In this document: positions 1 to 64,000 of the stretch, piece by piece | Numbering within the stretch: the first letter of the stretch is position 1 | Layout of the letters: each line of letters opens with the position of its first letter | Origin: Patescibacteria group bacterium | GTDB taxonomy: Bacteria > Patescibacteriota > Microgenomatia > UBA10105 > UBA927 | DNA length: 64,000 nucleotides | Direction: 5' to 3' | Assembly (NCBI GenBank): GCA_041753515.1 | Contig: JBGSUE010000040.1 | Location: 8,290-72,289 of the forward strand | Made by a program: the position numbers and the translations under genes | The notes under the pieces: model-generated | Told to the model about the DNA's origin: nothing | Seen by the model: only the letters and a program-made list of their open reading frames with translations | Database searches by the model: none

Positions 1-1667
1 AGAATATTTTCTTCCCTTTTTCCTTTTTCCTTTTTCCTTTCACCTAATGACGGGTATCTTAAAAAGTACCACGAACTATCTAAAAATGTATCAGAAACGT
101 CCGTCTCACGCCTGGCATCCCCACCGCAATGAGGACATTTTACTTCATAAAATTCCGTATGTTTTGCCAAAGGAGCAATACTGTCATCGCCAGGACGGTA
201 GTCTTCTATACGGGGCAGCAGTACCGGCAATTGACCATTGGGCACTGGAAACCAACCGGCCATATCAGAAAATGCAGATTCTTCTGAATATGTGATTCCT
301 TTTGTAAAACAATATTTACAAAATATCATCGGAATCGGTGGACCCCAATATCTTTGGCGCGAAATAAGCCAATCACGCAGGTGATAGGTAGAAACCCGTT
401 TCCCCCATCCCATCTTTTCCATATGGTCCATCATTGCGGCAGTTGCTTTATGAATATCCATACCATTCAGAAATCCTGAATTCATCATAATTCCTTCATC
501 TTCCTGAACATCGTCAATGTGTGTAATACACCCGTCATTATTGGCTGTTTTAACAACACGTATGACCGGAATATCAAATTCCCGGGCAAATTCAAAGTCC
601 CGTTTGTCATGACCGGGCACTCCTACAACCGCTCCGGAACCAAATCCCATAAGAACAAAGTCGGAAATGTACACAGGCATCAGTTTTCCATTTAGATCGT
701 TTTGACAATATAAACCAGTAAAGACTCCGGTCTTCTTTCTCCCTTCTTGTGCTCTTTCCTCAGATGTAATCTGTGATACACTTTTTATATATTGCTTGAT
801 TTTTTTACTCTGATCCTGATTTATCACTGTCAGAATCTGACTGATAATTTCATGCTCAGGAGATAGAGCAACAAAGGTGGCCCCAAAGTTTGTATCTGGT
901 CTTGTAGTAAAACATATAAGGTCAAATACATATTTATGATCTCTATTGACTACCTTATATGTAATATTGATTCCTTCCTTTTTCCCGATCCAGTTTGTTT
1001 GTGCGGTTTTCACAATGTGTGACCAATGAAGTGCGGGAATGTTTTCCAGTAATTTTTCCGCATATGCGGTAATTCGAAAAAACCATTGTTCTAAAGATCT
1101 TTTTGTTACATTATTTCCGCATCTCTCGCATTTTCCATCTATAACCTGCTCATCAGCCAAAACCGTTTTACATCCCGGACAAAAATTAACCTCCGCCCGT
1201 TTCCGGTATGCCAGGCCGTGTTTAAACATCTCCACAAACAACCATTGAGTGAAACGGTAGTAATCCGGATCATACGTTTCCAGGGTTTTGTCCCAATCAT
1301 ACATTGCTCCTATCTTGTGAAGCTGTGCATAAAATTTTTTCTGCGTAACCAGAGCATGGTCCATTGGATGGCGTCCTATTTTCAATGCGAAATTTTCGCT
1401 GTGAATGCCAAAACCGTCCAGTCCAATAGGCTCAAACACATTGAAGCCGCACATTCGCTTGTAGCGGCCGAAAATGTCCGCACCGGTAAATGCATACATG
1501 TTTCCCACATGCAGGCCTTCAGCGGATGGATACGGAAACATCATAAGATTGAAAAATTTCTTTTTCGTATCTTTGACATCCGTACTATTCTGTCGAATTG
1601 TGTTCCAACGGGACTTCCATTTGGTTTCGATATCTGTATGATTAAACATAGGTGTAGTATATACCAT
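1..1667 (-). CDS. leuS: leucyl-tRNA synthetase, N-terminal ~555 aa (gene runs off the window start; no in-window stop, hence absent from the ORF track)
   Basis: Minus-strand frame open from ATG at 1665-1667 (MVYTTPMFNHTDIETKWKSRW...) to position 1. It contains PYPSAEGLHVGN (HIGH-like), LeuRS-specific HLRDWLISRQRYWGPPIP, zinc-knuckle CPGCKT...CERCG and TFLDSSWYFLRYP. Confidence 0.9.
   Translation of the reverse strand, partial: MVYTTPMFNHTDIETKWKSRWNTIRQNSTDVKDTKKKFFNLMMFPYPSAEGLHVGNMYAFTGADIFGRYKRMCGFNVFEPIGLDGFGIHSENFALKIGRHPMDHALVTQKKFYAQLHKIGAMYDWDKTLETYDPDYYRFTQWLFVEMFKHGLAYRKRAEVNFCPGCKTVLADEQVIDGKCERCGNNVTKRSLEQWFFRITAYAEKLLENIPALHWSHIVKTAQTNWIGKKEGINITYKVVNRDHKYVFDLICFTTRPDTNFGATFVALSPEHEIISQILTVINQDQSKKIKQYIKSVSQITSEERAQEGRKKTGVFTGLYCQNDLNGKLMPVYISDFVLMGFGSGAVVGVPGHDKRDFEFAREFDIPVIRVVKTANNDGCITHIDDVQEDEGIMMNSGFLNGMDIHKATAAMMDHMEKMGWGKRVSTYHLRDWLISRQRYWGPPIPMIFCKYCFTKGITYSEESAFSDMAGWFPVPNGQLPVLLPRIEDYRPGDDSIAPLAKHTEFYEVKCPHCGGDARRETDVSDTFLDSSWYFLRYPSLGERKKEKGKREENI
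17..44. repeat. heptanucleotide tandem repeat (TTTTTCC)x3 plus TTTCACC inside the leuS CDS; encodes a K/E-rich insert ERKKEKGKREE on the minus strand
   Basis: Direct reading of 17-44: tttttcc tttttcc tttttcc tttcacc. Total length is in-frame. Confidence 0.7.
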
Positions 1668-3774
1668 TGTTATAAGGCATGACAAGAATATACATTTCTT
1701 GCCACTTTCGCCCTCTTTATCCCGAATAATAGAAATTATATACAGTTTTCACACGCATATACACGTATAATTTCACAGGATACGTATGTTCGTAAGTCAA
1801 TCAGTCACTCAAAGGTGAAAATATATATATGTCTTATATCAATAGCCTAAATCAATCTAGCACTCATTGGTTATAAGTGCCATTTAACATAATTCGGAGC
1901 TAAATTATCTTGCGGGAATAATTAAATTGAATAGAAATATATTCGTGAATATTTACACCTCGATATGATAAAATAATTATTATAAGTTTTATAATAAACA
2001 TATTATCGGTTATAAGCTAGTTATAGATCGTTATAACGGTATTATTATTTCCCGGATGGATAATTTATTGATCAAGTAGTACTGAGTAATATACTGCATA
2101 TATTATTAAATATTTATTTAAATATGATGTCCTATGGTATAGAAATCTGCGGCTAAATATGTACATGCGTTAAATCGTGAATAGTAATTTTTACACTCAG
2201 GCATATTCCTCATCCTATTCATACAGATATTGATTCATCAAATAGATATGCATCGCTTCAAATTTATTTGCATAGATATACTTTATCAAAGCTTATTCCG
2301 GCATCCTAAAATATTTTCTTACCATTAGTATTTCAGTATTATGATCATGTAGACAAAAAAATCTGCCATTTCCTCGTTTTCAATTTATTCCAACGTACCT
2401 GCTCATACCTTCCACTATTTTATTTTTGTACAATAGGCTCTTGAATATGTATTCACCAGAAGTCGAAGAAACTAGCGAAATGTTTTTGCACTAAATGGAA
2501 TACGGGAATACCGTAAGTATCAATGAACCAGTTCATGATGGTTACTTACCAGATTCACACTTTATGTTAAAAAATAATTACATCATTGATTAATGACAAA
2601 CTACAAATGCTCACTGCTCTCATGTCTGAATGTACCCGACTTTTAAACACGTACAATAAAAACATCACTTTTTTCTTTTGTCGTAAAATATTCAACTCTC
2701 CTCCACTTTACATTTTTAATAGTTATTGATACGTCGTAAAAATTTTTATGAAATTTACATTATACATATAAAAATTTAAAAATTCTCACTATTGCATAAT
2801 AAACCTATAATATATTCTTCTTTTTATAATTATCTTTCCGTCACTAGTCGTACAAAATATTTTGGTATACTCTGCTCTAAAGATACAAATCTAATCTCAT
2901 ATACGTCGTAAAATTTTATATCAAATAAACATACCGGTAATACATATTTATTAAATCGTCGTAAAATATATACATTATCTGTCGAACGGCCTCACGAACA
3001 GGATTACAAATTTTCAGGAGAAATATTTATTAATTAGCCAAACTCAACCGAATATAATAAAACGGGATACAGACATCCACCAATTATTTCATTATATTGA
3101 TTCTATATACACATCTCTATTATTACTTCAGCATTTTACACTTCAATATCAATATAGTACTAAATGATATTTAAAACATCTATATATTATTTAATATTCT
3201 TTTTTATATATTAATACGACTTAAATGGATTGTTCTTGCGTGAGCCCCATAACCGAATCTGCATATCTTTAAATCTTTCATTAGAATACAGAGAAATTCC
3301 GCATACCTTTCCATTTTCAGTCGGACTCCGGGTGTTTGAAAAACCTTTCACTGTCATATTCAACGCAATCCCCATTCTTTATCCGACGTGCGCGATTCAC
3401 GGCTACTATTGTGCTCTGTTCAGTTCACTATCTATGCCGGTTGAGGAATTTTTCATCCGTTATATGGCATTTCAAAGGCTTACGGAAATGAGAGTTTTTT
3501 TATTAACTTTAGACTGTCATGTCAGTATGAAATATGAAATACTTTGAGGCTAAATTAGCAATCTCACTCTCTCATCTGCTAAATATCAATAATATCATTA
3601 GAACAGGAAAATCGTGGTTTTTGAAGCTAAAATATACTATATACTCCTCACTTTCCCCGAGTCATATTCATTTTTCAAACAATAACTATCTTATAGGACT
3701 CACCAAACTGATGTCAATTTTTCACTTTTTCCGGATTTCTATATCTAAAGATATCAATGAAGGACTTAACTACA
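1668..3774. other. 2.1-kb AT-rich region with no credible ORFs, between the leuS start and the 3' end of the pilin cluster
   Basis: Base composition far more AT-rich than flanking CDS. Stops in all six frames. The only track ORFs (3230-3547, 3534-3887) are low-complexity. Confidence 0.6.
2678..2970 (+). repeat. five same-orientation direct repeats of core [T]ACGTCGTAAAAT (iteron-like), spaced about 52-116 bp
   Basis: Copies at about 2678-2690 (ttgtcgtaaaata), 2730-2742 (tacgtcgtaaaaa), 2846-2860 (tagtcgtacaaaata), 2902-2917 (tacgtcgtaaaatttt) and 2955-2970 (atcgtcgtaaaatata). Confidence 0.6.
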
Positions 3775-4290
3775 TCAGTCAGCACAGAGGCAGAAATTGC
3801 GGTTCGCAACCGTACATTCCGCAGCGCAATTTGCACTGCATTTGGATACACTCGATGATATGTCCGGATCACCTGGATTCTCCATGACGGTCGCTAAACA
3901 AAAATCATCACCGGATATCTTTTGAGTATACGTCCAGCCATCATCAACTCCCGGATCCATGTCCGGCCATTGTTTCATATATTGCGTATCACACCCGCCT
4001 CCGCCGGCTGCAAAATCGTAGTCCGTACACACAGAACCATCACACACTTGGTCCCCAGCCGCCCCGCACCCCTGAATACTTAATCCTGCTGTATTTGCTG
4101 GATATATTCCATAATCATTGTAATACAGCCGCAAGGCGGTTTTCATCTCCCCAAGTTCGGTCTTGCGCTTTACATCCCGCGCCCTCTGCCGTATTCCCAT
4201 AAAATTGGGAACAATTAGACCGATAATCGTGGCAATCACACCGATGACCACAAGTATCTCTATAAGCGTGAATGCTCTATGCTGTTTCAT
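3775..4290 (-). CDS. type IV pilin-like protein (prepilin N-terminal methylation domain; Cys-rich C-terminus)
   Basis: MKQHRAFTLIEILVVIGVIATIIG... has the class III signal peptide G/FTLIE. RK-x-ELGEM motif is shared with its neighbours. Confidence 0.8.
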   Translation of the reverse strand: MKQHRAFTLIEILVVIGVIATIIGLIVPNFMGIRQRARDVKRKTELGEMKTALRLYYNDYGIYPANTAGLSIQGCGAAGDQVCDGSVCTDYDFAAGGGGCDTQYMKQWPDMDPGVDDGWTYTQKISGDDFCLATVMENPGDPDISSSVSKCSANCAAECTVANRNFCLCAD

Positions 4291-4294
4291 ATAT

Positions 4295-4834
4295 TTAGTT
4301 TAACACTTTATTTGTACTCGTGACACCGAAATTACATTCTATCAACGTAGTCTTACCACACTTCAATAAACCGATCGGATCATTGTAATCGTCAGGATTT
4401 CCTGAACCATCATGAAGAGCATCCTGATCATCTAAATTTTCCAACCGTGCATATAGTTTAAAAAAAGTACCTGAAGCATCGCTCAGATAATAGTAAGTCT
4501 GCGTTGATTTCGGGTCTGACGGCAATTCCGCCATATATATGACCTCATTCGGACTCACCCCTTGCTTCATCATATCACCCCAATTGCATGTCACCTGTCC
4601 TGTATCTCCACAGGCATTCATTCTTCCATTTGTTGTCATTTTTGGAAAAGATCCAAAATCCTGATAATAAATCTCTATGGCTTTTGCCATTTGGGCAAGG
4701 TCGCTTTTGCGTTTGAGATCATTTCGCTTCATCATCGTTGCCCGGTAGCTGCCGATAGCACCCACGGCTAAAATAGCTAAAATTGCCATCACGACGATTA
4801 TTTCAATAAGCGTGAAGCCACGATTTTTATTCAT
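4295..4834 (-). CDS. type IV pilin-like protein
   Basis: MNKNRGFTLIEIIVVMAILAILAVG..., KRKSDLAQMAKAIEIYY. Confidence 0.8.
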   Translation of the reverse strand: MNKNRGFTLIEIIVVMAILAILAVGAIGSYRATMMKRNDLKRKSDLAQMAKAIEIYYQDFGSFPKMTTNGRMNACGDTGQVTCNWGDMMKQGVSPNEVIYMAELPSDPKSTQTYYYLSDASGTFFKLYARLENLDDQDALHDGSGNPDDYNDPIGLLKCGKTTLIECNFGVTSTNKVLN

Positions 4835-4844
4835 ATCATCTCTA

Positions 4845-5294
4845 TTATGGCACTAATGGTACACCACTCGTCAATCCGTAATTCACACCCGGCTCCAATC
4901 CACAGGCTGTTGCCGTACATCCCGCTTTTACTATATCAGGATCTGATGTCTGTTTAAGTGTTGCAAATATCCTATACCCGTCACACGATCCAATCTTTCG
5001 GTACAGATACTGTTGTTTGGTCTCCGGATCGCAGACAAATCTGTTCATGCCCTGATTTTCAAATGCAGTTGAACCGCAGATGGAAGGATCGTTGAGCGTG
5101 GCTTCATCGGGATAGCACCCGGTGTCATTGAAATACTGCTCCAGCATCACTTTCATCTTGGCAAGATCCTGCTTCCGGCGCCCGTCAAATCCTTTTTGAA
5201 GCTGTGCCATCCAGTTTGTGTATCCGGCTGCCAGTAGTAGCGCCATGATGGCTATCACAATCAGAAGTTCCATGAGGGTAAAGCCTCTTCTCAT
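4845..5294 (-). CDS. type IV pilin-like protein (start trimmed to MRRGFTLMELLIVIAI; the track ORF extends to 5372)
   Basis: The prepilin leader is normally 5-7 aa ending in G before FTLxE. RRKQDLAKMKVMLEQYF is paralogous to the two upstream pilins. Confidence 0.75.
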   Translation of the reverse strand: MRRGFTLMELLIVIAIMALLLAAGYTNWMAQLQKGFDGRRKQDLAKMKVMLEQYFNDTGCYPDEATLNDPSICGSTAFENQGMNRFVCDPETKQQYLYRKIGSCDGYRIFATLKQTSDPDIVKAGCTATACGLEPGVNYGLTSGVPLVP

Positions 5295-5313
5295 ATTTTC
5301 AGTATAATACAAC
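5295..5313. promoter_or_regulatory. 19-bp divergent intergenic region with overlapping -10 elements for two leaderless-type starts (TATAAT 5303-5308 on plus; TATACT from 5301-5306 on minus)
   Basis: Sequence is CAT(5292-94) attttcagTATAATacaac ATG(5314). Each -10 lies 5-6 nt from its start codon. Confidence 0.4.
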
Positions 5314-7383
5314 ATGATCCAGTTGTATATCTTTACAGAGAAAGCCCACGTAGGTATGATGGGGTCTATCATGACATCACGGATTGCTTTGGCAATACTC
5401 CTGTCTACAGTTGCAGTTTTTTATACCGGGTTCGGTGAGATATTCCAAACGCCGAAATTTTTTCTTCTGACTGGATCGACCCTCATACTCCTGTGTATTT
5501 TGGCCGTCAGGATAGTATTCGTCAACCGTATACCCATCCCGCGAATCGGCCTATGGACCGGATTTCTTGCTCTTGCCGTATCCTCGCTGATCACAACGGT
5601 ATTTTCCGGTTCAAACATCAGCGACCAGCTCAACGATCCTGTTGCCAGCCCATGGGTATTTTTCAGTCTTGCCCTTCTCTCGCATTTCTTACAGACTGCT
5701 TCTACCCGGGGAGCCACAACACTGCGATATACATATATCATCCTCGTCTCTATCCTTTCGATACTTTCCATCTATATGTACTTTGGTCTGGGAGAGATCA
5801 TGTTTCCGGCATCAGATATCCTGAAAGACAAACTATTTACTCCTGTTGGCAATCCGTATGTGCTTTTTGCACTGCTCGTCATGGCTATACCGGCGATTCT
5901 TTTTTCCATACAAAACGCGTACAGGCATACCCGGGATATTGATGTAGGACTCTATACCATAGCCGGGCTCTTGGTTCTCACCGGTACCGCTTTTTTAGGT
6001 ATCCAGCTTGCCCAAACAGCTTCAACATCACTCCTGCCCCTTTCTTCCGCCTGGTCAATACTCATGGAATCATATAAGACGTTTAAAAATGCGCTCGTCG
6101 GTGTGGGTTTGGACAACTATATCAGCGCATTCAATGCCGGCCGTCCGGCACAGCTCAACACAACACCCATCTGGAATCTCCGGTTCACTTCAGGCCCAAG
6201 CTTATTTTTCCATATTGGGGCAACTCAAGGATTGGTGGGGATCTTTGCATTTTCCGTATTTCTTATAAACATCGTGAAGTCAGTGAAAAATAACCCGGCA
6301 TGGTATAGGTTCAGTACGATTTTTCTTGCCGTGCTGTCCCTCTTTATCATCCAGCCTCATCTTGCCCTGTGGACGGGTCTCATATTCATCCTTCTTCCAC
6401 TCACGAAAAATTCCAACTCAAACCACGATGCATATCTCATCATTCATCAGCGCTGGGTTGCATGGGTTACTGCATCCGCGACTATTCTTGGCTGTGCCAT
6501 CCTTTTCATCTTCTGGTGGCGTTCTCTTATGGGAGAAATTGTATTCGGCCAGTCTTTGTCTGCCGCCTCCAATAATGACGGTAAAAAAACGTATGAAAAG
6601 CAAATTCAGGCAATCGGGTATAAACCGGACAAAACAGCATTCCATATCGCCTATTCCCAAACCAATATATCACTAGCAAATTCCATTGCTTCACAGGCCG
6701 AAAACAACCTGAATACGCTCACTGAAGAAGACAAAACTCTTTTCTCTCAACTTATCCAGCAGGCCGTCAGGGAAGCGAAAACTGCCACAACTCTCTCGCC
6801 AAGAAACGTCCTGGCATGGGAAAATCAGGCTAAAACGTATCAGGCGATTGCAGGTGTCGTCACCGGCTCCGACCAATGGGCAATCGCATCGTATCAGGAA
6901 GCCATCAAGCTGGATCCGACGAATCCGCTTCTTCGCATGGACCTTTCAGGTCTCTTTATGCGTTTGGGTAAATTTGACGAAGCGATCCAGGAGCTCAAAA
7001 CTGCCTCGTATCTCAAAAACGATCTTGCCAATATCCACTACAACCTCGCCTATGCTTACGGACAAACAAAGGCGTATTATAACCAGGCTGTAGAGCTCAA
7101 ACGGACAGCAGCGCTTATCGATCCCTCAAGCGAGGATGCAAAAAAAGTAGAAGATACACTGAAAGAGGTTGTAATCGAATTAAATGAACAGGAAAAAACC
7201 TCTTTTTCTGAAATTGTGACCGGTATTCCGGCAATAGACCAGATCCCGCTCTCAACTCCAAAACCCGAACCGGTTTTCGAGATCGAACCGAAGCTGGATA
7301 TTCTCCCCGAAGAGGCAACAACATCTTCCTTACCGCACCCTTCCCCAGAGAGCACCGGCGGAGATGAAACAGTAGAGAACTAA
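5314..7383 (+). CDS. O-antigen ligase (Wzy_C/WaaL/PglL-PilO) family polytopic membrane protein with C-terminal TPR repeats; candidate pilin O-oligosaccharyltransferase
   Basis: About 12 TM segments. Wzy_C-like block GVGLDNYISAF...SLFFHIGATQGLVGIFAFSVFL. C-terminal TPR-like AYYNQAVELKRTAALIDP. Divergent from the pilin genes. The start could instead be MMGS at 5356. Confidence 0.65.
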   Translation: MIQLYIFTEKAHVGMMGSIMTSRIALAILLSTVAVFYTGFGEIFQTPKFFLLTGSTLILLCILAVRIVFVNRIPIPRIGLWTGFLALAVSSLITTVFSGSNISDQLNDPVASPWVFFSLALLSHFLQTASTRGATTLRYTYIILVSILSILSIYMYFGLGEIMFPASDILKDKLFTPVGNPYVLFALLVMAIPAILFSIQNAYRHTRDIDVGLYTIAGLLVLTGTAFLGIQLAQTASTSLLPLSSAWSILMESYKTFKNALVGVGLDNYISAFNAGRPAQLNTTPIWNLRFTSGPSLFFHIGATQGLVGIFAFSVFLINIVKSVKNNPAWYRFSTIFLAVLSLFIIQPHLALWTGLIFILLPLTKNSNSNHDAYLIIHQRWVAWVTASATILGCAILFIFWWRSLMGEIVFGQSLSAASNNDGKKTYEKQIQAIGYKPDKTAFHIAYSQTNISLANSIASQAENNLNTLTEEDKTLFSQLIQQAVREAKTATTLSPRNVLAWENQAKTYQAIAGVVTGSDQWAIASYQEAIKLDPTNPLLRMDLSGLFMRLGKFDEAIQELKTASYLKNDLANIHYNLAYAYGQTKAYYNQAVELKRTAALIDPSSEDAKKVEDTLKEVVIELNEQEKTSFSEIVTGIPAIDQIPLSTPKPEPVFEIEPKLDILPEEATTSSLPHPSPESTGGDETVEN

Positions 7384-8346
7384 ACCGGTGAAAAACCCCT
7401 TCACGGCAAACGGAAGCCCCTTTTCCTGATACATGAATACGAGAAATTTCCGGATGAGAAATATGTGAAACAGCAAAATGAAACCAAGAATCGATGCGAT
7501 CAGTCCGGGAATCATACCAAACGGCATCCAGTATGCAAGTGCACTCACGAGTATGAGAACTCCAAACAATCCTACCACACCCACCCCGGAGAGTGCGGTG
7601 ATGGCTTCCTGAAGCGTAGTTGCCACAGGGTCAAAGCGCTTCCGGTGTGAATACAGTTTGGTCCAGTAGTATGCCCGCAGGAAATATTTTTTGGCAATCG
7701 GCCAGAAATCCTCAAATTCATGATGCACCCGGACACTCGGCGCGAATATGATGGCATATCTTCTGGCGATCCGGTAGGTTAGCTCGATATCCTCAACGAG
7801 CGCCCCCGGATACTTTTCATCAAACCCACCAAGACGCAAGAATACGGATTTTTTAATCGACGCAATGCGTGTTGAAAACAGAAAGTAGTAACCGGATTTA
7901 TCCCGTTCGTTGATCCAGTAACTCCAATCCCGCAGAGCTTTGAAATTCGGAAAGAATGCGTCTGTTTTCTGCTCTTTTACCCATACACCGGTTACTGCCA
8001 CGACGTCGGGGTCGTCCTGATAGATATTGGCAAGATTGGCAAGCGTATCGGGAAACAGCACGACATCTGAATCTAAAAATACAAGAAACTTGCCTCTGGC
8101 TTCTTTGGCACCCCTGTTCCTGGCCGCCGCCGGTCCTTTGTTTTGTTTTACGTTTATTATTGTTAAAATTTTATTCTTTTTTTGAGATTTGGGATTTGGG
8201 ATTTGGAACTTTACCCTACTTCCATCATCAACCACAATCACTTCATATGCCGGTGCCTTTCTTGAGGCATAAATTGAGTCCAGAAGTACCCCAATCGTCG
8301 CCTCGCTATTGTGGTATGGAATGATGATGGAGAGATACGGTTTCAT
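7330..8346 (-). CDS. family 2 glycosyltransferase with low-complexity insert and C-terminal TM helices
   Basis: IIIPYHNSE...VVDDGS...NKGPAAARNRGA...FLDSDV. Insert VKFQIPNPKSQKKNKILTIINVKQ sits between the DDGS and NKG blocks. Confidence 0.8.
   Translation of the reverse strand: MKPYLSIIIPYHNSEATIGVLLDSIYASRKAPAYEVIVVDDGSRVKFQIPNPKSQKKNKILTIINVKQNKGPAAARNRGAKEARGKFLVFLDSDVVLFPDTLANLANIYQDDPDVVAVTGVWVKEQKTDAFFPNFKALRDWSYWINERDKSGYYFLFSTRIASIKKSVFLRLGGFDEKYPGALVEDIELTYRIARRYAIIFAPSVRVHHEFEDFWPIAKKYFLRAYYWTKLYSHRKRFDPVATTLQEAITALSGVGVVGLFGVLILVSALAYWMPFGMIPGLIASILGFILLFHIFLIRKFLVFMYQEKGLPFAVKGFFTGLVLYCFISAGALWGRVR
8186..8206. repeat. perfect heptanucleotide tandem repeat (GATTTGG)x3 inside the GT2 CDS; minus strand CCAAATC x3 encodes PNPKSQ
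   Basis: Direct reading: gatttgg gatttgg gatttgg. 21 bp, so in-frame. Confidence 0.75.
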
Positions 8347-9495
8347 TTATTGAAGTTTTTTCAGTATCCGGACAGCGTGGGTATTGATATATTCCAACTG
8401 CAATTCTGTCATCCCTGCAAATATAGGCAAACGCACAATTGTGGCTGCAACATCATCTGTCATGGGCAGCTTCCTTTTAGCTCCACCCAGCTTTTTTCCC
8501 ATCGGAGACGAATGAAGAGGTACATAATGCATAGAAACCTCTATGCCTTTTTCTCTCATACCGGCAATAAAATTTTTACATCTATCCGCTGAGTCGAATT
8601 TTAAAGCATAGATATGCCAATTCGGTTCTATCATTTCAGGCGGTACACATGGAAGTTGAACGAATTCAAACTGTAAAATTTCTTGTGTATACATATCTGC
8701 TATAGACTTTCTTAACAGATTTATTTCTTTAATCTGATCAATTTGTGTGTTCACAAGGGTTGCAAGCAGATCGGTGAGCATATAGCTCGATCCTTCCCCT
8801 ACCCACCGGTATATAGACACTTTTCCGGCAAGAAATGCTGCCCTGTCTGTGCCGATTGCACGCAGTATTTCAAGCTTGTCAAAAAGATCGTCATTATTTG
8901 TCACAAGCGCACCACCCTCTCCCGCTGCTACATTTTTCGTGCCATGAAAGCTGAACGCTCCCGCATTCCCTAAAGTCCCAAGATGCCTCTTCTTACCCCG
9001 ATATCTCATATATGAACCAATGCAGTGGGCTGCATCCTCTACAAGCCACAGATTGTGCGCTTTGGCAAGCTGTATAAGGTCTAAAAATCCTTTTCCTGCC
9101 ATACCGGCGTAGTGGACCGTTATGATGCCGACGGTTTTTTTTGATATCACCCTCTCTACATCTCTCGGGTCAAGGCAATATGTCGCGGGATCAATATCCG
9201 CAAATACCGGCCTGGCGCCTTTTATCATTGCAGCAGTAGCTGTGGATGCGAGCGTAAAACTCGGTACAATCACCTCATCACCGGCTTTTGCACCCAACGC
9301 CCAGACCGCCATGTCCATCGCACTTGTTGCCGACGTTACCGGCAATGCATGTGTAGCGCCAGTGAGTAATGATAGTTTGTTGCGCAGAATTTGACTTTCT
9401 GGCCCGTCCGCCACACCACTACCTTCCCGCATTGCGCGGATTATCGCCTTCTCTTCTTTCTGTCCCCAATATGGCTTGTGCAAAGGAATATGCAT
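8347..9495 (-). CDS. DegT/DnrJ/EryC1/StrS-family PLP-dependent sugar aminotransferase (ArnB/WecE-like)
   Basis: 382 aa. DAAHCIGS...FSFHGTKNVAAGEGG is the PLP-Lys region. Abuts the GT2 stop. Confidence 0.85.
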   Translation of the reverse strand: MHIPLHKPYWGQKEEKAIIRAMREGSGVADGPESQILRNKLSLLTGATHALPVTSATSAMDMAVWALGAKAGDEVIVPSFTLASTATAAMIKGARPVFADIDPATYCLDPRDVERVISKKTVGIITVHYAGMAGKGFLDLIQLAKAHNLWLVEDAAHCIGSYMRYRGKKRHLGTLGNAGAFSFHGTKNVAAGEGGALVTNNDDLFDKLEILRAIGTDRAAFLAGKVSIYRWVGEGSSYMLTDLLATLVNTQIDQIKEINLLRKSIADMYTQEILQFEFVQLPCVPPEMIEPNWHIYALKFDSADRCKNFIAGMREKGIEVSMHYVPLHSSPMGKKLGGAKRKLPMTDDVAATIVRLPIFAGMTELQLEYINTHAVRILKKLQ

Positions 9496-9498
9496 ATC

Positions 9499-9590
9499 AA
9501 TTATGAATTAATAATTACGAATGACGAATTTAATAAGGTAAATATTGCACATATCAATTCATAATTCATAATTCGTAATTCATAATTTCT
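9499..9590. repeat. inverted pair of (AATTCRT)n heptamer arrays flanking a 22-bp spacer, between the acetyltransferase stop and the aminotransferase start
   Basis: Left arm 9499-9533 is in reverse orientation. Right arm 9556-9590 reads aattcat aattcat aattcgt aattcat aatttct and overlaps the last codons (KKL) and the stop of the upstream gene. Confidence 0.7.
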
Positions 9591-10116
9591 TAATCGTTCT
9601 AGCCGGAACTCCTGCAACAACTGTTTTATCAGGAACATTTTTCGTAACAACCGCTCCTGCTCCAACCACCGCGTTTTCACCCACTTTGACTCCGGGCAAG
9701 ATGATTGCACCTGTTCCGGTATACGACCCTTTTTTAAATACAACTCCATCTTCTTTTGTGGGATATGAATCCTGAAGCGGATGGTCCGCATACCCGACGT
9801 TGATATGCGATACGACGCTCGTCCGGTTTGAAAGTGTCACATCGTCCCCAATCTCTATACCGCCCCGCACATCCAGCATAACCTCATCACCTACAAAACA
9901 CCTGTCGCCTATCGTTAAACGCGAAAAACCGTAATGATAAAGATTGGCAAGCGTAATATTGCCGATAATGGTATCGCGTCCGATCCGTGCGCCAAAAAGG
10001 CTCATAAGCAATACCCTGCTTTGGGGCAAAATACATAAATGGAGAATTTTGACTATTACACCATAAAAAACAAACTTAATAGCCTTCGCAAAACCAATGC
10101 TTTGAAGAGCCTTCAT
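9580..10116 (-). CDS. hexapeptide-repeat (LbH) sugar N/O-acetyltransferase (PglD/WbbJ-like)
   Basis: IGDRCFVGDEVMLDV...IGDDVTLSNRTSV...VGENAVVGAGAVV are left-handed beta-helix repeats. Confidence 0.75.
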   Translation of the reverse strand: MKALQSIGFAKAIKFVFYGVIVKILHLCILPQSRVLLMSLFGARIGRDTIIGNITLANLYHYGFSRLTIGDRCFVGDEVMLDVRGGIEIGDDVTLSNRTSVVSHINVGYADHPLQDSYPTKEDGVVFKKGSYTGTGAIILPGVKVGENAVVGAGAVVTKNVPDKTVVAGVPARTIKKL

Positions 10117-10124
10117 ACATACGT

Positions 10125-10250
10125 ATTATATACCCATCTTACTCAGGTTTGCAGCTCCGATGGAGCAAAAAGCTGATTACCTGCCTGCCGGCAGGCAGGG
10201 ATGGGTGGATACTAAAAAACTGCATACATACCTGAGTTTTTTTAGTATAC
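10125..10250. repeat. palindromic intergenic element (termini ACTCAGGT...ACCTGAGT) containing the perfect 20-bp palindrome CCTGCCTGCCGGCAGGCAGG at about 10180-10199
   Basis: Direct reading. The same 20-mer recurs at about 53502-53521. Confidence 0.65.
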
Positions 10251-10257
10251 ATGTTTT

Positions 10258-10289
10258 CAATTCGTAATTCGTAATTCATAATTGTTAAT
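10258..10289. repeat. (AATTCRT)n heptamer array: aattcgt aattcgt aattcat aattgtt
   Basis: Direct reading. Overlaps the stop of the GT2 at 10285. Confidence 0.7.
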
Positions 10290-11037
10290 TTTCTCTTACT
10301 TCACCCTGTTTTGTAATCAACCGGCGCCACAGACCAAAAAGACTTTGCATATAATCAATCGTATCAGGTATCAGATTCACGGTCGAGCGTTTATCGATCC
10401 TGCGCAGGAATAAAACCGGCACTTCCCTGATGCGAAGATTCGCAGCTCTGGCAAACACCATAATCTCCGTATCCCAAAACCAGTGTGCATGCCGGGTTTT
10501 CGTCAGAACCGGCAAGATTTTTTTCCTGTTGAAGAATTTATAACCGCTTTCCGTATCCATTTTATTGGTTCCCACCATCTTGTCTGAAAGATACCGGTAT
10601 CCGACGCTCGCAATTTCGCGGATGATCGAATGGATATTCGTACGGTATACCCGTGTTCCGATCACTACATCTGCGTCATCATTCATGATGATACGGACAA
10701 TCTGTGGGATATAAACAGGCGATACTTCAAGATCGATATCGATATATCCTGCAACTGTTGCGCGCGAAGCCCTGATACCATCCATGACTGTTCTTCCCCG
10801 CCCCATGTTTTTTTTGTGGAAAAGTGCTTTCCAGTTTTTATGGATTTTGAGCTCATGCCTGATAAGTTCAGGAGTGGAATCAGTTGAGGCATCGTCCACA
10901 AATATGATCTGCCACCTGAATCCTACATCGGATAAAACGCTTTCGATCGTCCGGACACTCTGGACAAAATGTCCTTCCTCGTGATATGTGGGAAGAATGA
11001 GGGAAAAATCGAACCGCGTGGACCGTTTTTTCTTCAT
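10285..11037 (-). CDS. GT2 polyprenyl-phosphate sugar synthase (DPM1/ArnC/GtrB-like)
   Basis: FSLILPTYHEE...FVDDASTDST...IDIDLEV...TRVYR. Sits between a GT-C gene and the aminotransferase/acetyltransferase pair, an Arn-like arrangement. Confidence 0.8.
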   Translation of the reverse strand: MKKKRSTRFDFSLILPTYHEEGHFVQSVRTIESVLSDVGFRWQIIFVDDASTDSTPELIRHELKIHKNWKALFHKKNMGRGRTVMDGIRASRATVAGYIDIDLEVSPVYIPQIVRIIMNDDADVVIGTRVYRTNIHSIIREIASVGYRYLSDKMVGTNKMDTESGYKFFNRKKILPVLTKTRHAHWFWDTEIMVFARAANLRIREVPVLFLRRIDKRSTVNLIPDTIDYMQSLFGLWRRLITKQGEVREN

Positions 11038-11096
11038 ATAATAGCTTTCTATGGTACTCTAAAAACCTATAATATGCAATTTCTTTATCATTGCCT

Positions 11097-11178
11097 GTCA
11101 TTCTGAGCCCCCGAGCACTAGAGGCGAAGAATCTCATCATGTCCAATAAATAGATTCTTCACTTCGTTCAGAATGACT
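11097..11178. repeat. inverted-repeat element E1 (type A: TGTCATTCTGAGC...GAAGAATCT / AGATTCTTCACTTCGTTCAGAATGAC)
   Basis: Near-perfect palindrome about 60 bp upstream of the GT2 start at 11037. Confidence 0.7.
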
Positions 11179-12592
11179 ATAATCGTTTCAACAATGTCTC
11201 ATCACCATCGACGGGTTCATAGCGTGCGTAAATATACTGCTGCCATGCCCATGGAAGCGTACTCACCCTTTTCAAACCACTCTGATAAATATACGGGACA
11301 CGATTTTCCTCAAGAATACGGGGCAAATCCGGCAAAGGACGGGAGAGATATCCGGCAAACTGCCCGAACGGGATACAGCAGGCATAATACGCGTCCGGGT
11401 TGTACAGAAATACACCTGTTAGATCCAAAATCTGCTCGTCTTTTGGTACGTCTCTGTAATATTCTTCCACCTGTTTGATAAAATCAGCATTGGTCCAGGC
11501 TTGTTTCGGAATTGTTACCTCATTAAAAACTGATACCAAAAACAACGCGAGAACGGCAAAAAGTGGTAAAAATATTATTTTTGGTATACGGATACTCAGA
11601 TACAAAACAAAATCGGCAGCATACCACGCGATAAACACACCTATCGGGATTAAATACTGGGCATGTTTGAGAGGTGCAAACTGGACAAAAAAGATGATTT
11701 GTGCCCACATCTGAAGGCTGATAAGTACTTCCGATTTCGATTTTGCCGATATCAGGCGATAGACGGAAAAGAGAAGGGCAAGTACCCATATGCTGTGATT
11801 GACAAGTAGCCCCCTGTTCCACCCGTCCACGCCATAATAGATACTGTTGGGATAAAAAAACAGGTCCTGCATCATGATAAACGTCTGACTTATTTTGTTG
11901 GCTTCAACCGGTAACTTGAACAGTGAATAAAATACCAATGGAAAATTTCCAAGCGTTAAAACCCAAATCCCAAATACTGCCATCGGAATCGTCATGCCCA
12001 TTATGAAAGGTTTCAGTTTCCTGCTCAATACTGCCATACCAAATCCTATGGCAATATTAGGCACCATTTTGGGCAAAACCAGATACGACAGAGCATACAA
12101 CGCCCCCGACACCATATGTTTCTTTTTTATCTGAAAATAGATAGCAGCCAATAAAAGAAGTGTTGCCAGGTTATCCGGCCGGATTTCCAGATACTTGTCA
12201 AACGGAAGAGGCAGAAATGCCAGAAGTGCGGCGGCAAGAACAGCTCCCCAGACACTTTTTCTCACCTCCCAAAAAATCATACCGGACATGACACACATCA
12301 TGGCAAATATCCAGAACGTCATGATCCGTGCCGTGATGAAAGGCTGGACTGTTCCCCATCCGGGCACGAGAGCAGAAATCAGGCTTACGGCATATCCGGG
12401 TGGAAAAAACGTGAGGAATTCGATATACGGTTTTTTTCCCTCCATCATTTTTGCAGCCCAGTGGAGGTGCGCAAACTCATCGGCATCAAAATAACGTGTC
12501 AAACCCAAACGGTAATGATACGAGAGAAAGTACAGAAAAAGAAATCCAGTAGCGACGAATAGTATTATCCGGTATATCTGTGTGGATTTCAT
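11177..12592 (-). CDS. GT-C-fold membrane glycosyltransferase, ArnT/PMT-like (start trimmed to MKSTQIYRIILFV)
   Basis: Polytopic protein. First-loop motif RYFDADEFAHLHWAAKM is the DxD/DE motif of GT-C. Paralog of 57056-58714 (RFFDSDEMSHMHWAW). Confidence 0.65.
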   Translation of the reverse strand: MKSTQIYRIILFVATGFLFLYFLSYHYRLGLTRYFDADEFAHLHWAAKMMEGKKPYIEFLTFFPPGYAVSLISALVPGWGTVQPFITARIMTFWIFAMMCVMSGMIFWEVRKSVWGAVLAAALLAFLPLPFDKYLEIRPDNLATLLLLAAIYFQIKKKHMVSGALYALSYLVLPKMVPNIAIGFGMAVLSRKLKPFIMGMTIPMAVFGIWVLTLGNFPLVFYSLFKLPVEANKISQTFIMMQDLFFYPNSIYYGVDGWNRGLLVNHSIWVLALLFSVYRLISAKSKSEVLISLQMWAQIIFFVQFAPLKHAQYLIPIGVFIAWYAADFVLYLSIRIPKIIFLPLFAVLALFLVSVFNEVTIPKQAWTNADFIKQVEEYYRDVPKDEQILDLTGVFLYNPDAYYACCIPFGQFAGYLSRPLPDLPRILEENRVPYIYQSGLKRVSTLPWAWQQYIYARYEPVDGDETLLKRL

Positions 12593-12611
12593 AGATAGAT
12601 GATACCGGAGT

Positions 12612-13064
12612 GTGCTATACTTTTCCAGCTTGTCCAAAGGTCGAACCGTCGACGCCCTTTTACATCCCCCAGAATGGAGAAAAAATGAAAACATCGAGTT
12701 GTTCGTACTGAGAATTGCAGAATGGGCACTCATCGCCCTGTCCGTAACCGGCACACTGCTGGGCGCAGCAACACTGTTCTCGCCCCAATCGGCGCCATGG
12801 GGTCCGATCACTGTCATCACCGGACTCATTCTGAATACGGTATTGGTGATTCATGCATGGCGCGCAAAGAGAGAACCTGTCCGGCAGTTTCATCCGTACC
12901 TATATCTGGTAGCCGTGATCCTCTTTTGCGTATTCGTCGGCTATTGGATTCTCACAGGGCTGATGGGTGAAGCGCTCTTCTCATACATGACGTTAGTATT
13001 GGCGATGGCGCTTCATGTCATCCGGCTGTCCACACCCCGGCTCAGAGCCCACTGGGCAAATTGA
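12612..13064 (+). CDS. small hydrophobic membrane protein, hypothetical
   Basis: 150 aa with 3-4 TM segments and coding-like composition. Overlaps only the doubtful N-extension of the GT-C ORF. Confidence 0.4.
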   Translation: MLYFSSLSKGRTVDALLHPPEWRKNENIELFVLRIAEWALIALSVTGTLLGAATLFSPQSAPWGPITVITGLILNTVLVIHAWRAKREPVRQFHPYLYLVAVILFCVFVGYWILTGLMGEALFSYMTLVLAMALHVIRLSTPRLRAHWAN

Positions 13065-13254
13065 TTAGAAATTGGTGTGATCTGCCCATGCGATGGTTTT
13101 TTCAACAGAAAAAATTGGGGAATAAAATCGTGTGGGTATTTTTCAGGTTTTTTAATAAATGCCTGAAATATTCCCACACGGATTCATCAAAATAAAATCC
13201 CTTCCGTTCAGGCAATAAGCTTGAGAAGAAGGGGTTTTATTTTTATTTCTCTCC

Positions 13255-13279
13255 TCCTCATACATCGATGTATTGGGAG
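13255..13279. promoter_or_regulatory. imperfect copy of the 24-bp palindrome TCCCAATACATCGATGTATTGGGA, upstream of the kinase-like gene pair
   Basis: tcctcatacatcgatgtattgggag. The partner copy lies at about 14941-14965. Confidence 0.5.
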
Positions 13280-13348
13280 TAAATTCAACTGAATGAAGAT
13301 TTAAAGTTTGTCTCCATACTCACAATTACATATAATAGTTTTCAACAT

Positions 13349-14242
13349 ATGCCTGAAATATCACCGCAAACACAACAACTTCTGAAGGAATACACCGGCG
13401 GCATACCCAGGGATTCAAAAATTATCTCCGATAACAGCGCCACAGGTATCATCTCGGTATTGGAATACACATCCGGTAAACTTGCCGTAAAAAAAGCAAA
13501 AGAGCCTGATTTGCCAACCCGGGATGAAAATAGAATACTTGTAAGACGGGAAGCAAAAAATCTCGACGCAATATCCACAACCAAATATGCAAAAAATGTT
13601 CCATACGTTGCCGATGTGAAAGACGATGAAAAAGGCGTGAGTATTGTTATGGAGTATCTGGATGGTTATAAGAATCTGGATGAACAGATCAACTCCTATC
13701 CCCCCCTTGAACAACTGCAGATACTTTCACAAGCCAAACAGATCCTGGATGGTATTCAGGCTGATGCCCACATCACTCACCTTGATTTTAGCTTCGGCAA
13801 TATTATGGTGAAGGGCCTCGGAAAAAACCTGAAATTAAAGATAATTGATTGGGCCCAGGCAGTACCCAATGGTAATAATAAGCAACTCATTCAATCAGAA
13901 CAGTATTTCCTGTCATCAATGAACAAAATTATTCGAGGTGAACCCATACTCAGCGAAAAAATCCGCACCCTCACCACAGACCTGGAGACTATGACCCCTG
14001 AATCAGCAAAAAAGGCTGTCAACAGCTTCCTTGATCAAGCCAGACAACGGTACGCAACATATGCAACTCATGAACAATCCCGAAAGTTCAATCTGGACGT
14101 GATTGACAGCATCAGTATTTACAACAAATTGACACCAAAAGACACAGTGCAGAAGATTCTGGAATCCATTGAGCAAAAAACTGGAGAATATACAACAATT
14201 CCTGTATTTTACGAAAAAGAGCCTATTCCTGGCTGGACATGA
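13349..14242 (+). CDS. atypical protein-kinase-fold protein, Kdo/WaaP (lipopolysaccharide kinase)-like
   Basis: LAVKKAK (beta3 Lys), RREAKNL (alphaC Glu), catalytic ITHLDFSFGNIMV, and IIDWAQA in place of DFG. Confidence 0.5.
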   Translation: MPEISPQTQQLLKEYTGGIPRDSKIISDNSATGIISVLEYTSGKLAVKKAKEPDLPTRDENRILVRREAKNLDAISTTKYAKNVPYVADVKDDEKGVSIVMEYLDGYKNLDEQINSYPPLEQLQILSQAKQILDGIQADAHITHLDFSFGNIMVKGLGKNLKLKIIDWAQAVPNGNNKQLIQSEQYFLSSMNKIIRGEPILSEKIRTLTTDLETMTPESAKKAVNSFLDQARQRYATYATHEQSRKFNLDVIDSISIYNKLTPKDTVQKILESIEQKTGEYTTIPVFYEKEPIPGWT

Positions 14243-14925
14243 TGAGTGCTTCTGATCGTTTAAAACTGCTGGACGATATGGCCGGTGCTATGCAGGATAT
14301 TCACGATAACGGATTCGGATTTGAAGATTTCGGCATGCACCGTTTTGTCATTGAAATACCAAAAAAAGAGCAGGGAACGGTACAGACACATCTTATCGAT
14401 TATTCCGGCGCTATCCATCATCCATCCGAAGAAATCCTTGCAGATTCCCAATCATACCTCCGCCACACAGCATTCCATATCCTGACTCGTTCGGCAAACC
14501 ACATTCCTCCGGAAACATTTCGGGAAGTGGCTTTGATATTCGATGAACAGATTCCGTACAGGGATGCACTGGCACGCATACGCAAAGCAATCCAAACTGA
14601 CCGTACTCATACATACTGGGAAAAAGACGATCCCGATCCCATACCGATATCCTTTCTAGACAAGGCATATAATCTGCAGGATTTACACAGAAATGGATTT
14701 ATCTATCCACACTACCTTCGCAAAGAGACTTTTGCAGGAGGTCCATACGCATATGACGATACACTCCCGTCGCCCAGCTTGGAATCAATTAAAGAAACGA
14801 ATCTTGAGGATTTAGGATATTTTACGATATCAGAAATCAAAAACAGCCCTGTTATTAACCCTAAACTCGCAGACTGGGCAGTACAGCACGTCTACGGTGA
14901 ATCACACACCTACTGGCCTGTTTAA
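14239..14925 (+). CDS. kinase-like protein, C-lobe only (Kdo/WaaP-like catalytic segment MHDNGFGFEDFGMHRFVI...LIDYSGA); possibly a degenerate paralog
   Basis: ATGA start/stop overlap with the upstream gene. Lacks the N-lobe. Confidence 0.4.
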   Translation: MMSASDRLKLLDDMAGAMQDIHDNGFGFEDFGMHRFVIEIPKKEQGTVQTHLIDYSGAIHHPSEEILADSQSYLRHTAFHILTRSANHIPPETFREVALIFDEQIPYRDALARIRKAIQTDRTHTYWEKDDPDPIPISFLDKAYNLQDLHRNGFIYPHYLRKETFAGGPYAYDDTLPSPSLESIKETNLEDLGYFTISEIKNSPVINPKLADWAVQHVYGESHTYWPV

Positions 14926-14940
14926 CACTCTTTCATCTAC

Positions 14941-14965
14941 TCCCAATACATCGATGTATAGGGAG
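14941..14965. promoter_or_regulatory. second copy of the 24-bp palindrome (tcccaatacatcgatgtataggga), downstream of the kinase-like pair
   Basis: Direct reading. With 13255-13279 it brackets the two-gene unit. Confidence 0.5.
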
Positions 14966-15001
14966 TTAATTATCCACTAATCTATAATCTGTACAGAATA
15001 C

Positions 15002-15030
15002 TTGACAAAATAATGTACGTTTTGTATACT
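15002..15030 (+). promoter_or_regulatory. sigma70-type promoter TTGACA-N17-TATACT, 8 nt upstream of the phd start (leaderless-type)
   Basis: TTGACA 15002-15007, spacer 17 nt, TATACT 15025-15030, ATG at 15039. The spacer holds gtacgttttgtatac, a possible operator. Confidence 0.6.
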
Positions 15031-15038
15031 CTATTCAT

Positions 15039-15311
15039 ATGCAGCTCCAACCATCCCAATTCATTCCGATAACCGAAGCAAGAACGAGAATTTCTGAACT
15101 TACAAAATCCGTTGAAGGAGACACGTATGTTGTACTGACAAAAGGTGGGAAACCCAAAGCTGCACTGGTTGATATTGCCTATTTACAACGTTTGCAGAAT
15201 GATCTCTCCAAACTCTATAAAAAAACTTATATCGACCCAGTACTTCTTCCGATTACCCGTCAATTTTCCGATAGTGAAATACAAGAGTGGGAAAAAGAGG
15301 ATCAGCTATAA
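15039..15311 (+). CDS. type II antitoxin, Phd/YefM family
   Basis: MQLQPSQFIPITEARTRISELTKSVEGDTYVVLTKGGKPKAALVDIAYLQRL is the Phd_YefM fold signature. Confidence 0.8.
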   Translation: MQLQPSQFIPITEARTRISELTKSVEGDTYVVLTKGGKPKAALVDIAYLQRLQNDLSKLYKKTYIDPVLLPITRQFSDSEIQEWEKEDQL

Positions 15312-15317
15312 AAATGT

Positions 15318-15785
15318 ATGAAACAGGCGTTTCTCGATTCAAGCGTCCTGTTTACAGCCGTCAACTCCCCAACCGGCGGATCAGCCAAACTGTTTACTCT
15401 CCCAATTCAGCTTGTCACATCAACGTTTGTGTTGACAGAAGTCGAACGAAATGTCCGGGAAAAACTGCTCTCTCATCATCTGGACCGGTATTTCATACTT
15501 GTTAAACAAATGAAGATCGTGGAGGGTAAATCGGATACTAAACTGATTGAAAAAGCCAAAAAAGTCATTGTCGAAAAAGACTCACTTGTTCTTGCAGATG
15601 CCAAACTGTCACATGCTGAGTATCTGATCACTCTGGATCTCAAGTACTTCTTCACTCCACAAGCCCAAAAATTTCTCAAACCCACCCTCATCCTCACCCC
15701 AAAATGCTCATTGAAAAAATTTCCTGACTGTTTTAACGACCGTTTCGGTTTCGGAGTCAGTCAGTTCAGGAAACAGCGGCAGTGA
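15318..15785 (+). CDS. vapC: PIN-domain toxin (VapC-like)
   Basis: Acidic residues at FLDSSVL, TEVE, ADAK and ITLD. Follows the antitoxin by 6 bp. Confidence 0.7.
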   Translation: MKQAFLDSSVLFTAVNSPTGGSAKLFTLPIQLVTSTFVLTEVERNVREKLLSHHLDRYFILVKQMKIVEGKSDTKLIEKAKKVIVEKDSLVLADAKLSHAEYLITLDLKYFFTPQAQKFLKPTLILTPKCSLKKFPDCFNDRFGFGVSQFRKQRQ

Positions 15786-16814
15786 TAAAACTTCCCTGCT
15801 CTGTGCTTCAGACTCGGGGAAGTCGCCTTTTTTGTAGCCTAAATATGCAAATGCTTTCGTCAGGTGGACCGGGACGGGATAATGGACGGCACAGCCAACA
15901 CCATGATCCAAAAGATGTTTCATGAGCTTATCTCGTTTCTTTGTGCGTACAACATAAAGATGATGACTGGATTTGGAGGAAGGTGAAAGGTGAAAGGTAA
16001 AAGGTGAAAGGTCTCCGATATTTGATAATTCCCGGTCATAAAACGAAGCAATTTCCTTCCGTCGTCTATTCCATGCATCCAGATGCCGGAGCTTGATGGA
16101 AAGAATTGCCGCCTGCAGTTCATCCAACCGTGAGACGCCTGATACAACTTCACTTTGGTATCGTGCTTTCTCCCCGTACTGCCGCAGCATTTTTACGCGG
16201 CCGGCTAATGAGGATGAATCCGTCACGATCATTCCCCCGTCCCCCATGGCTCCCAGATTTTTTGACGGATAAAAACTGAAAATTGCCGCGTCTCCCAGTG
16301 TCCCAACTTTTTTCCCCTCAATCACTGCTCCATGCGCCTGTGCGGCATCCTCTAGTAGATATATCTTTCTTTTCGCATTATTGAGTATATTTTGTAGACC
16401 GATAATATCTGCCGGATTGCCATACAGGTGTACCGGAATCACGGCTTTTGTCTTTTCCGTCACACGCTTCGCCAGATCATCGGCAGACATGTTTCCGTCC
16501 GGTCCGCAATCTGCCAACCGTATTGCAGCACCGGAAAGAGCTACCCCAAACGCATTGGGGTATGCATTGGCAGGGATGACAACCTCATCACCAGGCATAA
16601 GTCCGAACGCTTTCAGTACCAACGTGAGGGCATCCGTCCCGCTGGCCACCCCTATTGCATGATAGCTGCCCAGATAATCGGCAAACTCATCTTCAAACAT
16701 TTTCACTCGTGGCCCCAATGTAAAGTACCCATTCTCCATGACCGTATGGACTGCGGATTTCAACTCTGTTTCGATACTTTTATACTGTCTGGTTAATTCA
16801 AATATTGGAATCAT
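15708..16814 (-). CDS. DegT/DnrJ/EryC1/StrS-family sugar aminotransferase (second copy)
   Basis: 368 aa. LLEDAAQAHG...FSFYPSKNLGAMGDGG. Contains a repeat-encoded insert SPFTFHLSPSS. Confidence 0.85.
   Translation of the reverse strand: MIPIFELTRQYKSIETELKSAVHTVMENGYFTLGPRVKMFEDEFADYLGSYHAIGVASGTDALTLVLKAFGLMPGDEVVIPANAYPNAFGVALSGAAIRLADCGPDGNMSADDLAKRVTEKTKAVIPVHLYGNPADIIGLQNILNNAKRKIYLLEDAAQAHGAVIEGKKVGTLGDAAIFSFYPSKNLGAMGDGGMIVTDSSSLAGRVKMLRQYGEKARYQSEVVSGVSRLDELQAAILSIKLRHLDAWNRRRKEIASFYDRELSNIGDLSPFTFHLSPSSKSSHHLYVVRTKKRDKLMKHLLDHGVGCAVHYPVPVHLTKAFAYLGYKKGDFPESEAQSREVLSLPLFPELTDSETETVVKTVRKFFQ
15974..16008. repeat. heptanucleotide tandem array (GGTGAAA)n: ggaggaa ggtgaaa ggtgaaa ggtaaaa ggtgaaa, inside the aminotransferase CDS
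   Basis: Direct reading. Minus strand reads TTTCACC units, the same unit that ends the leuS array. Confidence 0.7.
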
Positions 16815-16821
16815 AATGGTC

Positions 16822-16883
16822 TGTCATTCTGAACAAAGTGAAGAATCTATTCACTAGATCCTTCGCTCACGCTCAGGATGACA
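16822..16883. repeat. inverted-repeat element E2 (TGTCATTCTGAACAAAGTGAAGAATCT ... AGATCCTTCGCTCACGCTCAGGATGACA)
   Basis: 8 bp upstream of the aminotransferase start at 16814. Overlaps the 3' end of the GT2 pseudogene. Confidence 0.7.
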
Positions 16884-17586
16884 AACGGTACAGTATCATA
16901 TCAATAATCGTCGGAATGATGGTTCTAAGGCTTCCTCCCCCCGCCCCTTCCTCATCGGTCCGGGCTTTGTGGGCAATCGTTGTTTCCGCCACACGAAAAC
17001 CGGCACGGACCGCATCGATAATCATCTCCGCATCCACAAATGCGGAACGGGTTGAAAGATCAATCGAATCAATGACTTGTTTTTTTACGAGCCGGATGGA
17101 ATTGACGTCATGAATACTGATCCCGTAGAAGAATTTAAGAAGTGTATTGTAAATTTTCGACTGCCGCAAACGCGTTTCCGGATCCCTGCGGTTCACCCGC
17201 CAGCCGATAATCAAATCTGCATCACCTACAAGTTGTGCCAATGTTTGCAGTTCTTTGGGGTCCAGCTGTCCGTCACCGGGAACGGTAAACAGCCACTCAT
17301 ACCGTCAGGTTTTATAGAGTTCCTGTATGGTTCCCCCATACCCCTGATTCACCGTATGGGTTAAAACAGTAAGTTGTGGGTATTTCTTTAAAAGATTATT
17401 CAATACATCGCCCGTTCCGTCACGGCTTGCATCATTTATCACCATGATTTCGTATGTCCTGGTAATTTTTTTGGCAATAGTATCTGCTTTTAAAATTACT
17501 GATGCAACAGTCTCTTCATCATTGTATGCAGGTATGAGGATTGATACGGACGGAAAACGCATAGGATATTTTCCATATGATATCAT
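16873..17586 (-). pseudogene. DPM1-like GT2 with a single in-frame TGA at 17305-17307 (two track ORFs, 17305-17586 and 16873-17241, share one frame)
   Basis: Continuous translation is ...NQGYGGTIQELYKT[TGA]RYEWLFTVPGDGQLDPKELQTLAQLVGDADLIIGWR... The DxD-region alignment is uninterrupted, so one codon is replaced by a stop. Confidence 0.55.
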
Positions 17587-17619
17587 GCTGATGATATATG
17601 TGCATGTAACAAGAAATTA

Positions 17620-17704
17620 TGTCATTCTGATCCGCCAGTTGGCGGAGAAGAATCTAGTTTAAAAAATTAGATCCTTCACTCGCCTTCGGCGGTTCAGGAT
17701 GACA
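17620..17704. repeat. inverted-repeat element E3, 2 bp upstream of the ATG at 17707 and 34 bp upstream of the divergent start at 17586
   Basis: tgtcattctgatccgccagttggcggagaagaatct ... agatccttcactcgccttcggcggttcaggatgaca. Both inner arms are palindromic. Confidence 0.7.
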
Positions 17705-17706
17705 CA

Positions 17707-19263
17707 ATGAATGTAATTATGAGATTAACGAAAAATTTTATTCTTTTCTTTTTTATCGCCCAGATATACATATTCCTCTCCAATTATCATCTTCTGATTC
17801 TTGCGTCCCATACGCCGCAAGGCGCCAGATTTACGTGGAACCATATTGCCTACTGGTCCATGGACCACAATGTCTACCTGTCTGTCATCAATCAGGGAGC
17901 GCGCGGTGAGTGGCTCATGCGGGATGCGTACACCGCAGAGCCCACACATCCGACGTTTTTCTATTTCTTCTATATACTTCTCGGGAAAATAAGCGGTGCC
18001 CTCAACATCCTGCCTGATACCGCGTATCTGTGGGCTAAACTTATCGGCGTTGAATTTTTTGTCCTGTCTCTGTACTTTCTCAGTAAAAAAATACTGGGAA
18101 AGAATGGCATATGGGCTTCACTTCTTGCACTGTCCATAAGCGCCCTGCCGGTCCTCAACTGGGATACCCGCTACTACCATGAATTCTGGCCCTGGTGGGC
18201 CCGCTTTGATGCAATCCTGCGTCTGGACAACATGCCCCACTACCTCTGGAGCTGGGGACTATTATGCCTCTTTGCCGCCACCTGGTTTTCATATATGAAA
18301 GGAAAAAAAACTTATCTTCTTGTGCTATCTTCTATCTTCTCCCTTCTATCCTCTATGTTCCTCCCCTCGTCCGCCATCCCCATCATCGCGGGTCTGGGCG
18401 TCCTGTGGCTGCTATCCAAAAAACACCGCACCGGCACAGCTTTTTTTGTAGCAGCAATCGTCGCCATTCCGCTCCTATTAACCTACCGGGAAAAATTCAA
18501 CGGTTTTCCATGGACTGAGTGGTACCTATTTGAACTTGACACATGGAACCGCCAGGCAACCCATTTCAATATCGAATTTTTGCTTTCAGCCGGATTATTA
18601 CCAATCCTGGCATTGGTCGGCATACGGAAAAATAATCCTTCCTCCATTTTTCTGGCAGTGTGGGCTTTCCTACCCTTTTTTCTTCTCCCTTTCTCCTCAC
18701 TCCTGGGGCTCTCCAAATACCGCCTGGCATCAACCGGCGTCTTTATCCCATTCGCGCTTTTAAGCATTCAGGCTATTCAATATTTCAAAAAAACCGGTGT
18801 TTTGCTGATATGCATCTCTATTGCTTTTTCAATCATCACATCACTTTACATTTTCACCAATCTCAACCGCACCGCCCAAGAATACCCTGTTTACGCAAAC
18901 GTGTATATTCCAAAAGAAATGATGGATATTTTTTCATATCTCAATACGAATGCAGACGCCACCGATGTGATTGTGAGTGACTGGGTCAGCGGTAACCTAT
19001 TCCCTGTTTTTACACCCGTTACGGCATTCACAGGCCACCCTGTCCACACAAGAAACTTTTTCGATAAAACCGCATGGTATGGATCATTGTACCGGGGAGA
19101 ACTGACACAAAAAGACGCGGAAACAAAGCTTGGGGAATACCGGATTACATATATTCTTCACGGACCTGCGGAAAAGAGAATCGGTGTATCGCTGTCAGCA
19201 TATACGTTCCTGAAAAAAGTGTATGTGATGGGAGACTATAAATTATACAAAGTAGAATTATGA
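17707..19263 (+). CDS. polytopic membrane protein of an uncharacterised GT-C-like paralog family (member 1 of 7)
   Basis: N-terminal signature FTWNHIAYWSMDHNVYLSVINQGARGEWLMRDAYTAEP. C-terminal signature AYTFLKKVYVMGDYKLYKVEL. More than 10 TM segments. Confidence 0.55.
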   Translation: MNVIMRLTKNFILFFFIAQIYIFLSNYHLLILASHTPQGARFTWNHIAYWSMDHNVYLSVINQGARGEWLMRDAYTAEPTHPTFFYFFYILLGKISGALNILPDTAYLWAKLIGVEFFVLSLYFLSKKILGKNGIWASLLALSISALPVLNWDTRYYHEFWPWWARFDAILRLDNMPHYLWSWGLLCLFAATWFSYMKGKKTYLLVLSSIFSLLSSMFLPSSAIPIIAGLGVLWLLSKKHRTGTAFFVAAIVAIPLLLTYREKFNGFPWTEWYLFELDTWNRQATHFNIEFLLSAGLLPILALVGIRKNNPSSIFLAVWAFLPFFLLPFSSLLGLSKYRLASTGVFIPFALLSIQAIQYFKKTGVLLICISIAFSIITSLYIFTNLNRTAQEYPVYANVYIPKEMMDIFSYLNTNADATDVIVSDWVSGNLFPVFTPVTAFTGHPVHTRNFFDKTAWYGSLYRGELTQKDAETKLGEYRITYILHGPAEKRIGVSLSAYTFLKKVYVMGDYKLYKVEL

Positions 19264-19976
19264 AAACGACCGTCATTTTACCGGCACACAATGAAGAAGA
19301 GGTCATCGGCAAGATGGTTACTATGATCAATTCGCTTTTCGATACATGGGTATCCCAGTTAATTGTCGTTGACGATTGTTCAAGCGACAAAACAGCGCTC
19401 ATAGTGAAAAAACTGCAAAAAAAGGACAATCGCATAGTGCTCATCCAAAGAAATCCTCCAGGAGGTGTCGGGCTTGCACTGCGGGAAGGACTCAAACATG
19501 TAGCAAAATCGTCTGACTGGATACTGACGCTTGATGCGGATTTTACCCGCAATATTCCTGATCTTTATGAATTTTTTGCCAGTACGAAAGGTGTCGATGG
19601 ATTGATAGGATCACGATATATGATGCCAAACTCTCTTGTGAGATACCCGTTTTTCAAAAAAGTTTTCAACAGGCTGTTCCACCTTGCGGTCCGCATTATT
19701 TTCGGCGTCACAAATCATGACCTGACGAACAATTTCAAACTGTATAAAAAATCTATGTACCTGAAGCTCCCGCTGTCTGAAAACAGCTATGCCATAAATG
19801 CCGAAACCGGACTGTATCCCATTCTCATGGGATATAAAATAAAGGAACTTCCCGTCACCTGGTACGCGAGAACTCATGATGAAGGGATTTCAAAATTCAA
19901 GCTTCTGTCATTCGGTCCCGCGTACGGACGGGTCATCCTCAATGCATTCAGGCTTTTTCGACAACGACGAGGATAA
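19260..19976 (+). CDS. GT2 polyprenyl-phosphate sugar synthase (DPM1-like)
   Basis: VILPAHNEEE...VVDDCSSDKT...LDADF...GSRY. ATGA overlap with the upstream GT-C gene. Confidence 0.8.
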   Translation: MKTTVILPAHNEEEVIGKMVTMINSLFDTWVSQLIVVDDCSSDKTALIVKKLQKKDNRIVLIQRNPPGGVGLALREGLKHVAKSSDWILTLDADFTRNIPDLYEFFASTKGVDGLIGSRYMMPNSLVRYPFFKKVFNRLFHLAVRIIFGVTNHDLTNNFKLYKKSMYLKLPLSENSYAINAETGLYPILMGYKIKELPVTWYARTHDEGISKFKLLSFGPAYGRVILNAFRLFRQRRG

Positions 19977-20649
19977 AGGGGCAGAAAATATCCCGTATCC
20001 CGGGTATTTTTTCAACAACACTGTGTAGCTTCGTAACAAACGGATATCTGTTAATGATTTCCGGAGGAAAAAAACCGAATTTCTTCACGATCTTCACGCG
20101 CATACCTGCATCTGTACACCCGGCCAAAAATCGCCCTATATAACTCGTATATGTCCCTTTTTCAATTTCCCACGTCATATCGCGCCTCAGAAGTATGGCT
20201 AAGAGGTGCCAGGGACTGATGGGATTATTTTCCACAAATATCATCCTGCCTCCTTTTTTCAAATGTTTGGATACATTTCGTGCAACCGACTCGACAAAGT
20301 CCGGAACATGATGAAGTATAAAAAAACCGACCACACTATCAAACATGCTCTTTTTTTGCATCTGAATTCGTGTGAGGTCAAGTACTGATGCCTGTATATT
20401 ATTACCTTGAATCTTTTTTTTTAGTGAATCAATTTCATTCTCCGATATATCAGTCGCGAGCACTGTTTGGACATGATGGGATAGCTCAAACGTAAACCTT
20501 CCCTGCCCTGCCCCGACTTCCAGAATAGCATCTTGTTTTGATATCCACTGCTGAATAATACCAACAATAAATCGCGCATAGGGTTTATTACTTTCAGCTT
20601 TCAGATATTCTGGATCTACCGAGTTGTAAAAATTTTTCTGAGTACTCAT
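19948..20649 (-). CDS. class I SAM-dependent methyltransferase
   Basis: Motif I ILEVGAGQGRFT. Confidence 0.7.
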   Translation of the reverse strand: MSTQKNFYNSVDPEYLKAESNKPYARFIVGIIQQWISKQDAILEVGAGQGRFTFELSHHVQTVLATDISENEIDSLKKKIQGNNIQASVLDLTRIQMQKKSMFDSVVGFFILHHVPDFVESVARNVSKHLKKGGRMIFVENNPISPWHLLAILLRRDMTWEIEKGTYTSYIGRFLAGCTDAGMRVKIVKKFGFFPPEIINRYPFVTKLHSVVEKIPGIRDIFCPFILVVVEKA

Positions 20650-20654
20650 GACAA

Positions 20655-21773
20655 TCAGATAGTGAGAAGATTTTCCTGAATAATTTTTTCTGCCCAGGAT
20701 TGAGCTGTCATATCCAACCCTTTTTCCGTAAAATGAAATTCATCTACGTGAATCGTATAATCATCATGCGGCAGGAGAGACTGCAGATCAAGATAATTAA
20801 TCCCTTGAGCGGCATAATCCTCCCGTACTAACCGATCAAATTCCAATACCATATCATGCGGTTTCGTCCAATGCGGTATGCTTGCGGCAAACGCACACCA
20901 GTACTCACGGCACACCCCCCTCATGAGCCGGATATTGCGCAGGTACAATGGAAGACCGCGGGACACAACCTTATCCGTAACGGTTGGTGACTGCTGCCAT
21001 ACCTGATCCGGCAAGTACCCTGCCAGATGAAACGTCCGGTCGATTGCCGACGATGTAAATGTCAGAAAATACGACCGGAACGCCCAGTCTGGTAGTGATA
21101 AGGCAAGTGACCGGATGCGTGGATCAAACGGACGCACGTAATTGGAATAGTCCGGCAGGATATTGCCCGTATACATGGAAAACCAGAGATCGTTGACCCC
21201 GTCGTAACTTATGACCAGATCCGGATGAAACTGGATGCCATACATCTCAAGGATGCCGAGAGACGTCTGCGCAATACCGGCATCGAGAGCAAGATTAATC
21301 ACCTCGACTGAATACCCGCTGTTTTTGTAGTATTCGTTCAATTTTTTCTCCAAAAGTGCCGGCCAGGTTGTATCATTGGTCGGTCCGTCCCAGGTTGTGG
21401 AACCGCCCAGTGTCACGATCCGCTTTACGTTTGCCTGTTTTTCATATGGCCTCTCGGGAGTACGGAATCCCAGACTGTTGTTCGTATACGTATACGTTAC
21501 CGTTTTCCCAATAGCCTTTTTATAGACTGTGAGTATTCGTGAATCGAATGGCACAGTCATGAACGGCAGGAACGGATGATCCGTAAACCGCCTGCGGTCT
21601 GCCATCGCCCGCTCTCCCGTCAAAAACGACGGCAGATAGGAATTCATGTCAATCTGCTTCACTTTCACATATATCCGTGATGCAATTTCACCGATCACAA
21701 ACGTCAGAACTGGAAGATAAATCAATACGAATACTAGTCTGAAAACAAAACGCTTGATTCTGAATTTATTCAT
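20655..21773 (-). CDS. membrane-anchored SGNH/GDSL-family hydrolase (candidate polysaccharide O-acetylesterase or acyltransferase)
   Basis: N-terminal TM helix. Block I TLGGSTTWDG, block III DGVNDL, block V DEFHFT. Confidence 0.6.
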   Translation of the reverse strand: MNKFRIKRFVFRLVFVLIYLPVLTFVIGEIASRIYVKVKQIDMNSYLPSFLTGERAMADRRRFTDHPFLPFMTVPFDSRILTVYKKAIGKTVTYTYTNNSLGFRTPERPYEKQANVKRIVTLGGSTTWDGPTNDTTWPALLEKKLNEYYKNSGYSVEVINLALDAGIAQTSLGILEMYGIQFHPDLVISYDGVNDLWFSMYTGNILPDYSNYVRPFDPRIRSLALSLPDWAFRSYFLTFTSSAIDRTFHLAGYLPDQVWQQSPTVTDKVVSRGLPLYLRNIRLMRGVCREYWCAFAASIPHWTKPHDMVLEFDRLVREDYAAQGINYLDLQSLLPHDDYTIHVDEFHFTEKGLDMTAQSWAEKIIQENLLTI

Positions 21774-21804
21774 GAAATTTCCATTTCAGTATATGCATGC
21801 GACA

Positions 21805-21839
21805 AATTCATAATTCGTAATTCATAATTTGTAATTGAA
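21805..21839. repeat. (AATTCRT)n heptamer array: aattcat aattcgt aattcat aatttgt aattgaa
   Basis: Lies between the epimerase stop and the SGNH start at 21773. Confidence 0.7.
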
Positions 21840-21843
21840 TAAA

Positions 21844-22824
21844 TTACCAGTAATGGTGCTTGTTTTTTCGGTAGAACGCAACTGTTTTTTTGAGACCATC
21901 AGCCAGACTGGTTTTAGGTTTCCATCCGGTCAGTTTCCTGATCTTTGTTATATCGCTGGCAAAGTCCCCGGGCTCCATGGCACGCCTCTCGGGCGAAAAC
22001 GGCGCAAATTCCCAACTGCCCCTTCCTGCCGCCTGGATGATCATTTTCACCAGGTGCAGAAACGTATCCGGCGTGTCATCACCAATATTAATAATTTCAC
22101 CATAACAGGTATCTGTTGATGCAGTGCGCAGAATGGCATCCACCGCATCATCCACATACAAAAAATCACGTTTCAGCTTCCCGTCGCCAAATACACGGAT
22201 CACCCCACCGTCCATCGCAAGACGGATAAACCAGTTCACGACACCGTACCTGTCGTGCTTCATCTGACTTCGGGGGCCATACACGTTGGTAAGCCTGAGC
22301 ATCACGGATTTTATTCCATGAACATCGTTATAGACTTTTACTATCTTTTCTGCAGTCAGATTGGTAATTTCATATATCCCGCGGGGATTTGTGGGGGCAT
22401 CTTCACTCACTGGAAGTTTCACTGCGTGACCGTATTGACCACGGGTGCCGGTATAGATGAGTTTGGCACCGGGCGCAACGTAACGCATCGCCTCAAGTAA
22501 AATGGCAGTCCCGCGGATATTGATATCAATATCCGGGTAAGGATTGGTCATGGAAAGGATATGGTCTGTCTGGCGGGCTAGATGGAATACAAAATCCTTG
22601 CCGCGCACGAGCTTTTTAACAGCCGCCTCATCCCTGATATCCGAAAAATCCATCTCAACCTCATCTTTGACTGGATGAAGATTGAACAAATTCCCGCCCT
22701 GGTGCGGGGTGAGATTATCCTGTATTGTCACGTGAGCACCCTGTTTCACAAGGGCAATAGCCAGATTTGATCCGATAAACCCCGCTCCACCGGTTATTAG
22801 TGCTTTTTTGTTTTTACATGTCAT
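21844..22824 (-). CDS. NAD-dependent epimerase/dehydratase (extended SDR)
   Basis: ALITGGAGFIGSN is a Rossmann motif. YEITNLTAEK is YxxxK. Confidence 0.85.
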   Translation of the reverse strand: MTCKNKKALITGGAGFIGSNLAIALVKQGAHVTIQDNLTPHQGGNLFNLHPVKDEVEMDFSDIRDEAAVKKLVRGKDFVFHLARQTDHILSMTNPYPDIDINIRGTAILLEAMRYVAPGAKLIYTGTRGQYGHAVKLPVSEDAPTNPRGIYEITNLTAEKIVKVYNDVHGIKSVMLRLTNVYGPRSQMKHDRYGVVNWFIRLAMDGGVIRVFGDGKLKRDFLYVDDAVDAILRTASTDTCYGEIINIGDDTPDTFLHLVKMIIQAAGRGSWEFAPFSPERRAMEPGDFASDITKIRKLTGWKPKTSLADGLKKTVAFYRKNKHHYW

Positions 22825-23771
22825 GTGGCTTGAATTGTAGCATATATAATCTCCAAAGCTTCGTGTGCAGTAGTGGTTTTCATCATCCTTTCACGGACAC
22901 TCGTTGCATCATGAAATCCCTTTATGTACATCTTAAAAAATTTCTTGAGTGATGCAAAGTTTTTTTTTGTACCCCAGACATCTTCAAATAGCACAATGTG
23001 TTTCTCCAGAAGCCGAAGAAGATCCTCATGAGCAATGTCCGTGCGAGAAAATGCCCAGGGGCTTTGAAAGACGCCACGGCCGATCATCACGCCATCCACA
23101 CCCCACTGTTCATGTTTTTGCCGGGCCTCTTTGGCATCGGCAATATCACCATTTCCCACGATGAGCGTTTTGACCCCCATCCGGTCCCGAATTTTAACTG
23201 CTTTTCCGATTTCATCCCAATGAGCCGGCACTTTAGACATTTCTTGAGCAGTCCTGCCGTGTACCGTCAATACATCTATATTCTGCTCCAATACAAACGA
23301 AATCCACTCATCAGTCCGGATATCATGTATCCCTATCCTCGTCTTCACGCCCACAGGAAAATTTCCTGCAGCGCTTTTTACGGCAGAAATAATCTTTCTT
23401 GCACCATCAGGACTGTCTATCATGGCCGCTCCACACCCGAGTTTCATCACCTCCCGGACAGGACACCCCATATTGATATCAATACCGGCAAACCCCATTC
23501 CTGCGATCTCTTTCGTGGCTTTATACATCGTATCGGGATTTTTCCCCCAAATCTGAGCAACAAGCGGTTGCTCGCTGTCCGTAAACCGCAGAGCATCGGA
23601 AACCCATCTTCTCCCGGCAGAACAGAATCCATCCGCACTCACAAATTCGGTAAACATCACATCGGGCTTGGCGCAGGAGGCAATAATTTGCCGGAATACT
23701 GTATCCGTAACGCCATCAAGCGGTGCTAGTGCCAGAAAAGGTTTTGGGAGCTTGTGCCAAAAAGATTCCAT
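22821..23771 (-). CDS. dus: tRNA-dihydrouridine synthase (Dus family)
   Basis: LAPLDGVTDTVFRQI...IDINMGCP...VKTRIG...VHGRT are Dus/NifR3 TIM-barrel motifs. Confidence 0.85.
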   Translation of the reverse strand: MESFWHKLPKPFLALAPLDGVTDTVFRQIIASCAKPDVMFTEFVSADGFCSAGRRWVSDALRFTDSEQPLVAQIWGKNPDTMYKATKEIAGMGFAGIDINMGCPVREVMKLGCGAAMIDSPDGARKIISAVKSAAGNFPVGVKTRIGIHDIRTDEWISFVLEQNIDVLTVHGRTAQEMSKVPAHWDEIGKAVKIRDRMGVKTLIVGNGDIADAKEARQKHEQWGVDGVMIGRGVFQSPWAFSRTDIAHEDLLRLLEKHIVLFEDVWGTKKNFASLKKFFKMYIKGFHDATSVRERMMKTTTAHEALEIIYATIQAT

Positions 23772-23792
23772 AGCGTAGAGTATAATACATTC

Positions 23793-24650
23793 ATGGAATT
23801 ATGGTTTCTGTATGCAGTCGGATCGGTTGTTTTTCTTGCCACATTCTCGCTTTTCACCAAAAAACTGTTCACAAGAGGGTTTGATCCGCTCCTCTACGGC
23901 GGGGCAATGCAGTTTACCGTCGGCGTCATGGCGATCCCGCTGGTATTAATCTACGGATTTTCATTTGATGTTTCTTTCAAAACCGTGACAATTCTTCTGG
24001 TGAGCGGCTTTGTCTACGCTGCCGCCGCATCGCTCAACTATTACGGTCTGTCAAAAACTGAGCTTTCCCGCGCTGCCATCCTCACCTCAACTGCCGCAAT
24101 CTGGGGCATGGTCTCGGGATTCGTATTTTTGGGTGAACCGTTCACCTCCCAAAAAATTCTTGCCATCGTCTGCATTATTTCGGCCATTCTGCTGATCGAA
24201 GGAAAAAACAACAACCTGAAGTTCGCAAAATATGATCTCTTTATCCTCGCCTCGGCTATTTTTTATGCCGTTGGTGCGTCTCTTGATAATATTCTGGTCA
24301 GTCACTCCGATCCGTTTTCCTATCTTATGGTCTCATTCCTGACGGCAGGCACCACAATGCTTCTCATGCATTCACGCCATAATGCGGCTATAGTCCGATC
24401 CACGGCCAGACAAAAGGATTTTATAAAAATGCTCATGCTCAATTCATTTTTTATCCTTTTATCGTATGCCATGATTTTTTCGGCGTATGAAGCGGACGGT
24501 GAAGTATCTGAAGTGTATGCCATCGAACAACTTGAAACCGTACTGACAGCTTTTCTGGGTATACTCATCCTGAGAGAATTCACACGTCTGCCGTACAAAC
24601 TCATTGCAGCAATGCTTGCATTCGCCGGACTCATGATGCTCAAAAAGTAA
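23793..24650 (+). CDS. EamA/DMT-superfamily transporter (start trimmed to MELWFLYAVG)
   Basis: 10 TM segments and two EamA-like halves. The untrimmed start at 23754 would overlap the dus start. Confidence 0.7.
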   Translation: MELWFLYAVGSVVFLATFSLFTKKLFTRGFDPLLYGGAMQFTVGVMAIPLVLIYGFSFDVSFKTVTILLVSGFVYAAAASLNYYGLSKTELSRAAILTSTAAIWGMVSGFVFLGEPFTSQKILAIVCIISAILLIEGKNNNLKFAKYDLFILASAIFYAVGASLDNILVSHSDPFSYLMVSFLTAGTTMLLMHSRHNAAIVRSTARQKDFIKMLMLNSFFILLSYAMIFSAYEADGEVSEVYAIEQLETVLTAFLGILILREFTRLPYKLIAAMLAFAGLMMLKK

Positions 24651-24659
24651 CTAAATCTC

Positions 24660-24707
24660 ATTATTAGTATATTTCTGATGCACGTGCATTCTAAATATAC
24701 TAATAAT
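24660..24707. terminator. perfect 15-bp inverted repeat (ATTATTAGTATATTT / AAATATACTAATAAT) with an 18-nt loop containing TGCACGTGCA; candidate bidirectional terminator or regulatory hairpin
   Basis: Direct reading. The AT-rich stem is atypical for an intrinsic terminator. Confidence 0.35.
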
Positions 24708-24745
24708 CATATGTACATCTATTTTATTGGATCATCTCAAATACT

Positions 24746-26254
24746 ATGATGCTTCTTGTGATTCTTCTTATACTCAGCGCAACCGTTGCAAACATGAGTG
24801 CGTTTATTGCCCAAATCGCAGCCCAACCGTCCAATACTGTGTATCTTGGGACCATCCATTACTGGGAAGACTACTTTTTTCTTCTCAATCATTTTTTTCA
24901 GGGAGCTCACGGACAGTGGTTGGCGGTAAACCAGCTCACCCACGATATTCCCGGCACCACAATCATTTATTGGTCCAATGTTCTCATGGGAAAAATCGGC
25001 GGACTCTTCGGATTGTCTCCCCAATTCACATACTCCCTCAGTGTTCTTATATTGACGTTTCTTTCCCTTGGCGCACTCTTTATTCTGATTCAAAAACTCG
25101 TACCGGAGAAAAAAAAAGCGCTTCTGGCATTTTTCTTTGCCGTCACAGCCACATCATTACCCAACCGTGTCGTATCCGGAGAAACCGGACAGATGATCAC
25201 CTGGCCGTTTCAGATCTGGGGCACGACCCATCTGGCTCTGGACCGCTTAGGCGGTGCCCCCCATCATTTATTTCGAAATGTGCTTGCTTATATATTTTTA
25301 TATTTTCTATTTTCAAAAAAATCCACCATGTCCATTATCGTTGCCTTTTTTCTTGCTTCTGTTAATCCCACACAAGCCCTTCTATCACTTGGCATATTCA
25401 GCATCGTGAATTGGCAAGACATAAAACGGCTATTACCAACATGGGTTTCCGTAGTGTTTATGACTCTGTGGGTCAACCATGATTTACACTCGGAAGCATA
25501 TCGGGTTGCCGCGGCATGGGACGGATCCCAGAATAGTTACACGACTCTGCCGTTTCTGATGGCGTCAATTGGTCCAATTGGACTCATTAGTCTCATTGGT
25601 CTAATGAAAAAAAATTTTTCCCGTATCGAATTGTTCGGACTCCTGACAATTCTTTCAACATATTTCTATTTCATGACTCCCATCCCGAAACTTCTCCATG
25701 TTTCAAATCTACGGCTTCTTTTTCCCTCAACGCACGTATTTTTCGGCATCTTCGCCGCCAGTGGGGCGTTATATCTTTCAAAAAAAATTCCTCTCGTCCT
25801 CATCCTGATTCTCTACTCTCTTCTCACTATTCCTACTCTCGATTGGGAAATCGGCATGAAAACGTCAAATATCAAACCGAACGACCAGCTCCTCTATCTC
25901 CCTTCCTTGGTGCATGAAGGATTCGTGTATCTGTCTACACAAACTCCCTTTACGGACGTAACCCTCGGCAATCCGGGAAGCCACATGGACATCCTCATTC
26001 CGGCCCTCTCCGGCCACACAACCTATGTTGCCCATTTCTTGGAAACGAAAGATTACCCCCGAAAAAAGGCAGAAACGGAAAAATTCTATTCACTGCAGTT
26101 GACACCGGATAAAGCACAAAAATGGCTGACCGAAAATACCATCAGATATATTTTGTTTACGAAGTATGATGGAGATAAAACGAAGTTTGAAGAAAATTAC
26201 AGCTTCCTGAAACCCGCATTTTCCAATCCGGAAAGTACGGTCTATCAATTCTAA
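24746..26254 (+). CDS. GT-C-like paralog family member 2
   Basis: PSNTVYLGTIHYWEDYFFLLNHFFQGAHGQWLAVNQLTHD. C-terminus NYSFLKPAFSNPESTVYQF. Confidence 0.55.
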   Translation: MMLLVILLILSATVANMSAFIAQIAAQPSNTVYLGTIHYWEDYFFLLNHFFQGAHGQWLAVNQLTHDIPGTTIIYWSNVLMGKIGGLFGLSPQFTYSLSVLILTFLSLGALFILIQKLVPEKKKALLAFFFAVTATSLPNRVVSGETGQMITWPFQIWGTTHLALDRLGGAPHHLFRNVLAYIFLYFLFSKKSTMSIIVAFFLASVNPTQALLSLGIFSIVNWQDIKRLLPTWVSVVFMTLWVNHDLHSEAYRVAAAWDGSQNSYTTLPFLMASIGPIGLISLIGLMKKNFSRIELFGLLTILSTYFYFMTPIPKLLHVSNLRLLFPSTHVFFGIFAASGALYLSKKIPLVLILILYSLLTIPTLDWEIGMKTSNIKPNDQLLYLPSLVHEGFVYLSTQTPFTDVTLGNPGSHMDILIPALSGHTTYVAHFLETKDYPRKKAETEKFYSLQLTPDKAQKWLTENTIRYILFTKYDGDKTKFEENYSFLKPAFSNPESTVYQF

Positions 26255-26505
26255 TTATAATGCACGGTAATTGACAAAATTTCTATCGCATCTTTGTCAG
26301 GACGGAAAACAAATAAGGCTCGGTATTTCCTATCGATCCTAAACGAATAGACTCCGAATTCTTTCGGTTCAAGTTTTTCAACATGAAGACCCGGATGGTT
26401 AATATTGGTGGTAATGAGAACTGCTTTTGCGTCAAATTTTTTCCTGATACCGTGACGAAGGAGGTCGTCTTTCAGCTTCTTTTTTATCGGCAGGACTGGC
26501 GGCAT
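26251..26505 (-). CDS. RelE/ParE-family type II toxin
   Basis: GVYSFRIDRKYRALFVFRPDKDAIEILSITVHY is the RelE/ParE C-terminal signature. Lies downstream of an RHH antitoxin. Confidence 0.65.
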   Translation of the reverse strand: MPPVLPIKKKLKDDLLRHGIRKKFDAKAVLITTNINHPGLHVEKLEPKEFGVYSFRIDRKYRALFVFRPDKDAIEILSITVHYN

Positions 26506-26511
26506 ATGAGC

Positions 26512-26796
26512 TCATGTAAAATAATCACTCTGTGAGAGTGCGCTTTTCAGGTCTTTCAGAAAATCAGGGGAATATTTTCCGGTATTTTGAAAACCGGATA
26601 AAATTTTGGCTATAGAACGGGTAGAGGGCGGATCAAGAGGTAGGACACTCGCCTGGTCAACAAGTTCGGGTTTATGGCGCACCAGGCGCAAAACCGCGCG
26701 AAAAAGCTCGCTGCGGCTGGCAAAACCGTATTTGGAAACCATTGAGTCAATAAAACTGACTTGATCGGATGGAAGTGAAATATTCACGGAACTCAT
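26512..26796 (-). CDS. ribbon-helix-helix antitoxin (ParD/CopG family); start trimmed to MSSVNISLPSDQ
   Basis: NISLPSDQVSFIDSMVSKYGFASRSELFRAVLRLV matches the ParD RHH pattern. Confidence 0.65.
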   Translation of the reverse strand: MSSVNISLPSDQVSFIDSMVSKYGFASRSELFRAVLRLVRHKPELVDQASVLPLDPPSTRSIAKILSGFQNTGKYSPDFLKDLKSALSQSDYFT

Positions 26797-26802
26797 AACC
26801 AA

Positions 26803-26832
26803 ACTATACCAAACTTTGCCAATTTTTGTCAA
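26803..26832 (-). promoter_or_regulatory. promoter TTGACA-N18-TATAGT, 6 nt upstream of the parD ATG (leaderless-type); direct repeats GTTTGGT may form an operator
   Basis: Minus-strand reading: ttgacaaaaattggcaaagtttggtatagtttggttATG. Confidence 0.55.
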
Positions 26833-27009
26833 AACCAATTTCCCCAACCCCCGACCCAATCGGAGCCTCGGAAAATGGATGGACGTGATGGTATTTTCAA
26901 ATACCCAGTATTGGGTATCTCAAAACACCAAGGCATACGACAATGAAACTACAACGACAGAGCAAACAACGCTCCGGCCTGGGTGTTGACGAACTTATGT
27001 TGTGGGGGT

Positions 27010-27444
27010 CTATTGGGTATCGCGCACGCGGTCACCGGTTTCAACCTCTTCAGACTGCGGGGTAACCATACCCTGAAAAACCGCAGCCAATATTCCAGCT
27101 GAACAGATTGAAAACAGAATCGGCAGTACAACCGTGAGGTAGTACATATTACCGATAAACGTGAAAATCGATGCCACTCCGACCAAAATGTGAACGGCAA
27201 TCATCCCATTTTTTCCGTTACCGTCTGTCCAGCCCCATGACAATGCAATCCCCAAAATTCCGATCAGGAGGAAACACATGTATCCCAAGAAAATCCACAC
27301 TTCGTGAAGCGGATTTCCACCTGAAAGATTGACGCCAGCAACGATCGCCAGCATCAGATTTCCAACAACACCTGCGGTCGGGAGGATTCCCAACCCCATG
27401 GCGGCCGCAAGTTGCAGCCGTTGTTCAGCAGACAGTTTGTTCAT
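27010..27444 (-). CDS. small membrane protein (4 TM), hypothetical
   Basis: Hydrophobic segments throughout. No recognisable domain. Confidence 0.5.
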   Translation of the reverse strand: MNKLSAEQRLQLAAAMGLGILPTAGVVGNLMLAIVAGVNLSGGNPLHEVWIFLGYMCFLLIGILGIALSWGWTDGNGKNGMIAVHILVGVASIFTFIGNMYYLTVVLPILFSICSAGILAAVFQGMVTPQSEEVETGDRVRDTQ

Positions 27445-27629
27445 TTTTTACTCCTCTTATGTGAATTTTTGAAAAACGCCGGAGATGAAGAGAATTATGT
27501 CTCACCATATCCGGCGTTTCCATCTGAGGAGTATGTGTATGCCTTGTTAATGTACTGGAAGAAACACGATATATTTAAAGCCAGCAAGATAGACTCACAT
27601 CATGATCAACCTGGCCAGGAGTCTATCAA

Positions 27630-27653
27630 AAGAAGAAGAAGAAGAAGAAGAAG
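27630..27653. repeat. (AAG)8 trinucleotide microsatellite in the divergent intergenic region
   Basis: Direct reading. The track ORF 27412-27711 (KRRRRRRRSQ) is an artefact of it. Confidence 0.8.
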
Positions 27654-27716
27654 TCAAGACTATAGGGCTAATTTCGAGGCTGGAAACGGACACCATAATC
27701 CGATAAAATAGAGCGT

Positions 27717-29363
27717 ATGGTCATGAAAAAATATTTTGAACCCGTCTTTGTCGCCCTCTTCATCATCTTCATGACGGCGGTCAACCTGTGGCACGTGATC
27801 TACCACGCACAATCACGGCCGCCAAATACGGTATATGTGGGCATCTCCCACCACTACGAAGACTACTTCTACTACCTCTCCCAACTCACCCAGGGAGCGC
27901 AAAAATCGTGGGAAGTGAAAAATCTCTACACATCCGAACCCATCCCGGCGACTCCTCTCTGGTGGGTAAATATTATACTCGGAAAAGTGTCAGCACTCCT
28001 ACATGTCCCTGTATTTACCGTATATACAGCATCGCTTTTTGCCGCGACGCCACTACTTTTGGCAACGCTGTACCTGGGCTCGCGTATGCTTTTTCCAAAA
28101 AATACTAACCTTCGTCTGGGGACTCTCCTCATAACTGTTCTTGCAACAGCAGGTTATAGATATATTGACGGTCGGATTGATCCAATTGTGTATTTCTATA
28201 ACTATACGAGCTCTCTCAACAGGCTTGGCGGTGTCACGCATCTCATGCTCCAAAACATCCTGTCTCTTCTGATCATTCTTTATGGCTCCGCGATCATTGA
28301 ATCCGACAAAAAAATAAGTAGAAATACCCTTATTGTGAGCATAAGCGCATTCCTTCTGGCTTTCATCAACCCCGTATATGTTGTCCTTGATGCTGTGGCA
28401 ATCTCGCTTGTTGCGCTAACCCGTATTCGCAGAAAACTTCTCACGAGTGCCCTTATTATCGGCATTCCACTGCTGATTCCATATATCCTCATGCAACGCA
28501 CATTTGATATCCCCTTCTACCAGTATTTCCGCTGGTGGGAGTCATCGGTCCTTCGCGCCCCCACATACAACTTTTGGCACTCGTACGGCATCCTCATCTA
28601 TCTTCTCCCTTTGGGGGTTATCCCATTTTTAAAAAAAGGCGGGGCTCTGCGGTGGACCGGACTTGTCTGGGCAGTTCTCCCAGTCATCATGTATTGGTCC
28701 CCCATCCCCGGCATTCTCCACATCCCGGTCTTCCGTCTCACCCAGCCGCCACAGTACCTAATCCTCGGGGCCATTGCAGCGGAGGGCTTATGGATCCTTT
28801 GTCATCCCGAACTTGTTTCGGGATCCCGTTTCATTAACTGGATGCTGAAACGAGTTCAGCATGACGGGAAAAAAATATACAATCATAATAATTCTAAAAT
28901 AATTCTATTTTGGTTATTAACTACTCTATTTCTCATTAATCAATACCCGATGCTCTACGAGGAAGTGCGGGCGCGGCGCGACAACTACACCCTTATCTCA
29001 TGGCTCAACCATATGGATAAAAACCTGTACGAAGGACTTATGACTTTTTCTACCATGCCGCATAATCAGATAGCTCTTGCATTCAACAATCTGGAACTCA
29101 TCGTGCCGGCAATTTCGGGACACACAGTTTACCAGGCCCACCGGTCGCTGACCCTTGAGTATCCGCGCAAAATCGGTGAGGCAGCAACATTTTTCACTAT
29201 GCAGCTTACCCCGTCCGATGCGCTGTCATTTCTTAAAACCAACACCATCGGCTACATCCTCTGGAGAAAATCAGACGGCGACAGACGCGAATTTGAGGCA
29301 TACTATCCATTCCTCACTAAAACCTATGAAAATTCTACTCTCATCATCTATACTGTGCAGTAA
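27717..29363 (+). CDS. GT-C-like paralog family member 3
   Basis: PPNTVYVGISHHYEDYFYYLSQLTQGAQKSWEVKNLYTSEP. C-terminus YYPFLTKTYENSTLIIYTVQ. Confidence 0.55.
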   Translation: MVMKKYFEPVFVALFIIFMTAVNLWHVIYHAQSRPPNTVYVGISHHYEDYFYYLSQLTQGAQKSWEVKNLYTSEPIPATPLWWVNIILGKVSALLHVPVFTVYTASLFAATPLLLATLYLGSRMLFPKNTNLRLGTLLITVLATAGYRYIDGRIDPIVYFYNYTSSLNRLGGVTHLMLQNILSLLIILYGSAIIESDKKISRNTLIVSISAFLLAFINPVYVVLDAVAISLVALTRIRRKLLTSALIIGIPLLIPYILMQRTFDIPFYQYFRWWESSVLRAPTYNFWHSYGILIYLLPLGVIPFLKKGGALRWTGLVWAVLPVIMYWSPIPGILHIPVFRLTQPPQYLILGAIAAEGLWILCHPELVSGSRFINWMLKRVQHDGKKIYNHNNSKIILFWLLTTLFLINQYPMLYEEVRARRDNYTLISWLNHMDKNLYEGLMTFSTMPHNQIALAFNNLELIVPAISGHTVYQAHRSLTLEYPRKIGEAATFFTMQLTPSDALSFLKTNTIGYILWRKSDGDRREFEAYYPFLTKTYENSTLIIYTVQ

Positions 29364-30574
29364 TGCACAATAAGCACTTCATCATTCTTCTTCTTTGTGC
29401 CGGATTCCTGTTCAGATTGTACTTCTTTTCCTGGACGGAAACGCGCCTTATCCATGATATGGAAACCAACCATACGCATGCTCTGACTCTCATGGAGGGT
29501 AAGATTGCCACCGACTGCTGCAATAAAAACGTGGAATATAGCATGTTTTTGGCAATAATCTACTCTATCTTTAAAACCACAGAATTGTATCCCGTCAAAA
29601 TACTCCAGATTCTCATGGATGTTTCGACAGGATTCCTGCTGTATCTCACTGCACAAAAAATCAACAAAAAATCAGCTATTCCTGTACTCATCCTCTATCT
29701 GTTCAATCCGTTGACCAGCGCATTTACCGGATTACGGCTTGCCGAAATACTTACGATTTGGTACATCACACTTATTGCGTACGTTCTCACACTCAAAAAA
29801 TCACCGCTCCTATGGCTGGCAGTCGGACTACTTCTCGGAAATCTCGTATTCGTGAGGCTCCAATTCTTTTACTTCTCCGTAGTCTTTATTATATTATTGG
29901 TATTACAAAATAAATTCCGGCTGAGTGTTTTTATTTTACTGTGTTCCGGATTTCTTCTGGGTAGTGCCTATATGCCTATTGCCAATTATGCCAATTACGG
30001 AAAAGCGTCCTTCACCCCGCCATACAACTGGATGTGGGGAGTGGGACTGTATTCCAATTTTTACCGCGAAACGCGCAAGAGCGAAATAGAATCACCGCTC
30101 AATAAAACGCCAAATCTCACCGAATGGCGGATTTTCGATGAATACCTGTACGCGGATTCGCTTGAAACAACTGCCAATCTCGAAAAAAAATACAAAGCAC
30201 TTTTTATAGAAAAAATCCGTACAGATTGGCTCCTGTTTACGAAACACCAGATGCAGAATATCATATGGTTGTGGGATAAAAACCACCTATCCGAATACAT
30301 CGACCCATACTACCCTGCCAATGAAATCCCTGTTCGTATATATAATTTCATATTATTGGTTTTGTCTGTATTTGGATTTTCGCACTACGCAAAGCGAAAA
30401 ACTCTCCGCGACCCCTTTTCCCTTTTGACCTTTTCCCTGTTTCTGTATATCACGTTCATGTTTTCCCTCGTTTCAAACGAATCCCGCCAGACTCTTGCGT
30501 TTTATCCCCTCATCTTCCTCTGGGCCGGATACGGAATATCAAATACATTTAGTTTTAAAACTGATCAATCCTAA
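29363..30574 (+). CDS. ArnT/PMT_2-like GT-C membrane glycosyltransferase
   Basis: LLYLTAQKINKKSAIPVLILYLFNPLTSAFTGLRLAEIL is paralogous to 48611-49885 and 54275-55522. Confidence 0.55.
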   Translation: MHNKHFIILLLCAGFLFRLYFFSWTETRLIHDMETNHTHALTLMEGKIATDCCNKNVEYSMFLAIIYSIFKTTELYPVKILQILMDVSTGFLLYLTAQKINKKSAIPVLILYLFNPLTSAFTGLRLAEILTIWYITLIAYVLTLKKSPLLWLAVGLLLGNLVFVRLQFFYFSVVFIILLVLQNKFRLSVFILLCSGFLLGSAYMPIANYANYGKASFTPPYNWMWGVGLYSNFYRETRKSEIESPLNKTPNLTEWRIFDEYLYADSLETTANLEKKYKALFIEKIRTDWLLFTKHQMQNIIWLWDKNHLSEYIDPYYPANEIPVRIYNFILLVLSVFGFSHYAKRKTLRDPFSLLTFSLFLYITFMFSLVSNESRQTLAFYPLIFLWAGYGISNTFSFKTDQS

Positions 30575-30580
30575 CAAAGG

Positions 30581-30680
30581 ATGTCATCGCGAGCCAAGCT
30601 CAGCTTGGCGTGGCGATCTAAATCGGAATTCAAATCATCCCCACGGGATTGCTTCTCCGTGGGAACGGTATCGCAATGAC
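30581..30680. repeat. inverted-repeat element E8 (type B: TGTCATCGCGAG...GGCGTGGCGATC...GGGATTGCTTC...TCGCAATGACA)
   Basis: Contains the internal palindromes gccaagctcagcttggc and cccacggg...ccgtggg. Confidence 0.7.
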
Positions 30681-30781
30681 ATTTTTCTTTGAAAATTTCT
30701 GAATCTGTAGAGAATATATATTTCAGATGAATCATGATTCAATCAACTTGGTATTCATTATCGTAAAGTATAATGTAGTTC

Positions 30782-32170
30782 ATGAATATACTAGTAAAAA
30801 TTCTTATTGGTATCACGACGGGGGTACTCATCATCCACTTCCTGTTCGCATGGATGGTCACCAATGTCGACACATCCTACTTTCATGCATTTGCCAACTA
30901 CATCCGGACTGGTGTGTATGAACACTTCATGCTCTATGAATACAAAAAACCGCTCACCAATAATGCACCACTGTACAGTGTTTTGCTTGCGTCCGTTTAC
31001 GCGTTTCCCTCATCCGATATCCTCCTTCATGCCGTCCAGCTTGCCATGCTCGTCCACACCGGATATATGGTCTTCCGGATGCTTCTTCGATATACCGGAA
31101 AATCATTGGCAATCATCAGCGGCTCTATAACAATTCTTATCCCGGGAAACCTAGCGTATGCATCCCACATCATGAGTGAAATCACCATGCAGTATTTTTT
31201 TACCTCCTATATGTACCTCCTATGGGAAAATGTCCACACAAAAAAAACATCATACCTAACCCAGGCTGTATTCATGGGGTTTGCCATGGGTCTCGTCCGG
31301 TACTCATACATCATCTGCGGTCCACTTGCACTAGCCTATCTTCTTCGGACTCACAGAAAAATCGACAAAACATATATTTTTCCGGCAGTTGGCATTGTGG
31401 TCATCCTTGTCTGGATGTTGGTCCACAAAGGGATAACCGGAGTTTTTGGTTTGTCGGACTTCTCACGATTACGGTACAACATGGTCATGATGTATGAAGC
31501 GCAGGTAAGTCCTCCGGAGGCGGACCCTTCAACTATAGAACTGCATTCGTTTCTGCCGGAAGGATTTGACCTGAGAAAACCTTTTTGGGAATTTGAACCC
31601 TATATCAATCCGATAACCGGCAATGATTTTCAGGAACTGGACCGGATTGTGGGTTCAGCCGGTATTGCAGCACTTCGATCACACCCGGAAAAACTCATAA
31701 CGATTGCATTCTATAATTTTTTCAAACTCCACAACGTAGATTACCCCCACCAGACGCCCTATTCTCCAAGCCTTGCAGACTTCGGTAATCCGGATGCTGA
31801 ATTTCCCAACTATTGCACAACATTTAAAACATTGCGTACCTGCGAACCGATCATTTCACTCCCCTTTTCGGTGCCTGTCTGGAATAGTATATTTATTCTC
31901 TTCAACTGGTTTTACCGGTTTATATTCCCCATCTGGAGCATCTGGATATTTTTTCCGGCACTTTTCTATAGTCTGGCGAAAAACAGGAAAACACGTTTGT
32001 TGGCTTTGTTTTATATTGCTGCCCGCATACCGATAGCAGTCTTCACGTTTCCCCATGCCCGTTATCTTGTCCCGTTCTACCCGGTCATGATGATGATGAC
32101 AATGCTGTTTCTTTCTGATGCCGTACGATTGTTTCGTAATACGTATACGTCTTTCTCAATCCGTCCATAA
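30782..32170 (+). CDS. polytopic membrane protein, possible GT-C-like
   Basis: 462 aa with about 12 TM segments. No confident motif. Confidence 0.4.
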   Translation: MNILVKILIGITTGVLIIHFLFAWMVTNVDTSYFHAFANYIRTGVYEHFMLYEYKKPLTNNAPLYSVLLASVYAFPSSDILLHAVQLAMLVHTGYMVFRMLLRYTGKSLAIISGSITILIPGNLAYASHIMSEITMQYFFTSYMYLLWENVHTKKTSYLTQAVFMGFAMGLVRYSYIICGPLALAYLLRTHRKIDKTYIFPAVGIVVILVWMLVHKGITGVFGLSDFSRLRYNMVMMYEAQVSPPEADPSTIELHSFLPEGFDLRKPFWEFEPYINPITGNDFQELDRIVGSAGIAALRSHPEKLITIAFYNFFKLHNVDYPHQTPYSPSLADFGNPDAEFPNYCTTFKTLRTCEPIISLPFSVPVWNSIFILFNWFYRFIFPIWSIWIFFPALFYSLAKNRKTRLLALFYIAARIPIAVFTFPHARYLVPFYPVMMMMTMLFLSDAVRLFRNTYTSFSIRP

Positions 32171-33014
32171 GTCCGGTTCGCGGTGTCCATTTCAGATTCT
32201 CCTGCGCATAAGAAATATCTGCCAGAGATTGGAATATATCATGTGCGTGACGAGTTTTATATTGAATCCGCAACGGCTGTTTATGCAAAGTTTCCACCAT
32301 CTCCACAAGACTGCGTATGGATGTTTTTGTGCCTGAAGCAATATTGTACACACCGCCTGCTTTCATCGTGTATGCCCGGTAATTTGCTTCTGCGACATCC
32401 TCAACATACACAAAATCCCTTGTTTGATATCCATCCCGTATGACAATATTTTTCCCTGATACCGCTCTTGAGATAATTGTAGGTATGGCTGCATGTGTTC
32501 GGGTAGTTTGGCCGGGACCATACACATTGAAATACCGTACTATCGTTTTTGTGATTTTACCTGTTTTGGCAATGTGTTCAAGCTCCCGTTCTATGGCATA
32601 CTTACTTTTTCCGTATGGAGACAGAATCCGGATAGGCGCGGTTTCGGACGTCGGGATTGAATCAGGATTACCATAGATATGGGCGCTTGACGCAAAAATA
32701 ATCTGACCGGTTCCAGATGCAGCGGCAATGGAAAAAAGGTTTTTTGCAATTGTCACATCCCGGTCTGATTTCTCCGGGTGAAGGACCGATTCAGGAACGC
32801 TCACAAGCTCGCTTGCTAGGTGTATAAGGCAATAAGGCCGGTATTTCCTGAATATTTCGGCAAGTTTGGATGTGTCCTTCAGGTCAACGACGACAGAATT
32901 GTCAGATGGATTGCGGTCCAGTCCAACAACGGGGATATTTTTTCTGCTAAAATAGTGTGCAACATGCCGGCCGATGAAACCGGATGATCCAGTAACGAGA
33001 ACCGTACGACCCAT
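32085..33014 (-). CDS. NAD-dependent epimerase/dehydratase (start trimmed to MGRTVLVTGSSGFIG)
   Basis: Rossmann motif VLVTGSSGFIGRH. YGKSK is YxxxK. Confidence 0.8.
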   Translation of the reverse strand: MGRTVLVTGSSGFIGRHVAHYFSRKNIPVVGLDRNPSDNSVVVDLKDTSKLAEIFRKYRPYCLIHLASELVSVPESVLHPEKSDRDVTIAKNLFSIAAASGTGQIIFASSAHIYGNPDSIPTSETAPIRILSPYGKSKYAIERELEHIAKTGKITKTIVRYFNVYGPGQTTRTHAAIPTIISRAVSGKNIVIRDGYQTRDFVYVEDVAEANYRAYTMKAGGVYNIASGTKTSIRSLVEMVETLHKQPLRIQYKTRHAHDIFQSLADISYAQENLKWTPRTGLMDGLRKTYTYYETIVRHQKETALSSSS

Positions 33015-33777
33015 GAACATTACAGTATCACTCATTATCCCCTTTTACAATGAGGCCCAAATCCTGCCGCACACGATTGACTGCCTGTTAAAATACAGGG
33101 AGAAAAATCTTAAAAACTGCGAAATTATTTTTGCCGATGACGGATCAACGGATTGTTCTGCCCCAATCATTCGGGATCTTACGAAAAATAAGAAGCACAT
33201 CACGGTGGTTCAAAATCCGGTTAATATGGGACGCGGTGAAGCAATCCGGCGTGCCATGTTGACCGCAAAAGGAAATATCATCGGGTATCTTGATGCGGAT
33301 CTGGAAATCAGTGAAACATACATCTTGCCGATGATACGATGTCTTCACGATGCAGATGCAGTCATTGCGTCAAAATTTGCACACGGAGCACATACCCGTA
33401 CATCGCTCGTACGCAAAATCCCCAGCATTCTCTTTAATTGGATGATACGGAAAATTCTCTCCACGAATATTTCCGATCATCAGGCAGGATGTAAGTTTTT
33501 CAAACGCGAGGTGATTTCCGCCGTACTTCCGCTTACGAACCAATACGGATGGCTATTTGATATTGAGATGCTGTATGGTGCACGACAACATTCATTCACA
33601 ATCGAAGAGTTTCCAATTTCCGTTGCGTACGGCAGAGGCAGTATTCATCCGTCCTTCGTCTTTGACTTTTTACGTCTTCCGGGTGTACTCTTGAATCTTA
33701 AAAGGAACACCCATGAAAACATCCAAAAAAATCCTGATCACAGGCGGAGCCGGATTCATCGGACGCCATCTGACTGA
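33013..33777 (+). CDS. GT2 polyprenyl-phosphate sugar synthase (DPM1-like); start trimmed to MNITVSLIIPFYNE
   Basis: IIFADDGSTDCS...LDADLE...ASKFA. Its ATG (33013-15) overlaps the CAT (33012-14) of the divergent epimerase. Confidence 0.75.
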   Translation: MNITVSLIIPFYNEAQILPHTIDCLLKYREKNLKNCEIIFADDGSTDCSAPIIRDLTKNKKHITVVQNPVNMGRGEAIRRAMLTAKGNIIGYLDADLEISETYILPMIRCLHDADAVIASKFAHGAHTRTSLVRKIPSILFNWMIRKILSTNISDHQAGCKFFKREVISAVLPLTNQYGWLFDIEMLYGARQHSFTIEEFPISVAYGRGSIHPSFVFDFLRLPGVLLNLKRNTHENIQKNPDHRRSRIHRTPSD

Positions 33778-34597
33778 ATACCTTCTGTCCTTAGGCCATA
33801 CAGTCACACTTCTTGACCGCTCGGCAAAATCGGAATTGAAAAATGTCCGATTGATCAGGGGAGACATCACCAACCCGGCAGTGGTTTCCAAATCCATGAA
33901 AGGTCAGGATAGTGTCTACCATCTGGCTGGAGTCCTTGGAACTGAAGAACTTTTATTTGATACGGCCAATGCGGTAAAAATCAACATTCTGGGAGCAATC
34001 AATATTATGGAGGTGGCTGTCAAAAACCGCACAAAACTCATCCTCATTTCAAAACCGAATCCATGGCTCAATACCTATTCCATCACCAAAGAAACATCGG
34101 AAAAATTTGCCATGATGTACAGGAAAGAATTCAATCTCAAGACCGTTATTATCAAATGGTTCAGTGTCTACGGCCCGGGTCAAAAATACGGTCATGTCCA
34201 AAAAGCAGTCCCCACATTTATTATCCGGGCACTGAAGAATAAACCACTTCCTGTGTTTGATAAAGGGCACCAAACGGCAGATTTTATCTATGTTTCAGAT
34301 GCGGCAAAAGCAACTGTGGACGTATCTGAAAATCCACAATCAGAAGGACAAACAGTGGAAATCGGAACCGGTACTGAAACACGGATCATAGATCTGGCCA
34401 AACTCATCATCAAGCTCACGGGAGGCTCATCAAAAATTTCATATGAGCCGATGCGCAAAGGTGAGGACCACAACGCCCGTGTCGTGGCAGATACGTCGCT
34501 TCTTAATAAACTTACGAAGTTCAAACCACTCATAGATCTTGAAACAGGATTACAACACACCATCGACTACTACCGGAGTCTTCTGCGCACACCCTGA
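33713..34597 (+). CDS. NAD-dependent epimerase/dehydratase
   Basis: ILITGGAGFIGRHL. YSITK is YxxxK. Confidence 0.8.
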   Translation: MKTSKKILITGGAGFIGRHLTEYLLSLGHTVTLLDRSAKSELKNVRLIRGDITNPAVVSKSMKGQDSVYHLAGVLGTEELLFDTANAVKINILGAINIMEVAVKNRTKLILISKPNPWLNTYSITKETSEKFAMMYRKEFNLKTVIIKWFSVYGPGQKYGHVQKAVPTFIIRALKNKPLPVFDKGHQTADFIYVSDAAKATVDVSENPQSEGQTVEIGTGTETRIIDLAKLIIKLTGGSSKISYEPMRKGEDHNARVVADTSLLNKLTKFKPLIDLETGLQHTIDYYRSLLRTP

Positions 34598-35325
34598 AGA
34601 TACGTGAGGACCGTAAAATATTCATTGATGGTGCGCACCACATTCATCTTACTCTCCCCCTGTTTTTTTCCATAGTCGTAGATAAAAGGAATTTCAGAAA
34701 TTTTTCCGGTAAAAAAAGAAAGTTTTATGAGAAGTTCCGCATTGGCAACAAATCCAAGAGATTGGATAAGACCAAAAAGTCCGAATGATGCGACTGCTTT
34801 CTGGATAATCCGTATTCTGTATGCGCGGTAAAAAATCGTATAATCCCGGACATCTGCGATGGGAAAATAATAACGCAACAGTAAACTTGCAAAGTGGCTA
34901 AATATCCTGCGAGTAAAGGGAAAATTTTTATACGCTCCGCCTGAAACATACCGGGAGGCAATCACGATATCGTTTTGTTTTAACCCTGCAAGTAGAGGCA
35001 CAATCCGATCGACAGCACTCGTCCCATCCGCTTCCATGATAATCATCACATCATCCGGCTGTGCATCTTTTAAAACCCGGGCAATACCAGTGGCAAACAC
35101 CGCGCCTACATTCATATTTGTCCGGTAGGTTTCATATGCCAGTTGTTTTCCTTTGAGTTTTTCAAGGATTTTGAGTGAAGAATCTTTCGATCCGTCATTG
35201 ACCGCTACGATTTTGTGGGGCATTTTTTTGAGCGTCCTGTGAATTTCCCCCACCACCCCCTTAATATTTTCCTCTTCATTAAAAACCGGTAGGACAATAA
35301 AAATCATATCGAAGTCATTATACAC
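34570..35325 (-). CDS. GT2 polyprenyl-phosphate sugar synthase (DPM1-like)
   Basis: IFIVLPVFNEEENI...AVNDGSKDSS...MEADG...ASRY. Confidence 0.8.
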   Translation of the reverse strand: MYNDFDMIFIVLPVFNEEENIKGVVGEIHRTLKKMPHKIVAVNDGSKDSSLKILEKLKGKQLAYETYRTNMNVGAVFATGIARVLKDAQPDDVMIIMEADGTSAVDRIVPLLAGLKQNDIVIASRYVSGGAYKNFPFTRRIFSHFASLLLRYYFPIADVRDYTIFYRAYRIRIIQKAVASFGLFGLIQSLGFVANAELLIKLSFFTGKISEIPFIYDYGKKQGESKMNVVRTINEYFTVLTYLQGVRRRLR

Positions 35326-35334
35326 GAATATAAA

Positions 35335-36288
35335 TTACAAGGATTTCACCCAATCGATGAGGGATGAGAGGCCGGAGGATACACTCACTCTCGGCTCCCA
35401 GGCGAGAAGCTTATTGGCTTTTGAAATATCAGACACGTAGTATGGCTGGTCGCCGGGGCGAACCTTGTCATAAGTTACAGGGATTTTATACCCCAACAGT
35501 TTCTCAAGTTGTGCCAGAATTTGGATGAGATTGACTGCATTTTTCTCTCCCCCGCCAACGTTAAAAATCTGGCCGGAAACCGTCTTTTTGTCGTGAATAG
35601 CCAGATCGTATAATCGGCATAAATCTTCAATATTGAGTAAATCCCGTATCTGATATCCGTCCCCGTAAATGGTAATCGTTTTTTTGGCGATGGCACGGCG
35701 GACAAAGTGCGCGACCCAGCCCTGATCCTCATTCCCGTACTGGTGAACGCCATATATGCAGGATTTCCGGAAAACCACGGTCGGAATTCCAAAAATCCGA
35801 TGGTAATCATGCATGTAGCAGTCGGCTCCACCTTTACTGCAGGCGTAGGGCGAATAGAAATCCAGTGGCTGAGATTCAGAAACAGGTTTATAGTTATTCG
35901 CAAGATCTCCATACACTTTATTTGTGGATGCATAGGTCACCAATGGTCTATTTCCGGATTTTCGTATTTCCTCAAGAAGCGTAAACGTACCGCGCAGGTT
36001 CACCTCAAAATCCGTTTCAGGATCCTCAACGGAGCTTGTGACAGCTACCTGGGCTGCCAAGTGAAGAATTGCATCCTGATTCTTTACCAGACCGGAAAGT
36101 TTTTTTCCGTCCGTAATATCTCCCTTTACGAATCGGATGCTCTTCCCCTCTTTATTAAGCCAGTCGATATTTTTCTCGGAGCCTTTACGCGACAGACTGT
36201 CGTAGACGACTACATTGTTTTTTTTTGAAAAATAATACGCAAGATTGGAACCGATAAATCCGGCACCTCCGGTGATTAAAATGTTCAT
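35335..36288 (-). CDS. NAD-dependent epimerase/dehydratase
   Basis: MNILITGGAGFIGSNL. YACSK is YxxxK. Confidence 0.85.
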   Translation of the reverse strand: MNILITGGAGFIGSNLAYYFSKKNNVVVYDSLSRKGSEKNIDWLNKEGKSIRFVKGDITDGKKLSGLVKNQDAILHLAAQVAVTSSVEDPETDFEVNLRGTFTLLEEIRKSGNRPLVTYASTNKVYGDLANNYKPVSESQPLDFYSPYACSKGGADCYMHDYHRIFGIPTVVFRKSCIYGVHQYGNEDQGWVAHFVRRAIAKKTITIYGDGYQIRDLLNIEDLCRLYDLAIHDKKTVSGQIFNVGGGEKNAVNLIQILAQLEKLLGYKIPVTYDKVRPGDQPYYVSDISKANKLLAWEPRVSVSSGLSSLIDWVKSL

Positions 36289-36326
36289 AAATTATGAATT
36301 ATTAATGATGAATTACGAATGAAGAT
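36289..36326. repeat. heptamer (AATTCRT-type) array directly upstream of the epimerase start at 36288, in reverse orientation on the plus strand
   Basis: ttcataaattatgaattattaatgatgaattacgaatgaag. Confidence 0.6.
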
Positions 36327-36339
36327 ACTTTATCGCAAA

Positions 36340-36368
36340 TTGATTTCATTAGCAAGCTTTGCTACAGT
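36340..36368 (+). promoter_or_regulatory. promoter TTGATT-N17-TACAGT, 6 nt upstream of the ATG at 36375 (leaderless-type)
   Basis: Direct reading of 36340-36374. Confidence 0.45.
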
Positions 36369-36374
36369 TGGTTC

Positions 36375-38018
36375 ATGAAATCCACATATATTGCACGAGC
36401 GTTTCTTCTCACCATTTTTCTGTTTATCATTCACCTCTTTATCATCAATGATTATTCAATCAACTGGGATTTCCACCATGTCTTTTTTGCAGGTCTCTAC
36501 CACACCGGGCATCCTGTCACACGGGATCTCTGGTATGGCCTACCGTTTAACGATCCGGACCCCATGCGGATGGTGGAAACTCCATTCGGTCCGCTCCAAT
36601 CTGCTATTCCGGTATTATCGTATACGACGTTTTTCGAAAAACTGAAACTATTGCCGTTTGACAGCGCGTTTAATCTTCCTGCAGTTCTGGCCGGTTCTGC
36701 CGGAGTTTTTATTCTGTTTCTCTTTCTTCTGGAAACATTCAACCCCGCAACTGCCTGGGCAGGATTTTTATTCCTGGCATTGTATCCCAGGTTTTGGGGA
36801 GATCTTCATACAAACGTTAAGGATATCCCGACTGCCGTTCTGTATACCCTCTCAATCTATCTTGCCTGGCGGGCAGTCAACCGGAGGATTTGGCCGGATA
36901 TCATTGCCGCAGGCATTGCCACAGGCATAACTTTTAATCTCAAAGTAAACGCCATATTCATACCGATCATTATTGCCGTTTGGATCTTGTGGCTTCTTGC
37001 AACACCTGCCAAAAAACACCTGACAAAACCATTCGGGAATGTGTGGGACAACATCATTACTCCCTTCGGTTGTTATGCCATTATTGCAGCCTTGTCCGCT
37101 TTCGGCATTTGGTCTTTGTTCTGGCACAACCCCTATGACCATCTGGCATATCTGATCCGTTTTTTCCAGTACAACACAACGAATATGGAAGTAATTTTAA
37201 ACGGCTTCTGGTACTGCAGCGGTGTCAATATTCCCTGGTATTACCCCTTCTGGTATCTTGCCATCGTCACGCCGTTGCCTACCCTCATATTTGCAGTCAT
37301 AGGTTTTATGCGTCTTTTCTATCTTGCGCTCATTAAAAAACACCCATTATCTTCGCTCATCATCTTTTGGTTTTTTATCCCGCTTATCAGGTTTATGGTT
37401 CCAAATGCCTCCGTTATCGACGGCATCAGGCATTTTGAGGAAGTCATCTTTCCTTGGCTTGCAGCCGCCGCCATCGGTGCAGCATTTCTTTACAATACAT
37501 TTCTTTCAAAGAAATTATCCGTTCTCCGTCTACCGTCTGCCGTCATTCTATCTGTCTATCTTCTATCATCTATTCTCTCCTATCACCCCTACCAGCTCTC
37601 CTATTTCAATGAACTGGTCGGCGGACTTCCCGGAGCAGTCGGAAAATATGACGTCGATTACTGGGGAATATCGCAGAAAAAAGCCGTAGAATGGCTGAAC
37701 GTAAATGCCAAACCCAACGCAAGCATTCACATTATCATGTCTGCAGACGTGGCCGGAAAATATCTCCGGCCTGATCTTCTGGCAAACCTCAATAAAACGG
37801 ATTACGACAGTGCCGATTACGTGGTCGTCCTAAACCGACAATCCTTCTTTTACCGGTTTTTCTACTCGTGGGAATACTTTTTGAGACGGAAAACCGTATA
37901 TGAAGTGAAAGTGAAAGGCGTACCGCTCACCAGCATTTATCAAAATTCACTGGGAAAATTTGAAAGAAGACCTAATTGGTGGCAGGGAGAAGATCCTTGC
38001 ATGAGAAAATACTGGTAA
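36375..38018 (+). CDS. GT-C-fold membrane glycosyltransferase-like protein (PMT/ArnT-like)
   Basis: 547 aa, polytopic, with a C-terminal soluble domain. Confidence 0.5.
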   Translation: MKSTYIARAFLLTIFLFIIHLFIINDYSINWDFHHVFFAGLYHTGHPVTRDLWYGLPFNDPDPMRMVETPFGPLQSAIPVLSYTTFFEKLKLLPFDSAFNLPAVLAGSAGVFILFLFLLETFNPATAWAGFLFLALYPRFWGDLHTNVKDIPTAVLYTLSIYLAWRAVNRRIWPDIIAAGIATGITFNLKVNAIFIPIIIAVWILWLLATPAKKHLTKPFGNVWDNIITPFGCYAIIAALSAFGIWSLFWHNPYDHLAYLIRFFQYNTTNMEVILNGFWYCSGVNIPWYYPFWYLAIVTPLPTLIFAVIGFMRLFYLALIKKHPLSSLIIFWFFIPLIRFMVPNASVIDGIRHFEEVIFPWLAAAAIGAAFLYNTFLSKKLSVLRLPSAVILSVYLLSSILSYHPYQLSYFNELVGGLPGAVGKYDVDYWGISQKKAVEWLNVNAKPNASIHIIMSADVAGKYLRPDLLANLNKTDYDSADYVVVLNRQSFFYRFFYSWEYFLRRKTVYEVKVKGVPLTSIYQNSLGKFERRPNWWQGEDPCMRKYW

Positions 38019-38019
38019 A

Positions 38020-38904
38020 CTACATCGATGAAATAATTCTGCGCACGATATTACCCGCAGTTAGACCGTGATATTTAAGGAGATTTTCGTAGGATGCACT
38101 TATTGGAGTAAAAATATCTTTCAATCCAAACTTTAATAATTTCATAGTCTTATTATTTTCGAGGATATACTCTCCCACTGCGCTCCCGAATCCTCCGGTC
38201 ACGCGGTGCTCTTCAATCGTTGCCGCTATTTTATAAGTCCTGCATATTTCTTTGAGACGTTTTTTATCCAGCGGGGAAATGATAGGAAACCTGAAAATAT
38301 TGGACCGGATACCAATTTTAAACAGTTTTTTCTGTACCTCATCCGCGAGCCATAATTTTGTTCCAGTTACAAGAAAAGCCATGTCTGTATTCTGCAAAGT
38401 CTGACTTTGCAGAACCTGACGGAGAGGATTCGCCTCGATTCTCAAATACGCAGGCGTACTTGTTTTGGCAAGTGATGCAGTAATTTTTTCGGTTTGTTGT
38501 TGATCGTGCGGGGAAACAATACCCATACCCGGAAGCATCCGCATGAGGGCGATATCTTCCATCGAGTGATGCGTAGGACCGGCTTTATTGTACGCAAGTC
38601 CTGCCCCAATCCCCACAATCTTAACGTTCAGGTTCTGCATGACAATATCGGTGCGGATTTGTTCATAGCACCTCATAGATGCAAACGTGGCAATTGAATA
38701 GATAAACGGTTTCCAACCCGCTGCTGCAAGTCCGGCGGCTACGGTCACCAGGTTTGCCTCGGCAACCCCTATGTTGATAAACCGGTCCGGAAATTTTTCG
38801 GTAAACGGCTCCAGAAACCGGTATCCCAAATCTCCGGTTATGAGCATGATTTTACTATCACGCTCTGCTGCTTTGATAAGTCCCCTGATAAACGCTGCTC
38901 TCAT
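38020..38904 (-). CDS. transketolase, C-terminal (pyrimidine-binding) subunit
   Basis: LITGDLGYRF...NIGVAEANLVTVAAGLA...GPTHHSMEDIALMR. Confidence 0.8.
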   Translation of the reverse strand: MRAAFIRGLIKAAERDSKIMLITGDLGYRFLEPFTEKFPDRFINIGVAEANLVTVAAGLAAAGWKPFIYSIATFASMRCYEQIRTDIVMQNLNVKIVGIGAGLAYNKAGPTHHSMEDIALMRMLPGMGIVSPHDQQQTEKITASLAKTSTPAYLRIEANPLRQVLQSQTLQNTDMAFLVTGTKLWLADEVQKKLFKIGIRSNIFRFPIISPLDKKRLKEICRTYKIAATIEEHRVTGGFGSAVGEYILENNKTMKLLKFGLKDIFTPISASYENLLKYHGLTAGNIVRRIISSM

Positions 38905-38921
38905 AATATTTTGTCATGCTG

Positions 38922-38973
38922 AGTGAAACGAAGCATCTCTTCACGAGATTCTTCACTACGTTCAGAATGACTC
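38922..38973. repeat. inverted-repeat element E4 (short variant), 18 bp upstream of the start at 38904
   Basis: tgtcatgctgagtgaaacgaagcatctcttcacgagattcttcactacgttcagaatgact. Confidence 0.6.
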
Positions 38974-38993
38974 AGTATATCCTTTTATCAGCT

Positions 38994-39767
38994 CTATCCT
39001 TGCCTCTTTATATTCAGATTCATTAAATACCTTATAGTGTCCGATGAGCTGGTTTTCAATAATTGATATGCCGTGTCCGAAACCGTGTTGGCAATAATAA
39101 CGCTAGGTGCGTCTTTTTCAAACGGTATACGATGATATGTTTTATTAATCTCTTCAATATTGTGTCCATCAATTGTATGCACGGAAAATCCGAATGACTG
39201 CCATTTTTTTGCAAATGGTTCCAGAGGCGTAATCTCAGACGATGCGCCAAAGCACTGCCATTTGTTGTAATCCACGATGACGGTCAGATTGTCCAATTTC
39301 ATGCGTGATGCAAAAATAGCGGCTTCCCACACACTCCCCTCCCCGCATTCCCCATCGCTGATTAAGACAAAAACGTGCGGAGGTTTTTTATTAATTTTTT
39401 TATATCCCAGTGCTATACCAGAAGCAAATGCCAAGCCATGTCCGAGACTCCCTGATGTCATTTCAATACCGGGATCTTTCATTTCAGGATGCTCGCACAA
39501 TCCACCGGTATCAGCTCCGAACGAATCAATGAGTTTTTTTCCCATGATTTTTTTGTGATACAGCACAGAGTAGAGCGCTGCTGCCGCATGGCCTTTGGAC
39601 AGGATAAACCGGTCTTTTTTCACATCCAGTCTTCCGGCATACAAAACTGCCACAAGATCGGATATCGATAATGCCGATCCGATGTGCCCTGTATGGGCAT
39701 GATAAGAAATATCAAGAGAAGTCAACGCAACCTCATGACAAAATTTCTGTATATTTTTTTTCATCAT
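38994..39767 (-). CDS. transketolase, N-terminal (TPP-binding) subunit; 3' end likely frameshifted at a T-run near 39085-39090
   Basis: SKGHAAAALY...GSLGHGL...ISDGECGEGSVWEA. After ...VIIANTV the conserved ending FGHGISIIENQLIGHYK... continues in the -1 frame. Confidence 0.75.
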   Translation of the reverse strand: MMKKNIQKFCHEVALTSLDISYHAHTGHIGSALSISDLVAVLYAGRLDVKKDRFILSKGHAAAALYSVLYHKKIMGKKLIDSFGADTGGLCEHPEMKDPGIEMTSGSLGHGLAFASGIALGYKKINKKPPHVFVLISDGECGEGSVWEAAIFASRMKLDNLTVIVDYNKWQCFGASSEITPLEPFAKKWQSFGFSVHTIDGHNIEEINKTYHRIPFEKDAPSVIIANTVSDTAYQLLKTSSSDTIRYLMNLNIKRQG

Positions 39768-39802
39768 AATTCGTAATTCCTAATTCATAATTCGTAATTC
39801 TT
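39768..39802. repeat. (AATTCRT)n heptamer array: aattcgt aattcct aattcat aattcgt aattctt
   Basis: Abuts the tktN start and overlaps the last codons (ELRIMN) and the stop of the epimerase. Confidence 0.7.
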
Positions 39803-40730
39803 GTCTGTACCATTCAATTGTTTTCTTCAGACCTTCCTCGAGTAAAATTTTTGCCTTCCACCCGAGGACTTTTTCCGATTTTTCCGTACTCGCCTTCCAG
39901 TGATACGCATCCCATGCGCGCCCGGGATATGCATTTTTTACTATTTTTGATTGTGATCCAGCTTTACAAACTACTTTTTTTGCCAATTCATAGATCGTCG
40001 TTTCCTTCCCGGTGCCCAAATTAAACACTTCCCCATCCGCCCGTGATCCGGCTGATATGGTTTTCACTATTGCGCGGACAATATCATCCGTATGGATAAA
40101 ATCCCGTGCTTCGCGTCCAGTGGCAAGTTTAATGGGATTGTTTTGCAAGGCTGATTCTATAACACTTCGCACCAATCGTCCTTCTTCCTCAAACGGCCCG
40201 TAAATATTAAAAAACCTTAGAACAGTAATGGGTTTTTTGTGCCGCGTGGCATAATACTGGCACAAATGTGTTGCCGACGCTTTTGTAACCGCATAGAGGC
40301 TGTTTGGCATAATACGGTCATTCTCCATCATTGCCGTATCGCGGTATCCGTATTCGCTGGAACTTCCCGCAACAATAAATCGTTTATATGGAATATCCAC
40401 ACTCGCATCCAGAAGTCTCTTGAGTGTATTGATATTCACTTCAATCATTTTTGCCCACTCATCCTGTGATGGATATGCCCCGAATGCCGCAAGATGAATG
40501 ATTGCGTAGGGATGTGTATTTTGAAACAATTTTTCCAGTTGTTTTTCGTCTTTGAGAATACCTGTATAAAGTGTAATTTTTGACAGAAGATGACGAATTC
40601 TCCACACGTCTCCGCCGGACCGCACCGCAACATGAACATCCCACCCTCTTTGTACAAAATACTGAGTAACACTTGCTCCCACAAAACCTGCCCCGCCGGT
40701 AATAAAGACACTTTTTTTCATGTCACTCAA
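39780..40730 (-). CDS. NAD-dependent epimerase/dehydratase
   Basis: VFITGGAGFVGASV. YAVTK is YxxxK. Confidence 0.85.
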   Translation of the reverse strand: MSDMKKSVFITGGAGFVGASVTQYFVQRGWDVHVAVRSGGDVWRIRHLLSKITLYTGILKDEKQLEKLFQNTHPYAIIHLAAFGAYPSQDEWAKMIEVNINTLKRLLDASVDIPYKRFIVAGSSSEYGYRDTAMMENDRIMPNSLYAVTKASATHLCQYYATRHKKPITVLRFFNIYGPFEEEGRLVRSVIESALQNNPIKLATGREARDFIHTDDIVRAIVKTISAGSRADGEVFNLGTGKETTIYELAKKVVCKAGSQSKIVKNAYPGRAWDAYHWKASTEKSEKVLGWKAKILLEEGLKKTIEWYRQELRIMN

Positions 40731-41823
40731 TAGACTTCACACGGGACAGTGCATGCATGATCCTGTTTCTGGCATTCGGAAGATAGGTGTTGTGCTTGAG
40801 CATATACCGCTCACGGATGAGCGCTTTGACCAGTGAGATCCGCAGATAATAGAGCCAAAAACGGAGGTCAAAATCTTCCGGCAGAGTTCTGATGCTTTTA
40901 TATCCGGAAAGAAATACATCAAACCACACTTCATGTTCAAAACACCCGGATCCGTAGTATGCGATATCATATACCGGATCGCCTGCCAGGCAATCTTCCC
41001 AATCAATAATAGCTGCAACTTTTCCGCCATTCACAAATGTATTATGATTTGCCACGTCTCCATGTAAGATTGACGGCTCAAACGGGGCAATCCGTGAAAA
41101 TTTCGAAAGCTGTGTTGCTATCTCCGTTGCCTCCTTTTGGGTGATAACCCCTACCAGACTGCAGGATTCGATGTGCGAAACCATATTGAGAATAAGGTAC
41201 GACATCCATGTTTCATGAAGTCCGTGTGGTTTTCCGTCAATGATGCTTTGGATTGAAATAGGCCCGAAACGGGACGTCTTCATTTCATGAATACTGGCGA
41301 TAAACGAACCCAATTGACCAAAAAGTGAAACGGGGATATCCGTATGGAGACTTCGGTCAAACAGCGTTTCTCCGGGCAGATCTTCAACAATCTGATAGTC
41401 AAACGGCACTAACGACCGTGTTGTATCAATGTCAATGATGGTCACATGAGGAAGGGATTTTTTTTCAAGCTCCAGCATCATCCAATGCTCGGTATAAAAC
41501 GATAATTCCCGGTAAAAATCTCCGGCAGCATTAATCCGTATAACGCGGCTGCCTTTATCGGTTTTTACCCTATAAACATAATGGAGAGTTCTGCGTGCAA
41601 GTTCGTCAATTTTTTCAATGTTTTCATTATGGCGGTCGGAAAAAATTTTCCGGATATCCGGTGTGTGGACATCAAGATGGGTATTTAAGATATCCACGGG
41701 ATATACCCCGTCAACTTTCGTAAAAAAGAATGTTTTCTGATACGCGGTAAACCGGTCAACTTCGTTTTTATCGATTGCGGACGCAGATATGTCCATATCA
41801 TATGTTATCGTACCCCAAAACAC
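40723..41823 (-). CDS. APH/choline-kinase-family phosphotransferase (candidate sugar kinase)
   Basis: ILHGDVANHNTFV...IIDWEDCLAGDPVYDIA is the APH Brenner motif plus the DxE metal loop. Confidence 0.7.
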   Translation of the reverse strand: MFWGTITYDMDISASAIDKNEVDRFTAYQKTFFFTKVDGVYPVDILNTHLDVHTPDIRKIFSDRHNENIEKIDELARRTLHYVYRVKTDKGSRVIRINAAGDFYRELSFYTEHWMMLELEKKSLPHVTIIDIDTTRSLVPFDYQIVEDLPGETLFDRSLHTDIPVSLFGQLGSFIASIHEMKTSRFGPISIQSIIDGKPHGLHETWMSYLILNMVSHIESCSLVGVITQKEATEIATQLSKFSRIAPFEPSILHGDVANHNTFVNGGKVAAIIDWEDCLAGDPVYDIAYYGSGCFEHEVWFDVFLSGYKSIRTLPEDFDLRFWLYYLRISLVKALIRERYMLKHNTYLPNARNRIMHALSRVKSIE

Positions 41824-42745
41824 GGTTAATTACCATGGACAGTGATTTTATTCGATTGTATTCACTTCTTGTCAGTTCTTTCACCGTTTGTATGTTTGCT
41901 TTTTCTGTCGGAATTTCAATTGTGCCCCACGGATACTGATGCTCCAGTCTTTTTCCGTTCCATGACGGATATGTCATGGTAGGGCTGTACGGAATACCCA
42001 ATTTTTTACACAGTTTTTTGAAAAATGCCTCTTTATCCTCCACCATATCCTCATACCGCACCACGAGCATATTCCTGGAATATGTATCGGCAAAAGAAAG
42101 TGCTGCCAGCTGAACCATACTCCATGTGCGTACATATCTGTCCAGTGAATACGGCACGGGGCGACGCTTAGTTTCTGCATACGCCGCATACGGATTGCGC
42201 ACAATATGCAGCATAATTGCATCGGGAAAATCGGAAACCATTTTATCCGTATCAACAGCTATGATCGGACTGTATCCGACAAATATCTTTTCTTTACCGG
42301 TTTTTTTGTATGTACTCCACGCTGCAAACGTTGAGCGGTAGTATGCTTCCACAAGATTTTTTCGGGTTCGGTCTTTCCCTTGCATCCAGGCGACAAATGC
42401 CTTTTTCCGGTCGGTATTCGTGCACCCCAGTTCAGACACATCCCGGAATTTAGAAACATGGCGCGTATTGACCATCACTTTAAATTCTTCGTCTATGATT
42501 GCATCATAATCACTGTCCACGGTGCCTTCTATCCCGAATTCCGGCCAGCGGTATTTTTGCGGAAAACAGCTCGTCATCCAATCGGCAATTTTAAATGTTC
42601 CGGGTTGGGATTCGTACGGATACACAAAAAGTTCCGGATGGGTGTCCAAATGCCGCTGAAGTGTGTTTCCACCGTTTTCGTACATGGCAGAAATCATGAC
42701 AAAACTGAATTTTTTCGGACCGAAATCGTACGTCTTTGTGCTCAT
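41798..42745 (-). CDS. sulfotransferase-family protein (candidate glycan sulfotransferase)
   Basis: N-terminal KFSFVMISAMYENGGNTLQRHLDTHPELF is PSB-loop-like. HIVRNPYAAYAETKRR resembles the RNP 3'-phosphate-binding motif. Confidence 0.45.
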   Translation of the reverse strand: MSTKTYDFGPKKFSFVMISAMYENGGNTLQRHLDTHPELFVYPYESQPGTFKIADWMTSCFPQKYRWPEFGIEGTVDSDYDAIIDEEFKVMVNTRHVSKFRDVSELGCTNTDRKKAFVAWMQGKDRTRKNLVEAYYRSTFAAWSTYKKTGKEKIFVGYSPIIAVDTDKMVSDFPDAIMLHIVRNPYAAYAETKRRPVPYSLDRYVRTWSMVQLAALSFADTYSRNMLVVRYEDMVEDKEAFFKKLCKKLGIPYSPTMTYPSWNGKRLEHQYPWGTIEIPTEKANIQTVKELTRSEYNRIKSLSMVINRVLGYDNI

Positions 42746-42785
42746 TGCCCATACTCCTTTCAATTTTTATATTTCGATAATAGTA

Positions 42786-43553
42786 TCACAGACGTTTCAC
42801 AGCTCTCAAGGCCAAAAACAGAGGAATTTCCTTTCGTGCCCTGTTTTCCATATTTCCGTCTTTTCCCACGCTCTCCTTATCTGATGTCCATTCGTGAAAT
42901 GCATCAACAAAAAGCCCTGCGTCCCTGAGCATCGAAAAATAATCTGACAGTGGCCGATGAAATGTCCATGTGACAGGCGATTGTTTTTTACCGGGATGCA
43001 TGGAGATGGGAATGGACAGCGGACTCATATACCGGAAAATTTTTCTGTACTGGAGTTTATTTGCATCATCTATTCCCCATCCGCTCTGGCGCGGAATCCT
43101 GAAACACGGATGATTCATGACAATGACAAAAGACCCGCCGGGTTTTAACAACTTCGCGGCATTCCCGATCACTTTTTCCGGGTCTTCGATATTCTGAAGA
43201 GCCAGTATAATTGCGGCATGGGAATATATTCCATCCGGCAAAGAACCTGTGACATCATATACTTGATATGTATGCGCGCGATCTTTCTGGCGGGCAATAC
43301 GGATGAGATCGGGCGCGATATCATATCCTGTATAGGAAACACCTTTGGGTATCCCTCTTCCGAGAATTCCCTCTCCGCAGCCCAAATCCAATAAAGAATC
43401 ACCAGATTTCAAATTTAGTAATTTCAGAACACCGGAAAGTATGACATGCTCATGAAAATACTGCCCCTTTTTCCCCATACTCTCCCCATACCACGTACTC
43501 ACCTTATTCCATGATGTTTGTTTCATATGTGTAATCGAAATACTATCATCCAC
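42786..43553 (-). CDS. class I SAM-dependent methyltransferase
   Basis: Motif I LLDLGCGEGILG. The start may be M10, in which case the ORF ends at 43526. Confidence 0.7.
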   Translation of the reverse strand: MDDSISITHMKQTSWNKVSTWYGESMGKKGQYFHEHVILSGVLKLLNLKSGDSLLDLGCGEGILGRGIPKGVSYTGYDIAPDLIRIARQKDRAHTYQVYDVTGSLPDGIYSHAAIILALQNIEDPEKVIGNAAKLLKPGGSFVIVMNHPCFRIPRQSGWGIDDANKLQYRKIFRYMSPLSIPISMHPGKKQSPVTWTFHRPLSDYFSMLRDAGLFVDAFHEWTSDKESVGKDGNMENRARKEIPLFLALRAVKRL

Positions 43554-44194
43554 CTCACCATTTCCCAGACGGTTTTGAGGCGGGTTGTGGATGATCCGGT
43601 ATCGCGAATCAGCGATGGAGCCGGAATTTCATACCATGTCAGTCCCCTCTTTTTCAAGGCAAGAAGAAGCTCAAGATCGACAGCAATATTGTTGGCCGTC
43701 AGCGGTATGGACTTCAGCAGTTTTGTTTCCAGAAGTTTGGGTGTTGCGTTCACGTCTTGTGTATCAATTCCAAACAGTATTCTTGCGAGAATATTATATA
43801 TCCGGGAATTCAGGAGTCTCGTCCCGTTTTCGCGTGTTGTGCGCCAAATTTTTACCAATGCTGCATGTTTTCTGATTTCATACAATTTTTCGATATATTC
43901 AGGATCAATCTGACCATCAGACACCATGTAGCACGTATACATTCCACCCGCTTTTTGGATGCCTTTCCTCACCGCATTCCCCCATCCGATCTGTGATTGC
44001 ATAACTACAAGTTCTTTAATTTTTTTTTGCAGACTTTTCAAAACAGACAAAGTAATATCAGTTGATCCGTTTTCCATACAGATAATTTCATACGAAATTT
44101 TCAGTTTTTTGAGAACCGCAATAATTGTTTTCAGATTTTTTTCTATCCCTGCCGACTCATTATGGACGGGAAGGATGACGGTTAAATCCACCAT
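43523..44194 (-). CDS. GT2 polyprenyl-phosphate sugar synthase (short DPM1-like)
   Basis: LTVILPVHNESAGI...MENGSTD...SDGQ. Confidence 0.7.
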   Translation of the reverse strand: MVDLTVILPVHNESAGIEKNLKTIIAVLKKLKISYEIICMENGSTDITLSVLKSLQKKIKELVVMQSQIGWGNAVRKGIQKAGGMYTCYMVSDGQIDPEYIEKLYEIRKHAALVKIWRTTRENGTRLLNSRIYNILARILFGIDTQDVNATPKLLETKLLKSIPLTANNIAVDLELLLALKKRGLTWYEIPAPSLIRDTGSSTTRLKTVWEMVRWMIVFRLHI

Positions 44195-44239
44195 GGAACA
44201 TACTATAGCAAAAATAACTCCAGAAACCTATCTTGTATC

Positions 44240-44268
44240 TTGATTTAAATATAACTATAGGATAAAAT
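44240..44268 (+). promoter_or_regulatory. promoter TTGATT-N17-TAAAAT, 6 nt upstream of the ATG at 44275 (leaderless-type)
   Basis: Direct reading: ttgatt taaatataactatagga taaaat cctccc ATG. Confidence 0.5.
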
Positions 44269-44274
44269 CCTCCC

Positions 44275-45636
44275 ATGACAATTGAAAAAGAACACGGATC
44301 TGTGGAATTTATGAATCTGCCTCACACAGTTGAATCCTGGATTATGCATCCGCCTGCTGGCGGATCACTGGGAATTGAAACATTTACAATAGAAACCCCA
44401 ATTCGACCGGTTGAAATCACCATAAAACAGGCAGTCAAAGCCGAGCAGGTTGGAAATCCTCTCAAAGCCGGGTGCGGCGACGTTGCAGCAGTATTTCACA
44501 CATCTTACCCGCTTGCTTATCCCTCGACACCAGATAATTGTGCCCATATTACCGGTATCGTATGCAGGGATTTTCTGTCCCACGCGCCATCTGATTTACC
44601 ATTCTGGGAGAAAATGAAATCCGATCCTAAAATTTTGGATCATGCCGAAAGTAATGGTGTACCTATACTGAAAACTGACAGCATCGACTCCTGGACCGCT
44701 GGAAAATTGAGAACACCCAATGATTACGGTCAACTATTGATGAGTTCTCTACCATTTGACCATATGATCAATGTGGCACGCAATCCCAGATATTTCCCTT
44801 ATCTACATAAACTTGTTGAATTGGAATCGATACGTTATCAGGGCGGTGATATATCTCTGCGCACCTGCATCGACATGACTAAGAGAGTGGAACGTGTTGA
44901 TGATATTGTGCTTGACCCAATTGATAAAGTTATAACGCATGCAGTAAATACTCTTAAACATGTACCGTCTGTTGGATTTGGCGGTGACATCCAAACTCTA
45001 GCCTTTATCATCCAGATGCCTGGCAACCAGGGCGCTATACTCGCACTTCTGCGAAGCAACGCAGACGAGGTGACACGGATTAAACCGGCATCAGATCTAC
45101 CTTGGCTTCTTTTTGCTGACAATACAAATTTTCTCATGGAAGATCAGCGTATAAATTCCGAACATCGTCCCGAACATACGGATTTCAACTACAAGGCAGC
45201 AGGGTATTGGATGACAGGAGCCGGTGGCTGGAGACGGCGACGAATGATTCCTTCCGTAGCCAATAAAGGATTGCCTCGCTATACATTGTCCATTTTTTCG
45301 ATCCCTGCTGATTCAGACATGCAAATCGAAACGGTTACCGACGGTATGATATTTTCCCCCTTTGAATTAAACCGTTCTTATGGACAACTTGAAGATCAAA
45401 AAAGTCTTTTTCATATTCTTCATCGATACCTTCAATCAGGCAATCGCGAGTCATATCAGCGACAAATTACATTACTGCAAAGAATAAAACCTGAGGGTTG
45501 GATTATCAGGAATCCTGATGTTATGAATCTCTCGACATTAGTCAAAGCTGAAGAATATATTAGTTTTCTGCAGATAAAAAAGGATCTGGAACAGCCGTTT
45601 GATGATGCGACATTTATCGGCGCAAAAGTAGTATAA
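44275..45636 (+). CDS. hypothetical protein (453 aa); weak resemblance to a 2OG-Fe(II) oxygenase core
   Basis: No confident domain. HTD at EHRPEHTDFN and RYTLSIFSIPADSDMQIE resemble an HxD motif and the R-x-S 2OG-binding motif. Confidence 0.5.
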   Translation: MTIEKEHGSVEFMNLPHTVESWIMHPPAGGSLGIETFTIETPIRPVEITIKQAVKAEQVGNPLKAGCGDVAAVFHTSYPLAYPSTPDNCAHITGIVCRDFLSHAPSDLPFWEKMKSDPKILDHAESNGVPILKTDSIDSWTAGKLRTPNDYGQLLMSSLPFDHMINVARNPRYFPYLHKLVELESIRYQGGDISLRTCIDMTKRVERVDDIVLDPIDKVITHAVNTLKHVPSVGFGGDIQTLAFIIQMPGNQGAILALLRSNADEVTRIKPASDLPWLLFADNTNFLMEDQRINSEHRPEHTDFNYKAAGYWMTGAGGWRRRRMIPSVANKGLPRYTLSIFSIPADSDMQIETVTDGMIFSPFELNRSYGQLEDQKSLFHILHRYLQSGNRESYQRQITLLQRIKPEGWIIRNPDVMNLSTLVKAEEYISFLQIKKDLEQPFDDATFIGAKVV

Positions 45637-47638
45637 GGCAGCAAACAGTAACCAAGGATATTGCTAAACCCGTCAAAAACGATTCAGGTACAAATGTAAA
45701 TTCTACCACATGTTCACCCCCGGGAACTTCTACTGCACGGAAGGCAAGATTGTTTGTGATGACTGGTACCCGTTTGCCGTCGATGTACGCCCGCCAACCC
45801 GGATACATGACTTCACTTGTGGCAAGATAGGCGTTGCATGGAGAGTTGAGCGTTAAGCGTACAGAGTTAAGCGTTATGCGATCTTGGATAATTTTCGAAG
45901 TACTAACGTCTTCACAATCATTTGAAGTTTTATCCGTAACAAGAAGTGTTGTCTGCGGATCATACTTCCGTGACCGGATTGCGGCGGCGACTTCTTGCCT
46001 GTCTGAAAAAGTTTTCGCCTCCCCCGCAATATAAAACCGCGGTAGGACAGCCGAATTCTCATACAGACGTAGTCCGTAAGTGTCACTTGTATAAAGGAGT
46101 TTATACTGACTATTGCCTATTAACGTATCATACGCAAACGGAACAAGAACATACTGGACGTTAAGAAAATTTACATATGGAGATGTCATGTCCACATATG
46201 GAATTTGGACGTTGTGCGATAAAATACTCGACGTTTCACTTCCGTTTGACGCATCAATAAAATCATAATAATTTGAAAGCATCGACGGATCGTACCCAGT
46301 TGCCGACTCAACTCCATACACTATGCCAGCATCAAAATCGAATGCATTACGCTCTTGAATCCAGTTTGCATAATTCGGGAGTATCCGTCCGTTTTTTAAA
46401 GATCGTATTGTTGAATCATATGTCAACTCCGGCAAAGGTTTGATTTCAATCAGATGTTTTGCAGGGATATACAGTTCTATAAACAAAATACAGACAAACA
46501 GACCACGCAGCCAACTTTTCCGCACAAGCGAAAATCCTGTTCCTGCAAGACACGATACCGCAAAAACGGACAATACCATGTGACGCGCCGGAAAACGGAT
46601 ATGCCTATATAACGGCATCAGTTCGTATAGTATTTTATTTCCGTCTACTGGGCTGTTTGGTCCAAATGAAATCCAAAGTGCAAACAATGCGATGAGTGCA
46701 AATCCGATAGTACGCTTTTTTATTAATGCATACACGGCCAAAAACAGTGCTGTAACACTGAAAAAGAAAGCTTGTTCATGATAGTTTGGCGGAGGCCCTA
46801 CAAATGTTGTTTGATCTCCTAAGATAAACGGACTAAACAATTGTTGAAGCGATGAGGGGACAAGCGATCCCACGCTCACCCACTCATACGGAAAATCGGT
46901 ACTGCGCACACTTTTTCCCATAAATTCCGCCTGCGGCAACAACTGGAATGCGGACAGCAATAGCGCAAGACACAAAGATATCGACATAACGACAAAAGAT
47001 TTCACTGATTTTTGCAGAAGCATGAGAATACCGACGGCTTCGAGTGTAAACATAGCGACAGTCTGATATCCTGCAAGAATCTGAAAAGCAAGAGATACTG
47101 CTGCCAGAAGAATATGTTTCCGTGTCGGTGTACGAAACAGTAACATGAAACTACCAATGACAAACGGTATAAGCGCGCTTGCCGCCACTGTATCTGCGTG
47201 TCCGGCCCAAGTGCGGGCCAGAAAATACTGGGACAATCCGAACGCCAGTGATGCACCGATTGCACTTACCGTATCAAGCCGGAGGACTTTTTTTGAAAAC
47301 CAGTACATTGCCCAGAGGGCGATAAATATATGTATCGCAAACGTCCAACCGTATGCCGCATTGAACGGCATGAAAAAAAATTTCCAGTTGACCGGATAAA
47401 AAGCGGCAACAGACGGATTTGCGGCATACGGCATGCCGGAAAATACATACGGATTCCACCACGGGAATTGTCCGGATAGAATGCTGCCCACAAAATACCT
47501 GCGGAAAAAACCGTAGGAGCGCCACATGTCATCGGCAAACAGTGCATACCCGTCGGGGGGGAATAAAACCTGACCAAATAAAAACAGAACAACCGAGACA
47601 AACAGAAGAAAAATAATTATAGATTCTTTTATCCACAT
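45614..47638 (-). CDS. YfhO-family GT-C membrane glycosyltransferase
   Basis: GQFPWWNPYVFSGMPYAANP. C-terminal periplasmic domain MYPGWRAYIDGKRVPVITNNLAFRAVEVPGGEHVVEF is typical of YfhO. Confidence 0.75.
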   Translation of the reverse strand: MWIKESIIIFLLFVSVVLFLFGQVLFPPDGYALFADDMWRSYGFFRRYFVGSILSGQFPWWNPYVFSGMPYAANPSVAAFYPVNWKFFFMPFNAAYGWTFAIHIFIALWAMYWFSKKVLRLDTVSAIGASLAFGLSQYFLARTWAGHADTVAASALIPFVIGSFMLLFRTPTRKHILLAAVSLAFQILAGYQTVAMFTLEAVGILMLLQKSVKSFVVMSISLCLALLLSAFQLLPQAEFMGKSVRSTDFPYEWVSVGSLVPSSLQQLFSPFILGDQTTFVGPPPNYHEQAFFFSVTALFLAVYALIKKRTIGFALIALFALWISFGPNSPVDGNKILYELMPLYRHIRFPARHMVLSVFAVSCLAGTGFSLVRKSWLRGLFVCILFIELYIPAKHLIEIKPLPELTYDSTIRSLKNGRILPNYANWIQERNAFDFDAGIVYGVESATGYDPSMLSNYYDFIDASNGSETSSILSHNVQIPYVDMTSPYVNFLNVQYVLVPFAYDTLIGNSQYKLLYTSDTYGLRLYENSAVLPRFYIAGEAKTFSDRQEVAAAIRSRKYDPQTTLLVTDKTSNDCEDVSTSKIIQDRITLNSVRLTLNSPCNAYLATSEVMYPGWRAYIDGKRVPVITNNLAFRAVEVPGGEHVVEFTFVPESFLTGLAISLVTVCCLILLLRR

Positions 47639-47645
47639 TTACATA

Positions 47646-47731
47646 TGTGACATCGCGAGCCAAGCTCAGCTTGGCGTGGCGATCCCGTTTAAATTACGGG
47701 ATTGCTTCGTCGATGACTTCTCGCAATGACA
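47646..47731. repeat. inverted-repeat element E9 (type B), 8 bp upstream of the yfhO start
   Basis: gtgacatcgcgagccaagctcagcttggcgtggcgatcccgtttaaattacgggattgcttcgtcgatgacttctcgcaatgaca. Confidence 0.7.
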
Positions 47732-47744
47732 GTAAAAATCTTAT

Positions 47745-48605
47745 TCATTTTTTCCGGGCTACTACTGCGATATTATCATACATCGGCAGGTAAACAGGAA
47801 CACTTTCAACTCCCAACTTCTTAATGAGACGATTCAAAAATCCCAATCCCGGCCAGTCTGCACTCGTTGCCGCAAGGTGAAATATATAGGCAAGTGAAAG
47901 CCATTTCCCTATCCGATACCAGGTAACCGGCATAAATCCCGATCGCGACAGCACTGTACGGATTCCTACTTTGTTAAAACAATGTATATGCTGTGGAGGC
48001 GTAAAAAATGTCCAGTGTTCCCTCAATATTTTTGCAGCAACACTATTTGTGTCACCGGTTGCTACCAGTAGTATTCCGTCTTTTTTCAGCCACGAATAGA
48101 CTTTTTTCAGATTACCTACCGGATCCTCAAGATGTTCGAATACGTCAAGCATGGTAATGACGTCAAATGACTCTTTGGGATATGTGACGGAAGTAATCGT
48201 CCCGACCTGAATATGACTGTTTAAAAACTTCGGCGCCCGTGATACCGCAAAGTCGGAAGGATCAAACCCATATACATCAAAACCTTTCTCACTCATCAGT
48301 TCCATAAAAAATCCCATCGCACACCCGATATCCAGAAGTTTCCCTTTCTTTTTGTACTGCGCAATTACTTTCGTATGATGGTTCCAGTTCCGGGTGATAA
48401 ACCGCTTATCCTCTTCATACTGGGCATACGCTCCGCATTCCTCCTCACCGCGGAAATACCCTTTGCGGTAAAATTTACGGACAAACGGTTCGTAGGACTG
48501 CTTCAGGTTCGTGGACACCAAATGGCAGCTGGGGCACCGGTACATATCCCACCCGCGTTTGGTAAACATAAGGGACATTTTTGAAGAACACAGGTAACAC
48601 TTCAT
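47745..48605 (-). CDS. SAM-dependent methyltransferase with N-terminal zinc-ribbon (CxxC...CxxC), sugar C/O-methyltransferase-like; start trimmed to MKCYLCSS
   Basis: CYLC...CPSC Zn ribbon. Motif I LLDIGCAMGFF. Confidence 0.65.
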   Translation of the reverse strand: MKCYLCSSKMSLMFTKRGWDMYRCPSCHLVSTNLKQSYEPFVRKFYRKGYFRGEEECGAYAQYEEDKRFITRNWNHHTKVIAQYKKKGKLLDIGCAMGFFMELMSEKGFDVYGFDPSDFAVSRAPKFLNSHIQVGTITSVTYPKESFDVITMLDVFEHLEDPVGNLKKVYSWLKKDGILLVATGDTNSVAAKILREHWTFFTPPQHIHCFNKVGIRTVLSRSGFMPVTWYRIGKWLSLAYIFHLAATSADWPGLGFLNRLIKKLGVESVPVYLPMYDNIAVVARKK

Positions 48606-48610
48606 AATTT

Positions 48611-49885
48611 TTAAAGTATACCAGAAGCTATCCGCAATTTTCTTGCAAGCACGGCTACCCCATTGACTGAAGACAGAATCAGGAATGCATAAAACGGAAT
48701 AGTAATCCTGTATTCGGCATGGGTCAGGGAAAACGTAAGCGTGCCATAGAGTACTGTCCCGATAATGCTCATCCACACAAACCGTTGTATCTTATTTTTG
48801 GCCTTTACGGCTCCATTTACCATACCAATACCGGCAGTGAGTAAAAGCAGGATGTTGCCCGCGTATACGATACGGCGTGTTTGTTCAAAAAACGGTTCCT
48901 TATAAAAGAAAATATTCTCTTTCTGCCATACATACCACATCTTGAAAAACCGCCATCGGATATAATCCACGGGATCTTTTTTTATAAGATCCCACGCTTT
49001 GTTAAAATATTTCTCTGCCATAGCTTTTCGCTCTTGCGGTCCCCTCTCCGGATAATATTCACTGTAATATTCCCAAAACATCTGCATCGTTTCAACAGGA
49101 TAGATGTATGTAAAAGGAGGCAATACTTTCAGGATTACCCCGTTGTACATTTCCTTGGCATAAAAACTGTCTACCGTTGTGGCACTCACCTGCCCGTACG
49201 TTGTCCAGTTAACGTAAAGAGGATATATCATACTGACAATCATGCCCGCAAAAATTGCCGCGACCGTTGCTTTTTTCACTATCCATGAATGCGCCAGATA
49301 GACGGCGCATACAATGGGTATAATCGTCCAGGCAAATGCGGCATTGCGCGTTTCGGCAGCCATACCGGCCGAAAAACCGAAGAGAATACCGGTGAACACT
49401 GAGGGTTTCTGTATATACCACACTCCGGATACCAATGTGAGTGTAATGAAAAACGTGGTGAGCACTTCCGACAACCCTACCCCCACATAACCGCTGGTAA
49501 ACGGATTTACGGCATACAAAAACATACCCGCAAACGGCAAGATTGTTATTTTTCCAGAAGCTTTACGCAGAAGAATATACACAAAGACAGCAGTCATTGC
49601 ATCCATCAGAGCCTGCGCACGGAATAATGCATCGTGGTCTGCCCAAGCAGTCAGTTTATATACAAGAGTCATGAATAACGGGTACGGATACGAACGGTAT
49701 GTGTGGGCTGCCAACAGATTCGGGCTCCAGTACATTTTGATGGCATACCGCTCATATTCTTCCTGGTCCCATGCAAACGGTTGGGGCGCAAGAGTGATAA
49801 ACCACAAGCGGAATGCGATGGCAAAGACGAATACGAAACATACAAAAAAAACTTCCTTCATTGATTTATAATATTGTTCATTCAT
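48611..49885 (-). CDS. ArnT/PMT_2-like GT-C membrane glycosyltransferase
   Basis: LAPQPFAWDQEEYERYA...LFMTLVYKL...NPFTSGYVGVGLSE. C-terminus KMWYVWQKENIFFY is shared with 54275-55522. Confidence 0.65.
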   Translation of the reverse strand: MNEQYYKSMKEVFFVCFVFVFAIAFRLWFITLAPQPFAWDQEEYERYAIKMYWSPNLLAAHTYRSYPYPLFMTLVYKLTAWADHDALFRAQALMDAMTAVFVYILLRKASGKITILPFAGMFLYAVNPFTSGYVGVGLSEVLTTFFITLTLVSGVWYIQKPSVFTGILFGFSAGMAAETRNAAFAWTIIPIVCAVYLAHSWIVKKATVAAIFAGMIVSMIYPLYVNWTTYGQVSATTVDSFYAKEMYNGVILKVLPPFTYIYPVETMQMFWEYYSEYYPERGPQERKAMAEKYFNKAWDLIKKDPVDYIRWRFFKMWYVWQKENIFFYKEPFFEQTRRIVYAGNILLLLTAGIGMVNGAVKAKNKIQRFVWMSIIGTVLYGTLTFSLTHAEYRITIPFYAFLILSSVNGVAVLARKLRIASGIL

Positions 49886-49901
49886 AAATGTATTTATTTA
49901 T

Positions 49902-49977
49902 TGTCATTCTGAACGAAGTGAAGAATCTCGTAGTAGATTAGATCCTTCATCCGCCTGTTGGCGGATTCAGGATGACA
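49902..49977. repeat. inverted-repeat element E5, 17 bp upstream of the start at 49885
   Basis: tgtcattctgaacgaagtgaagaatctcgtagtagattagatccttcatccgcctgttggcggattcaggatgaca. Confidence 0.7.
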
Positions 49978-49978
49978 T

Positions 49979-51724
49979 TCATCGATACTCATAAATGAAT
50001 ACGTTTCCGTTTTCGTAAAGTTTCGTCAGAAACGGATAAAATTCATCCAAATTTTTCCCTCCGGCATCTTCGCGCTCCTGCGGCCCGAAAAATATGTAGT
50101 GCAGTCCGGTTTCTGACAAAAACTGCCGGGCATCGTCAGGCGGCATCGTCCCGCTGAAAAATGCTTTCACATACATCTTTTTCTCCTGGCTTCCCACCGT
50201 GTTGTCATGCCCCACATACACGGTATTACCGGAGTAGACGGGGATATAATTGCCGGCAGTTGTCTGAGACAAAATGGCGGTATCCCTGCTTGTGTTGTCC
50301 TGAAGCCAGACAATGGCATCGATAAAATCGTTTAAGGGATACATCACGTAACTGCCTGTGGGTACCAACGGATACGCGGCAACTATTTTATGAACCACGA
50401 AGTCCCTTTGCCAGAGCCATGACGAATACATGTGCATGAGATTAAGCACCAATAAACCTAATGGAATCACGTAGATCAGATCAGGAAATGTATATAAGAG
50501 TTTTGATTTCTTTTTATCAAAACCTTTATTTTTAATATATTTTTCAATGGAATACCTGAGAGAAAGATACAGTTGATAAAAAAGATAGACACTCAATATT
50601 CCTAATGGAATGTGGACAATCATTTCGGAAAACCGCAACGGACTCTGTTGGGGAATAAACTGAAAGATAAACAGGAGCGCTGCCCATGCTAATACCCAAG
50701 CAACGGGCAATATCATGAGCTTGTCACGTTTTTTCAATGCAATGACTGCTCCAAGAACCCCAAGCGGCAGCATGATGCCGACTGCCTGCAGATATTCGTA
50801 ATACTGAAACGGCAGTGGCCGGAGAACATCGGCAAGTGCAAGCTCCTTCCAGGGGTAAAATGTCACCATCAACTGTAAATACGCCATCGACGGCAAGGCG
50901 ATAATCGACAAAAAAAGCCTGCCGAATACATGTCTGCCAAACCATACCCGGAAGTTTTTTTTCACCGGCCGATCAAACCAGAATTCAAGTACTGTCATGA
51001 CGGCAAATCCTGCGTACACAAATACAAGCCCCGGCGGGAAAATAAATCCGAGAACAAATGACAGTATCCCTAAAAATATCCAATTGCGCGGTTTTGCTAT
51101 GGTGGCAAGATCGGATCCGGCAAAAAGAACAAATGCCAACAGAATCTGTCCGACGAGCAGGTGCGGAATGAAAGTAATCCGCTGCAGGGAATCCATCACA
51201 CTCCACCATGCCATGTATCCTCCGATGCGCAAGGATCCGTCATCCATGGTTACGAGTTTCGGATATGTACTCGCTGTGACGGCAAACAAAAATCCAAGAA
51301 TGGAAAGTCCGTATTTTGTGAAAGATCGTTTAGCAATTTCTGCAGTGACTATCAAGAGTACAAATCCGAGAACAGTCCGGGTTGCGTGATATATATCACT
51401 TGTCCGGTGCCAATTGATATGCACCCACTTCCCGATCCATCCGAGAACCAGATAAAATACGTGTACAAAAGAGCCCTGATGCGGTTCGCTCGTATACTTT
51501 TCGTGAACTGTAAGGTGTCCTTCCAATCCCTGTCTAATACGCGAGAGATAGAAATTAAAATCCGTATAGAAATTATGCACCAGCTCGAATCGCCGCTCAG
51601 GCCGTATGGTATCCGCTTTACCAATCTCAAAAAACATCGGCCAGAGGGAAAAGATGACAAAAAACAGGGAAAGGAGTACAAATGTGTAAGGTTTTAACAA
51701 CGCGAGCAATTTATTCATAGTCAT
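49979..51724 (-). CDS. GT-C-like paralog family member 4
   Basis: RRFELVHNFYTDFNFYLSRIRQGLEGHLTVHEKYTSEP. C-terminus FYPFLTKLYENGNVFIYEYR. Confidence 0.55.
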   Translation of the reverse strand: MTMNKLLALLKPYTFVLLSLFFVIFSLWPMFFEIGKADTIRPERRFELVHNFYTDFNFYLSRIRQGLEGHLTVHEKYTSEPHQGSFVHVFYLVLGWIGKWVHINWHRTSDIYHATRTVLGFVLLIVTAEIAKRSFTKYGLSILGFLFAVTASTYPKLVTMDDGSLRIGGYMAWWSVMDSLQRITFIPHLLVGQILLAFVLFAGSDLATIAKPRNWIFLGILSFVLGFIFPPGLVFVYAGFAVMTVLEFWFDRPVKKNFRVWFGRHVFGRLFLSIIALPSMAYLQLMVTFYPWKELALADVLRPLPFQYYEYLQAVGIMLPLGVLGAVIALKKRDKLMILPVAWVLAWAALLFIFQFIPQQSPLRFSEMIVHIPLGILSVYLFYQLYLSLRYSIEKYIKNKGFDKKKSKLLYTFPDLIYVIPLGLLVLNLMHMYSSWLWQRDFVVHKIVAAYPLVPTGSYVMYPLNDFIDAIVWLQDNTSRDTAILSQTTAGNYIPVYSGNTVYVGHDNTVGSQEKKMYVKAFFSGTMPPDDARQFLSETGLHYIFFGPQEREDAGGKNLDEFYPFLTKLYENGNVFIYEYR

Positions 51725-51740
51725 GAATTACCCATTCCAT

Positions 51741-51821
51741 TGTCATTCTGAGCATTCTGATGCGAAGAATCTAGTTTAATCATAATTACTAGATCCTTCG
51801 GCCTTTAGCCTCAGGATGACA
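51741..51821. repeat. inverted-repeat element E6, 17 bp upstream of the start at 51724
   Basis: tgtcattctgagcattctgatgcgaagaatctagtttaatcataattactagatccttcggcctttagcctcaggatgaca. Confidence 0.7.
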
Positions 51822-51859
51822 TAAGACTGCGTGAGTACTGCATAGTATGACGTGCAATC

Positions 51860-53422
51860 TTATTGGATACTTACTTTATATATCACGACATCATTGTTTT
51901 GGTAAACAGGTAAATAAAACGGATTTTTCAAAAATCCGTCCGTTTCTTGGTACCCCTTGTAGACAAACCGGATATTGTTGTCGTTCAGGAATTTTTCCGT
52001 CGACGCCTGGTCCCACGCACCGTCAAAAAAATTGTTTTTGTTTGCCTCCATGGCAAGACCTGTCTCATACGGCCAGCCCTGCTTGTTGCCATACACATAA
52101 TTATGGGAATATAAAAGAATATTATTGGCAGCTTCGTACGATGCAATCACCGTGCTTTCCACAGGAGTATTTTTATCCAGCCACCCGTATGCGTCCATCA
52201 TGCCGGTTGAGGGAAATTTGAATAATGAATACGACATATAATCCGTATTGGCGATTAATCCTGTTTTGAAATCATGATAGAAAGCCGGGAGCAGGAGGAG
52301 TATTACGGTTAAAATAATAATTTTGTTACGCAACAGATATACTGCCCCGTACGCCATGGGAATAAAGTAGAGGGACTGGATAAACCGCACGCGCTCCGCC
52401 CGAAAATATTTATACAGAAAAAAGAAAAACAGGAGCTGCAAGATAAGCCACACGGCCATATACACGGTTTTTTCATCACGGAGTTTTGTACGCAGCAATG
52501 ATACTGCAATACCGATTGATCCGATCCAAAACACCGGTCCGAAGGCAATAAGATCCCCCGCAATCGTCTGCCAGCCGATAGTCTGGCCGGAGACGTACTC
52601 TTCAAACGACAGGACCCAGTTTGTGGGATACTGATGGGTATAGTGGTAGGAAATAGCCATTCCTACCGCCAATCCGCTCACCGTTGATACATACGTCGTT
52701 GCTGCTGTTTTTTTCGTAACAATTCTATACAGAATCATCACGCCGGATAGTGAACACAAAAGGAGTGAAAATGCCGGATGCATCGTTCCCATTACCGTTC
52801 CCATGACGAATGATGCCCCGACTATCCATTTTTTCCTGTGATATTTGTTATTCAGATTGATAAGAGTTAAAAAAAGAAAGAGTAATGCGCCAAAAAGGTA
52901 GTGCGGACGGCTGGCAAACCTGAGGGCTACGTTGTCGATAAACCCGAACTGTGTCAAAACTCTGTATCCGCCCTGCGCGTAATATCCAAACGAAGTAGAC
53001 AGGGCAGCAAGCATTCCTGCTTGAAGTGCAAATGTTTTTCTGCCACCAACAACCAACAGAAGCCTGATCATGAAAACGAAAAAAAGTATCCCTCCTGAAA
53101 TTCGTATAAGATGATACCCGACCGGAGCCGATACTCCCAAAAAACCGGTCAGCTTCCCGCCCCAGACATAGAGCAGATGGACGGTTGAAAACGACTGAGG
53201 CGGCGGGACAGAACGGATACGGAAATAATTGGCGCCATACATCCCTTCTTTTACATAGGAGACATATCCCACATAGTCATCCACAAACCCTTCCATCCAG
53301 GTATATCCGCGGCCTTCCGGTTTAGTGAAATACGGCACCACCGTCCCCGCCATCCCCAATGAAACAAAAAGGATTGAAAGAATAACAGTAATTACCGCAA
53401 ACTTCCCTGATGATTTGTTCAT
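51860..53422 (-). CDS. GT-C-like paralog family member 5 (start trimmed to MNKSSGKFAVITVILS)
   Basis: PEGRGYTWMEGFVDDYVGYVSYVKEGMYGANYFRIRSVPPPQSF. C-terminus NPFYLPVYQNNDVVIYKVSIQ. Confidence 0.55.
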   Translation of the reverse strand: MNKSSGKFAVITVILSILFVSLGMAGTVVPYFTKPEGRGYTWMEGFVDDYVGYVSYVKEGMYGANYFRIRSVPPPQSFSTVHLLYVWGGKLTGFLGVSAPVGYHLIRISGGILFFVFMIRLLLVVGGRKTFALQAGMLAALSTSFGYYAQGGYRVLTQFGFIDNVALRFASRPHYLFGALLFLFLTLINLNNKYHRKKWIVGASFVMGTVMGTMHPAFSLLLCSLSGVMILYRIVTKKTAATTYVSTVSGLAVGMAISYHYTHQYPTNWVLSFEEYVSGQTIGWQTIAGDLIAFGPVFWIGSIGIAVSLLRTKLRDEKTVYMAVWLILQLLFFFFLYKYFRAERVRFIQSLYFIPMAYGAVYLLRNKIIILTVILLLLPAFYHDFKTGLIANTDYMSYSLFKFPSTGMMDAYGWLDKNTPVESTVIASYEAANNILLYSHNYVYGNKQGWPYETGLAMEANKNNFFDGAWDQASTEKFLNDNNIRFVYKGYQETDGFLKNPFYLPVYQNNDVVIYKVSIQ

Positions 53423-53455
53423 GGTGGAGAATGTATTAGTTAACATGCAAATTAT

Positions 53456-53550
53456 GTCATCGCGAGTCCGTTCTGACGGCGTGGCGATCCCGACGGGATT
53501 CCTGCCTGCCGGCAGGCAGGACTTCGTCTCTACGTTCCTCGCAATGACAC
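53456..53550. repeat. inverted-repeat element E10 (type B) containing the second copy of the perfect 20-bp palindrome CCTGCCTGCCGGCAGGCAGG (about 53502-53521)
   Basis: tgtcatcgcgagtccgttctgacggcgtggcgatcccgacgggattcctgcctgccggcaggcaggacttcgtctctacgttcctcgcaatgaca. Confidence 0.7.
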
Positions 53551-53600
53551 TTTTAAACAAATTTCATCTTTGTTATACCTGTTATTATATAATAGATGCC

Positions 53601-54278
53601 ATGCTGAAACTGATCATTTTTGATTGGGACGATGTTATCACGACAGGGGCAAAGAATGGGTATTATGCCTGCTACCAAAAAGCACTTGAAGCAGACGGGA
53701 TTTCGTTAGACCCCAATGAATTTGACGCGCGTCTCAAACGCAAATGGGGCCAACCGTACAGGGAAGAAATAAAAGAACTGCTCAAGGAATATCCGCACCT
53801 TGTTGAAAAAGCGTGTGATACATATCAAAAGCACAAATTCGGTAACACATTCATTGATAGTCTTCGCCCCATACCGGGGGTTAACACTCTTTTCACACAA
53901 CTGAAAAAAACGTACATTTTAGCTGTAGCTACGGCAAATCAGCCCAAAATGCTTTCAAAGATTATCACAAAATTCAACATACCGGATGTTTTTTCACAAA
54001 TTGTGACTGCGTATGACCCTGAAATACCTCCACATAAAACAAAACCTGACCCCCTCATGCTTCAAATCATTCTTCAAAATCACAATATTCAACCTGATGA
54101 AGCAATCTACGTGGGAGACGCTTCAAATGACGTTCAGATGGCAAAAAATGCCGGAGTCGCTCCGGTCGTTGTCCTCACCGGACATCTCTCGCAGCAAGAG
54201 GCAAAAGAGCTTGGGGTTGAATGGATTCTCCCAGACGTAACACATCTGCCGGAAATTTTCGATTCTGTGTGTCTATGA
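53601..54278 (+). CDS. HAD-superfamily hydrolase (phosphatase; start trimmed to MLKLIIFDWDDVITTG)
   Basis: Motif I FDWDDVI. Motif III K. Motif IV GDASNDVQMAKNAG. Confidence 0.75.
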   Translation: MLKLIIFDWDDVITTGAKNGYYACYQKALEADGISLDPNEFDARLKRKWGQPYREEIKELLKEYPHLVEKACDTYQKHKFGNTFIDSLRPIPGVNTLFTQLKKTYILAVATANQPKMLSKIITKFNIPDVFSQIVTAYDPEIPPHKTKPDPLMLQIILQNHNIQPDEAIYVGDASNDVQMAKNAGVAPVVVLTGHLSQQEAKELGVEWILPDVTHLPEIFDSVCL

Positions 54279-55522
54279 AAAAGAGAACCATTGAAATTAC
54301 TTCAATACTTTTTTTTGCAATTCTTGCTTATTTTTTCAAATACTGGCTTATTGAATTGGCTCCCCAGCCGGTGGTATTTGACCAGACTGAATACCTGAGT
54401 TTTGCCAAATTGATGATTGAGAAAGGTCTGTATACACCGACCTCACGCACATACGGCTACCCCCTGTTTCTTATTCCCCACATACTGCTGTCGCAGGATC
54501 CTGTCCGGTCCACAATCAACACACAGGTAGTTCTCGATGTAGCAAGCGGCATTCTTCTGTATATTCTTGCGTATAAACTATTCAGGTCAAAAATTGCTGC
54601 ATGGGTCGCAATGCTCATCCAGTTCTTCAACCCGTTTACCAGCGCATATGCCGGCGTCATACTTACGGAAACAGTTGCTGTTTTTTTGAATGTGGTAATA
54701 CTTTTTCTTTTCTATGCGGCATCCGTAACAAAACGGACAATGAAAAATATATCGCTCGTATTACTTGGTATAGTAATCGGGTATGCTTTTGAAACCAGAC
54801 CGGCGATCTATCTGTGGGGCATAGCATCTCTCGCAATCATTGCCTACCTTATTCCTAAAAAAAGGGTTGCCGCGGCAATTCTTGTCGGTTGCGGCATACT
54901 CCTCTCAAGCCTTTATCAGATTTCTGCAAATCTCACGCTCCACGGACAATTTTCTTTTATAACGGTAGACAGTTTCTTTGCACGGGAACTGTACGACGGG
55001 ATTCTGGTAAAAAACGCACCTCTTTTTCCAAATACCCCGGAGGCATACCCTCCTGAAATGCGTACCATGTATCAGGAATACTCTGTGCTGCCAAAAAATG
55101 CAATTGAACGCAAGGCTATGGCCGATAAATATTTCAACAAGGCCGTAAATCTCATCAAAGCTGATCCGGGTGACTATGTCCTGGCACGGTTTAAAAAAAT
55201 GTGGAGTATGTGGCAGAAAGAAAATATATTTTTCTACTGGGAACCGGATTTCGAAAAACACAGACTATTCACTTATACGGCAAATCTCGTAGTGCTTTCT
55301 CTGTCAGCATTTGGATTGCTGAAGAATATAGTAAAAGGCGGGAGTTTCCATATTTTTACGCTCTCAATACTTCTCTTTATGACCATTGCAATTTCCGTCT
55401 CACATGCGGAACCCCGCCTTACGATTCCTGCCTACCCCATTTTATTTCTCTATGCCGGCTACTCAATCAATGCGCTCATACACAATATACGAACTGTTTC
55501 TGATCATCTCACGGAATCCTGA
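54275..55522 (+). CDS. ArnT/PMT_2-like GT-C membrane glycosyltransferase (start trimmed to MKKRTIEIT; ATGA overlap with the HAD stop)
   Basis: LAPQPVVFDQTEYLSFA...NPFTSAYAGVILTE...KMWSMWQKENIFFY. Confidence 0.65.
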   Translation: MKKRTIEITSILFFAILAYFFKYWLIELAPQPVVFDQTEYLSFAKLMIEKGLYTPTSRTYGYPLFLIPHILLSQDPVRSTINTQVVLDVASGILLYILAYKLFRSKIAAWVAMLIQFFNPFTSAYAGVILTETVAVFLNVVILFLFYAASVTKRTMKNISLVLLGIVIGYAFETRPAIYLWGIASLAIIAYLIPKKRVAAAILVGCGILLSSLYQISANLTLHGQFSFITVDSFFARELYDGILVKNAPLFPNTPEAYPPEMRTMYQEYSVLPKNAIERKAMADKYFNKAVNLIKADPGDYVLARFKKMWSMWQKENIFFYWEPDFEKHRLFTYTANLVVLSLSAFGLLKNIVKGGSFHIFTLSILLFMTIAISVSHAEPRLTIPAYPILFLYAGYSINALIHNIRTVSDHLTES

Positions 55523-57025
55523 TACAGATATCTGCTCGGGCGATACAATGTATCGAATACTATATATTCGAATAATAGAATCTTTAACAAAATCGTCTGT
55601 TCCGTATATGAGTTCATTGAGTGCACTCGTTTTTTCTTCCGGCATATAGGTAAACGTGGGATGGCCTGCGAGCGTCCTGTGGGGAGTAAATGCGGGAAGA
55701 AGCGTTGAGAGTGTCTCAGGGGCGGCAACGACTCCGGGATTTTGTACAGAAAGAAATTCAATAACTGTCATCATATCATCGGGAACCATAACGAGAGGAT
55801 TAGTCATATTCTTTTCAACATACATATCCTGACGGCTCAGGCTAATGGCAAATGTCGGCATACCCAAAGCCACACTTGCCAATACAACGATATACATCCA
55901 TGTCCTCCTCATGGAAAACGGTTTCACGAAAACGGTTATCGCCAGTGTTGCCAGGAGCGCTGAAGGGATATACCCGGCTGACTGCAGATATCTGCCGTTT
56001 GAAACCGGAATAAATTGTGTGAAAAGCCCCAGTCCCAAAAATGGGAACAGAAACCATCCGAGAATGGTGTTCCACCGAAAATCGCGGCGATAGAGAAGAA
56101 ACGGGATTGATACGATAGCTATGACCCCCACTATTCCAAGCGTTTCCAGATACCCCATCATATTGATGGGGTACTGTACAAACCTCTCCCAATCACGGAA
56201 AGCGGTCCACGGAAAAGTGCTCCCCTGGATTTTCATCATGAAAAACACCTGGGCAATAAGGATAAGATAAAAAATCTCGATCTCGCCGAATTTGAATTTA
56301 TAGAGCCGGAGAAATCTGTAAAACGTCAATACGATCCCTGTGGCGATGGCCACACTCAAGGCCATCAGGCTTGCCGGATTGAGCCACACACTGACAAGAG
56401 CGCAACATGTTGCCCCGATAGTCAACCGGAATGACTGCAGTGTTTCTTTCCTTCTCTCAACCATACGCATGAAAAGTATCATGGCGGCGATCATAAAGGC
56501 ATTGGAAAATGTGTGATGCGGAAGCCATGAAACACGTAAGATCGGATCAAAACCGGTCCAGAATTCACCAGCCTGATACAGCGCTCCGCCTTTTGACCAC
56601 CAGAACGGAGCACCAAAACACATAAATAACAGCGCAATAATTCTCTGATGCAGAGTAAACCGCAGTTCAACAGCCAGTACATAGCCCGTAAACAGAAGCA
56701 TTGATCCTCCAACAATCCGTAGTACCGTATACATGGCAGGAATGCTTAAATGAAATATTTTTGCGGCCATGCCGGCCAGAGGAAAAAATGTGTTGATAAG
56801 CTGTGGCGTAAAAGTTTCCGGCGTATAGTTTGAAGTGAGAAGAAGCGATCCGTCATACCCCTGCCGCATTAGAGACAGATACCAGTAGTAGTCCTGTTCA
56901 TAATTGTGAACGAAAGGATACTCAAAGCCTTCAGGCATTTTTACTTGATACAGAAATGTCTGATACAAACTGACAACAACAAAAAATACTATTGCTGCGG
57001 CAACAATAAGATATCCCTTTTTCAT
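55463..57025 (-). CDS. GT-C-like paralog family member 6 (start trimmed to MKKGYLIVAAAIVFF)
   Basis: PEGFEYPFVHNYEQDYYWYLSLMRQGYDGSLLLTSNYTPETF. C-terminus MIRNSSYIVYERID. Confidence 0.55.
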   Translation of the reverse strand: MKKGYLIVAAAIVFFVVVSLYQTFLYQVKMPEGFEYPFVHNYEQDYYWYLSLMRQGYDGSLLLTSNYTPETFTPQLINTFFPLAGMAAKIFHLSIPAMYTVLRIVGGSMLLFTGYVLAVELRFTLHQRIIALLFMCFGAPFWWSKGGALYQAGEFWTGFDPILRVSWLPHHTFSNAFMIAAMILFMRMVERRKETLQSFRLTIGATCCALVSVWLNPASLMALSVAIATGIVLTFYRFLRLYKFKFGEIEIFYLILIAQVFFMMKIQGSTFPWTAFRDWERFVQYPINMMGYLETLGIVGVIAIVSIPFLLYRRDFRWNTILGWFLFPFLGLGLFTQFIPVSNGRYLQSAGYIPSALLATLAITVFVKPFSMRRTWMYIVVLASVALGMPTFAISLSRQDMYVEKNMTNPLVMVPDDMMTVIEFLSVQNPGVVAAPETLSTLLPAFTPHRTLAGHPTFTYMPEEKTSALNELIYGTDDFVKDSIIRIYSIRYIVSPEQISVSGFREMIRNSSYIVYERID

Positions 57026-57055
57026 CCCCCATAGTGTACTATTGTCCTGTATCAT

Positions 57056-58714
57056 ATGTCCAAAACAACGAAGTATATTCTGATCGGTGCAGTCGCCATA
57101 CTTGTGTTTCTCCGGCTTCATATGGGCATCACCCGTTTTTTTGACTCCGATGAAATGAGCCATATGCACTGGGCGTGGCTTGTATCCCGTGGCGATGTGC
57201 CCTTCCGCGATTTTTTCTATTACAATCTTCCCGGTTACCAATATGTGATCCTCTGGCCGTTTTTCCTGCCTGCCTCATCCGGTATTCTCATCATCACCCG
57301 CCTCTGGCAGTTTTTAATGTACCTGGCAACCGTCGTCCTTCTGTATCGTTTTACTAAACGCCTGACAAACAGTTCCGTCATCGGTCTTCTGTCCTCCGTT
57401 ATCTTTCTTGCCTTCCCCATGACATTCGATAAAACAATCGACATCCGTCCTGACATGACGATGATGCTGTTTTATCTTGCGGCGCTTGAACTTACTCTCA
57501 CCACAAAAATTTGGTCACAGTCACGGGCTTTTTTTCTTGGATTTCTCATTGCGCTCTCAATCGGTGTGACGCTCAAAACCATCGTGTTTGCCCTGCCGGC
57601 ACTCCTCTTTGTTTTTTTTACCAACAAACCAAAACCGAGCCCGATACAGACCATCACGGCATTGTCCGGGATCATTCTTCCGGCTCTTGTGTATTTTTTG
57701 TATCTTACTGTCACTGATGCGCTCATTCCCGCAATCACCATGATCACAAAAGACGCCTTTGCGGTAAATGCCGGCAAAGGCACATTCTCTCCCTGGAAAG
57801 CCTTGTCCCCCTATCCCCTTGTCTATCTGGCGGAGGGCGGCGTATCCCTCCCATGGATCATAAACACCGGAATCTGGATTCTGTCAGTTGTGGGGTTTAT
57901 CAAACTGATCCTGACGAAAAAATCCAAAAGTGCGTTTCTTGTCATATATTTTTTCTTCGGTATCATATTTCTTTTTCTCTTTCCGGCTCCGTACTTGCAG
58001 TATTTTCTCCCGCTGTCCGTCTTTGTTTCCGTCCTTGCCGCGATAGCTATCCAAAAATATCAGTCTGCCCCTTTAGCATTCGTCGTCTGTGCACTTCTTG
58101 TAAGTTCATTTTTTATCCAATATAAAGAGCGGACAGGAATAAAAAACTCCAATGCAGAACAACTCAGCGTCATCTCCTCAACGCTTGAAATGAGTCGCCC
58201 CAATGAAACATTTTATGATATGGTGGGCTCCTACATATTCCGTCCGGACGGGTTTATCCTCTGCTGCCATCCATACAATGAATTTGCCGACCGATTGTCC
58301 ACACAAGTACCGGCCCTGCGCGATTCGCTAATTGAGCGCGAAACGAAATTCATCGTCATGGACCGGACTGCTATTGTTTTCTGGTATCCCTATCCCCAAG
58401 ACCTGACATTTCTTAAATCGCATTATTTCGTATCGGAAAAAAACTGGAAAATATACCTGCATGGCTACAGATTCGGATGTATGGATGGAAAATGCACACA
58501 GTACGATATTGAAGATACCCCCGTATCACCCGCTTCATCATTTTATATTATCGGCGCCGATACTTACAGAGTGACCGTCACACCCCAAAACCAGACTGTG
58601 GCAATCGACGGCGTTTCGTACGGCAACAGTGCAACGGTCCCGTTGTCAAAAGGTAATCACACCTTCACCGCCGACCCCGCCGTCACCTCCTGGACCATTC
58701 AACTAAACAGGTAA
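57056..58714 (+). CDS. GT-C-fold membrane glycosyltransferase, ArnT/PMT-like
   Basis: RFFDSDEMSHMHWAWLVSRGDVPF is the GT-C acidic motif. Paralog of 11177-12592. The beta-rich C-terminal domain is probably periplasmic. Confidence 0.65.
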   Translation: MSKTTKYILIGAVAILVFLRLHMGITRFFDSDEMSHMHWAWLVSRGDVPFRDFFYYNLPGYQYVILWPFFLPASSGILIITRLWQFLMYLATVVLLYRFTKRLTNSSVIGLLSSVIFLAFPMTFDKTIDIRPDMTMMLFYLAALELTLTTKIWSQSRAFFLGFLIALSIGVTLKTIVFALPALLFVFFTNKPKPSPIQTITALSGIILPALVYFLYLTVTDALIPAITMITKDAFAVNAGKGTFSPWKALSPYPLVYLAEGGVSLPWIINTGIWILSVVGFIKLILTKKSKSAFLVIYFFFGIIFLFLFPAPYLQYFLPLSVFVSVLAAIAIQKYQSAPLAFVVCALLVSSFFIQYKERTGIKNSNAEQLSVISSTLEMSRPNETFYDMVGSYIFRPDGFILCCHPYNEFADRLSTQVPALRDSLIERETKFIVMDRTAIVFWYPYPQDLTFLKSHYFVSEKNWKIYLHGYRFGCMDGKCTQYDIEDTPVSPASSFYIIGADTYRVTVTPQNQTVAIDGVSYGNSATVPLSKGNHTFTADPAVTSWTIQLNR

Positions 58715-58716
58715 TC

Positions 58717-58745
58717 TTGACACAAAATCGCCATCCTGATAGTCT
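58717..58745 (+). promoter_or_regulatory. promoter TTGACA-N17-TAGTCT, 7 nt upstream of the ATG at 58753 (leaderless-type)
   Basis: Direct reading of 58717-58752. Confidence 0.45.
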
Positions 58746-58752
58746 GTAGTCC

Positions 58753-59493
58753 ATGAGTGAGACGGGTGATGAACAGCTGTTGCCTCCTGAAAATTATACG
58801 AAGGTCATTCTTATTGCCATCGGTGCGGTTGCGGTGTTGAGCGCAATCACCATTGGTGCATACCAGTATGCAAAAAAACGCTCCGGTGTGGTGGTACTAC
58901 CGGGCGGCACCACATATCTGGGGCCATCCGATACCCCCGTCCAACCACCTCCCGAAACAGAACCCGCAAAACCGGTCATTGATGAAAACACAAAATGGAT
59001 AGAACATAAAGGCATCGACCACCCGTTCACATTTCTCTACCCCGAGTCCATCGAACTGGTCACATTTCCCAAAGACATCACGGAATCGGCCGGATTCGGC
59101 TGGGGAAATATCCAACCGCAGAGTAATCTTCTGTTCCGCATTATTGATATCAACGCATCGGAACCCGCGATGGTAAAATACATCAACCAGCCCAAAATCG
59201 AATATGTGAAACACTGGTGGGAACAGTATACCGGCGGCCTGAAAGGCGTCGAATCGGTGACCCCATTCACAAACTCCCGCGGCATGAAGGGATACCGGGC
59301 AAAATATTTGAACCATTCGGATCAGACCCCCAACGACGATATCTTTTTTGAAGTGCCCGGTAGACGCGACCTGATGGTCCGTTTTGGTAACGGTCCCCTG
59401 GAAAAAACGGTATTCGATAAAATAATCGACTCATTTTCCTGGGGAAAAACTGCACAACCTACAACCATTTCATCCCCAATTCCATCCCCGTAA
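58753..59493 (+). CDS. hypothetical single-pass membrane protein with Pro-rich linker and extracytoplasmic domain
   Basis: One TM segment (VILIAIGAVAVLSAITIGAY), then PVQPPPETEPAKP. No recognisable domain. Confidence 0.5.
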   Translation: MSETGDEQLLPPENYTKVILIAIGAVAVLSAITIGAYQYAKKRSGVVVLPGGTTYLGPSDTPVQPPPETEPAKPVIDENTKWIEHKGIDHPFTFLYPESIELVTFPKDITESAGFGWGNIQPQSNLLFRIIDINASEPAMVKYINQPKIEYVKHWWEQYTGGLKGVESVTPFTNSRGMKGYRAKYLNHSDQTPNDDIFFEVPGRRDLMVRFGNGPLEKTVFDKIIDSFSWGKTAQPTTISSPIPSP

Positions 59494-59514
59494 AAACGTG
59501 GTATAGTTGTTCAC

Positions 59515-61014
59515 ATGCAGGCGTTATTGTGGATCGTCATTGTTTTACTGACATCACTCTATGCATTAGGCAAATACCTCGTCGGTGTATCCCATACCCC
59601 TCCGGGATCTGTGTTTTTGGGTACAGTCCACTACCCCACGGATTATTTTATTTATCTGTCCGAGTATGCCTGGGGGCGGCACAGCTGGTTTTTCAATAGG
59701 GTTTTGCAGTCAACCGAGGCGCCTGGTGACAATCTCATCCGGTGGGTCAACGTATTCTGTGGTCATATATTCTCTCTCTTCGGCCTCAATCAGATCACAG
59801 CTTACCAAATCTCCGTTGTTCTTTTTACGGTAAGTATCATATATCTCTCATATACACTTCTTGTTAAAATATTGAAATCACGTCATGAGGCATTATACGG
59901 ATTATTCGTCTATCTGACAGCCAACGCATTCCCGGGCTGGGACGGATCAAATCTTTCCACATTCGATTTCTGGTACAACCAGGGAAATCCCCTCAACCGT
60001 CTCATCAACGTCCCCCATCATCTGTTGGGGCAAATTGCGCTCCTTGCTCTCGTTTACATCTGGATATCAAAAAAGAAAAATCTTCTTTCATTTGTGGTTG
60101 CCATCATCTGCGGCATGATTCTGGCAGGCGTGAACGGTGTGCATCTCCTGTTCGCAGCCGGCATCATGAGTGTGTCCCGTTTATCACTCCCTGTACTTTT
60201 TTCACTCATCGGCGCAGCCCCGATACTTTTATCTGTCAGGCACACATTAAGCATTCCCCCTCTCTCCAATATGATCATTTGGGAAACAAACAACCAAATG
60301 ATTCTGACCCCATGGCGGCTGTTTCTGGGATACGGCCCGATATTATTGTCCTTATTGCCTGCAACAATCATGTACTTGAAAAAACCTGACAGATTCAGAA
60401 TTTTTTCCCTTCTGTTCACATGGATCAGTCTTCTATTGTTTCTTTCCCCTATTCCAAAACTTCTTCATTTGGGAAACGTCCGGTTTCTCATACCCTTCAC
60501 TCATATACTTCTCAGCATCATGGTTATTGACATACTACGCAGAATAAAAATTCAGACAATAAAAACAATTATTGTTTCTGTATATATCGGGGTATCTGCA
60601 CTATCTTTGTATGCAACAGGGACAAAAATATATGCGCTCTACCAAAACCCCGCAAATCCCTTTTATTATCTGCCGAAACCAGTCTATTCTCTCTTTGCCT
60701 ATTCTGGAAATATATCCAAACCGGATGATGTATTTCTTTTAGGATGGCCGTACAACGCGATATTCCCTGGCATCTCCGGGTCACAATCATATTTTTCCGA
60801 AGTCCTCCTGGTAAAAGATCCGGTTGAAACCGGAAAATTGGCGGAAATATTTTTTTCAGACGAGTCACCGATCCCAGAGCGGATACAGTTTCTCAATCAA
60901 TTCGGTATCACCTACATCATTCATCGGGAAGAAACACTCTCCCCATCGTCTGGTCTTCCCATCCAACAAATCAGATCAGAAGGCGGATTTACATTATGGA
61001 AAGTCGTGAAGTGA
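59515..61014 (+). CDS. GT-C-like paralog family member 7
   Basis: PPGSVFLGTVHYPTDYFIYLSEYAWGRHSWFFNRVLQSTEAPGDN. C-terminus IRSEGGFTLWKVVK. Confidence 0.55.
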   Translation: MQALLWIVIVLLTSLYALGKYLVGVSHTPPGSVFLGTVHYPTDYFIYLSEYAWGRHSWFFNRVLQSTEAPGDNLIRWVNVFCGHIFSLFGLNQITAYQISVVLFTVSIIYLSYTLLVKILKSRHEALYGLFVYLTANAFPGWDGSNLSTFDFWYNQGNPLNRLINVPHHLLGQIALLALVYIWISKKKNLLSFVVAIICGMILAGVNGVHLLFAAGIMSVSRLSLPVLFSLIGAAPILLSVRHTLSIPPLSNMIIWETNNQMILTPWRLFLGYGPILLSLLPATIMYLKKPDRFRIFSLLFTWISLLLFLSPIPKLLHLGNVRFLIPFTHILLSIMVIDILRRIKIQTIKTIIVSVYIGVSALSLYATGTKIYALYQNPANPFYYLPKPVYSLFAYSGNISKPDDVFLLGWPYNAIFPGISGSQSYFSEVLLVKDPVETGKLAEIFFSDESPIPERIQFLNQFGITYIIHREETLSPSSGLPIQQIRSEGGFTLWKVVK

Positions 61015-61064
61015 TATAATCCTTTTACTCTGCCTACTCTTGCTCTTTTCCATCCCGCACAGAT

Positions 61065-61150
61065 TGTCATCCTGAGCGAGAGTGAAGGATCTCGTTTTTG
61101 GGGAGAAAGAGGGTTTCCCAACCCAACCCGTGAGCGACCGTCCACTCCCC
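61065..61150. repeat. half-copy of the type A element (tgtcatcctgagcgagagtgaaggatct) fused to a second hairpin (tttttggggag...ctccccaaaaa)
   Basis: Direct reading. Lies upstream of the ATG at 61182. Confidence 0.55.
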
Positions 61151-61181
61151 AAAAATAGTACACATATAAGGAAATGCACAC

Positions 61182-61610
61182 ATGTTCAAACTCAATACGC
61201 TTATCTTGATATTGCTGGGATTACCGATATACTTAACAACCCGCAGTGAAAATCTCTTCTGGTTTTCTGTGTGGGTTGCAGTACTGGCACTGTATCTGCT
61301 TATCAGCCTGATCAACAGTTTCAGGCTAAATCCTGATCCGTTACAGCTGAGTGCAGGAAGCAAGCAAAACATGTGGTTTACATGGCTTCCAAGCACAAAA
61401 GCAATTCTGCTGTACGAATTCGCCTGGCAAACATTTCTGAAACTTACAATAATCTTCTTTGCCATTTCCAGATTCTGTGCAGATTCAATTGCCTCCATCC
61501 GAAGTTTCTCAATATTCTTTCTCATGGCGGCAATAGCGATGCTTATCCTCTTCCTGCTAACGCTGCTGTTTTTCCGATTGAAAGAAGGCGCACATCAATT
61601 TAAAAAATAA
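61182..61610 (+). CDS. small membrane protein (4 TM), hypothetical
   Basis: Hydrophobic throughout. No recognisable domain. Confidence 0.45.
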   Translation: MFKLNTLILILLGLPIYLTTRSENLFWFSVWVAVLALYLLISLINSFRLNPDPLQLSAGSKQNMWFTWLPSTKAILLYEFAWQTFLKLTIIFFAISRFCADSIASIRSFSIFFLMAAIAMLILFLLTLLFFRLKEGAHQFKK

Positions 61611-61759
61611 CAACAGTTCAATTATCTTGGCGCAGATGCATATACATATCGTTTTTTTCATGGGAGTGAAAAACGATGGTCATATCGGACCCTGCGCCGG
61701 AGGACACGGTTTTGAAATGTTGAAACTGTGCGGGATGGAATTTGTTATAATCAGATCAC

Positions 61760-62113
61760 ATGAAAAAATTGCGGATTTTTGGATTTATTGTTATTGGCAT
61801 TTTTGTATTTCTCTTTTTATATTTGCGCACCAAAAATACAGAACCTGCACAGACCGCAACAACCCCGGACAATCCCAAAAACTGCCAGGTGAAGGAGTGT
61901 GAAAACGGTCAGTCGCAGATCTATCTTGAGGGCATCGGGTGGAGCCCGTGTGCCGACCGGTGCAGTAAACAGGATCTGGAAAACAACGGAGGCAAAAAAT
62001 CATGTGACTGCCCCCAAAACAGCGAATCAAAGACCTGCACAAATATCTGTCTTACCTTCGGAGATCCATGCAGCACTCAATACGATTACTACCAATGGAC
62101 AGGCTGCAGATAA
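61760..62113 (+). CDS. small Cys-rich secreted or membrane-anchored protein (10 Cys), hypothetical
   Basis: N-terminal TM or signal segment FGFIVIGIFVFLFLYL. CQVKECENGQ...CADRCSKQ...CDCPQNSESKTCTNICLTFGDPC. A -10-like TTATAAT lies 9 nt upstream of the ATG. Confidence 0.45.
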   Translation: MKKLRIFGFIVIGIFVFLFLYLRTKNTEPAQTATTPDNPKNCQVKECENGQSQIYLEGIGWSPCADRCSKQDLENNGGKKSCDCPQNSESKTCTNICLTFGDPCSTQYDYYQWTGCR

Positions 62114-62131
62114 TTTGGTTTAATAGTCTTC

Positions 62132-64000
62132 ATGGACGATGAATCTGCCGCACCTTCTGCATTTGAAAAACTGGCCGCACAATTCCGTACACATCCTTCA
62201 CGGTTTATTCTCCCCATTCTTATCCTCGGATTTCTTCTGCGCGTCGTCTTTCTCCCAAATCCCGGTTTTGAAGCGGATATTTCATTCTGGAAATCCTGGG
62301 GACTTGCCACATATGACCATGGTGCCGTCTGGGGAATTGAAAACACCAATAACAACTACCCCACGCCGTTTACCTATGTTTTAGGCATGATGACATGGGT
62401 CTATAGTTTATTTGCCGATCCCCACAACTTTCAGGAATACTGGTCAAATACGAATCTCCTGTTTTTGACTATCAGCAAAATGCCTGCAGTGATCGCAGAT
62501 TTTATTATTTTCTGGCTTTTCATCTTTATCGGAAAACACGCGAAAAAACTCGGATTTCCTGAACTTCCTTTCTCCATATACGTTCTTGCAGGTGTTGCCT
62601 TCTTTCTGTCGCCAATTACGATCATGGATAGTGCATGGTGGGGTCAGGTTGATAGTCTCGGTGTTCTGGTATTTCTGTTTGCCTTTTATCTTGCGCTCAC
62701 AAGAAAACCATATTTGGCGGGATTCATCTATATGGCTTCAATGATGACCAAACTCCAAAACATGATCTACGGTCCCCTGTTTTTTATCCTCCTCTGGCAG
62801 ATGACCGGCTATAAGGGGCTTCTGAAAGGCATGTTCGGCGCGGCTACCGCATTCATCGGGCTCAACTGGGAATTCATGATGGCGCGCAAAATGAACCTGG
62901 TTTTTGAATCGTTAACGGTCAATTACGATTACTTTCCGTTCATGTCCCTCAATGCGTACAATCTCTGGTGGCTCGTGGCCAAGGCCGACGGCATGCATAC
63001 ACTGGATAAATTCAGTGTTGTCGGCATAATAAATGCCAAAACGGTTGGACTATTTATTTTTTCTTCTCTTTATTTGCTATCAGTGTTAATCATGATAAAA
63101 GAAACGATCCGCATGATGTGGAAAAATTCCATTACAACGCTCACGGAGCAAAACACGCAGGACATTCTGTACAATTTTTTTTCCGGCATGATCATCGTCG
63201 CATGCGCATTTTTTCTCTTCCAAACCCAGTCCCATGACCGCTATGCGTTTCCTCTTGTTGTCCTTCTGCCGTTTTGGCTGTTATTTTTCCTGAAACGAAG
63301 TCTGACAAAAACGGAGCGCACAACACTCTACTCCACAAAATTATTCAAAAACTCCGTCCTATATTTCAGTATATTTACTCTCTTCTATTTTTATAACCTC
63401 CATAATGCAATGGTCGACAATTATCCGCTGAACGGTTTCCCGTTTGTACGCGACCTGAACATTCCGGCGGCCACAATCATCACGTCTGTCGTCCAGCTTA
63501 TTCTTTTTTTCGCATTTCTCTGGGCACTAGCCCGACACATATCTCCATACTGGTATGCGGTACCTCTCGGAACGGTCATCCTCCTGCTGACTATATCAAA
63601 TCTGCCGCTCATCACCCGCACTCCAGTGTCCATCAACCGTTTCTTCCCGATTATAAACCAACAAGGGTATGGAAAAATGCAAAAAAATATGCCGGTAAAC
63701 GCTCACCAGGGATTCAATTACTGGTCGCCTCTTTCGGTCCAATATGCGTTTTACAGAAACGGATACGGAACACATGCAAAAAGCTATCAATTGTTCAATA
63801 TTGCCGGAAAATTTGCCAAATTCTCGACAGACTATGGCATCGATACGGATGCCGGTGGGGCGGCATCCGCTACATTTGAAATTTACGGCGACGATAAACC
63901 GCTATATATCTCCGAAAAAATTGGACGGTACGAATATCCTCGGCATGTGGAAGTGGACGTAACGGGTGTCAAAATGCTCGGACTTGTCACCAACGATGCA
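62132..64000 (+). CDS. GT-C-fold membrane glycosyltransferase-like protein with C-terminal NPCBM carbohydrate-binding domain (partial; runs off window end)
   Basis: ATG at 62132 with the frame open to 64000. About 13 TM segments. C-terminal HAKSYQLFNIAGKFAKFSTDYGIDTDAGGAASATFEIYGDDKPLYISEKIGRYEYPRHVEVDVTGVKMLGLVTNDA matches the NPCBM consensus. Confidence 0.6.
   Translation, partial: MDDESAAPSAFEKLAAQFRTHPSRFILPILILGFLLRVVFLPNPGFEADISFWKSWGLATYDHGAVWGIENTNNNYPTPFTYVLGMMTWVYSLFADPHNFQEYWSNTNLLFLTISKMPAVIADFIIFWLFIFIGKHAKKLGFPELPFSIYVLAGVAFFLSPITIMDSAWWGQVDSLGVLVFLFAFYLALTRKPYLAGFIYMASMMTKLQNMIYGPLFFILLWQMTGYKGLLKGMFGAATAFIGLNWEFMMARKMNLVFESLTVNYDYFPFMSLNAYNLWWLVAKADGMHTLDKFSVVGIINAKTVGLFIFSSLYLLSVLIMIKETIRMMWKNSITTLTEQNTQDILYNFFSGMIIVACAFFLFQTQSHDRYAFPLVVLLPFWLLFFLKRSLTKTERTTLYSTKLFKNSVLYFSIFTLFYFYNLHNAMVDNYPLNGFPFVRDLNIPAATIITSVVQLILFFAFLWALARHISPYWYAVPLGTVILLLTISNLPLITRTPVSINRFFPIINQQGYGKMQKNMPVNAHQGFNYWSPLSVQYAFYRNGYGTHAKSYQLFNIAGKFAKFSTDYGIDTDAGGAASATFEIYGDDKPLYISEKIGRYEYPRHVEVDVTGVKMLGLVTNDA

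Follow-up and report, generated by a model that had tools for sequence, protein, structure and literature searches.

Oligosaccharyltransferases (OSTs) of the STT3/AglB/PglB type (GT66) contain 13 transmembrane (TM) helices. The proteins reported here resemble them, and especially the short archaeal AglB-S, in a GT-C(A) membrane fold and in carrying an Asp in the first outer loop; all GT-C(A) enzymes have, at the tip of the juxtamembrane helix JM1, an Asp that is essential (PMC12041299). They also resemble the mycobacterial arabinofuranosyltransferase AftA (GT85), which has a core of 11 TM helices (TM3-13) and a periplasmic alpha/beta sandwich over the active site, and in which a catalytic Asp (D128) in the first long loop and a donor-phosphate-binding Arg (R415) provide a precedent for the residues discussed below (PMC10265970). 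The proposed use of many distinct GT-C enzymes on one envelope glycan, with polyprenyl-phosphate-sugar donors, would be a likeness to the mycobacterial Emb/Aft/Mpt set. In the GtrA/GtrB/Gtr*, CsbB/GtcA/YfhO and ArnC/ArnEF/ArnT systems, as for some of the family genes here, GT2 and GT-C genes form adjacent or overlapping pairs, and the GT2 proteins found here resemble Und-P/Dol-P sugar synthases. The GT-C enzyme of these systems works outside the membrane, and such pairing of GT-A and GT-C genes is a hallmark of multi-component transmembrane glycosylation (PMC8035078; PMC11127046).

Here we analysed a 64-kb stretch of DNA (hereafter the window) from a Gottesmanbacteria-like (CPR) source, in which seven paralogs lie within a large sugar-biosynthesis locus. 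The seven genes, intact as the first-pass annotation had listed them, are complete ORFs with an ATG start and a single stop, and encode proteins of 518, 502, 548, 581, 520, 520 and 499 aa (p1-p7). On the + strand are p1 (17707..19263), p2 (24746..26254), p3 (27717..29363) and p7 (59515..61014), and on the - strand p4 (49979..51724), p5 (51860..53422) and p6 (55463..57025). A mechanical ORF list extends p5 and p6 upstream to TTG; the ATG starts of the first-pass annotation are preferred, since with them both N-termini line up with those of the rest of the family. By a single base p3 overlaps the next ORF, which encodes a 403-aa multi-TM protein, and p4 heads a same-strand gene run in the order p5, p4, a 424-aa GT-C-like protein, a methyltransferase and a YfhO-like protein. 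The window also encodes many sugar-modifying enzymes, at least five other GT-C-type proteins and six intact GT2 proteins, of which five are small.

Several lines of evidence showed that the proposed seven-member family reflects real homology. Pairwise identity between the paralogs is 18-28% (about 20%), and the BLASTP links are transitive (p2-p3 1e-51, p2-p7 2e-39, p1-p4 8e-24), the weakest-linked member being p5 (2e-9 to p4 and 3e-6 to p6). An HMM of 132 relatives, built with every window sequence excluded, matched all seven over their full length with E-values of 1e-80 to 3e-150. HMMs that included the seven found exactly those seven among the 139 window ORFs of at least 100 aa. The family comprises 2,481 clusters (50% identity) at E<=1e-30, and related loci hold 2-5 paralogs each, often with a small GT2 gene alongside. 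Among the paralogs, p4 yielded the largest number of close relatives (at least 428 at E<=0.001), and the best 120 of these are 47-71% identical to it. A recent local expansion of the copies was rejected, since orthologues from other genomes are 30-50% identical to single paralogs, whereas the paralogs share about 20% with one another. Every relative that carries a name, like each of the five genome loci, belongs to Candidatus Gottesmanbacteria or Patescibacteria, which bears out the CPR origin that had been guessed from the letters of the window.

The statement that these proteins cannot be placed in a named sequence family was supported, with one qualification. Neither Pfam (at E<=1, PMT/PMT_2 and STT3 included) nor NCBIfam gave a match for the seven, and the membrane part had no match in a sequence search of solved structures. 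Among 75 relatives there was no common Pfam match and no STT3 match at E<=0.01; one relative matched DUF6541 at 1.7e-10, and two further relatives did so at E of about 0.1-0.2. An hhalign comparison of the family profile with one PMT_2-type, one YfhO-type and two unplaced membrane proteins of the window gave nothing. Named members are annotated as hypothetical, except for two p4 orthologues, which carry the UniRef label 'Glycosyltransferase RgtA/B/C/D-like domain-containing protein'. A generic GT-C label is thus already present in one database, and it gives the family a nominal likeness to the PMT_2/RgtA/B/C/D-like proteins (ArnT/PMT clan). The current PMT_2 model, however, matches none of the seven paralogs, and neither p4 nor the two labelled orthologues match it even at E<=10. 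The family is a large one of the GT-C(A) class that lacks a model in Pfam and NCBIfam, its named members coming so far from Patescibacteria only.

The seven genes encode integral-membrane proteins of the GT-C(A) fold. Two independent AF2 models, both of high confidence, back this assignment, and the Foldseek search gave a best E-value of 5e-8, against STT3, with a query-normalised TM-score of about 0.55. AglB, STT3 and PglB were among the best matches, and AftA, ALG12 and Pmt4 scored level with the OSTs. The models contain the GT-C(A) N-terminal module, that is, TM1, two juxtamembrane helices in outer loop 1 and TM2-7. The two models, together with the positions of the basic turns, suggest 11 TM helices in total. 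The chain would begin with a cytoplasmic N-terminus and TM1, followed by a long outer loop with the two juxtamembrane helices, ten more TM helices and an alpha/beta domain on the outer face; in p1 the predicted layout places JM1 and JM2 in outer loop 1 and the start of the C-terminal domain at about residue 393. Homology links the C-terminal domain to the core of its AglB/STT3 counterpart. In the PDB profile search the family profile matched the AglB-S2 C-terminal domain (3vu0) at E 7e-5, and it was the C-terminal domain alone that matched. The WWDYG motif of 3vu0 and 3vgp aligns to variable family positions 425-429, where W426 occurs in 13 of 139 sequences and G429 in 55%.

Conservation was then mapped with p1 numbering. 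The sole invariant column (139/139 sequences) is D53 in the first outer loop, which sits in the helix 48-65 near its N-terminal end. R172, H178 and R339 are conserved in 96%, 97% and 97% of the sequences, respectively, position 276 is acidic in 85% and D/E168 is present in 68%. Equivalents of D53, R172, H178, R339 and the acidic residue 276 are kept in all seven paralogs: D53, R172, H178, E276 and R339 in p1 (with E78, H444 and K454); D42, R167, H173, D259 and R323 in p2 (with H430 and K440); D49, R169, H175, E275 and R340 in p3 (with H475 and K485); D55, R182, H188, D299 and R364 in p4 (with H506 and K515); D49, R168, H174, E274 and R346 in p5; D45, R164, H170, E280 and R345 in p6 (with H455 and K465); and D43, R162, H168, E257 and R323 in p7. 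The GH..T..K motif of the C-terminal domain is missing from p5, the most divergent member, and from p7. The acidic residue conserved in the long loop that follows TM7 may occupy a position similar to that of the OST EL5 glutamate. Since the acidic residues D53, D/E168 and D/E276 resemble the OST metal-binding triad, the sequence leaves room for a donor that may be diphosphate-linked.

The first-pass annotation had also described two terminal signatures and suggested a single catalytic scaffold whose periplasmic specificity domain has diversified. The N-terminal signature that follows TM1, D[YFH]xx[YL][LV][SN]xxx[QEW]G, is real and specific, as a pattern scan of the 139 window ORFs returned exactly the seven. 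The C-terminal signature survived in a looser form. The tails of p1-p7 are YKV, YQF, YTV, YEY, YKV, YER and WKV, so that a strict aromatic-(K/E)-V ending is found in just 3 of the seven paralogs and 38 of 132 relatives, whereas the pattern [ILV][YFW]x[VILFYR] is found in 99 of the 132. The notion of a diversified C-terminal domain was not supported: this domain is near-constant in length (120-131 aa), and its mean pairwise identity (0.218) is second only to that of outer loop 1 (0.247). The most variable parts are the outer loops EL4 (0.142) and EL2 (0.170) and the cytoplasmic insert between TM10 and TM11, which in p3 amounts to about 30 aa.

The gene context connects the family with GT2 enzymes. 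A small soluble-type GT2 gene (19260..19976, + strand, 238 aa; Pfam Glycos_transf_2, 1e-18) has a start that overlaps the stop of p1. Its top NCBIfam matches are dolichyl-phosphate hexose transferase and AglJ, far under the curated cut-offs, and it is a candidate polyprenyl-phosphate-sugar synthase for the donor of p1. A second small GT2 gene (16873..17616, - strand), divergent from p1, is interrupted by one in-frame TGA. Its halves each match the GT2 HMM (1e-18 and 4e-16), and it is either a pseudogene or the product of a sequencing error; a related locus (L001) has an intact GT2 gene at the equivalent position. The overlapping or adjacent pair of GT2 and family gene recurs in three related loci (L005, L004 and L007). 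Across the window and seven related loci, a small GT2 gene lies within 400 bp of 12 of the 27 family genes, with several overlaps, that of p1 included. In the window only p1 has such a neighbour, and for the other six genes the distance to the closest intact small GT2 gene is 3.6-15 kb. These GT2 proteins are closest to Dol-P/Und-P sugar synthases (AglJ, Dol-P-hexose transferase, ArnC, PpgS), at scores far below the curated NCBIfam cut-offs. Among the window ORFs scanned with Pfam, the small ORFs tested included, there was no match to GtrA, MATE or Wzx. An EamA/DMT-type transporter gene (23754-24650) lies directly upstream of p2 on the same strand with a gap of 96 bp; its product might conceivably stand in as the flippase for a lipid-linked sugar.

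These facts suggest, in our analysis, that the paralogs are probably GT-C(A) glycosyltransferases that use lipid-linked sugars and act outside the membrane, each with a different linkage or acceptor. If they work as the structurally solved GT-C(A) enzymes do, the donor would be a sugar on polyprenyl phosphate, charged in the cytoplasm and then flipped, and the sugar would be transferred on the outer face of the membrane to a surface glycan, a glycolipid or a protein. The role of catalytic base or nucleophile could fall to D53 (p1 numbering), invariant and placed at the start of JM1, and the donor phosphate could be held by Arg172, His178 and Arg339 of outer loops 2 and 5. Each paralog would form a linkage of its own or have an acceptor of its own. 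In concert with the other GT-C and GT2 genes, the paralogs may act stepwise outside the cell to build a complex envelope glycan or to decorate one, in a manner resembling mycobacterial arabinan/mannan assembly or multi-component glycosylation of the Gtr/CsbB-YfhO type. The family nevertheless differs from each of these models. AftA has two extra N-terminal TM helices and shows no detectable sequence similarity to the family; its organism and glycan are unrelated, and no DPA-pathway genes were identified in the window. In comparison with the Gtr, CsbB and Arn systems, the GT-C proteins lie outside the PMT_2 and YfhO Pfam families, a GtrA-type flippase was not found, the GT2 proteins are short and soluble-type, and up to seven GT-C paralogs of the same family share one locus.

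It is worth considering whether the seven are true OSTs of the AglB/PglB type, which would transfer a pre-assembled oligosaccharide en bloc from polyprenyl diphosphate to Asn of secreted proteins. The high structural rank of AglB, STT3 and PglB points in this direction, as do the AglB-S C-terminal domain, which alone among solved proteins matched at the sequence level, and the acidic residues in outer loops 1, 2 and 4, which lie roughly at OST metal-ligand sites. However, the family lacks WWDYG, the motif by which the +2 Ser/Thr of the sequon is bound, Pfam STT3 is unmatched, and the predicted TM helices number 11 instead of 13. The chains (500-580 aa) are shorter than the target chains in the fold search (about 650-870 residues), mono-glycosyl transferases score equally well there, and many paralogs per genome, seven in this one locus, are atypical of OSTs. 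Pfam scans of the window ORFs detected no phosphoglycosyltransferase, Wzx-type flippase or GT-B enzyme with which a lipid-linked oligosaccharide could be built, which argues against en bloc oligosaccharide donors made at this locus. We therefore regard this interpretation as very unlikely.

A further interpretation, somewhat less remote but still improbable, is that the paralogs are protein O- or pilin-glycosyltransferases of the PMT/TfpW type, which would attach monosaccharides from polyprenyl phosphate to Ser/Thr, in type IV pilins or in S-layer proteins, rather than to a polysaccharide. Three type IV pilin-like genes (3775-5372) are in the same locus, and TfpW is reported to be a pilin-glycosylating GT-C enzyme (bioRxiv 10.1101/2020.04.19.049825). 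The pilin genes, however, are at least 12 kb from the nearest family member, MIR, TPR and other protein-binding modules are absent, and Pfam PMT and PMT_2 are unmatched. Seven paralogs with many sugar-modifying enzymes suit a complex glycan better than a single-sugar modification of proteins. The GT-C fold is also found in PIGU/GAB1 of the GPI transamidase, and in parallel to these the family could consist of catalytically inert scaffolds, transporters or receptors. It is extremely improbable that the family is of this kind: the canonical catalytic Asp is invariant, the three basic outer-loop residues are more than 95% conserved despite only about 20% identity elsewhere, family genes are tightly linked to GT2 genes, and PIGU/GAB1 score far below active enzymes.

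Returning to glycosyltransferases that act outside the membrane, the sequence family is new but the kind of enzyme is known, and its general class and mechanism are well understood; the family fills a gap in the catalogue rather than introducing a new principle. Its definition would provide an annotation for thousands of hypothetical proteins and could seed a new CAZy/Pfam family. The compact OST-like scaffold of about 500 aa offers a way to study the AglB/STT3 outer domain without the sequon-binding motif. A bolder possibility, which we put forward with considerable reserve, is that of a minimal 11-TM OST-related family without WWDYG, with an AglB-like outer domain and a membrane domain that lacks sequence relatives among solved structures, whose arrays of 2-7 paralogs would assemble, with other GT-C enzymes, a complex envelope glycan or glycoprotein entirely outside the membrane from polyprenyl-phosphate monosaccharides. 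If true, ultra-small bacteria would possess an assembly line of an ER-lumen-like or arabinan-like kind, and the family might form an evolutionary bridge from OSTs to mono-glycosyl GT-C enzymes. The cell envelopes of CPR/Patescibacteria are nearly uncharacterised, yet mediate the episymbiotic lifestyle; the seven paralogs, with the other GT-C, GT2 and sugar-modifying genes, point to a heavy investment in extracytoplasmic glycan assembly.

The seven paralogs, p1 to p7, were all found to be intact, ATG-started ORFs at the positions assigned to them in the first-pass annotation: 17707-19263 (+), 24746-26254 (+), 27717-29363 (+), 49979-51724 (-), 51860-53422 (-), 55463-57025 (-) and 59515-61014 (+). 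The encoded proteins are 518, 502, 548, 581, 520, 520 and 499 aa long, respectively. In a mechanical ORF list p5 and p6 run further upstream, to TTG codons; the ATG starts are the better choice, since in alignments they coincide with where the other members begin. Identity among the seven proteins is 18-28%. They are joined by transitive BLASTP links (p2-p3, 1e-51; p2-p7, 2e-39; p1-p4, 8e-24), p5 being the weakest-linked member (2e-9 to p4 and 3e-6 to p6). An HMM made only from relatives outside the window, 132 in number, matched all seven over their full length (E 1e-80 to 3e-150). The window has 139 ORFs of 100 aa or more, and from these the HMMs that include p1-p7 picked out exactly these seven. 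The N-terminal signature, D[YFH]xx[YL][LV][SN]xxx[QEW]G, was present in p1-p7 and in no other window ORF. The C-terminal ending had been described as aromatic-(K/E)-V; this pattern holds strictly in three of the seven and is looser in the others, the tails of p1 to p7 being YKV, YQF, YTV, YEY, YKV, YER and WKV. The observation of a seven-member paralog family is confirmed.

Pfam and NCBIfam scans of p1-p7 gave nothing significant, only chance-level matches. A Pfam scan of 75 diverse relatives revealed no family common to them; one of the 75 matched DUF6541 at 1.7e-10. In a profile search against all PDB sequences the membrane part was without any match. A 14-3-3 match to 'DYFxYLSE' (E 0.4), obtained with a seven-sequence profile against PDB sequences, was dismissed as noise. 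When the family profile was compared by hhalign with four other membrane proteins of the window, YfhO-like 45614-47638, PMT_2-like 36375-38018 and the unplaced 57056-58714 and 11177-12829, no relation was found; the idea that p1-p7 are divergent copies of those families was therefore rejected. Literature searches combining CPR/Patescibacteria with GT-C enzymes or oligosaccharyltransferases (OSTs) brought up nothing about this family.

With the sequence libraries silent, the decisive evidence on what p1-p7 are likely to be came from structure prediction. In a Foldseek search with the p1 model (13 sequences; pLDDT 85.9, pTM 0.88), STT3-type OSTs came top (E 5e-8, TM-score ~0.55), followed by DPY19, AglB, PglB, AftA and ArnT. 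The model of p5, the most divergent copy (97 sequences; pLDDT 94.3, pTM 0.93), scored 20.2 with AglB, 19.3 with AftA, 19.1 with STT3B and 18.8 with ALG12 in a fold comparison. The first-pass description of the proteins as GT-C-like, outside named families and belonging to CPR was borne out on all three points. Judged by the secondary structure and by where the basic cytoplasmic turns fall, the layout is predicted to be N-in, with TM1, outer loop 1, ten further TM helices and an outside C-terminal alpha/beta domain (about residues 393-518; p1 numbering throughout). Outer loop 1 of the p1 model contains two juxtamembrane helices, JM1 (48-65) and JM2 (87-99). The 11 predicted TM helices equal in size the 'GT-C core' (TM3-13) of AftA (PMC10265970).

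In an alignment of 139 sequences, whose columns average 18% identity, D53 in JM1 is the sole invariant column. Further conserved positions are Y57 (94%), G64, G67, E78 (88%), G93, Y107, R172 (96%), H178 (97%), P220, an acidic residue at 276 (85%), G296 and R339 (97%); in outer loop 2, 68% have an acidic residue (D/E) at position 168. According to the predicted topology, the conserved residues would all lie on the outer side. GT-C(A) enzymes all carry, at the tip of JM1, an Asp that is essential (PMC12041299). For AftA, a catalytic-base role is described for the counterpart Asp, D128, and R415 touches the donor phosphate (PMC10265970). Since D53, R172, H178, E/D276 and R339 are kept in each of p1-p7, all seven paralogs look catalytically competent.

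The family profile matches the C-terminal domain of AglB-S2 (3vu0; E 7e-5). When it is aligned with 3vu0/3vgp, WWDYG, the hallmark of OSTs, comes to lie over family positions 425-429, which are variable (W426 in 13 of 139, G429 in 55%). The family has its own motif in this domain, GNxxP433-A...Y-G443-H444...T448.....K454......F461, kept in p1, p2, p3, p4 and p6 and lost in p5 and p7. A homologue search with a deep family alignment returned 12 proteins and one new lead, a 497-aa protein of Candidatus Woesearchaeota, an archaeal DPANN lineage (hhalign probability 96.7%). This protein resembles the family in the last two TM helices and the C-terminal alpha/beta domain only; the domain therefore appears to behave as a module that CPR bacteria and DPANN archaea have in common. 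The C-terminal domain had also been taken for a diversified periplasmic specificity domain, and this view was rejected on per-region identity. The domain is among the better kept regions, with a mean identity of 0.218, second after outer loop 1 (0.247), and a constant length of 120-131 aa. The most variable regions are the outer loops EL4 (0.142) and EL2 (0.170) and the cytoplasmic insert between TM10 and TM11; specificity, if encoded anywhere obvious, would lie in these loops.

In 1.84 billion cluster representatives, searched exhaustively with HMMER, 7,077 clusters matched at E<=1e-3, of which 2,481 did so at E<=1e-30; the best 150 are nearly all full-length proteins of 500-600 aa. For p4 there are at least 428 relatives at E<=0.001, the best 120 being 47-71% identical. 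Among the matches listed, no p4 relative carries a precomputed Pfam domain, and all named ones are 'hypothetical protein' of Candidatus Gottesmanbacteria, 'Patescibacteria group bacterium' or unclassified 'bacterium'. UniRef names two p4 relatives 'Glycosyltransferase RgtA/B/C/D-like domain-containing protein'; the current PMT_2 model does not match these two at E<=10. A scan of GTDB species genomes with a nine-sequence alignment of closer relatives gave five loci, all in Gottesmanbacteria; the genome that the window comes from was not among them. On these matches the window is assigned to a CPR bacterium of Gottesmanbacteria-like kind. Related loci in other genomes hold 2, 3, 3, 1 and 5 family copies within ~20 kb (L001-L005) and three each in L006 and L007. 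Best matches to a given window paralog across genomes are 30-50% identical, as against ~20% for paralogs within a genome. Recent tandem duplication was therefore rejected; the duplications are old, with the subfamilies forming orthologous lineages.

Taken together, the genes of the window make up a glycan locus, which encodes five SDR epimerase/dehydratases, two DegT aminotransferases, a hexapeptide acyltransferase, four methyltransferases, a sulfotransferase, an APH-type kinase, a HAD phosphatase, a split transketolase, a GDSL esterase, six intact GT2 glycosyltransferases (GT-A type; five small), three PMT_2-like proteins, one YfhO-like protein and several unplaced multi-TM proteins. The GT-C-type genes in these 64 kb number at least 12, namely p1-p7 and five from other families: PMT_2/PMT-like 30782-32170 (+), 36375-38018 (+) and 54221-55522 (+), YfhO-like 45614-47638 (-), and a 424-aa protein at 48611-49885 (-), whose L006 orthologue is weakly flagged as PMT_2. 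The run of p4, the 424-aa gene, a methyltransferase and the YfhO-like gene is partly kept in a 1.22-Mb Gottesmanbacteria contig, where the latter three keep their order and lie a few genes downstream of the p4 orthologue. Three large multi-TM proteins, 11177-12829 (-), 57056-58714 (+) and 29363-30574 (+), are without Pfam/NCBIfam match. 'FD(A/S)DE', similar to the acidic motif in loop 1 of GT-C enzymes of the ArnT/PMT type, occurs shortly after TM1 in the first two and is absent from the third; the first two may be further unmodelled GT-C families.

Adjacent GT-A/GT-C pairs are a signature of multi-component transmembrane glycosylation (PMC8035078; PMC11127046). The stop of p1 overlaps the start (19260) of a 238-aa GT2 gene. 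A small GT2 lies within 400 bp of 12 of the 27 family genes in the window and seven related loci, several pairs overlapping; among the window paralogs only p1 has such a neighbour. The closest likeness of these GT2s, far below curated cut-offs, is to Dol-P/Und-P sugar synthases (Dol-P-hexose transferase, AglJ, ArnC, PpgS). A second small GT2 gene, at 16873-17616 (-) and divergent from p1, is broken by one in-frame TGA near 17302-17304, with both halves matching the GT2 profile; L001 has an intact GT2 at this position beside its p1-like gene. The break is either a pseudogene mutation or a sequencing error.

An EamA/DMT-type transporter, 23754-24650 (+), is encoded on the strand of p2, 96 bp upstream of it. 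The DMT-related ArnE/ArnF are flippases for lipid-linked sugar, and a like role for this transporter is speculation. The split transketolase, whose N- and C-terminal halves are separate genes, the APH-type kinase and the sulfotransferase, at 38020-39767 (-) and 40723-42763 (-), hint at an unusual sugar, possibly sulfated or branched. Between p2 and p3 lie a HigB/RelE-like toxin (84 aa) and a ribbon-helix-helix antitoxin (115 aa), 26251-26859 (-). Three tandem type IV pilin-like genes with an N-terminal methylation motif, 3775-5372 (-), adjoin 5314-7383 (+), which encodes 689 aa with about ten or more TM helices and C-terminal TPR repeats. Over window positions 1-4000 the GC content is 0.354; elsewhere in the window it is 0.43-0.46. 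Scanning the window for Rfam families and tRNAs gave no match.

From the fold, homology, conserved residues and gene context, we consider it probable that p1-p7 are GT-C(A) enzymes acting stepwise on an envelope glycan outside the cell. Each would take a sugar from a flipped polyprenyl-phosphate carrier, the presumed donor, and move it to a putative acceptor on the outer face. D53 would be the base or nucleophile, and R172, H178 and R339 may hold the phosphate. The paralogs would differ in linkage or acceptor and, with the other GT-C enzymes, would build or decorate a complex glycan.

True OST activity is very unlikely, given the missing WWDYG motif and STT3 sequence match, the 11 TM helices, the number of paralogs and the absence from the window of genes for lipid-linked-oligosaccharide assembly. 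The window showed no phosphoglycosyltransferase, Wzx flippase or GT-B enzyme, which argues against en bloc lipid-linked oligosaccharide donors. The three pilin-like genes at 3775-5372 speak for O-glycosylation of pilin or S-layer protein, a role that we regard as unlikely for the family; these genes and 5314-7383 are possible glycosylation targets or a pilin-glycosylating enzyme. A non-catalytic role of p1-p7 is at odds with the invariant Asp and hardly credible.

Both the GT-C enzyme class and the chemistry it performs are well known, and new sequence families continue to be added to it, as with GT136 in 2024 (PMC11127046). The seven paralogs belong to a large family without a Pfam/NCBIfam model, which combines a compact 11-TM core with an AglB-like domain without WWDYG and is expanded in Gottesmanbacteria.

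Follow-up and report, generated by a model that had tools for sequence, protein, structure and literature searches.

Operon and conserved cassette

Seven consecutive minus-strand open reading frames form one tightly packed operon from position 44194 down to 38020 of the window, the 64-kb stretch of DNA analysed here. Operon organisation is expected from the distances between the seven genes, which are, in order, −31, 40, 1, 1, 12 and about 57 nt (a negative value is an overlap). Each of the seven proteins has a Pfam match above the gathering cut-off, and none reaches an NCBIfam equivalog cut-off. The gene boundaries are the same in a second, independent assembly of this organism (L001; 99.97% identity over 7703 bp, zero gaps). 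Reading frames, Pfam matches and these boundaries agree on the seven-gene operon that a sequence-only reading had described here, and the "CPR-like" host named in that reading is plausible, the nearest relatives being Gottesmanbacteria and Levyibacteriota. Upstream of the first gene, in an 80-bp divergent intergenic region, lies a promoter-like site (TTGTCA-16-TATAGT; 44254..44281, minus strand). It is the top-scoring match on the minus strand (10/12), but only suggestive, since the region as a whole has no more such sites than expected by chance.

The operon is the local version of a widespread cassette without characterised members. Its sulfotransferase-like (ST-like) protein is encoded in 441 species-representative genomes from many phyla. 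Gene content was counted in the 47 loci that have 6 kb or more of flanking sequence on each side. An SDR is present in 43, the split transketolase in 39 and the short GT2 in 33 of them, and all 47 have either an APH-type kinase or a DUF4915 protein, never both. Wherever the gene order of a locus was mapped individually, this partner adjoins the ST-like gene. Eight of the 47 loci have the ST-like gene and its partner but no transketolase, and the ST module is therefore independent of branching. The class I SAM-dependent methyltransferase of the operon (42786..43553, minus strand; 255 aa; Pfam Methyltransf_23/11/12) is present as the earlier reading had it, but is lineage-specific and no member of the conserved cassette; among the related loci, the organism's own copy is its sole BLAST match covering 60% or more of the query.

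The split transketolase

The two genes at the operon end encode a split transketolase. The C subunit (38020..38904, minus strand), with the Pyr and C-terminal domains, matches Transket_pyr with 107.8 and Transketolase_C with 54.4 bits; its closest solved structure is 6yaj (E 1e-44). The N subunit, with the ThDP/PP domain (minus strand; Transketolase_N, 106 bits), is closest to the Carboxydothermus split transketolase 6yak (E 3e-50). Its gene apparently lacks 1 nt near 39076. Through the resulting frameshift the open reading frame as sequenced (39767-38994, 257 aa) stops at 38994 and loses a catalytic His. Addition of one G gives an open reading frame of 268 aa (38962..39767) in which the catalytic His is back and which aligns end-to-end with relatives at 59–60% identity; the alternative frame of this region encodes 'GISIIENQLIGHYKVFNESEYKEARIELI'. 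The database record holds the truncated form only. Unless the frameshift is an assembly error, the branching step may be inactive and the pathway may be broken in this organism.

In fold, split architecture and ThDP-binding and catalytic residues, the cassette pair is like the Carboxydothermus hydrogenoformans enzyme (6yak/6yaj); E411, H26, H66, H100, H261 and H473 (numbered as in E. coli TktA) are kept in the cassette transketolases. Unlike in canonical transketolase, three residues that bind the sugar substrate are replaced: Gly stands at H461 and Ile at F434 in all 49 cassette transketolases, and D469 is other than Asp in 48 of 49, with Ala, Gln, Asn, Met or Leu at this position in the subfamily. 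The same signature is seen in 140–146 of the 150 best representatives from a library of 1.84 billion proteins. The sugar-phosphate-binding His and the Asp that binds the C2-OH of the acceptor are thus gone throughout the subfamily. The C subunit of the window retains E411, H473 and R358 and has Gly in place of H461, Ile in place of F434 and Ala in place of both D469 and R520.

Some prokaryotes use split transketolases in central metabolism, the closest solved structure is a split transketolase, and in small CPR genomes functionally unrelated genes are often adjacent. Nevertheless, it is extremely improbable that the pair is the central pentose-phosphate enzyme of the organism and lies beside glycan genes by chance. 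The substitutions are common to the whole subfamily, the linkage to ST, SDR and GT2 genes is kept in Planctomycetota, Bacteroidota and Solirubrobacterales, which have large genomes, the window proteins score far below the cut-offs of the NCBIfam transketolase models, and one related locus carries two transketolase pairs. The residues replaced across the subfamily support the assignment of the pair as a dedicated glycan-pathway paralogue, predicted from sequence, and agree with the earlier placing of the enzyme outside central metabolism.

Keto-sugar context

The partner of the transketolase is an extended SDR of the NDP-sugar epimerase/decarboxylase/dehydratase type (39780..40721, minus strand; 313 aa; Pfam Epimerase, 162 bits). 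Its closest solved structures are the UDP-hexose 4-epimerase of T. maritima (4zrm) and the UDP-GlcA 4-epimerase MoeE5, and both the GSSSEYG and the YxxxK motif are conserved among 47 cassette SDRs. The earlier name, epimerase, stands for the Pfam family but not as an equivalog; none of the SDRs in the window reaches such a cut-off. The window operon has no nucleotidyltransferase and no clear 4,6-dehydratase. Directly upstream in a related locus (L002) are a glucose-1-P cytidylyltransferase (TIGR02623, 343 bits; cut-off 300) and a CDP-glucose 4,6-dehydratase-like SDR, and another locus (L004) has a dTDP-glucose 4,6-dehydratase-like SDR. A Paenibacillus plasmid has the gene order rfbF-rfbG-MT-[SDR::TktN]-TktC-TylF-like MT, in which SDR and N subunit are fused inside an rfbF/rfbG cluster, and one C subunit is fused to a domain of the NDP-hexose C-methyltransferase type. 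Taken together, the substitutions in the transketolase, the CDP/dTDP-4-keto-6-deoxyhexose pathway context and the SDR fusion support two-carbon branching of a keto sugar, and the earlier link of split transketolases to two-carbon branched sugars is strengthened by them.

An enzyme acting on sugar phosphates would instead make a heptulose or another ketose phosphate, and the APH kinase and a nucleotidyltransferase would activate the product, so that a chain-extended sugar or alditol would result, not a branched NDP-sugar. In favour of this, the subfamily retains R358 and mostly has Lys or Arg at R520, which leaves the channel entrance with two cationic residues; it also retains the His residues with which true transketolases bind the donor, a kinase is present and some loci have a nucleotidyltransferase. 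We consider this route improbable, however: the phosphate- and C2-OH-binding residues are lost, the nucleotidyltransferase scores above the cut-off for a glucose-1-P cytidylyltransferase and precedes a 4,6-dehydratase-like SDR, the cassette has no conserved sugar-phosphate isomerase or phosphatase, and the SDR::TktN fusion lies inside an rfbF/rfbG cluster.

For miharamycin and amipurimycin biosynthesis, split-gene transketolases have been proposed to transfer a hydroxyacetyl unit to a keto sugar, but no in vitro demonstration exists of a transketolase-type enzyme branching a keto sugar (PMC12247030). There, too, a two-subunit ThDP enzyme of the transketolase family lies in a sugar-tailoring cluster beside an oxidoreductase thought to make the keto acceptor (PMC12247030). 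The systems, compared by description and alike in that neither is proven in vitro, differ in setting: secondary-metabolite clusters, with all 13 predicted examples in Streptomyces (PMC12247030), versus loci for glycosylation of the cell envelope, spread over CPR and many more phyla. CDP/NDP-4-keto-deoxysugars are branched by ThDP enzymes of the YerE type (decarboxylase superfamily) and the AviB1/AviB2 type (alpha-keto acid dehydrogenase E1-like), the products being yersiniose, erwiniose and the sugars of avilamycin and aldgamycin (PMC12247030). These enzymes, too, form a ThDP-dependent C-C bond, and the NDP-4-keto-6-deoxyhexose on which they act is supplied by a nucleotidyltransferase together with a 4,6-dehydratase; upstream rfbF/rfbG-like genes are also found in loci related to the window. 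The YerE-type and AviB1/AviB2-type enzymes belong to the decarboxylase or E1 branch, whereas the cassette has a transketolase. The kept donor-site His residues suggest that its donor is a dihydroxyethyl (hydroxyacetyl) unit and not a pyruvate-derived acetyl.

The sulfotransferase-fold protein and its partner

The ST-like protein (41798..42745, minus strand; 315 aa), identical to P0001, matches Pfam Sulfotransfer_3 with 51.8 bits, above the gathering cut-off, in its C-terminal half only (residues 137-260). A sulfotransferase fold is found, as the sequence-only reading had proposed, and that reading is not refuted on this count; sulfation, however, is not established. R183 (in R183-N-P), the Arg for the 3'-phosphate, is kept together with a nearby invariant Thr and Arg, and the invariant E45 is one residue away from the position of the TPST catalytic base. 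These features are consistent with a genuine PAPS-dependent O-sulfotransferase, whose product would be a polyprenyl-phosphate-linked sugar carrying sulfate, methyl and phosphate groups, but we regard this as doubtful. The N-terminal half is not matched by the Sulfotransfer_3 model. The family-invariant 5'-PSB loop, M-Y-E-N-G-G-N-T, is non-canonical: unlike in TPST and the CurM/OLS-type PAPS sulfotransferases of Sulfotransfer_3, its Lys/Arg, conserved to our knowledge in characterised PAPS sulfotransferases, is replaced by an invariant Glu (E23), which aligns with the catalytic Arg of TPST. The search for PAPS biosynthesis genes was negative, with cysC, cysD and cysN absent from both the window and 84 related loci, and genomes with a member of the family include those of CPR, Micrarchaeota and Babeliales, groups that often lack sulfate activation. 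Also unlike in TPST and the CurM/OLS type is the obligatory APH or DUF4915 partner, which a PAPS-fed enzyme would not need.

The partner in the window is a small-molecule kinase of the APH/fructosamine-kinase family (40723..41796, minus strand; 357 aa; APH 80.8 bits, Fructosamin_kin 30.9 bits), which starts 1 nt past the stop of the ST-like gene. It contains 'LHGDVANHN' and 'IDWED', and its closest solved structure is hygromycin-B 4-O-kinase (E 9e-11). The strict pairing with an adjoining partner, the loss of the donor-loop Lys/Arg with the 3'-phosphate Arg kept, a conservation unusually high at about 50% identity across phyla, which points to a small conserved substrate, and the restriction of the cytidylyltransferase to APH-type loci (18 vs 0) would all fit a protein that is no sulfotransferase but forms, with its partner, another group-transfer or elimination module. 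The kinase might, for example, make a nucleotide-linked donor with a 3'-phosphate, by analogy with the PAPS-like 3'-phospho-CDP-amidate that Campylobacter uses in the synthesis of O-methyl phosphoramidate. Still, such a module is unlikely. DUF4915 looks like a beta-propeller and not a kinase, which makes a common donor produced by either partner improbable, and the single diagnostic position that differs between APH-type and DUF4915-type ST-like proteins agrees with a partner whose action is independent of the ST step.

The glycosyltransferase and the lipid carrier

The first gene of the operon (43523..44194, minus strand) encodes a short DPMS/ArnC/GtrB-like GT2 of 223 aa (Glycos_transf_2, 64 bits). 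Its AF2 model (pLDDT 93.4) has as top Foldseek matches the DPMS of P. furiosus (5mlz, TMq 0.86), ArnC and GtrB. With these enzymes it shares the GT-A catalytic domain (TMq 0.75-0.86), the C-terminal R..G.S motif and the Asp/Gln metal site, D93 and Q95 aligning with the second Asp and the Gln of 'DADLQ' in ArnC; YfhO and PMT_2 genes are adjacent. In contrast to them, the first DXD Asp is replaced by Val and the 'DD' of the nucleotide-binding motif is lost ('DDGS' reads 'ENGS'). In most family members outside the CPR clade 'YTNSART' stands in place of the DXD, both Asp are gone, and the donor chemistry may therefore be unusual. The GT2 sequence has no hydrophobic or transmembrane segment and no membrane anchor; a 223-aa GT2 of this kind is closer to eukaryotic DPM1 than to GtrB or ArnC. 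Structurally, the model supports a polyprenyl-phosphate glycosyltransferase, in line with the loading of polyprenyl phosphate earlier ascribed to a DPM1-like GT2.

Proposed pathway

The observation made from the sequence alone is thus borne out, its interpretation only in part. The operon probably produces an unusual branched sugar for the cell surface. We put at roughly 45% the probability that the cassette tailors a nucleotide-activated sugar and hands the product to a lipid carrier for surface glycosylation. From domain and fold assignments, cassette conservation, active-site substitutions and genomic context we infer every chemical step of the following route. An NDP-hexose would be converted to a keto form, a CDP- or dTDP-4-keto-6-deoxyhexose in relatives with their own genes for it, supplied here by the cassette SDR or a neighbouring SDR. 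The dedicated split ThDP enzyme, with its remodelled acceptor pocket, would then add a two-carbon hydroxyacetyl unit to the keto sugar, and the adjacent SDR would either make the ketone or reduce the new side-chain ketone. Further decoration may come from the APH-type kinase by O-phosphorylation, from the lineage-specific methyltransferase and from the sulfotransferase-fold enzyme, with PAPS or another 3'-phosphonucleotide-linked group as donor. The short DPMS-like GT2 would transfer the product to polyprenyl phosphate. Among the points against this route are that no enzyme of the cassette is characterised, that the GT2 has no membrane anchor and that the operon has no nucleotidyltransferase.

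After flipping, a neighbouring GT-C enzyme would attach the sugar to an envelope acceptor. In three-component glycosylation of the CsbB/YfhO type a polyprenyl-phosphate glycosyltransferase works with a GT-C partner, and two GT-C membrane proteins flank the operon. The YfhO-family protein (45614..47638, minus strand; Pfam YfhO; 8 hydrophobic segments) would be the extracytoplasmic user of the polyprenyl-phosphate-linked sugar; a possible alternative user is the PMT_2-family protein (36375..38018, plus strand; PMT_2, 41 bits; 7 hydrophobic segments), whose gene is convergent with the operon end. A YfhO gene also adjoins the short GT2 gene in a Gottesmanbacteria locus (L003).

Organization of the operon

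The operon comprises seven open reading frames on the minus strand (38020-44194), and the sequence-only reading called these genes correctly. All products score above the gathering threshold of their Pfam families. In the order of the genes these are a short GT2 glycosyltransferase (Glycos_transf_2; 44194-43523), a class I methyltransferase (43553-42786), a sulfotransferase-like (ST-like) protein (Sulfotransfer_3; 42745-41798), an APH kinase (APH; 41796-40723), an extended SDR of the epimerase type (Epimerase; 40721-39780) and the two subunits of a split transketolase, TktN (Transketolase_N; 39767-38994 as sequenced) and TktC (Transket_pyr and Transketolase_C; 38904-38020). The genes overlap or are separated by 1-57 nt. 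Their starts were adopted from L001, a second, independent assembly of this organism, which is 99.97% identical to the window over 7.7 kb without gaps. None of the seven proteins reached an NCBIfam equivalog cut-off and, therefore, their functions are not fixed by the family names. Upstream of the GT2 gene, the 80-bp divergent region holds the highest-scoring promoter-like site, although such sites are no more numerous there than expected by chance. On the other side of this region, a 453-aa protein is encoded divergently (44275-45636, plus strand), also in L001; it has neither a hydrophobic segment nor a Pfam match.

Genes for YfhO and PMT_2 glycosyltransferases of the GT-C type are found on either side of the operon, and the whole window (5000-61000) is a glycosylation island. 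Encoded there are over 15 polytopic membrane proteins with lengths of 400-690 amino acids (PMT_2, YfhO and several that Pfam does not assign), five or more extended SDRs as well as several GT2s and methyltransferases, with many SDR/GT2 pairs. An operon embedded in such a large island is further evidence that reduced CPR organisms invest heavily in surface glycans.

The split transketolase

The nearest solved structures of TktN and TktC are the two chains of the split transketolase from Carboxydothermus. For comparison of single residues, the window protein was aligned with TktA of E. coli, whose numbering is used here. The residues for ThDP/Mg binding and cofactor activation (D155, N185, E411 and H66) are kept in the window protein, as they are in 49-52 homologues from the cassette, that is, the same gene set in related loci. 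Of the residues that bind the sugar phosphate or the acceptor (H461, D469, R520 and R358), R358 alone is kept. The phosphate-binding H461 is replaced by glycine and F434 by isoleucine in 49 of 49 cassette enzymes, the acceptor-binding D469 is not an aspartate in 48 of 49, and R520 is an alanine in the window protein and mostly lysine or arginine in the other cassette enzymes. Searching 1.84 billion representatives exhaustively retrieved 1399 relatives at E ≤ 1e-30, and the best 150 of these have the same signature.

Because these 150 relatives and the cassette enzymes carry substituted substrate residues, the transketolase does not group with the enzymes of central metabolism; such a grouping was the outcome that the sequence-only reading had named beforehand as speaking against it. 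The H461/D469/F434 signature extends across the subfamily. A role as central-metabolism transketolase is thus rejected by active-site residues and by synteny. The scores against NCBIfam NF004559 (185.6 bits for TktN, 145.9 bits for TktC) are below the cut-off of 488, a rough comparison, the model being full-length. A heptose-type route via sugar phosphates is unlikely as well: the cassette has no conserved isomerase or phosphatase, and its nucleotidyltransferase is a glucose-1-phosphate cytidylyltransferase.

As sequenced, the TktN reading frame stops early, at 257 amino acids, due to an apparent 1-nt deletion near 39076 (39060-39090, minus strand). The conserved C terminus of the relatives, including the histidine corresponding to H261, is encoded in a second frame of the window. 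Addition of one G to the run near 39076 gives a TktN of 268 amino acids that is 59-60% identical to the cassette homologues from end to end. This catalytic histidine is absent from the window frame and present in the repaired frame and in 52 of 52 relatives. Exact-protein look-ups returned no record matching TktC, the truncated TktN or the SDR, and an independent Logan contig ends at 39958, short of the site. The truncated TktN is the only form on record and stems from the NCBI contig alone. It may reflect real decay or an assembly error.

Further members of this Gly-type subfamily occur in other arrangements. The TktC subunits P0146, P0252 and P0263 are fused to a zinc alcohol dehydrogenase, a domain of the NDP-hexose C-methyltransferase type and another methyltransferase, and one related locus (L010) has two separate split-transketolase pairs within 5 kb (15380-17136 and 19519-20532). 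On plasmid p5 of Azospirillum argentinense Az39 (L089, 5958-16065), a Gly-type split transketolase lies amid two B12-binding proteins of the radical SAM type, a kinase, an oxidoreductase and a methyltransferase. The kinase encoded there has no BLAST match to the APH kinase of the window at E ≤ 1e-4; the locus is a different, likewise uncharacterised, context of the subfamily.

Nucleotide-sugar context and possible substrate

Genes of NDP-keto-sugar pathways were seen in three of the related contexts. The Isosphaeraceae locus (L002) starts with a glucose-1-phosphate cytidylyltransferase scoring above the cut-off, followed by an SDR similar to CDP-glucose 4,6-dehydratase, and the Levyibacteriota locus (L004) has an SDR similar to dTDP-glucose 4,6-dehydratase. 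A plasmid of the cultured bacterium Paenibacillus cellulosilyticus carries rfbF, rfbG, a methyltransferase, a fusion of SDR and TktN, TktC, a TylF-like methyltransferase and glycosyltransferases. The fusion protein of 635 amino acids is annotated as an SDR and is encoded beside TktC in the rfbF/rfbG (CDP-glucose) cluster (L088, 10097-12927; NZ_CP054609.1). Near the operon of the window, generic SDRs alone were found. Altogether, the context of the cassette points to nucleotide-sugar chemistry, and the Paenibacillus cluster offers a usable experimental entry point.

In the SDR of the operon, the motifs TGGAGFVG, GSSSEYG and YAVTK correspond to the GxxGxxG site for NAD and the Ser...YxxxK triad, and they are kept in 47 cassette SDRs. 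By these motifs, the enzyme is an extended SDR of the NDP-sugar type; as it reaches no specific equivalog cut-off, it may be an epimerase, an oxidase/decarboxylase or a reductase.

[quoted passage not shown] All 13 predicted cases are from Streptomyces, and carboligation onto a ketone acceptor has been shown for no transketolase, with none demonstrated in vitro (PMC12247030). If the transketolase described here does branch keto sugars, a subfamily of more than 1000 clusters at 50% identity would gain its first such physiological role outside Streptomyces. It would also suggest that many uncultured lineages display a C-branched sugar not known so far.

Distribution and partners of the cassette

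The ST-like protein has 1194 relatives in the database, typically with about 50% identity, and no match in a plasmid collection. The 441 species-representative genomes that carry its gene are metagenome-assembled without exception and come from CPR lineages, Planctomycetota, Bacteroidota, Melainabacteria, Armatimonadota, Solirubrobacterales, Babeliales and one archaeon of the Micrarchaeota, among others. The best 80 loci were inspected in detail, and neighbours were counted in the 47 with at least 6 kb on either side of the ST-like gene. An extended SDR is nearby in 43 of these 47 loci, a split transketolase in 39 and a short GT2 in 33; the methyltransferase is not conserved. With no transketolase in eight of these 47, the ST module forms a unit that can stand apart from it.

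An either/or rule governs the remaining partner in all 47 loci with full flanks (from L005-L084): the ST-like gene is accompanied by an APH kinase (26 loci) or by a DUF4915/TIGR03032 protein (21 loci), with no locus having both and none having neither. The glucose-1-phosphate cytidylyltransferase occurs only with the APH type (18 loci versus 0, counted over all 80), and a single diagnostic position separates the ST-like proteins of the two types. It is doubtful that APH and DUF4915 are analogous enzymes, the latter giving only weak hints of a beta-propeller-like structure. Apparent fusions of the ST-like protein with DUF4915 or APH were rejected as well; these long reading frames are start-codon artefacts of high-GC sequences.

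Nothing relevant was found in the literature on the gene combination, on a split transketolase together with polysaccharide, or on DUF4915/TIGR03032. The cassette is large, highly conserved, unstudied and open to direct test. Four of its loci (L005, L008, L010 and L011), one of them a 954-kb contig, are titled 'uncultured Gammaproteobacteria'; they have the CPR-type cassette with ST-like proteins 54-70% identical to that of the window, and these labels may be wrong.

The sulfotransferase-like protein and the kinase

The sequence-only reading had proposed a sulfated sugar and had named the sulfotransferase fold as a check. The fold is indeed present, with a Sulfotransfer_3 match above the gathering score. 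The Arg/Ser motif for the 3'-phosphate gives a mixed picture: R183 aligns with the arginine of tyrosylprotein sulfotransferase (TPST) that binds this phosphate, but aspartate or glutamate occupies the serine position. Thr192, which comes after it, and Arg195 do not vary within the family. However, sulfation itself is not supported. The Pfam match is limited to the C-terminal half of the protein, with the donor-loop region outside. In this region, an invariant M-Y-E-N-G-G-N-T loop aligns without gaps with V-P-R-S-G-T-T of TPST, but a glutamate sits on the catalytic arginine of the latter, and the catalytic lysine or arginine of the 5'-phosphosulfate-binding loop (PKSGTT or PRSGTT type) was not found in the family. 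Homologues of cysC, cysD and cysN were found neither in the 64-kb window nor in 84 related loci, each about 20 kb long, which is weak negative evidence on a source of PAPS (sat/cysDN plus cysC). Finally, a simple PAPS model does not account for the strict either/or choice between APH and DUF4915 as partner. That the ST-like protein is an agent of sulfation is possible, albeit unproven, and we consider it rather doubtful.

The partner in the window is a small-molecule kinase of the APH/choline-kinase type by its Pfam score (80.8 bits, cut-off 23.2) and by the motifs LHGDVANHN and IDWED, which correspond to the catalytic HGDxxxxN and D-x-E; its nearest structure is APH(4)-Ia. One could speculate that the ST-fold protein forms, with either of its two mutually exclusive partners, a new PAPS-free group-transfer system, which might use, for example, a 3'-phospho-nucleotide-linked donor made by the kinase. 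Acting with a ketone-accepting transketolase, this system would give rise to a new class of branched, charged sugars bound to polyprenyl phosphate, in DPANN archaea as well as in bacteria ranging from CPR to Planctomycetota; we regard this as quite improbable. We view the cassette as a variant of ThDP-dependent sugar branching, uncharacterised so far, that is joined to a non-canonical module of the sulfotransferase fold, and nothing in it breaks a rule. With its glutamate in the donor loop and its strict either/or partner, the ST-fold protein is a well-defined, highly conserved target for the question whether a sulfotransferase fold was recruited to other chemistry.

The glycosyltransferase and a proposed pathway

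The model of the GT2 has a pLDDT of 93.4, and ranks 1-23 of a Foldseek search are dolichyl-phosphate mannose synthase (DPMS), ArnC and GtrB, with a TMq of up to 0.86 (DPMS); its sequence matches are GtrB and DPMS as well. Compared with D-A-D-L-Q of ArnC, the enzyme has V-S-D-G-Q, in which the second aspartate and the glutamine are kept but the first aspartate is lost. It has 223 amino acids, no hydrophobic segment and no membrane anchor that we could find, and its alignment to ArnC stops at the start of the transmembrane region of the latter.

Context and structure thus support the general idea, put forward in the sequence-only reading, of a branched and heavily tailored sugar on a lipid carrier. 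We infer all chemical steps of the following pathway. SDR chemistry would provide an NDP-keto sugar, to which the transketolase would add a two-carbon hydroxyacetyl branch, with the adjacent SDR acting before or after. Further decoration of the sugar may come from the kinase, from the methyltransferase and from the ST-fold enzyme, before the DPMS-like GT2 would load it onto polyprenyl phosphate and a neighbouring GT-C enzyme would transfer it outside the membrane.

Most cassette GT2s from outside the CPR clade have YTNSART in place of the DXD motif of polyprenyl-phosphate glycosyltransferases (for example L065, 8090-8782, and L041, 8149-8832), which suggests that these could be metal-independent or otherwise unusual GT-A enzymes.

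Follow-up and report, generated by a model that had tools for sequence, protein, structure and literature searches.

Patescibacteria cannot be grown alone, and the chemistry of their envelope is essentially unknown. To our knowledge, work on carbohydrate-binding modules of the CBM51/NPCBM family has until now dealt with secreted hydrolases and peptidases, enzymes that break down host glycans. Three binding modes are reported for the CBM51 family (PMC9513282). Within the GT-C superfamily, EmbC (PMC3044687) and AftD (bioRxiv 10.1101/2019.12.22.885152) are arabinosyltransferases whose lectin modules bind the glycan acceptor. In ALG6, D69 is the catalytic base (PMC12653191) and H378 is essential (PMC10859629), while PimE has the same triad, with D58 at the tip of the first juxtamembrane helix (JM1) and with K195, through a salt bridge, and H322 both on the phosphate (PMC12041525). 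The stretch of DNA analysed here (the window; 64,000 nucleotides from a Patescibacteria group bacterium) ends in a gene whose product is a fusion protein belonging to both the GT-C superfamily and the NPCBM/CBM51 family (Table 1).

The reading frame of the fusion gene starts with an ATG at 62132, the preceding ORF having stopped at 62113, and stays open for 623 codons, as far as the window reaches. Support for this start comes from the closest homologs, whose alignments begin at residue 1. Since a database protein (P0001, from an 88,083-bp NCBI contig) that is 100% identical across all 623 residues has a full length of 641 aa, the gene is cut by the window with just 18 residues missing (GDGINDDHTDWLNPLLWP), in agreement with the first-pass annotation, which had noted the cut. 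That annotation had suggested that more domains may follow; judging from P0001, the 18 residues complete the NPCBM domain and nothing further comes after it. The frame thus does close shortly past the window, an outcome that the annotation had considered, but with a domain that is present and completed by those residues rather than without one. Throughout, the C-terminus of the fusion protein was taken from P0001 and the downstream gene was read from related loci. The neighbour protein P0276 was found only on a 3.4-kb Logan contig, which stops short of the fusion gene.

Table 1. Features of the fusion gene and its surroundings (positions are those of the window)
Feature	Position	Strand	Remarks
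GT-C/NPCBM fusion gene	62132..64000	+	codons 1-623 of 641 in window; last 18 codons and stop beyond
GT-C-fold transmembrane glycosyltransferase domain, aa 22-489	62195..63598	+	13 predicted TM helices, N-terminus inside
FEAD motif, aa 46-49	62267..62278	+	begins the first juxtamembrane helix on the outside; D49 proposed as catalytic base
WWGQVD motif, aa 169-174	62636..62653	+	outside loop between TM3 and TM4
TKLQN motif, aa 206-210	62747..62761	+	K207 is the proposed polyprenyl-phosphate binder
SHDRY motif, aa 367-371	63230..63244	+	between TM9 and TM10; H368 is the proposed second phosphate/donor ligand
NPCBM/NEW2 (CAZy CBM51) beta-sandwich, aa 496-623 of 496-641	63617..64000	+	outer face, short linker from TM13
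Four NAD-dependent epimerase/dehydratases	32085-33035; 33713-34597; 35335-36288; 39780-40730	-; +; -; -	in island
Split transketolase	38020-38904; 38994-39767	-	in island
APH-type kinase	40723-41823	-	in island
Sulfotransferase	41798-42763	-	in island
Soluble GT2 glycosyltransferase, 223 aa	43523..44194	-	Pfam Glycos_transf_2, E 2e-17
Orphan polytopic membrane protein, 581 aa	49979..51724	-	divergent; ~8 hydrophobic segments; no Pfam match
Upstream partner, 246 aa	58753..59493	+	N-terminal TM anchor, Pro-rich linker, outside domain
Orphan polytopic membrane protein, 499 aa	59515..61014	+	between 246-aa partner and fusion gene; ~7 hydrophobic segments
Small ORF, 142 aa	61182-61610	+	~4 hydrophobic segments; no Pfam match
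Small ORF, 117 aa, Cys-rich	61760-62113	+	N-terminal hydrophobic segment; no Pfam match

The first-pass annotation had described the product as a GT-C-like membrane protein with a C-terminal NPCBM module, and both parts were confirmed, the module by Pfam and the GT-C-like part by predicted fold and profile-level sequence homology. The HMM search that it had proposed for the module (PF08305, curated cut-off of 23.9 bits) matched the window protein at aa 510-623 with 74.7 bits (E 9.1e-21, profile positions 14-120 of 137). This match stops at profile position 120 because the window ends; with the full protein it reached 98.8 bits (E 3.5e-28) and covered positions 14-134 of 137. The C-terminal beta-sandwich superimposes on solved CBM51 structures, of which 2vmg is in complex with methyl-galactose and 7jrl with GlcNAc. 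Sugar binding in this family relies on an aromatic platform and on histidines that form hydrogen bonds, and the module may likewise bind carbohydrate: its GYG, GxGTH (H548) and DDHxDW (H631) blocks are conserved and align with 2vmg, although the second His of 'THAH' in 2vmg is a Lys in the fusion protein.

For the transmembrane part (residues 1-495), the GT-C family search gave a divided result: neither a Pfam nor an NCBIfam model matched it in this protein, but superfamily profiles did reach ALG6 and Gpi14. The structure prediction that had likewise been proposed was clear, and the AlphaFold2 model, built on an alignment of 62 sequences, has a GT-C fold with 13 membrane-spanning helices (mean pLDDT 90.5, pTM 0.89). 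A profile of the close homologs (A1) compared with the PDB matched CBM51 entries only and no GT-C structure, and ALG6 and Gpi14 came within reach only of the broader superfamily profiles A2 and A3. With the transmembrane part alone as query, an exhaustive search retrieved 1600 representatives at E up to 1e-3, and superfamily profiles of such relatives matched Gpi14 at E 8e-12 (~125 residues covered) and yeast ALG6 at E 8e-11 (~340 positions), the homology to ALG6 being visible only at this profile level. A Foldseek search with the fusion protein matched EmbA/EmbB at E 6e-6. The protein shows the features of the GT-C_A type: its fold is polytopic, the N-terminal TM module is conserved, the first outside loop contains juxtamembrane helices, and the helix of this loop begins with an acidic residue, D49, as the putative catalytic residue.

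The placement of the membrane core within the superfamily was then considered family by family. The GT87 model (PF09594; PimE-like, formerly DUF2029) did not match the window protein at E up to 1 and matched 20 of the 62 homologs weakly (best E 1.6e-6), and the GT57 model (PF03155; ALG6/ALG8) left the window protein unmatched and matched two of the 62. Since the respective HMMs do not match the fusion protein, it was filed under neither family. Many JGI homologs carry the label Gpi18/PIG-V-like mannosyltransferase; no structure or model of Gpi18/PIG-V (GPI mannosyltransferase II, GT76) was among the matches obtained, and the GPI-pathway proteins that did match were GPI mannosyltransferase I (Gpi14) and PIG-U. 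We place the membrane core in an unnamed branch of GT-C, intermediate between the ALG6/ALG3/Gpi14 group and PimE.

The residues on which catalysis depends in the characterized relatives have counterparts in the fusion protein. F46, E47, A48 and D49 are invariant among the 62 homologs, with D49 at least 90% conserved across the superfamily, and in the superfamily-profile alignment D49 falls on the aspartate of ALG6 'YGDFEAQRHW' (native D69), the position equivalent to D58 of PimE (PMC12041525). K207, also invariant, aligns with the lysine of ALG6 'CFKQ' and of Gpi14 'HFKI' and has K195 of PimE as its analogue (PMC12041525). H368, R370 and Y371 are invariant or nearly so, and the alignment of 'TQMHERY' with ALG6 'FQVHEKT' places H368 on native H378. 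In the WWGQVD motif, no variation was seen within the family at W170, G171, Q172 and D174, and little or none across the superfamily; this motif may be an active-site or acceptor contact. Across 118 relatives down to ~20% identity, D49, W56, Y76, D123, W170-G171-Q172, D174, K207, Q209, N277, W279, H368, R370 and Y371 all remain invariant or nearly so. Conservation of this degree favours catalytic activity over a role as a PIG-U-like scaffold. The lysine and histidine that contact the phosphate in ALG6 and PimE correspond to K207 and H368, and the surrounding gene island encodes a GT2 resembling GtrB and dolichol-phosphate mannose synthase (DPMS); by analogy, the donor would be a polyprenyl-phosphate-linked sugar.

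With the N-terminus inside, the modelled helices put D49, K207 and H368 all in outside loops, and the helix parity between the three residues is even, as one active site demands. The density of K+R is 0.159 in the predicted inside loops versus 0.044 in the predicted outside loops. An inside N-terminus followed by 13 TM helices puts the CBM51 outside, and the active site and the CBM51 are thus both predicted on the outer face of the membrane, where the first-pass annotation had placed the module.

A scan of one genome per species recovered 79 related loci. Those with informative titles come from Candidatus Gottesmanbacteria, Woesebacteria, Microgenomates or other Patescibacteria MAGs. About half of the 79 are titled 'uncultured Gammaproteobacteria bacterium' (binchicken MAGs; among L002-L077); they share gene order and 45-55% identity with the Gottesmanbacteria loci, and because of this shared synteny we take their titles for placeholders or erroneous taxonomy labels. 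The NPCBM domain is present in each of the 62 aligned homologs (49-72% identity) and, again at the C-terminus, in 43 of the top 149 representatives found with the transmembrane part. Distant fusions (21-30% identical) occur in Planctomycetota and Phycisphaerae, where NCBI labels them 'NPCBM/NEW2 domain-containing protein' or 'DUF2029', and there are also relatives of ~420 aa without an NPCBM domain. Since the fusion is kept in many Gottesmanbacteria and in Planctomycetota proteins of only 21-30% identity, it is, on these sequence comparisons, judged to be old and maintained, and automatic annotation already shows it. As to whether the fusion arose once or several times, Fitch parsimony on a quick NJ tree counted 15 state changes, a figure that carries no weight for either origin, as truncated metagenomic proteins were scored as domain-less.

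Two further observations concern the family. N-terminal extensions of 170-760 aa were seen in some distant relatives of the TM domain, namely P0191 (1325 aa), P0157 (1161 aa), P0155 (878 aa) and P0268 (1216 aa), which makes the family modular beyond the fusion studied here; of these, P0191 also has a C-terminal NPCBM. On the Gottesmanbacteria contig CAVQFA010000001.1, two paralogs (L001 and L012) share 64-65% identity with the query and are encoded on opposite strands, ~17 kb from each other. Both are accompanied by their own 552-aa, 246-aa and 581-aa-like neighbours, so that the whole module is duplicated there.

The fusion gene lies at the end of a glycan-biosynthesis island that spans at least 24000-64000. 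Besides the enzymes listed in Table 1, the island encodes a HAD hydrolase, two methyltransferases and no fewer than 11 polytopic membrane proteins, the majority without a family assignment. Some of these match PMT_2, PMT or YfhO weakly; the Pfam cut-off is exceeded only twice, by 36375-38018 against PMT_2 and by 45614-47638 against YfhO. The soluble GT2 has two best solved relatives: the Synechocystis glycosyltransferase sll0501 (5ekp, E 1.9e-10), which is GtrB, a polyisoprenyl-phosphate glucosyltransferase, and the dolichol-phosphate mannose synthase 5mlz (E 5.2e-8, aa 4-215); every NCBIfam match of this protein was far under its cut-off. From its sequence, it is a candidate synthase of the polyprenyl-phosphate-hexose donor.

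Several neighbours recur with the fusion gene. The 581-aa protein is the most widely conserved of them, being found in 64 of the 79 related loci (median 44% identity), and the 246-aa partner, whose outside domain has a PsbP/Mog1/LpqN-like fold, is present in 57. The 499-aa protein, which matched no Pfam or NCBIfam model, occurs in 37 of the 79, usually at the same position. The conserved order is the 581-aa protein, the 246-aa partner, a 499-aa or 552-aa membrane protein and then the fusion gene. In 71 of 73 related loci, a co-directional gene for an orphan polytopic membrane protein of ~788 aa starts ~23 nt past the stop of the fusion gene and is probably co-transcribed with it (for example L033:11821-14187 on the + strand, without a Pfam match); in the source genome this gene would lie beyond the window. 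The neighbours at 49979-51724, 57056-58714 and 59515-61014 were considered as paralogs of the membrane core, but hhalign against A3 gave no significant match (E values of 0.17, 0.02 and 0.51). The two small ORFs directly upstream of the fusion gene (142 and 117 aa) had no tblastn match in the 79 related loci at E up to 0.01 and were therefore set aside as members of the system; they are either lineage-specific or not genes.

Elsewhere in the window, the mechanical ORF 55463-57241 (-) shares 186 nt with the divergent ORF 57056-58714 (+). As the in-window paralogs of the minus-strand ORF can be aligned only from about residue 85 onwards, its real start is probably internal and the two genes are divergent neighbours. 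The regions 3775-5372 (-) and 5314-7383 (+) hold three tandem type IV pilin-like genes with an N-terminal (G/A)FTL(I/M)E motif and, beside them, the gene of a 689-aa polytopic protein whose C-terminal stretch looks TPR-like by eye; together these could form a pilin-glycosylation or pilus-related pair. The region 1500-3500 is AT-rich (28-33% GC versus ~44% elsewhere) and has no long ORF; at 2669-2969 it contains a repeated motif that includes CGTCGTAAAA. Neither a tRNA nor an Rfam match was found anywhere in the window.

Overall, these results support the first-pass annotation as essentially right in its interpretation, that of a transferase binding its polysaccharide acceptor or product on the outer face. 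We consider it fairly probable that the fusion protein is a polyprenyl-phosphate-hexose-dependent GT-C transferase of the outer face whose CBM51 holds the glycan acceptor or product, and it probably helps to build a surface glycan. In such a mechanism, a GT2 such as the one in the island would make polyprenyl-monophosphate-hexose on the inner face, and this donor would then be flipped. By analogy with its closest structural relatives, the fusion protein would take the hexose from this donor in an active site that opens on the outer face of the cytoplasmic membrane, with D49 as the catalytic base and with K207 and H368 holding the lipid phosphate. The hexose would be transferred with inversion to a growing surface glycan, either lipid-linked or wall-linked. 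The CBM51, for its part, would most likely bind this acceptor or product glycan and bring it to the active site, a role that lectin-like modules have in EmbC and AftD.

A broader form of this proposal, which we put forward only tentatively, is that the CBM51-capped ALG6-like transferase forms the core of a conserved, otherwise orphan envelope module that assembles a lineage-specific lipoglycan or wall glycan of Gottesmanbacteria. This module would include the PsbP/LpqN-like anchored protein, several of the unannotated polytopic proteins and the 788-aa downstream membrane protein. If so, the assembly on the outer face would be functionally comparable to that of mycobacterial LM/LAM, with the CBM51 acting as a device that holds the acceptor or sets the chain length, and a CBM family so far known only from enzymes that degrade glycans would thereby gain its first role in biosynthesis.

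An enzyme of the same class might instead act on a protein acceptor such as an S-layer protein or a pilin, as a PMT/PgfM-like O-glycosyltransferase whose CBM51 reads glycans on the protein. The likeness invoked here is to the MIR domain, which accompanies PMTs. We regard this as unlikely, as the closest relatives in fold and sequence (ALG3, ALG6, Gpi14 and PimE) all glycosylate lipid-linked glycans, whereas the matches to PMT and OST were much weaker and no Pfam PMT model matched the fusion protein.

It is similarly improbable, in our view, that the beta-sandwich has lost sugar binding and serves as a structural lid or auxiliary for folding, stability or gating, in the manner of luminal Pbn1. 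The very short linker after TM13 and the confidence of the whole model do suggest a fixed packing, and Gpi14, among the closest relatives, requires a separate luminal partner (PMC12653191). Moreover, the most conserved stretch of the module (W531-S551) includes a family-specific helix without a counterpart in the aligned CBM51s. Against these points, the GYG, GxGTH and DDHxDW blocks of NPCBM are kept, H548 (GxGTH) and H631 (DDHxDW) are invariant, the domain was matched far above the Pfam threshold in 62 of 62 homologs, and the accessory beta-sandwiches of EmbC and AftD do bind glycans (PMC3044687; bioRxiv 10.1101/2019.12.22.885152).

The least likely of the three rivals, a dead GT-C scaffold like PIG-U in the GPI transamidase that would make the protein a membrane-anchored lectin or receptor (e.g., for attachment to host glycans), is highly improbable, since the Asp, Lys and His of ALG6 and PimE are kept, invariant or nearly so, in a superfamily spanning several phyla and the fusion gene sits among glycan-biosynthesis genes.

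The outer-face transferase with an acceptor- or product-holding CBM51 therefore remains our preferred reading. No publication was found that describes NPCBM in combination with DUF2029, GT87 or Gottesmanbacteria, and in the literature on NPCBM/CBM51 together with glycosyltransferases or GT-C only unrelated work was found. The principle of the fusion is already known from mycobacteria; a CBM51 on an ALG6-like core, as in Patescibacteria and Planctomycetota, is uncharacterised. Here the CBM51 is joined to a biosynthetic and putatively lipid-donor-dependent transferase, in a fusion conserved across two phyla. If it binds the acceptor of its own enzyme, the principle of EmbC and AftD would reach another branch of the GT-C superfamily as well as Patescibacteria. 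In addition, the family provides a compact target, one confidently modelled chain of 641 aa, for studying how GT-C enzymes select glycan acceptors, and the ligand specificity of the CBM51 would give a first handle on the sugar displayed by these organisms.

Compared with the eukaryotic relatives, the fusion protein is bacterial and only ~13% identical to yeast ALG6 (GT57, Dol-P-Glc:Man9GlcNAc2-PP-Dol alpha-1,3-glucosyltransferase; 6SNH/6SNI), which has 14 TM helices and no substantial luminal domain (PMC12653191), in contrast to 13 TM helices and a C-terminal CBM51 here. Gpi14/PIG-M, the catalytic subunit of GPI mannosyltransferase I (GT50; 9WNO), has its luminal domain in a separate subunit, Pbn1 (PMC12653191), which is not a CBM51, whereas the fusion protein has its outer domain in the same chain. 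PimE, the mycobacterial GT87 polyprenyl-P-Man alpha-1,2-mannosyltransferase (9DM5), is a 383-residue chain without a CBM in its solved structure, and it is a poorer structural match to the fusion protein than ALG3 and ALG6. In domain plan the nearest likeness is with EmbC/EmbA/EmbB and AftD, in which a polytopic GT-C core is likewise combined with one or more periplasmic carbohydrate-binding beta-sandwich modules; however, these are much larger proteins of another GT-C subfamily with 15-16 TM helices, their CBMs are not CBM51/NPCBM, and they act on arabinan in Actinobacteria. Finally, in Clostridium perfringens GH95, GH98 and ZmpB and in Streptococcus pneumoniae Sp3GH98, the CBM51 is carried by secreted glycoside hydrolases or glycopeptidases that degrade host glycans, whereas that of the fusion protein forms part of a biosynthetic enzyme held in the membrane of an environmental ultrasmall bacterium.
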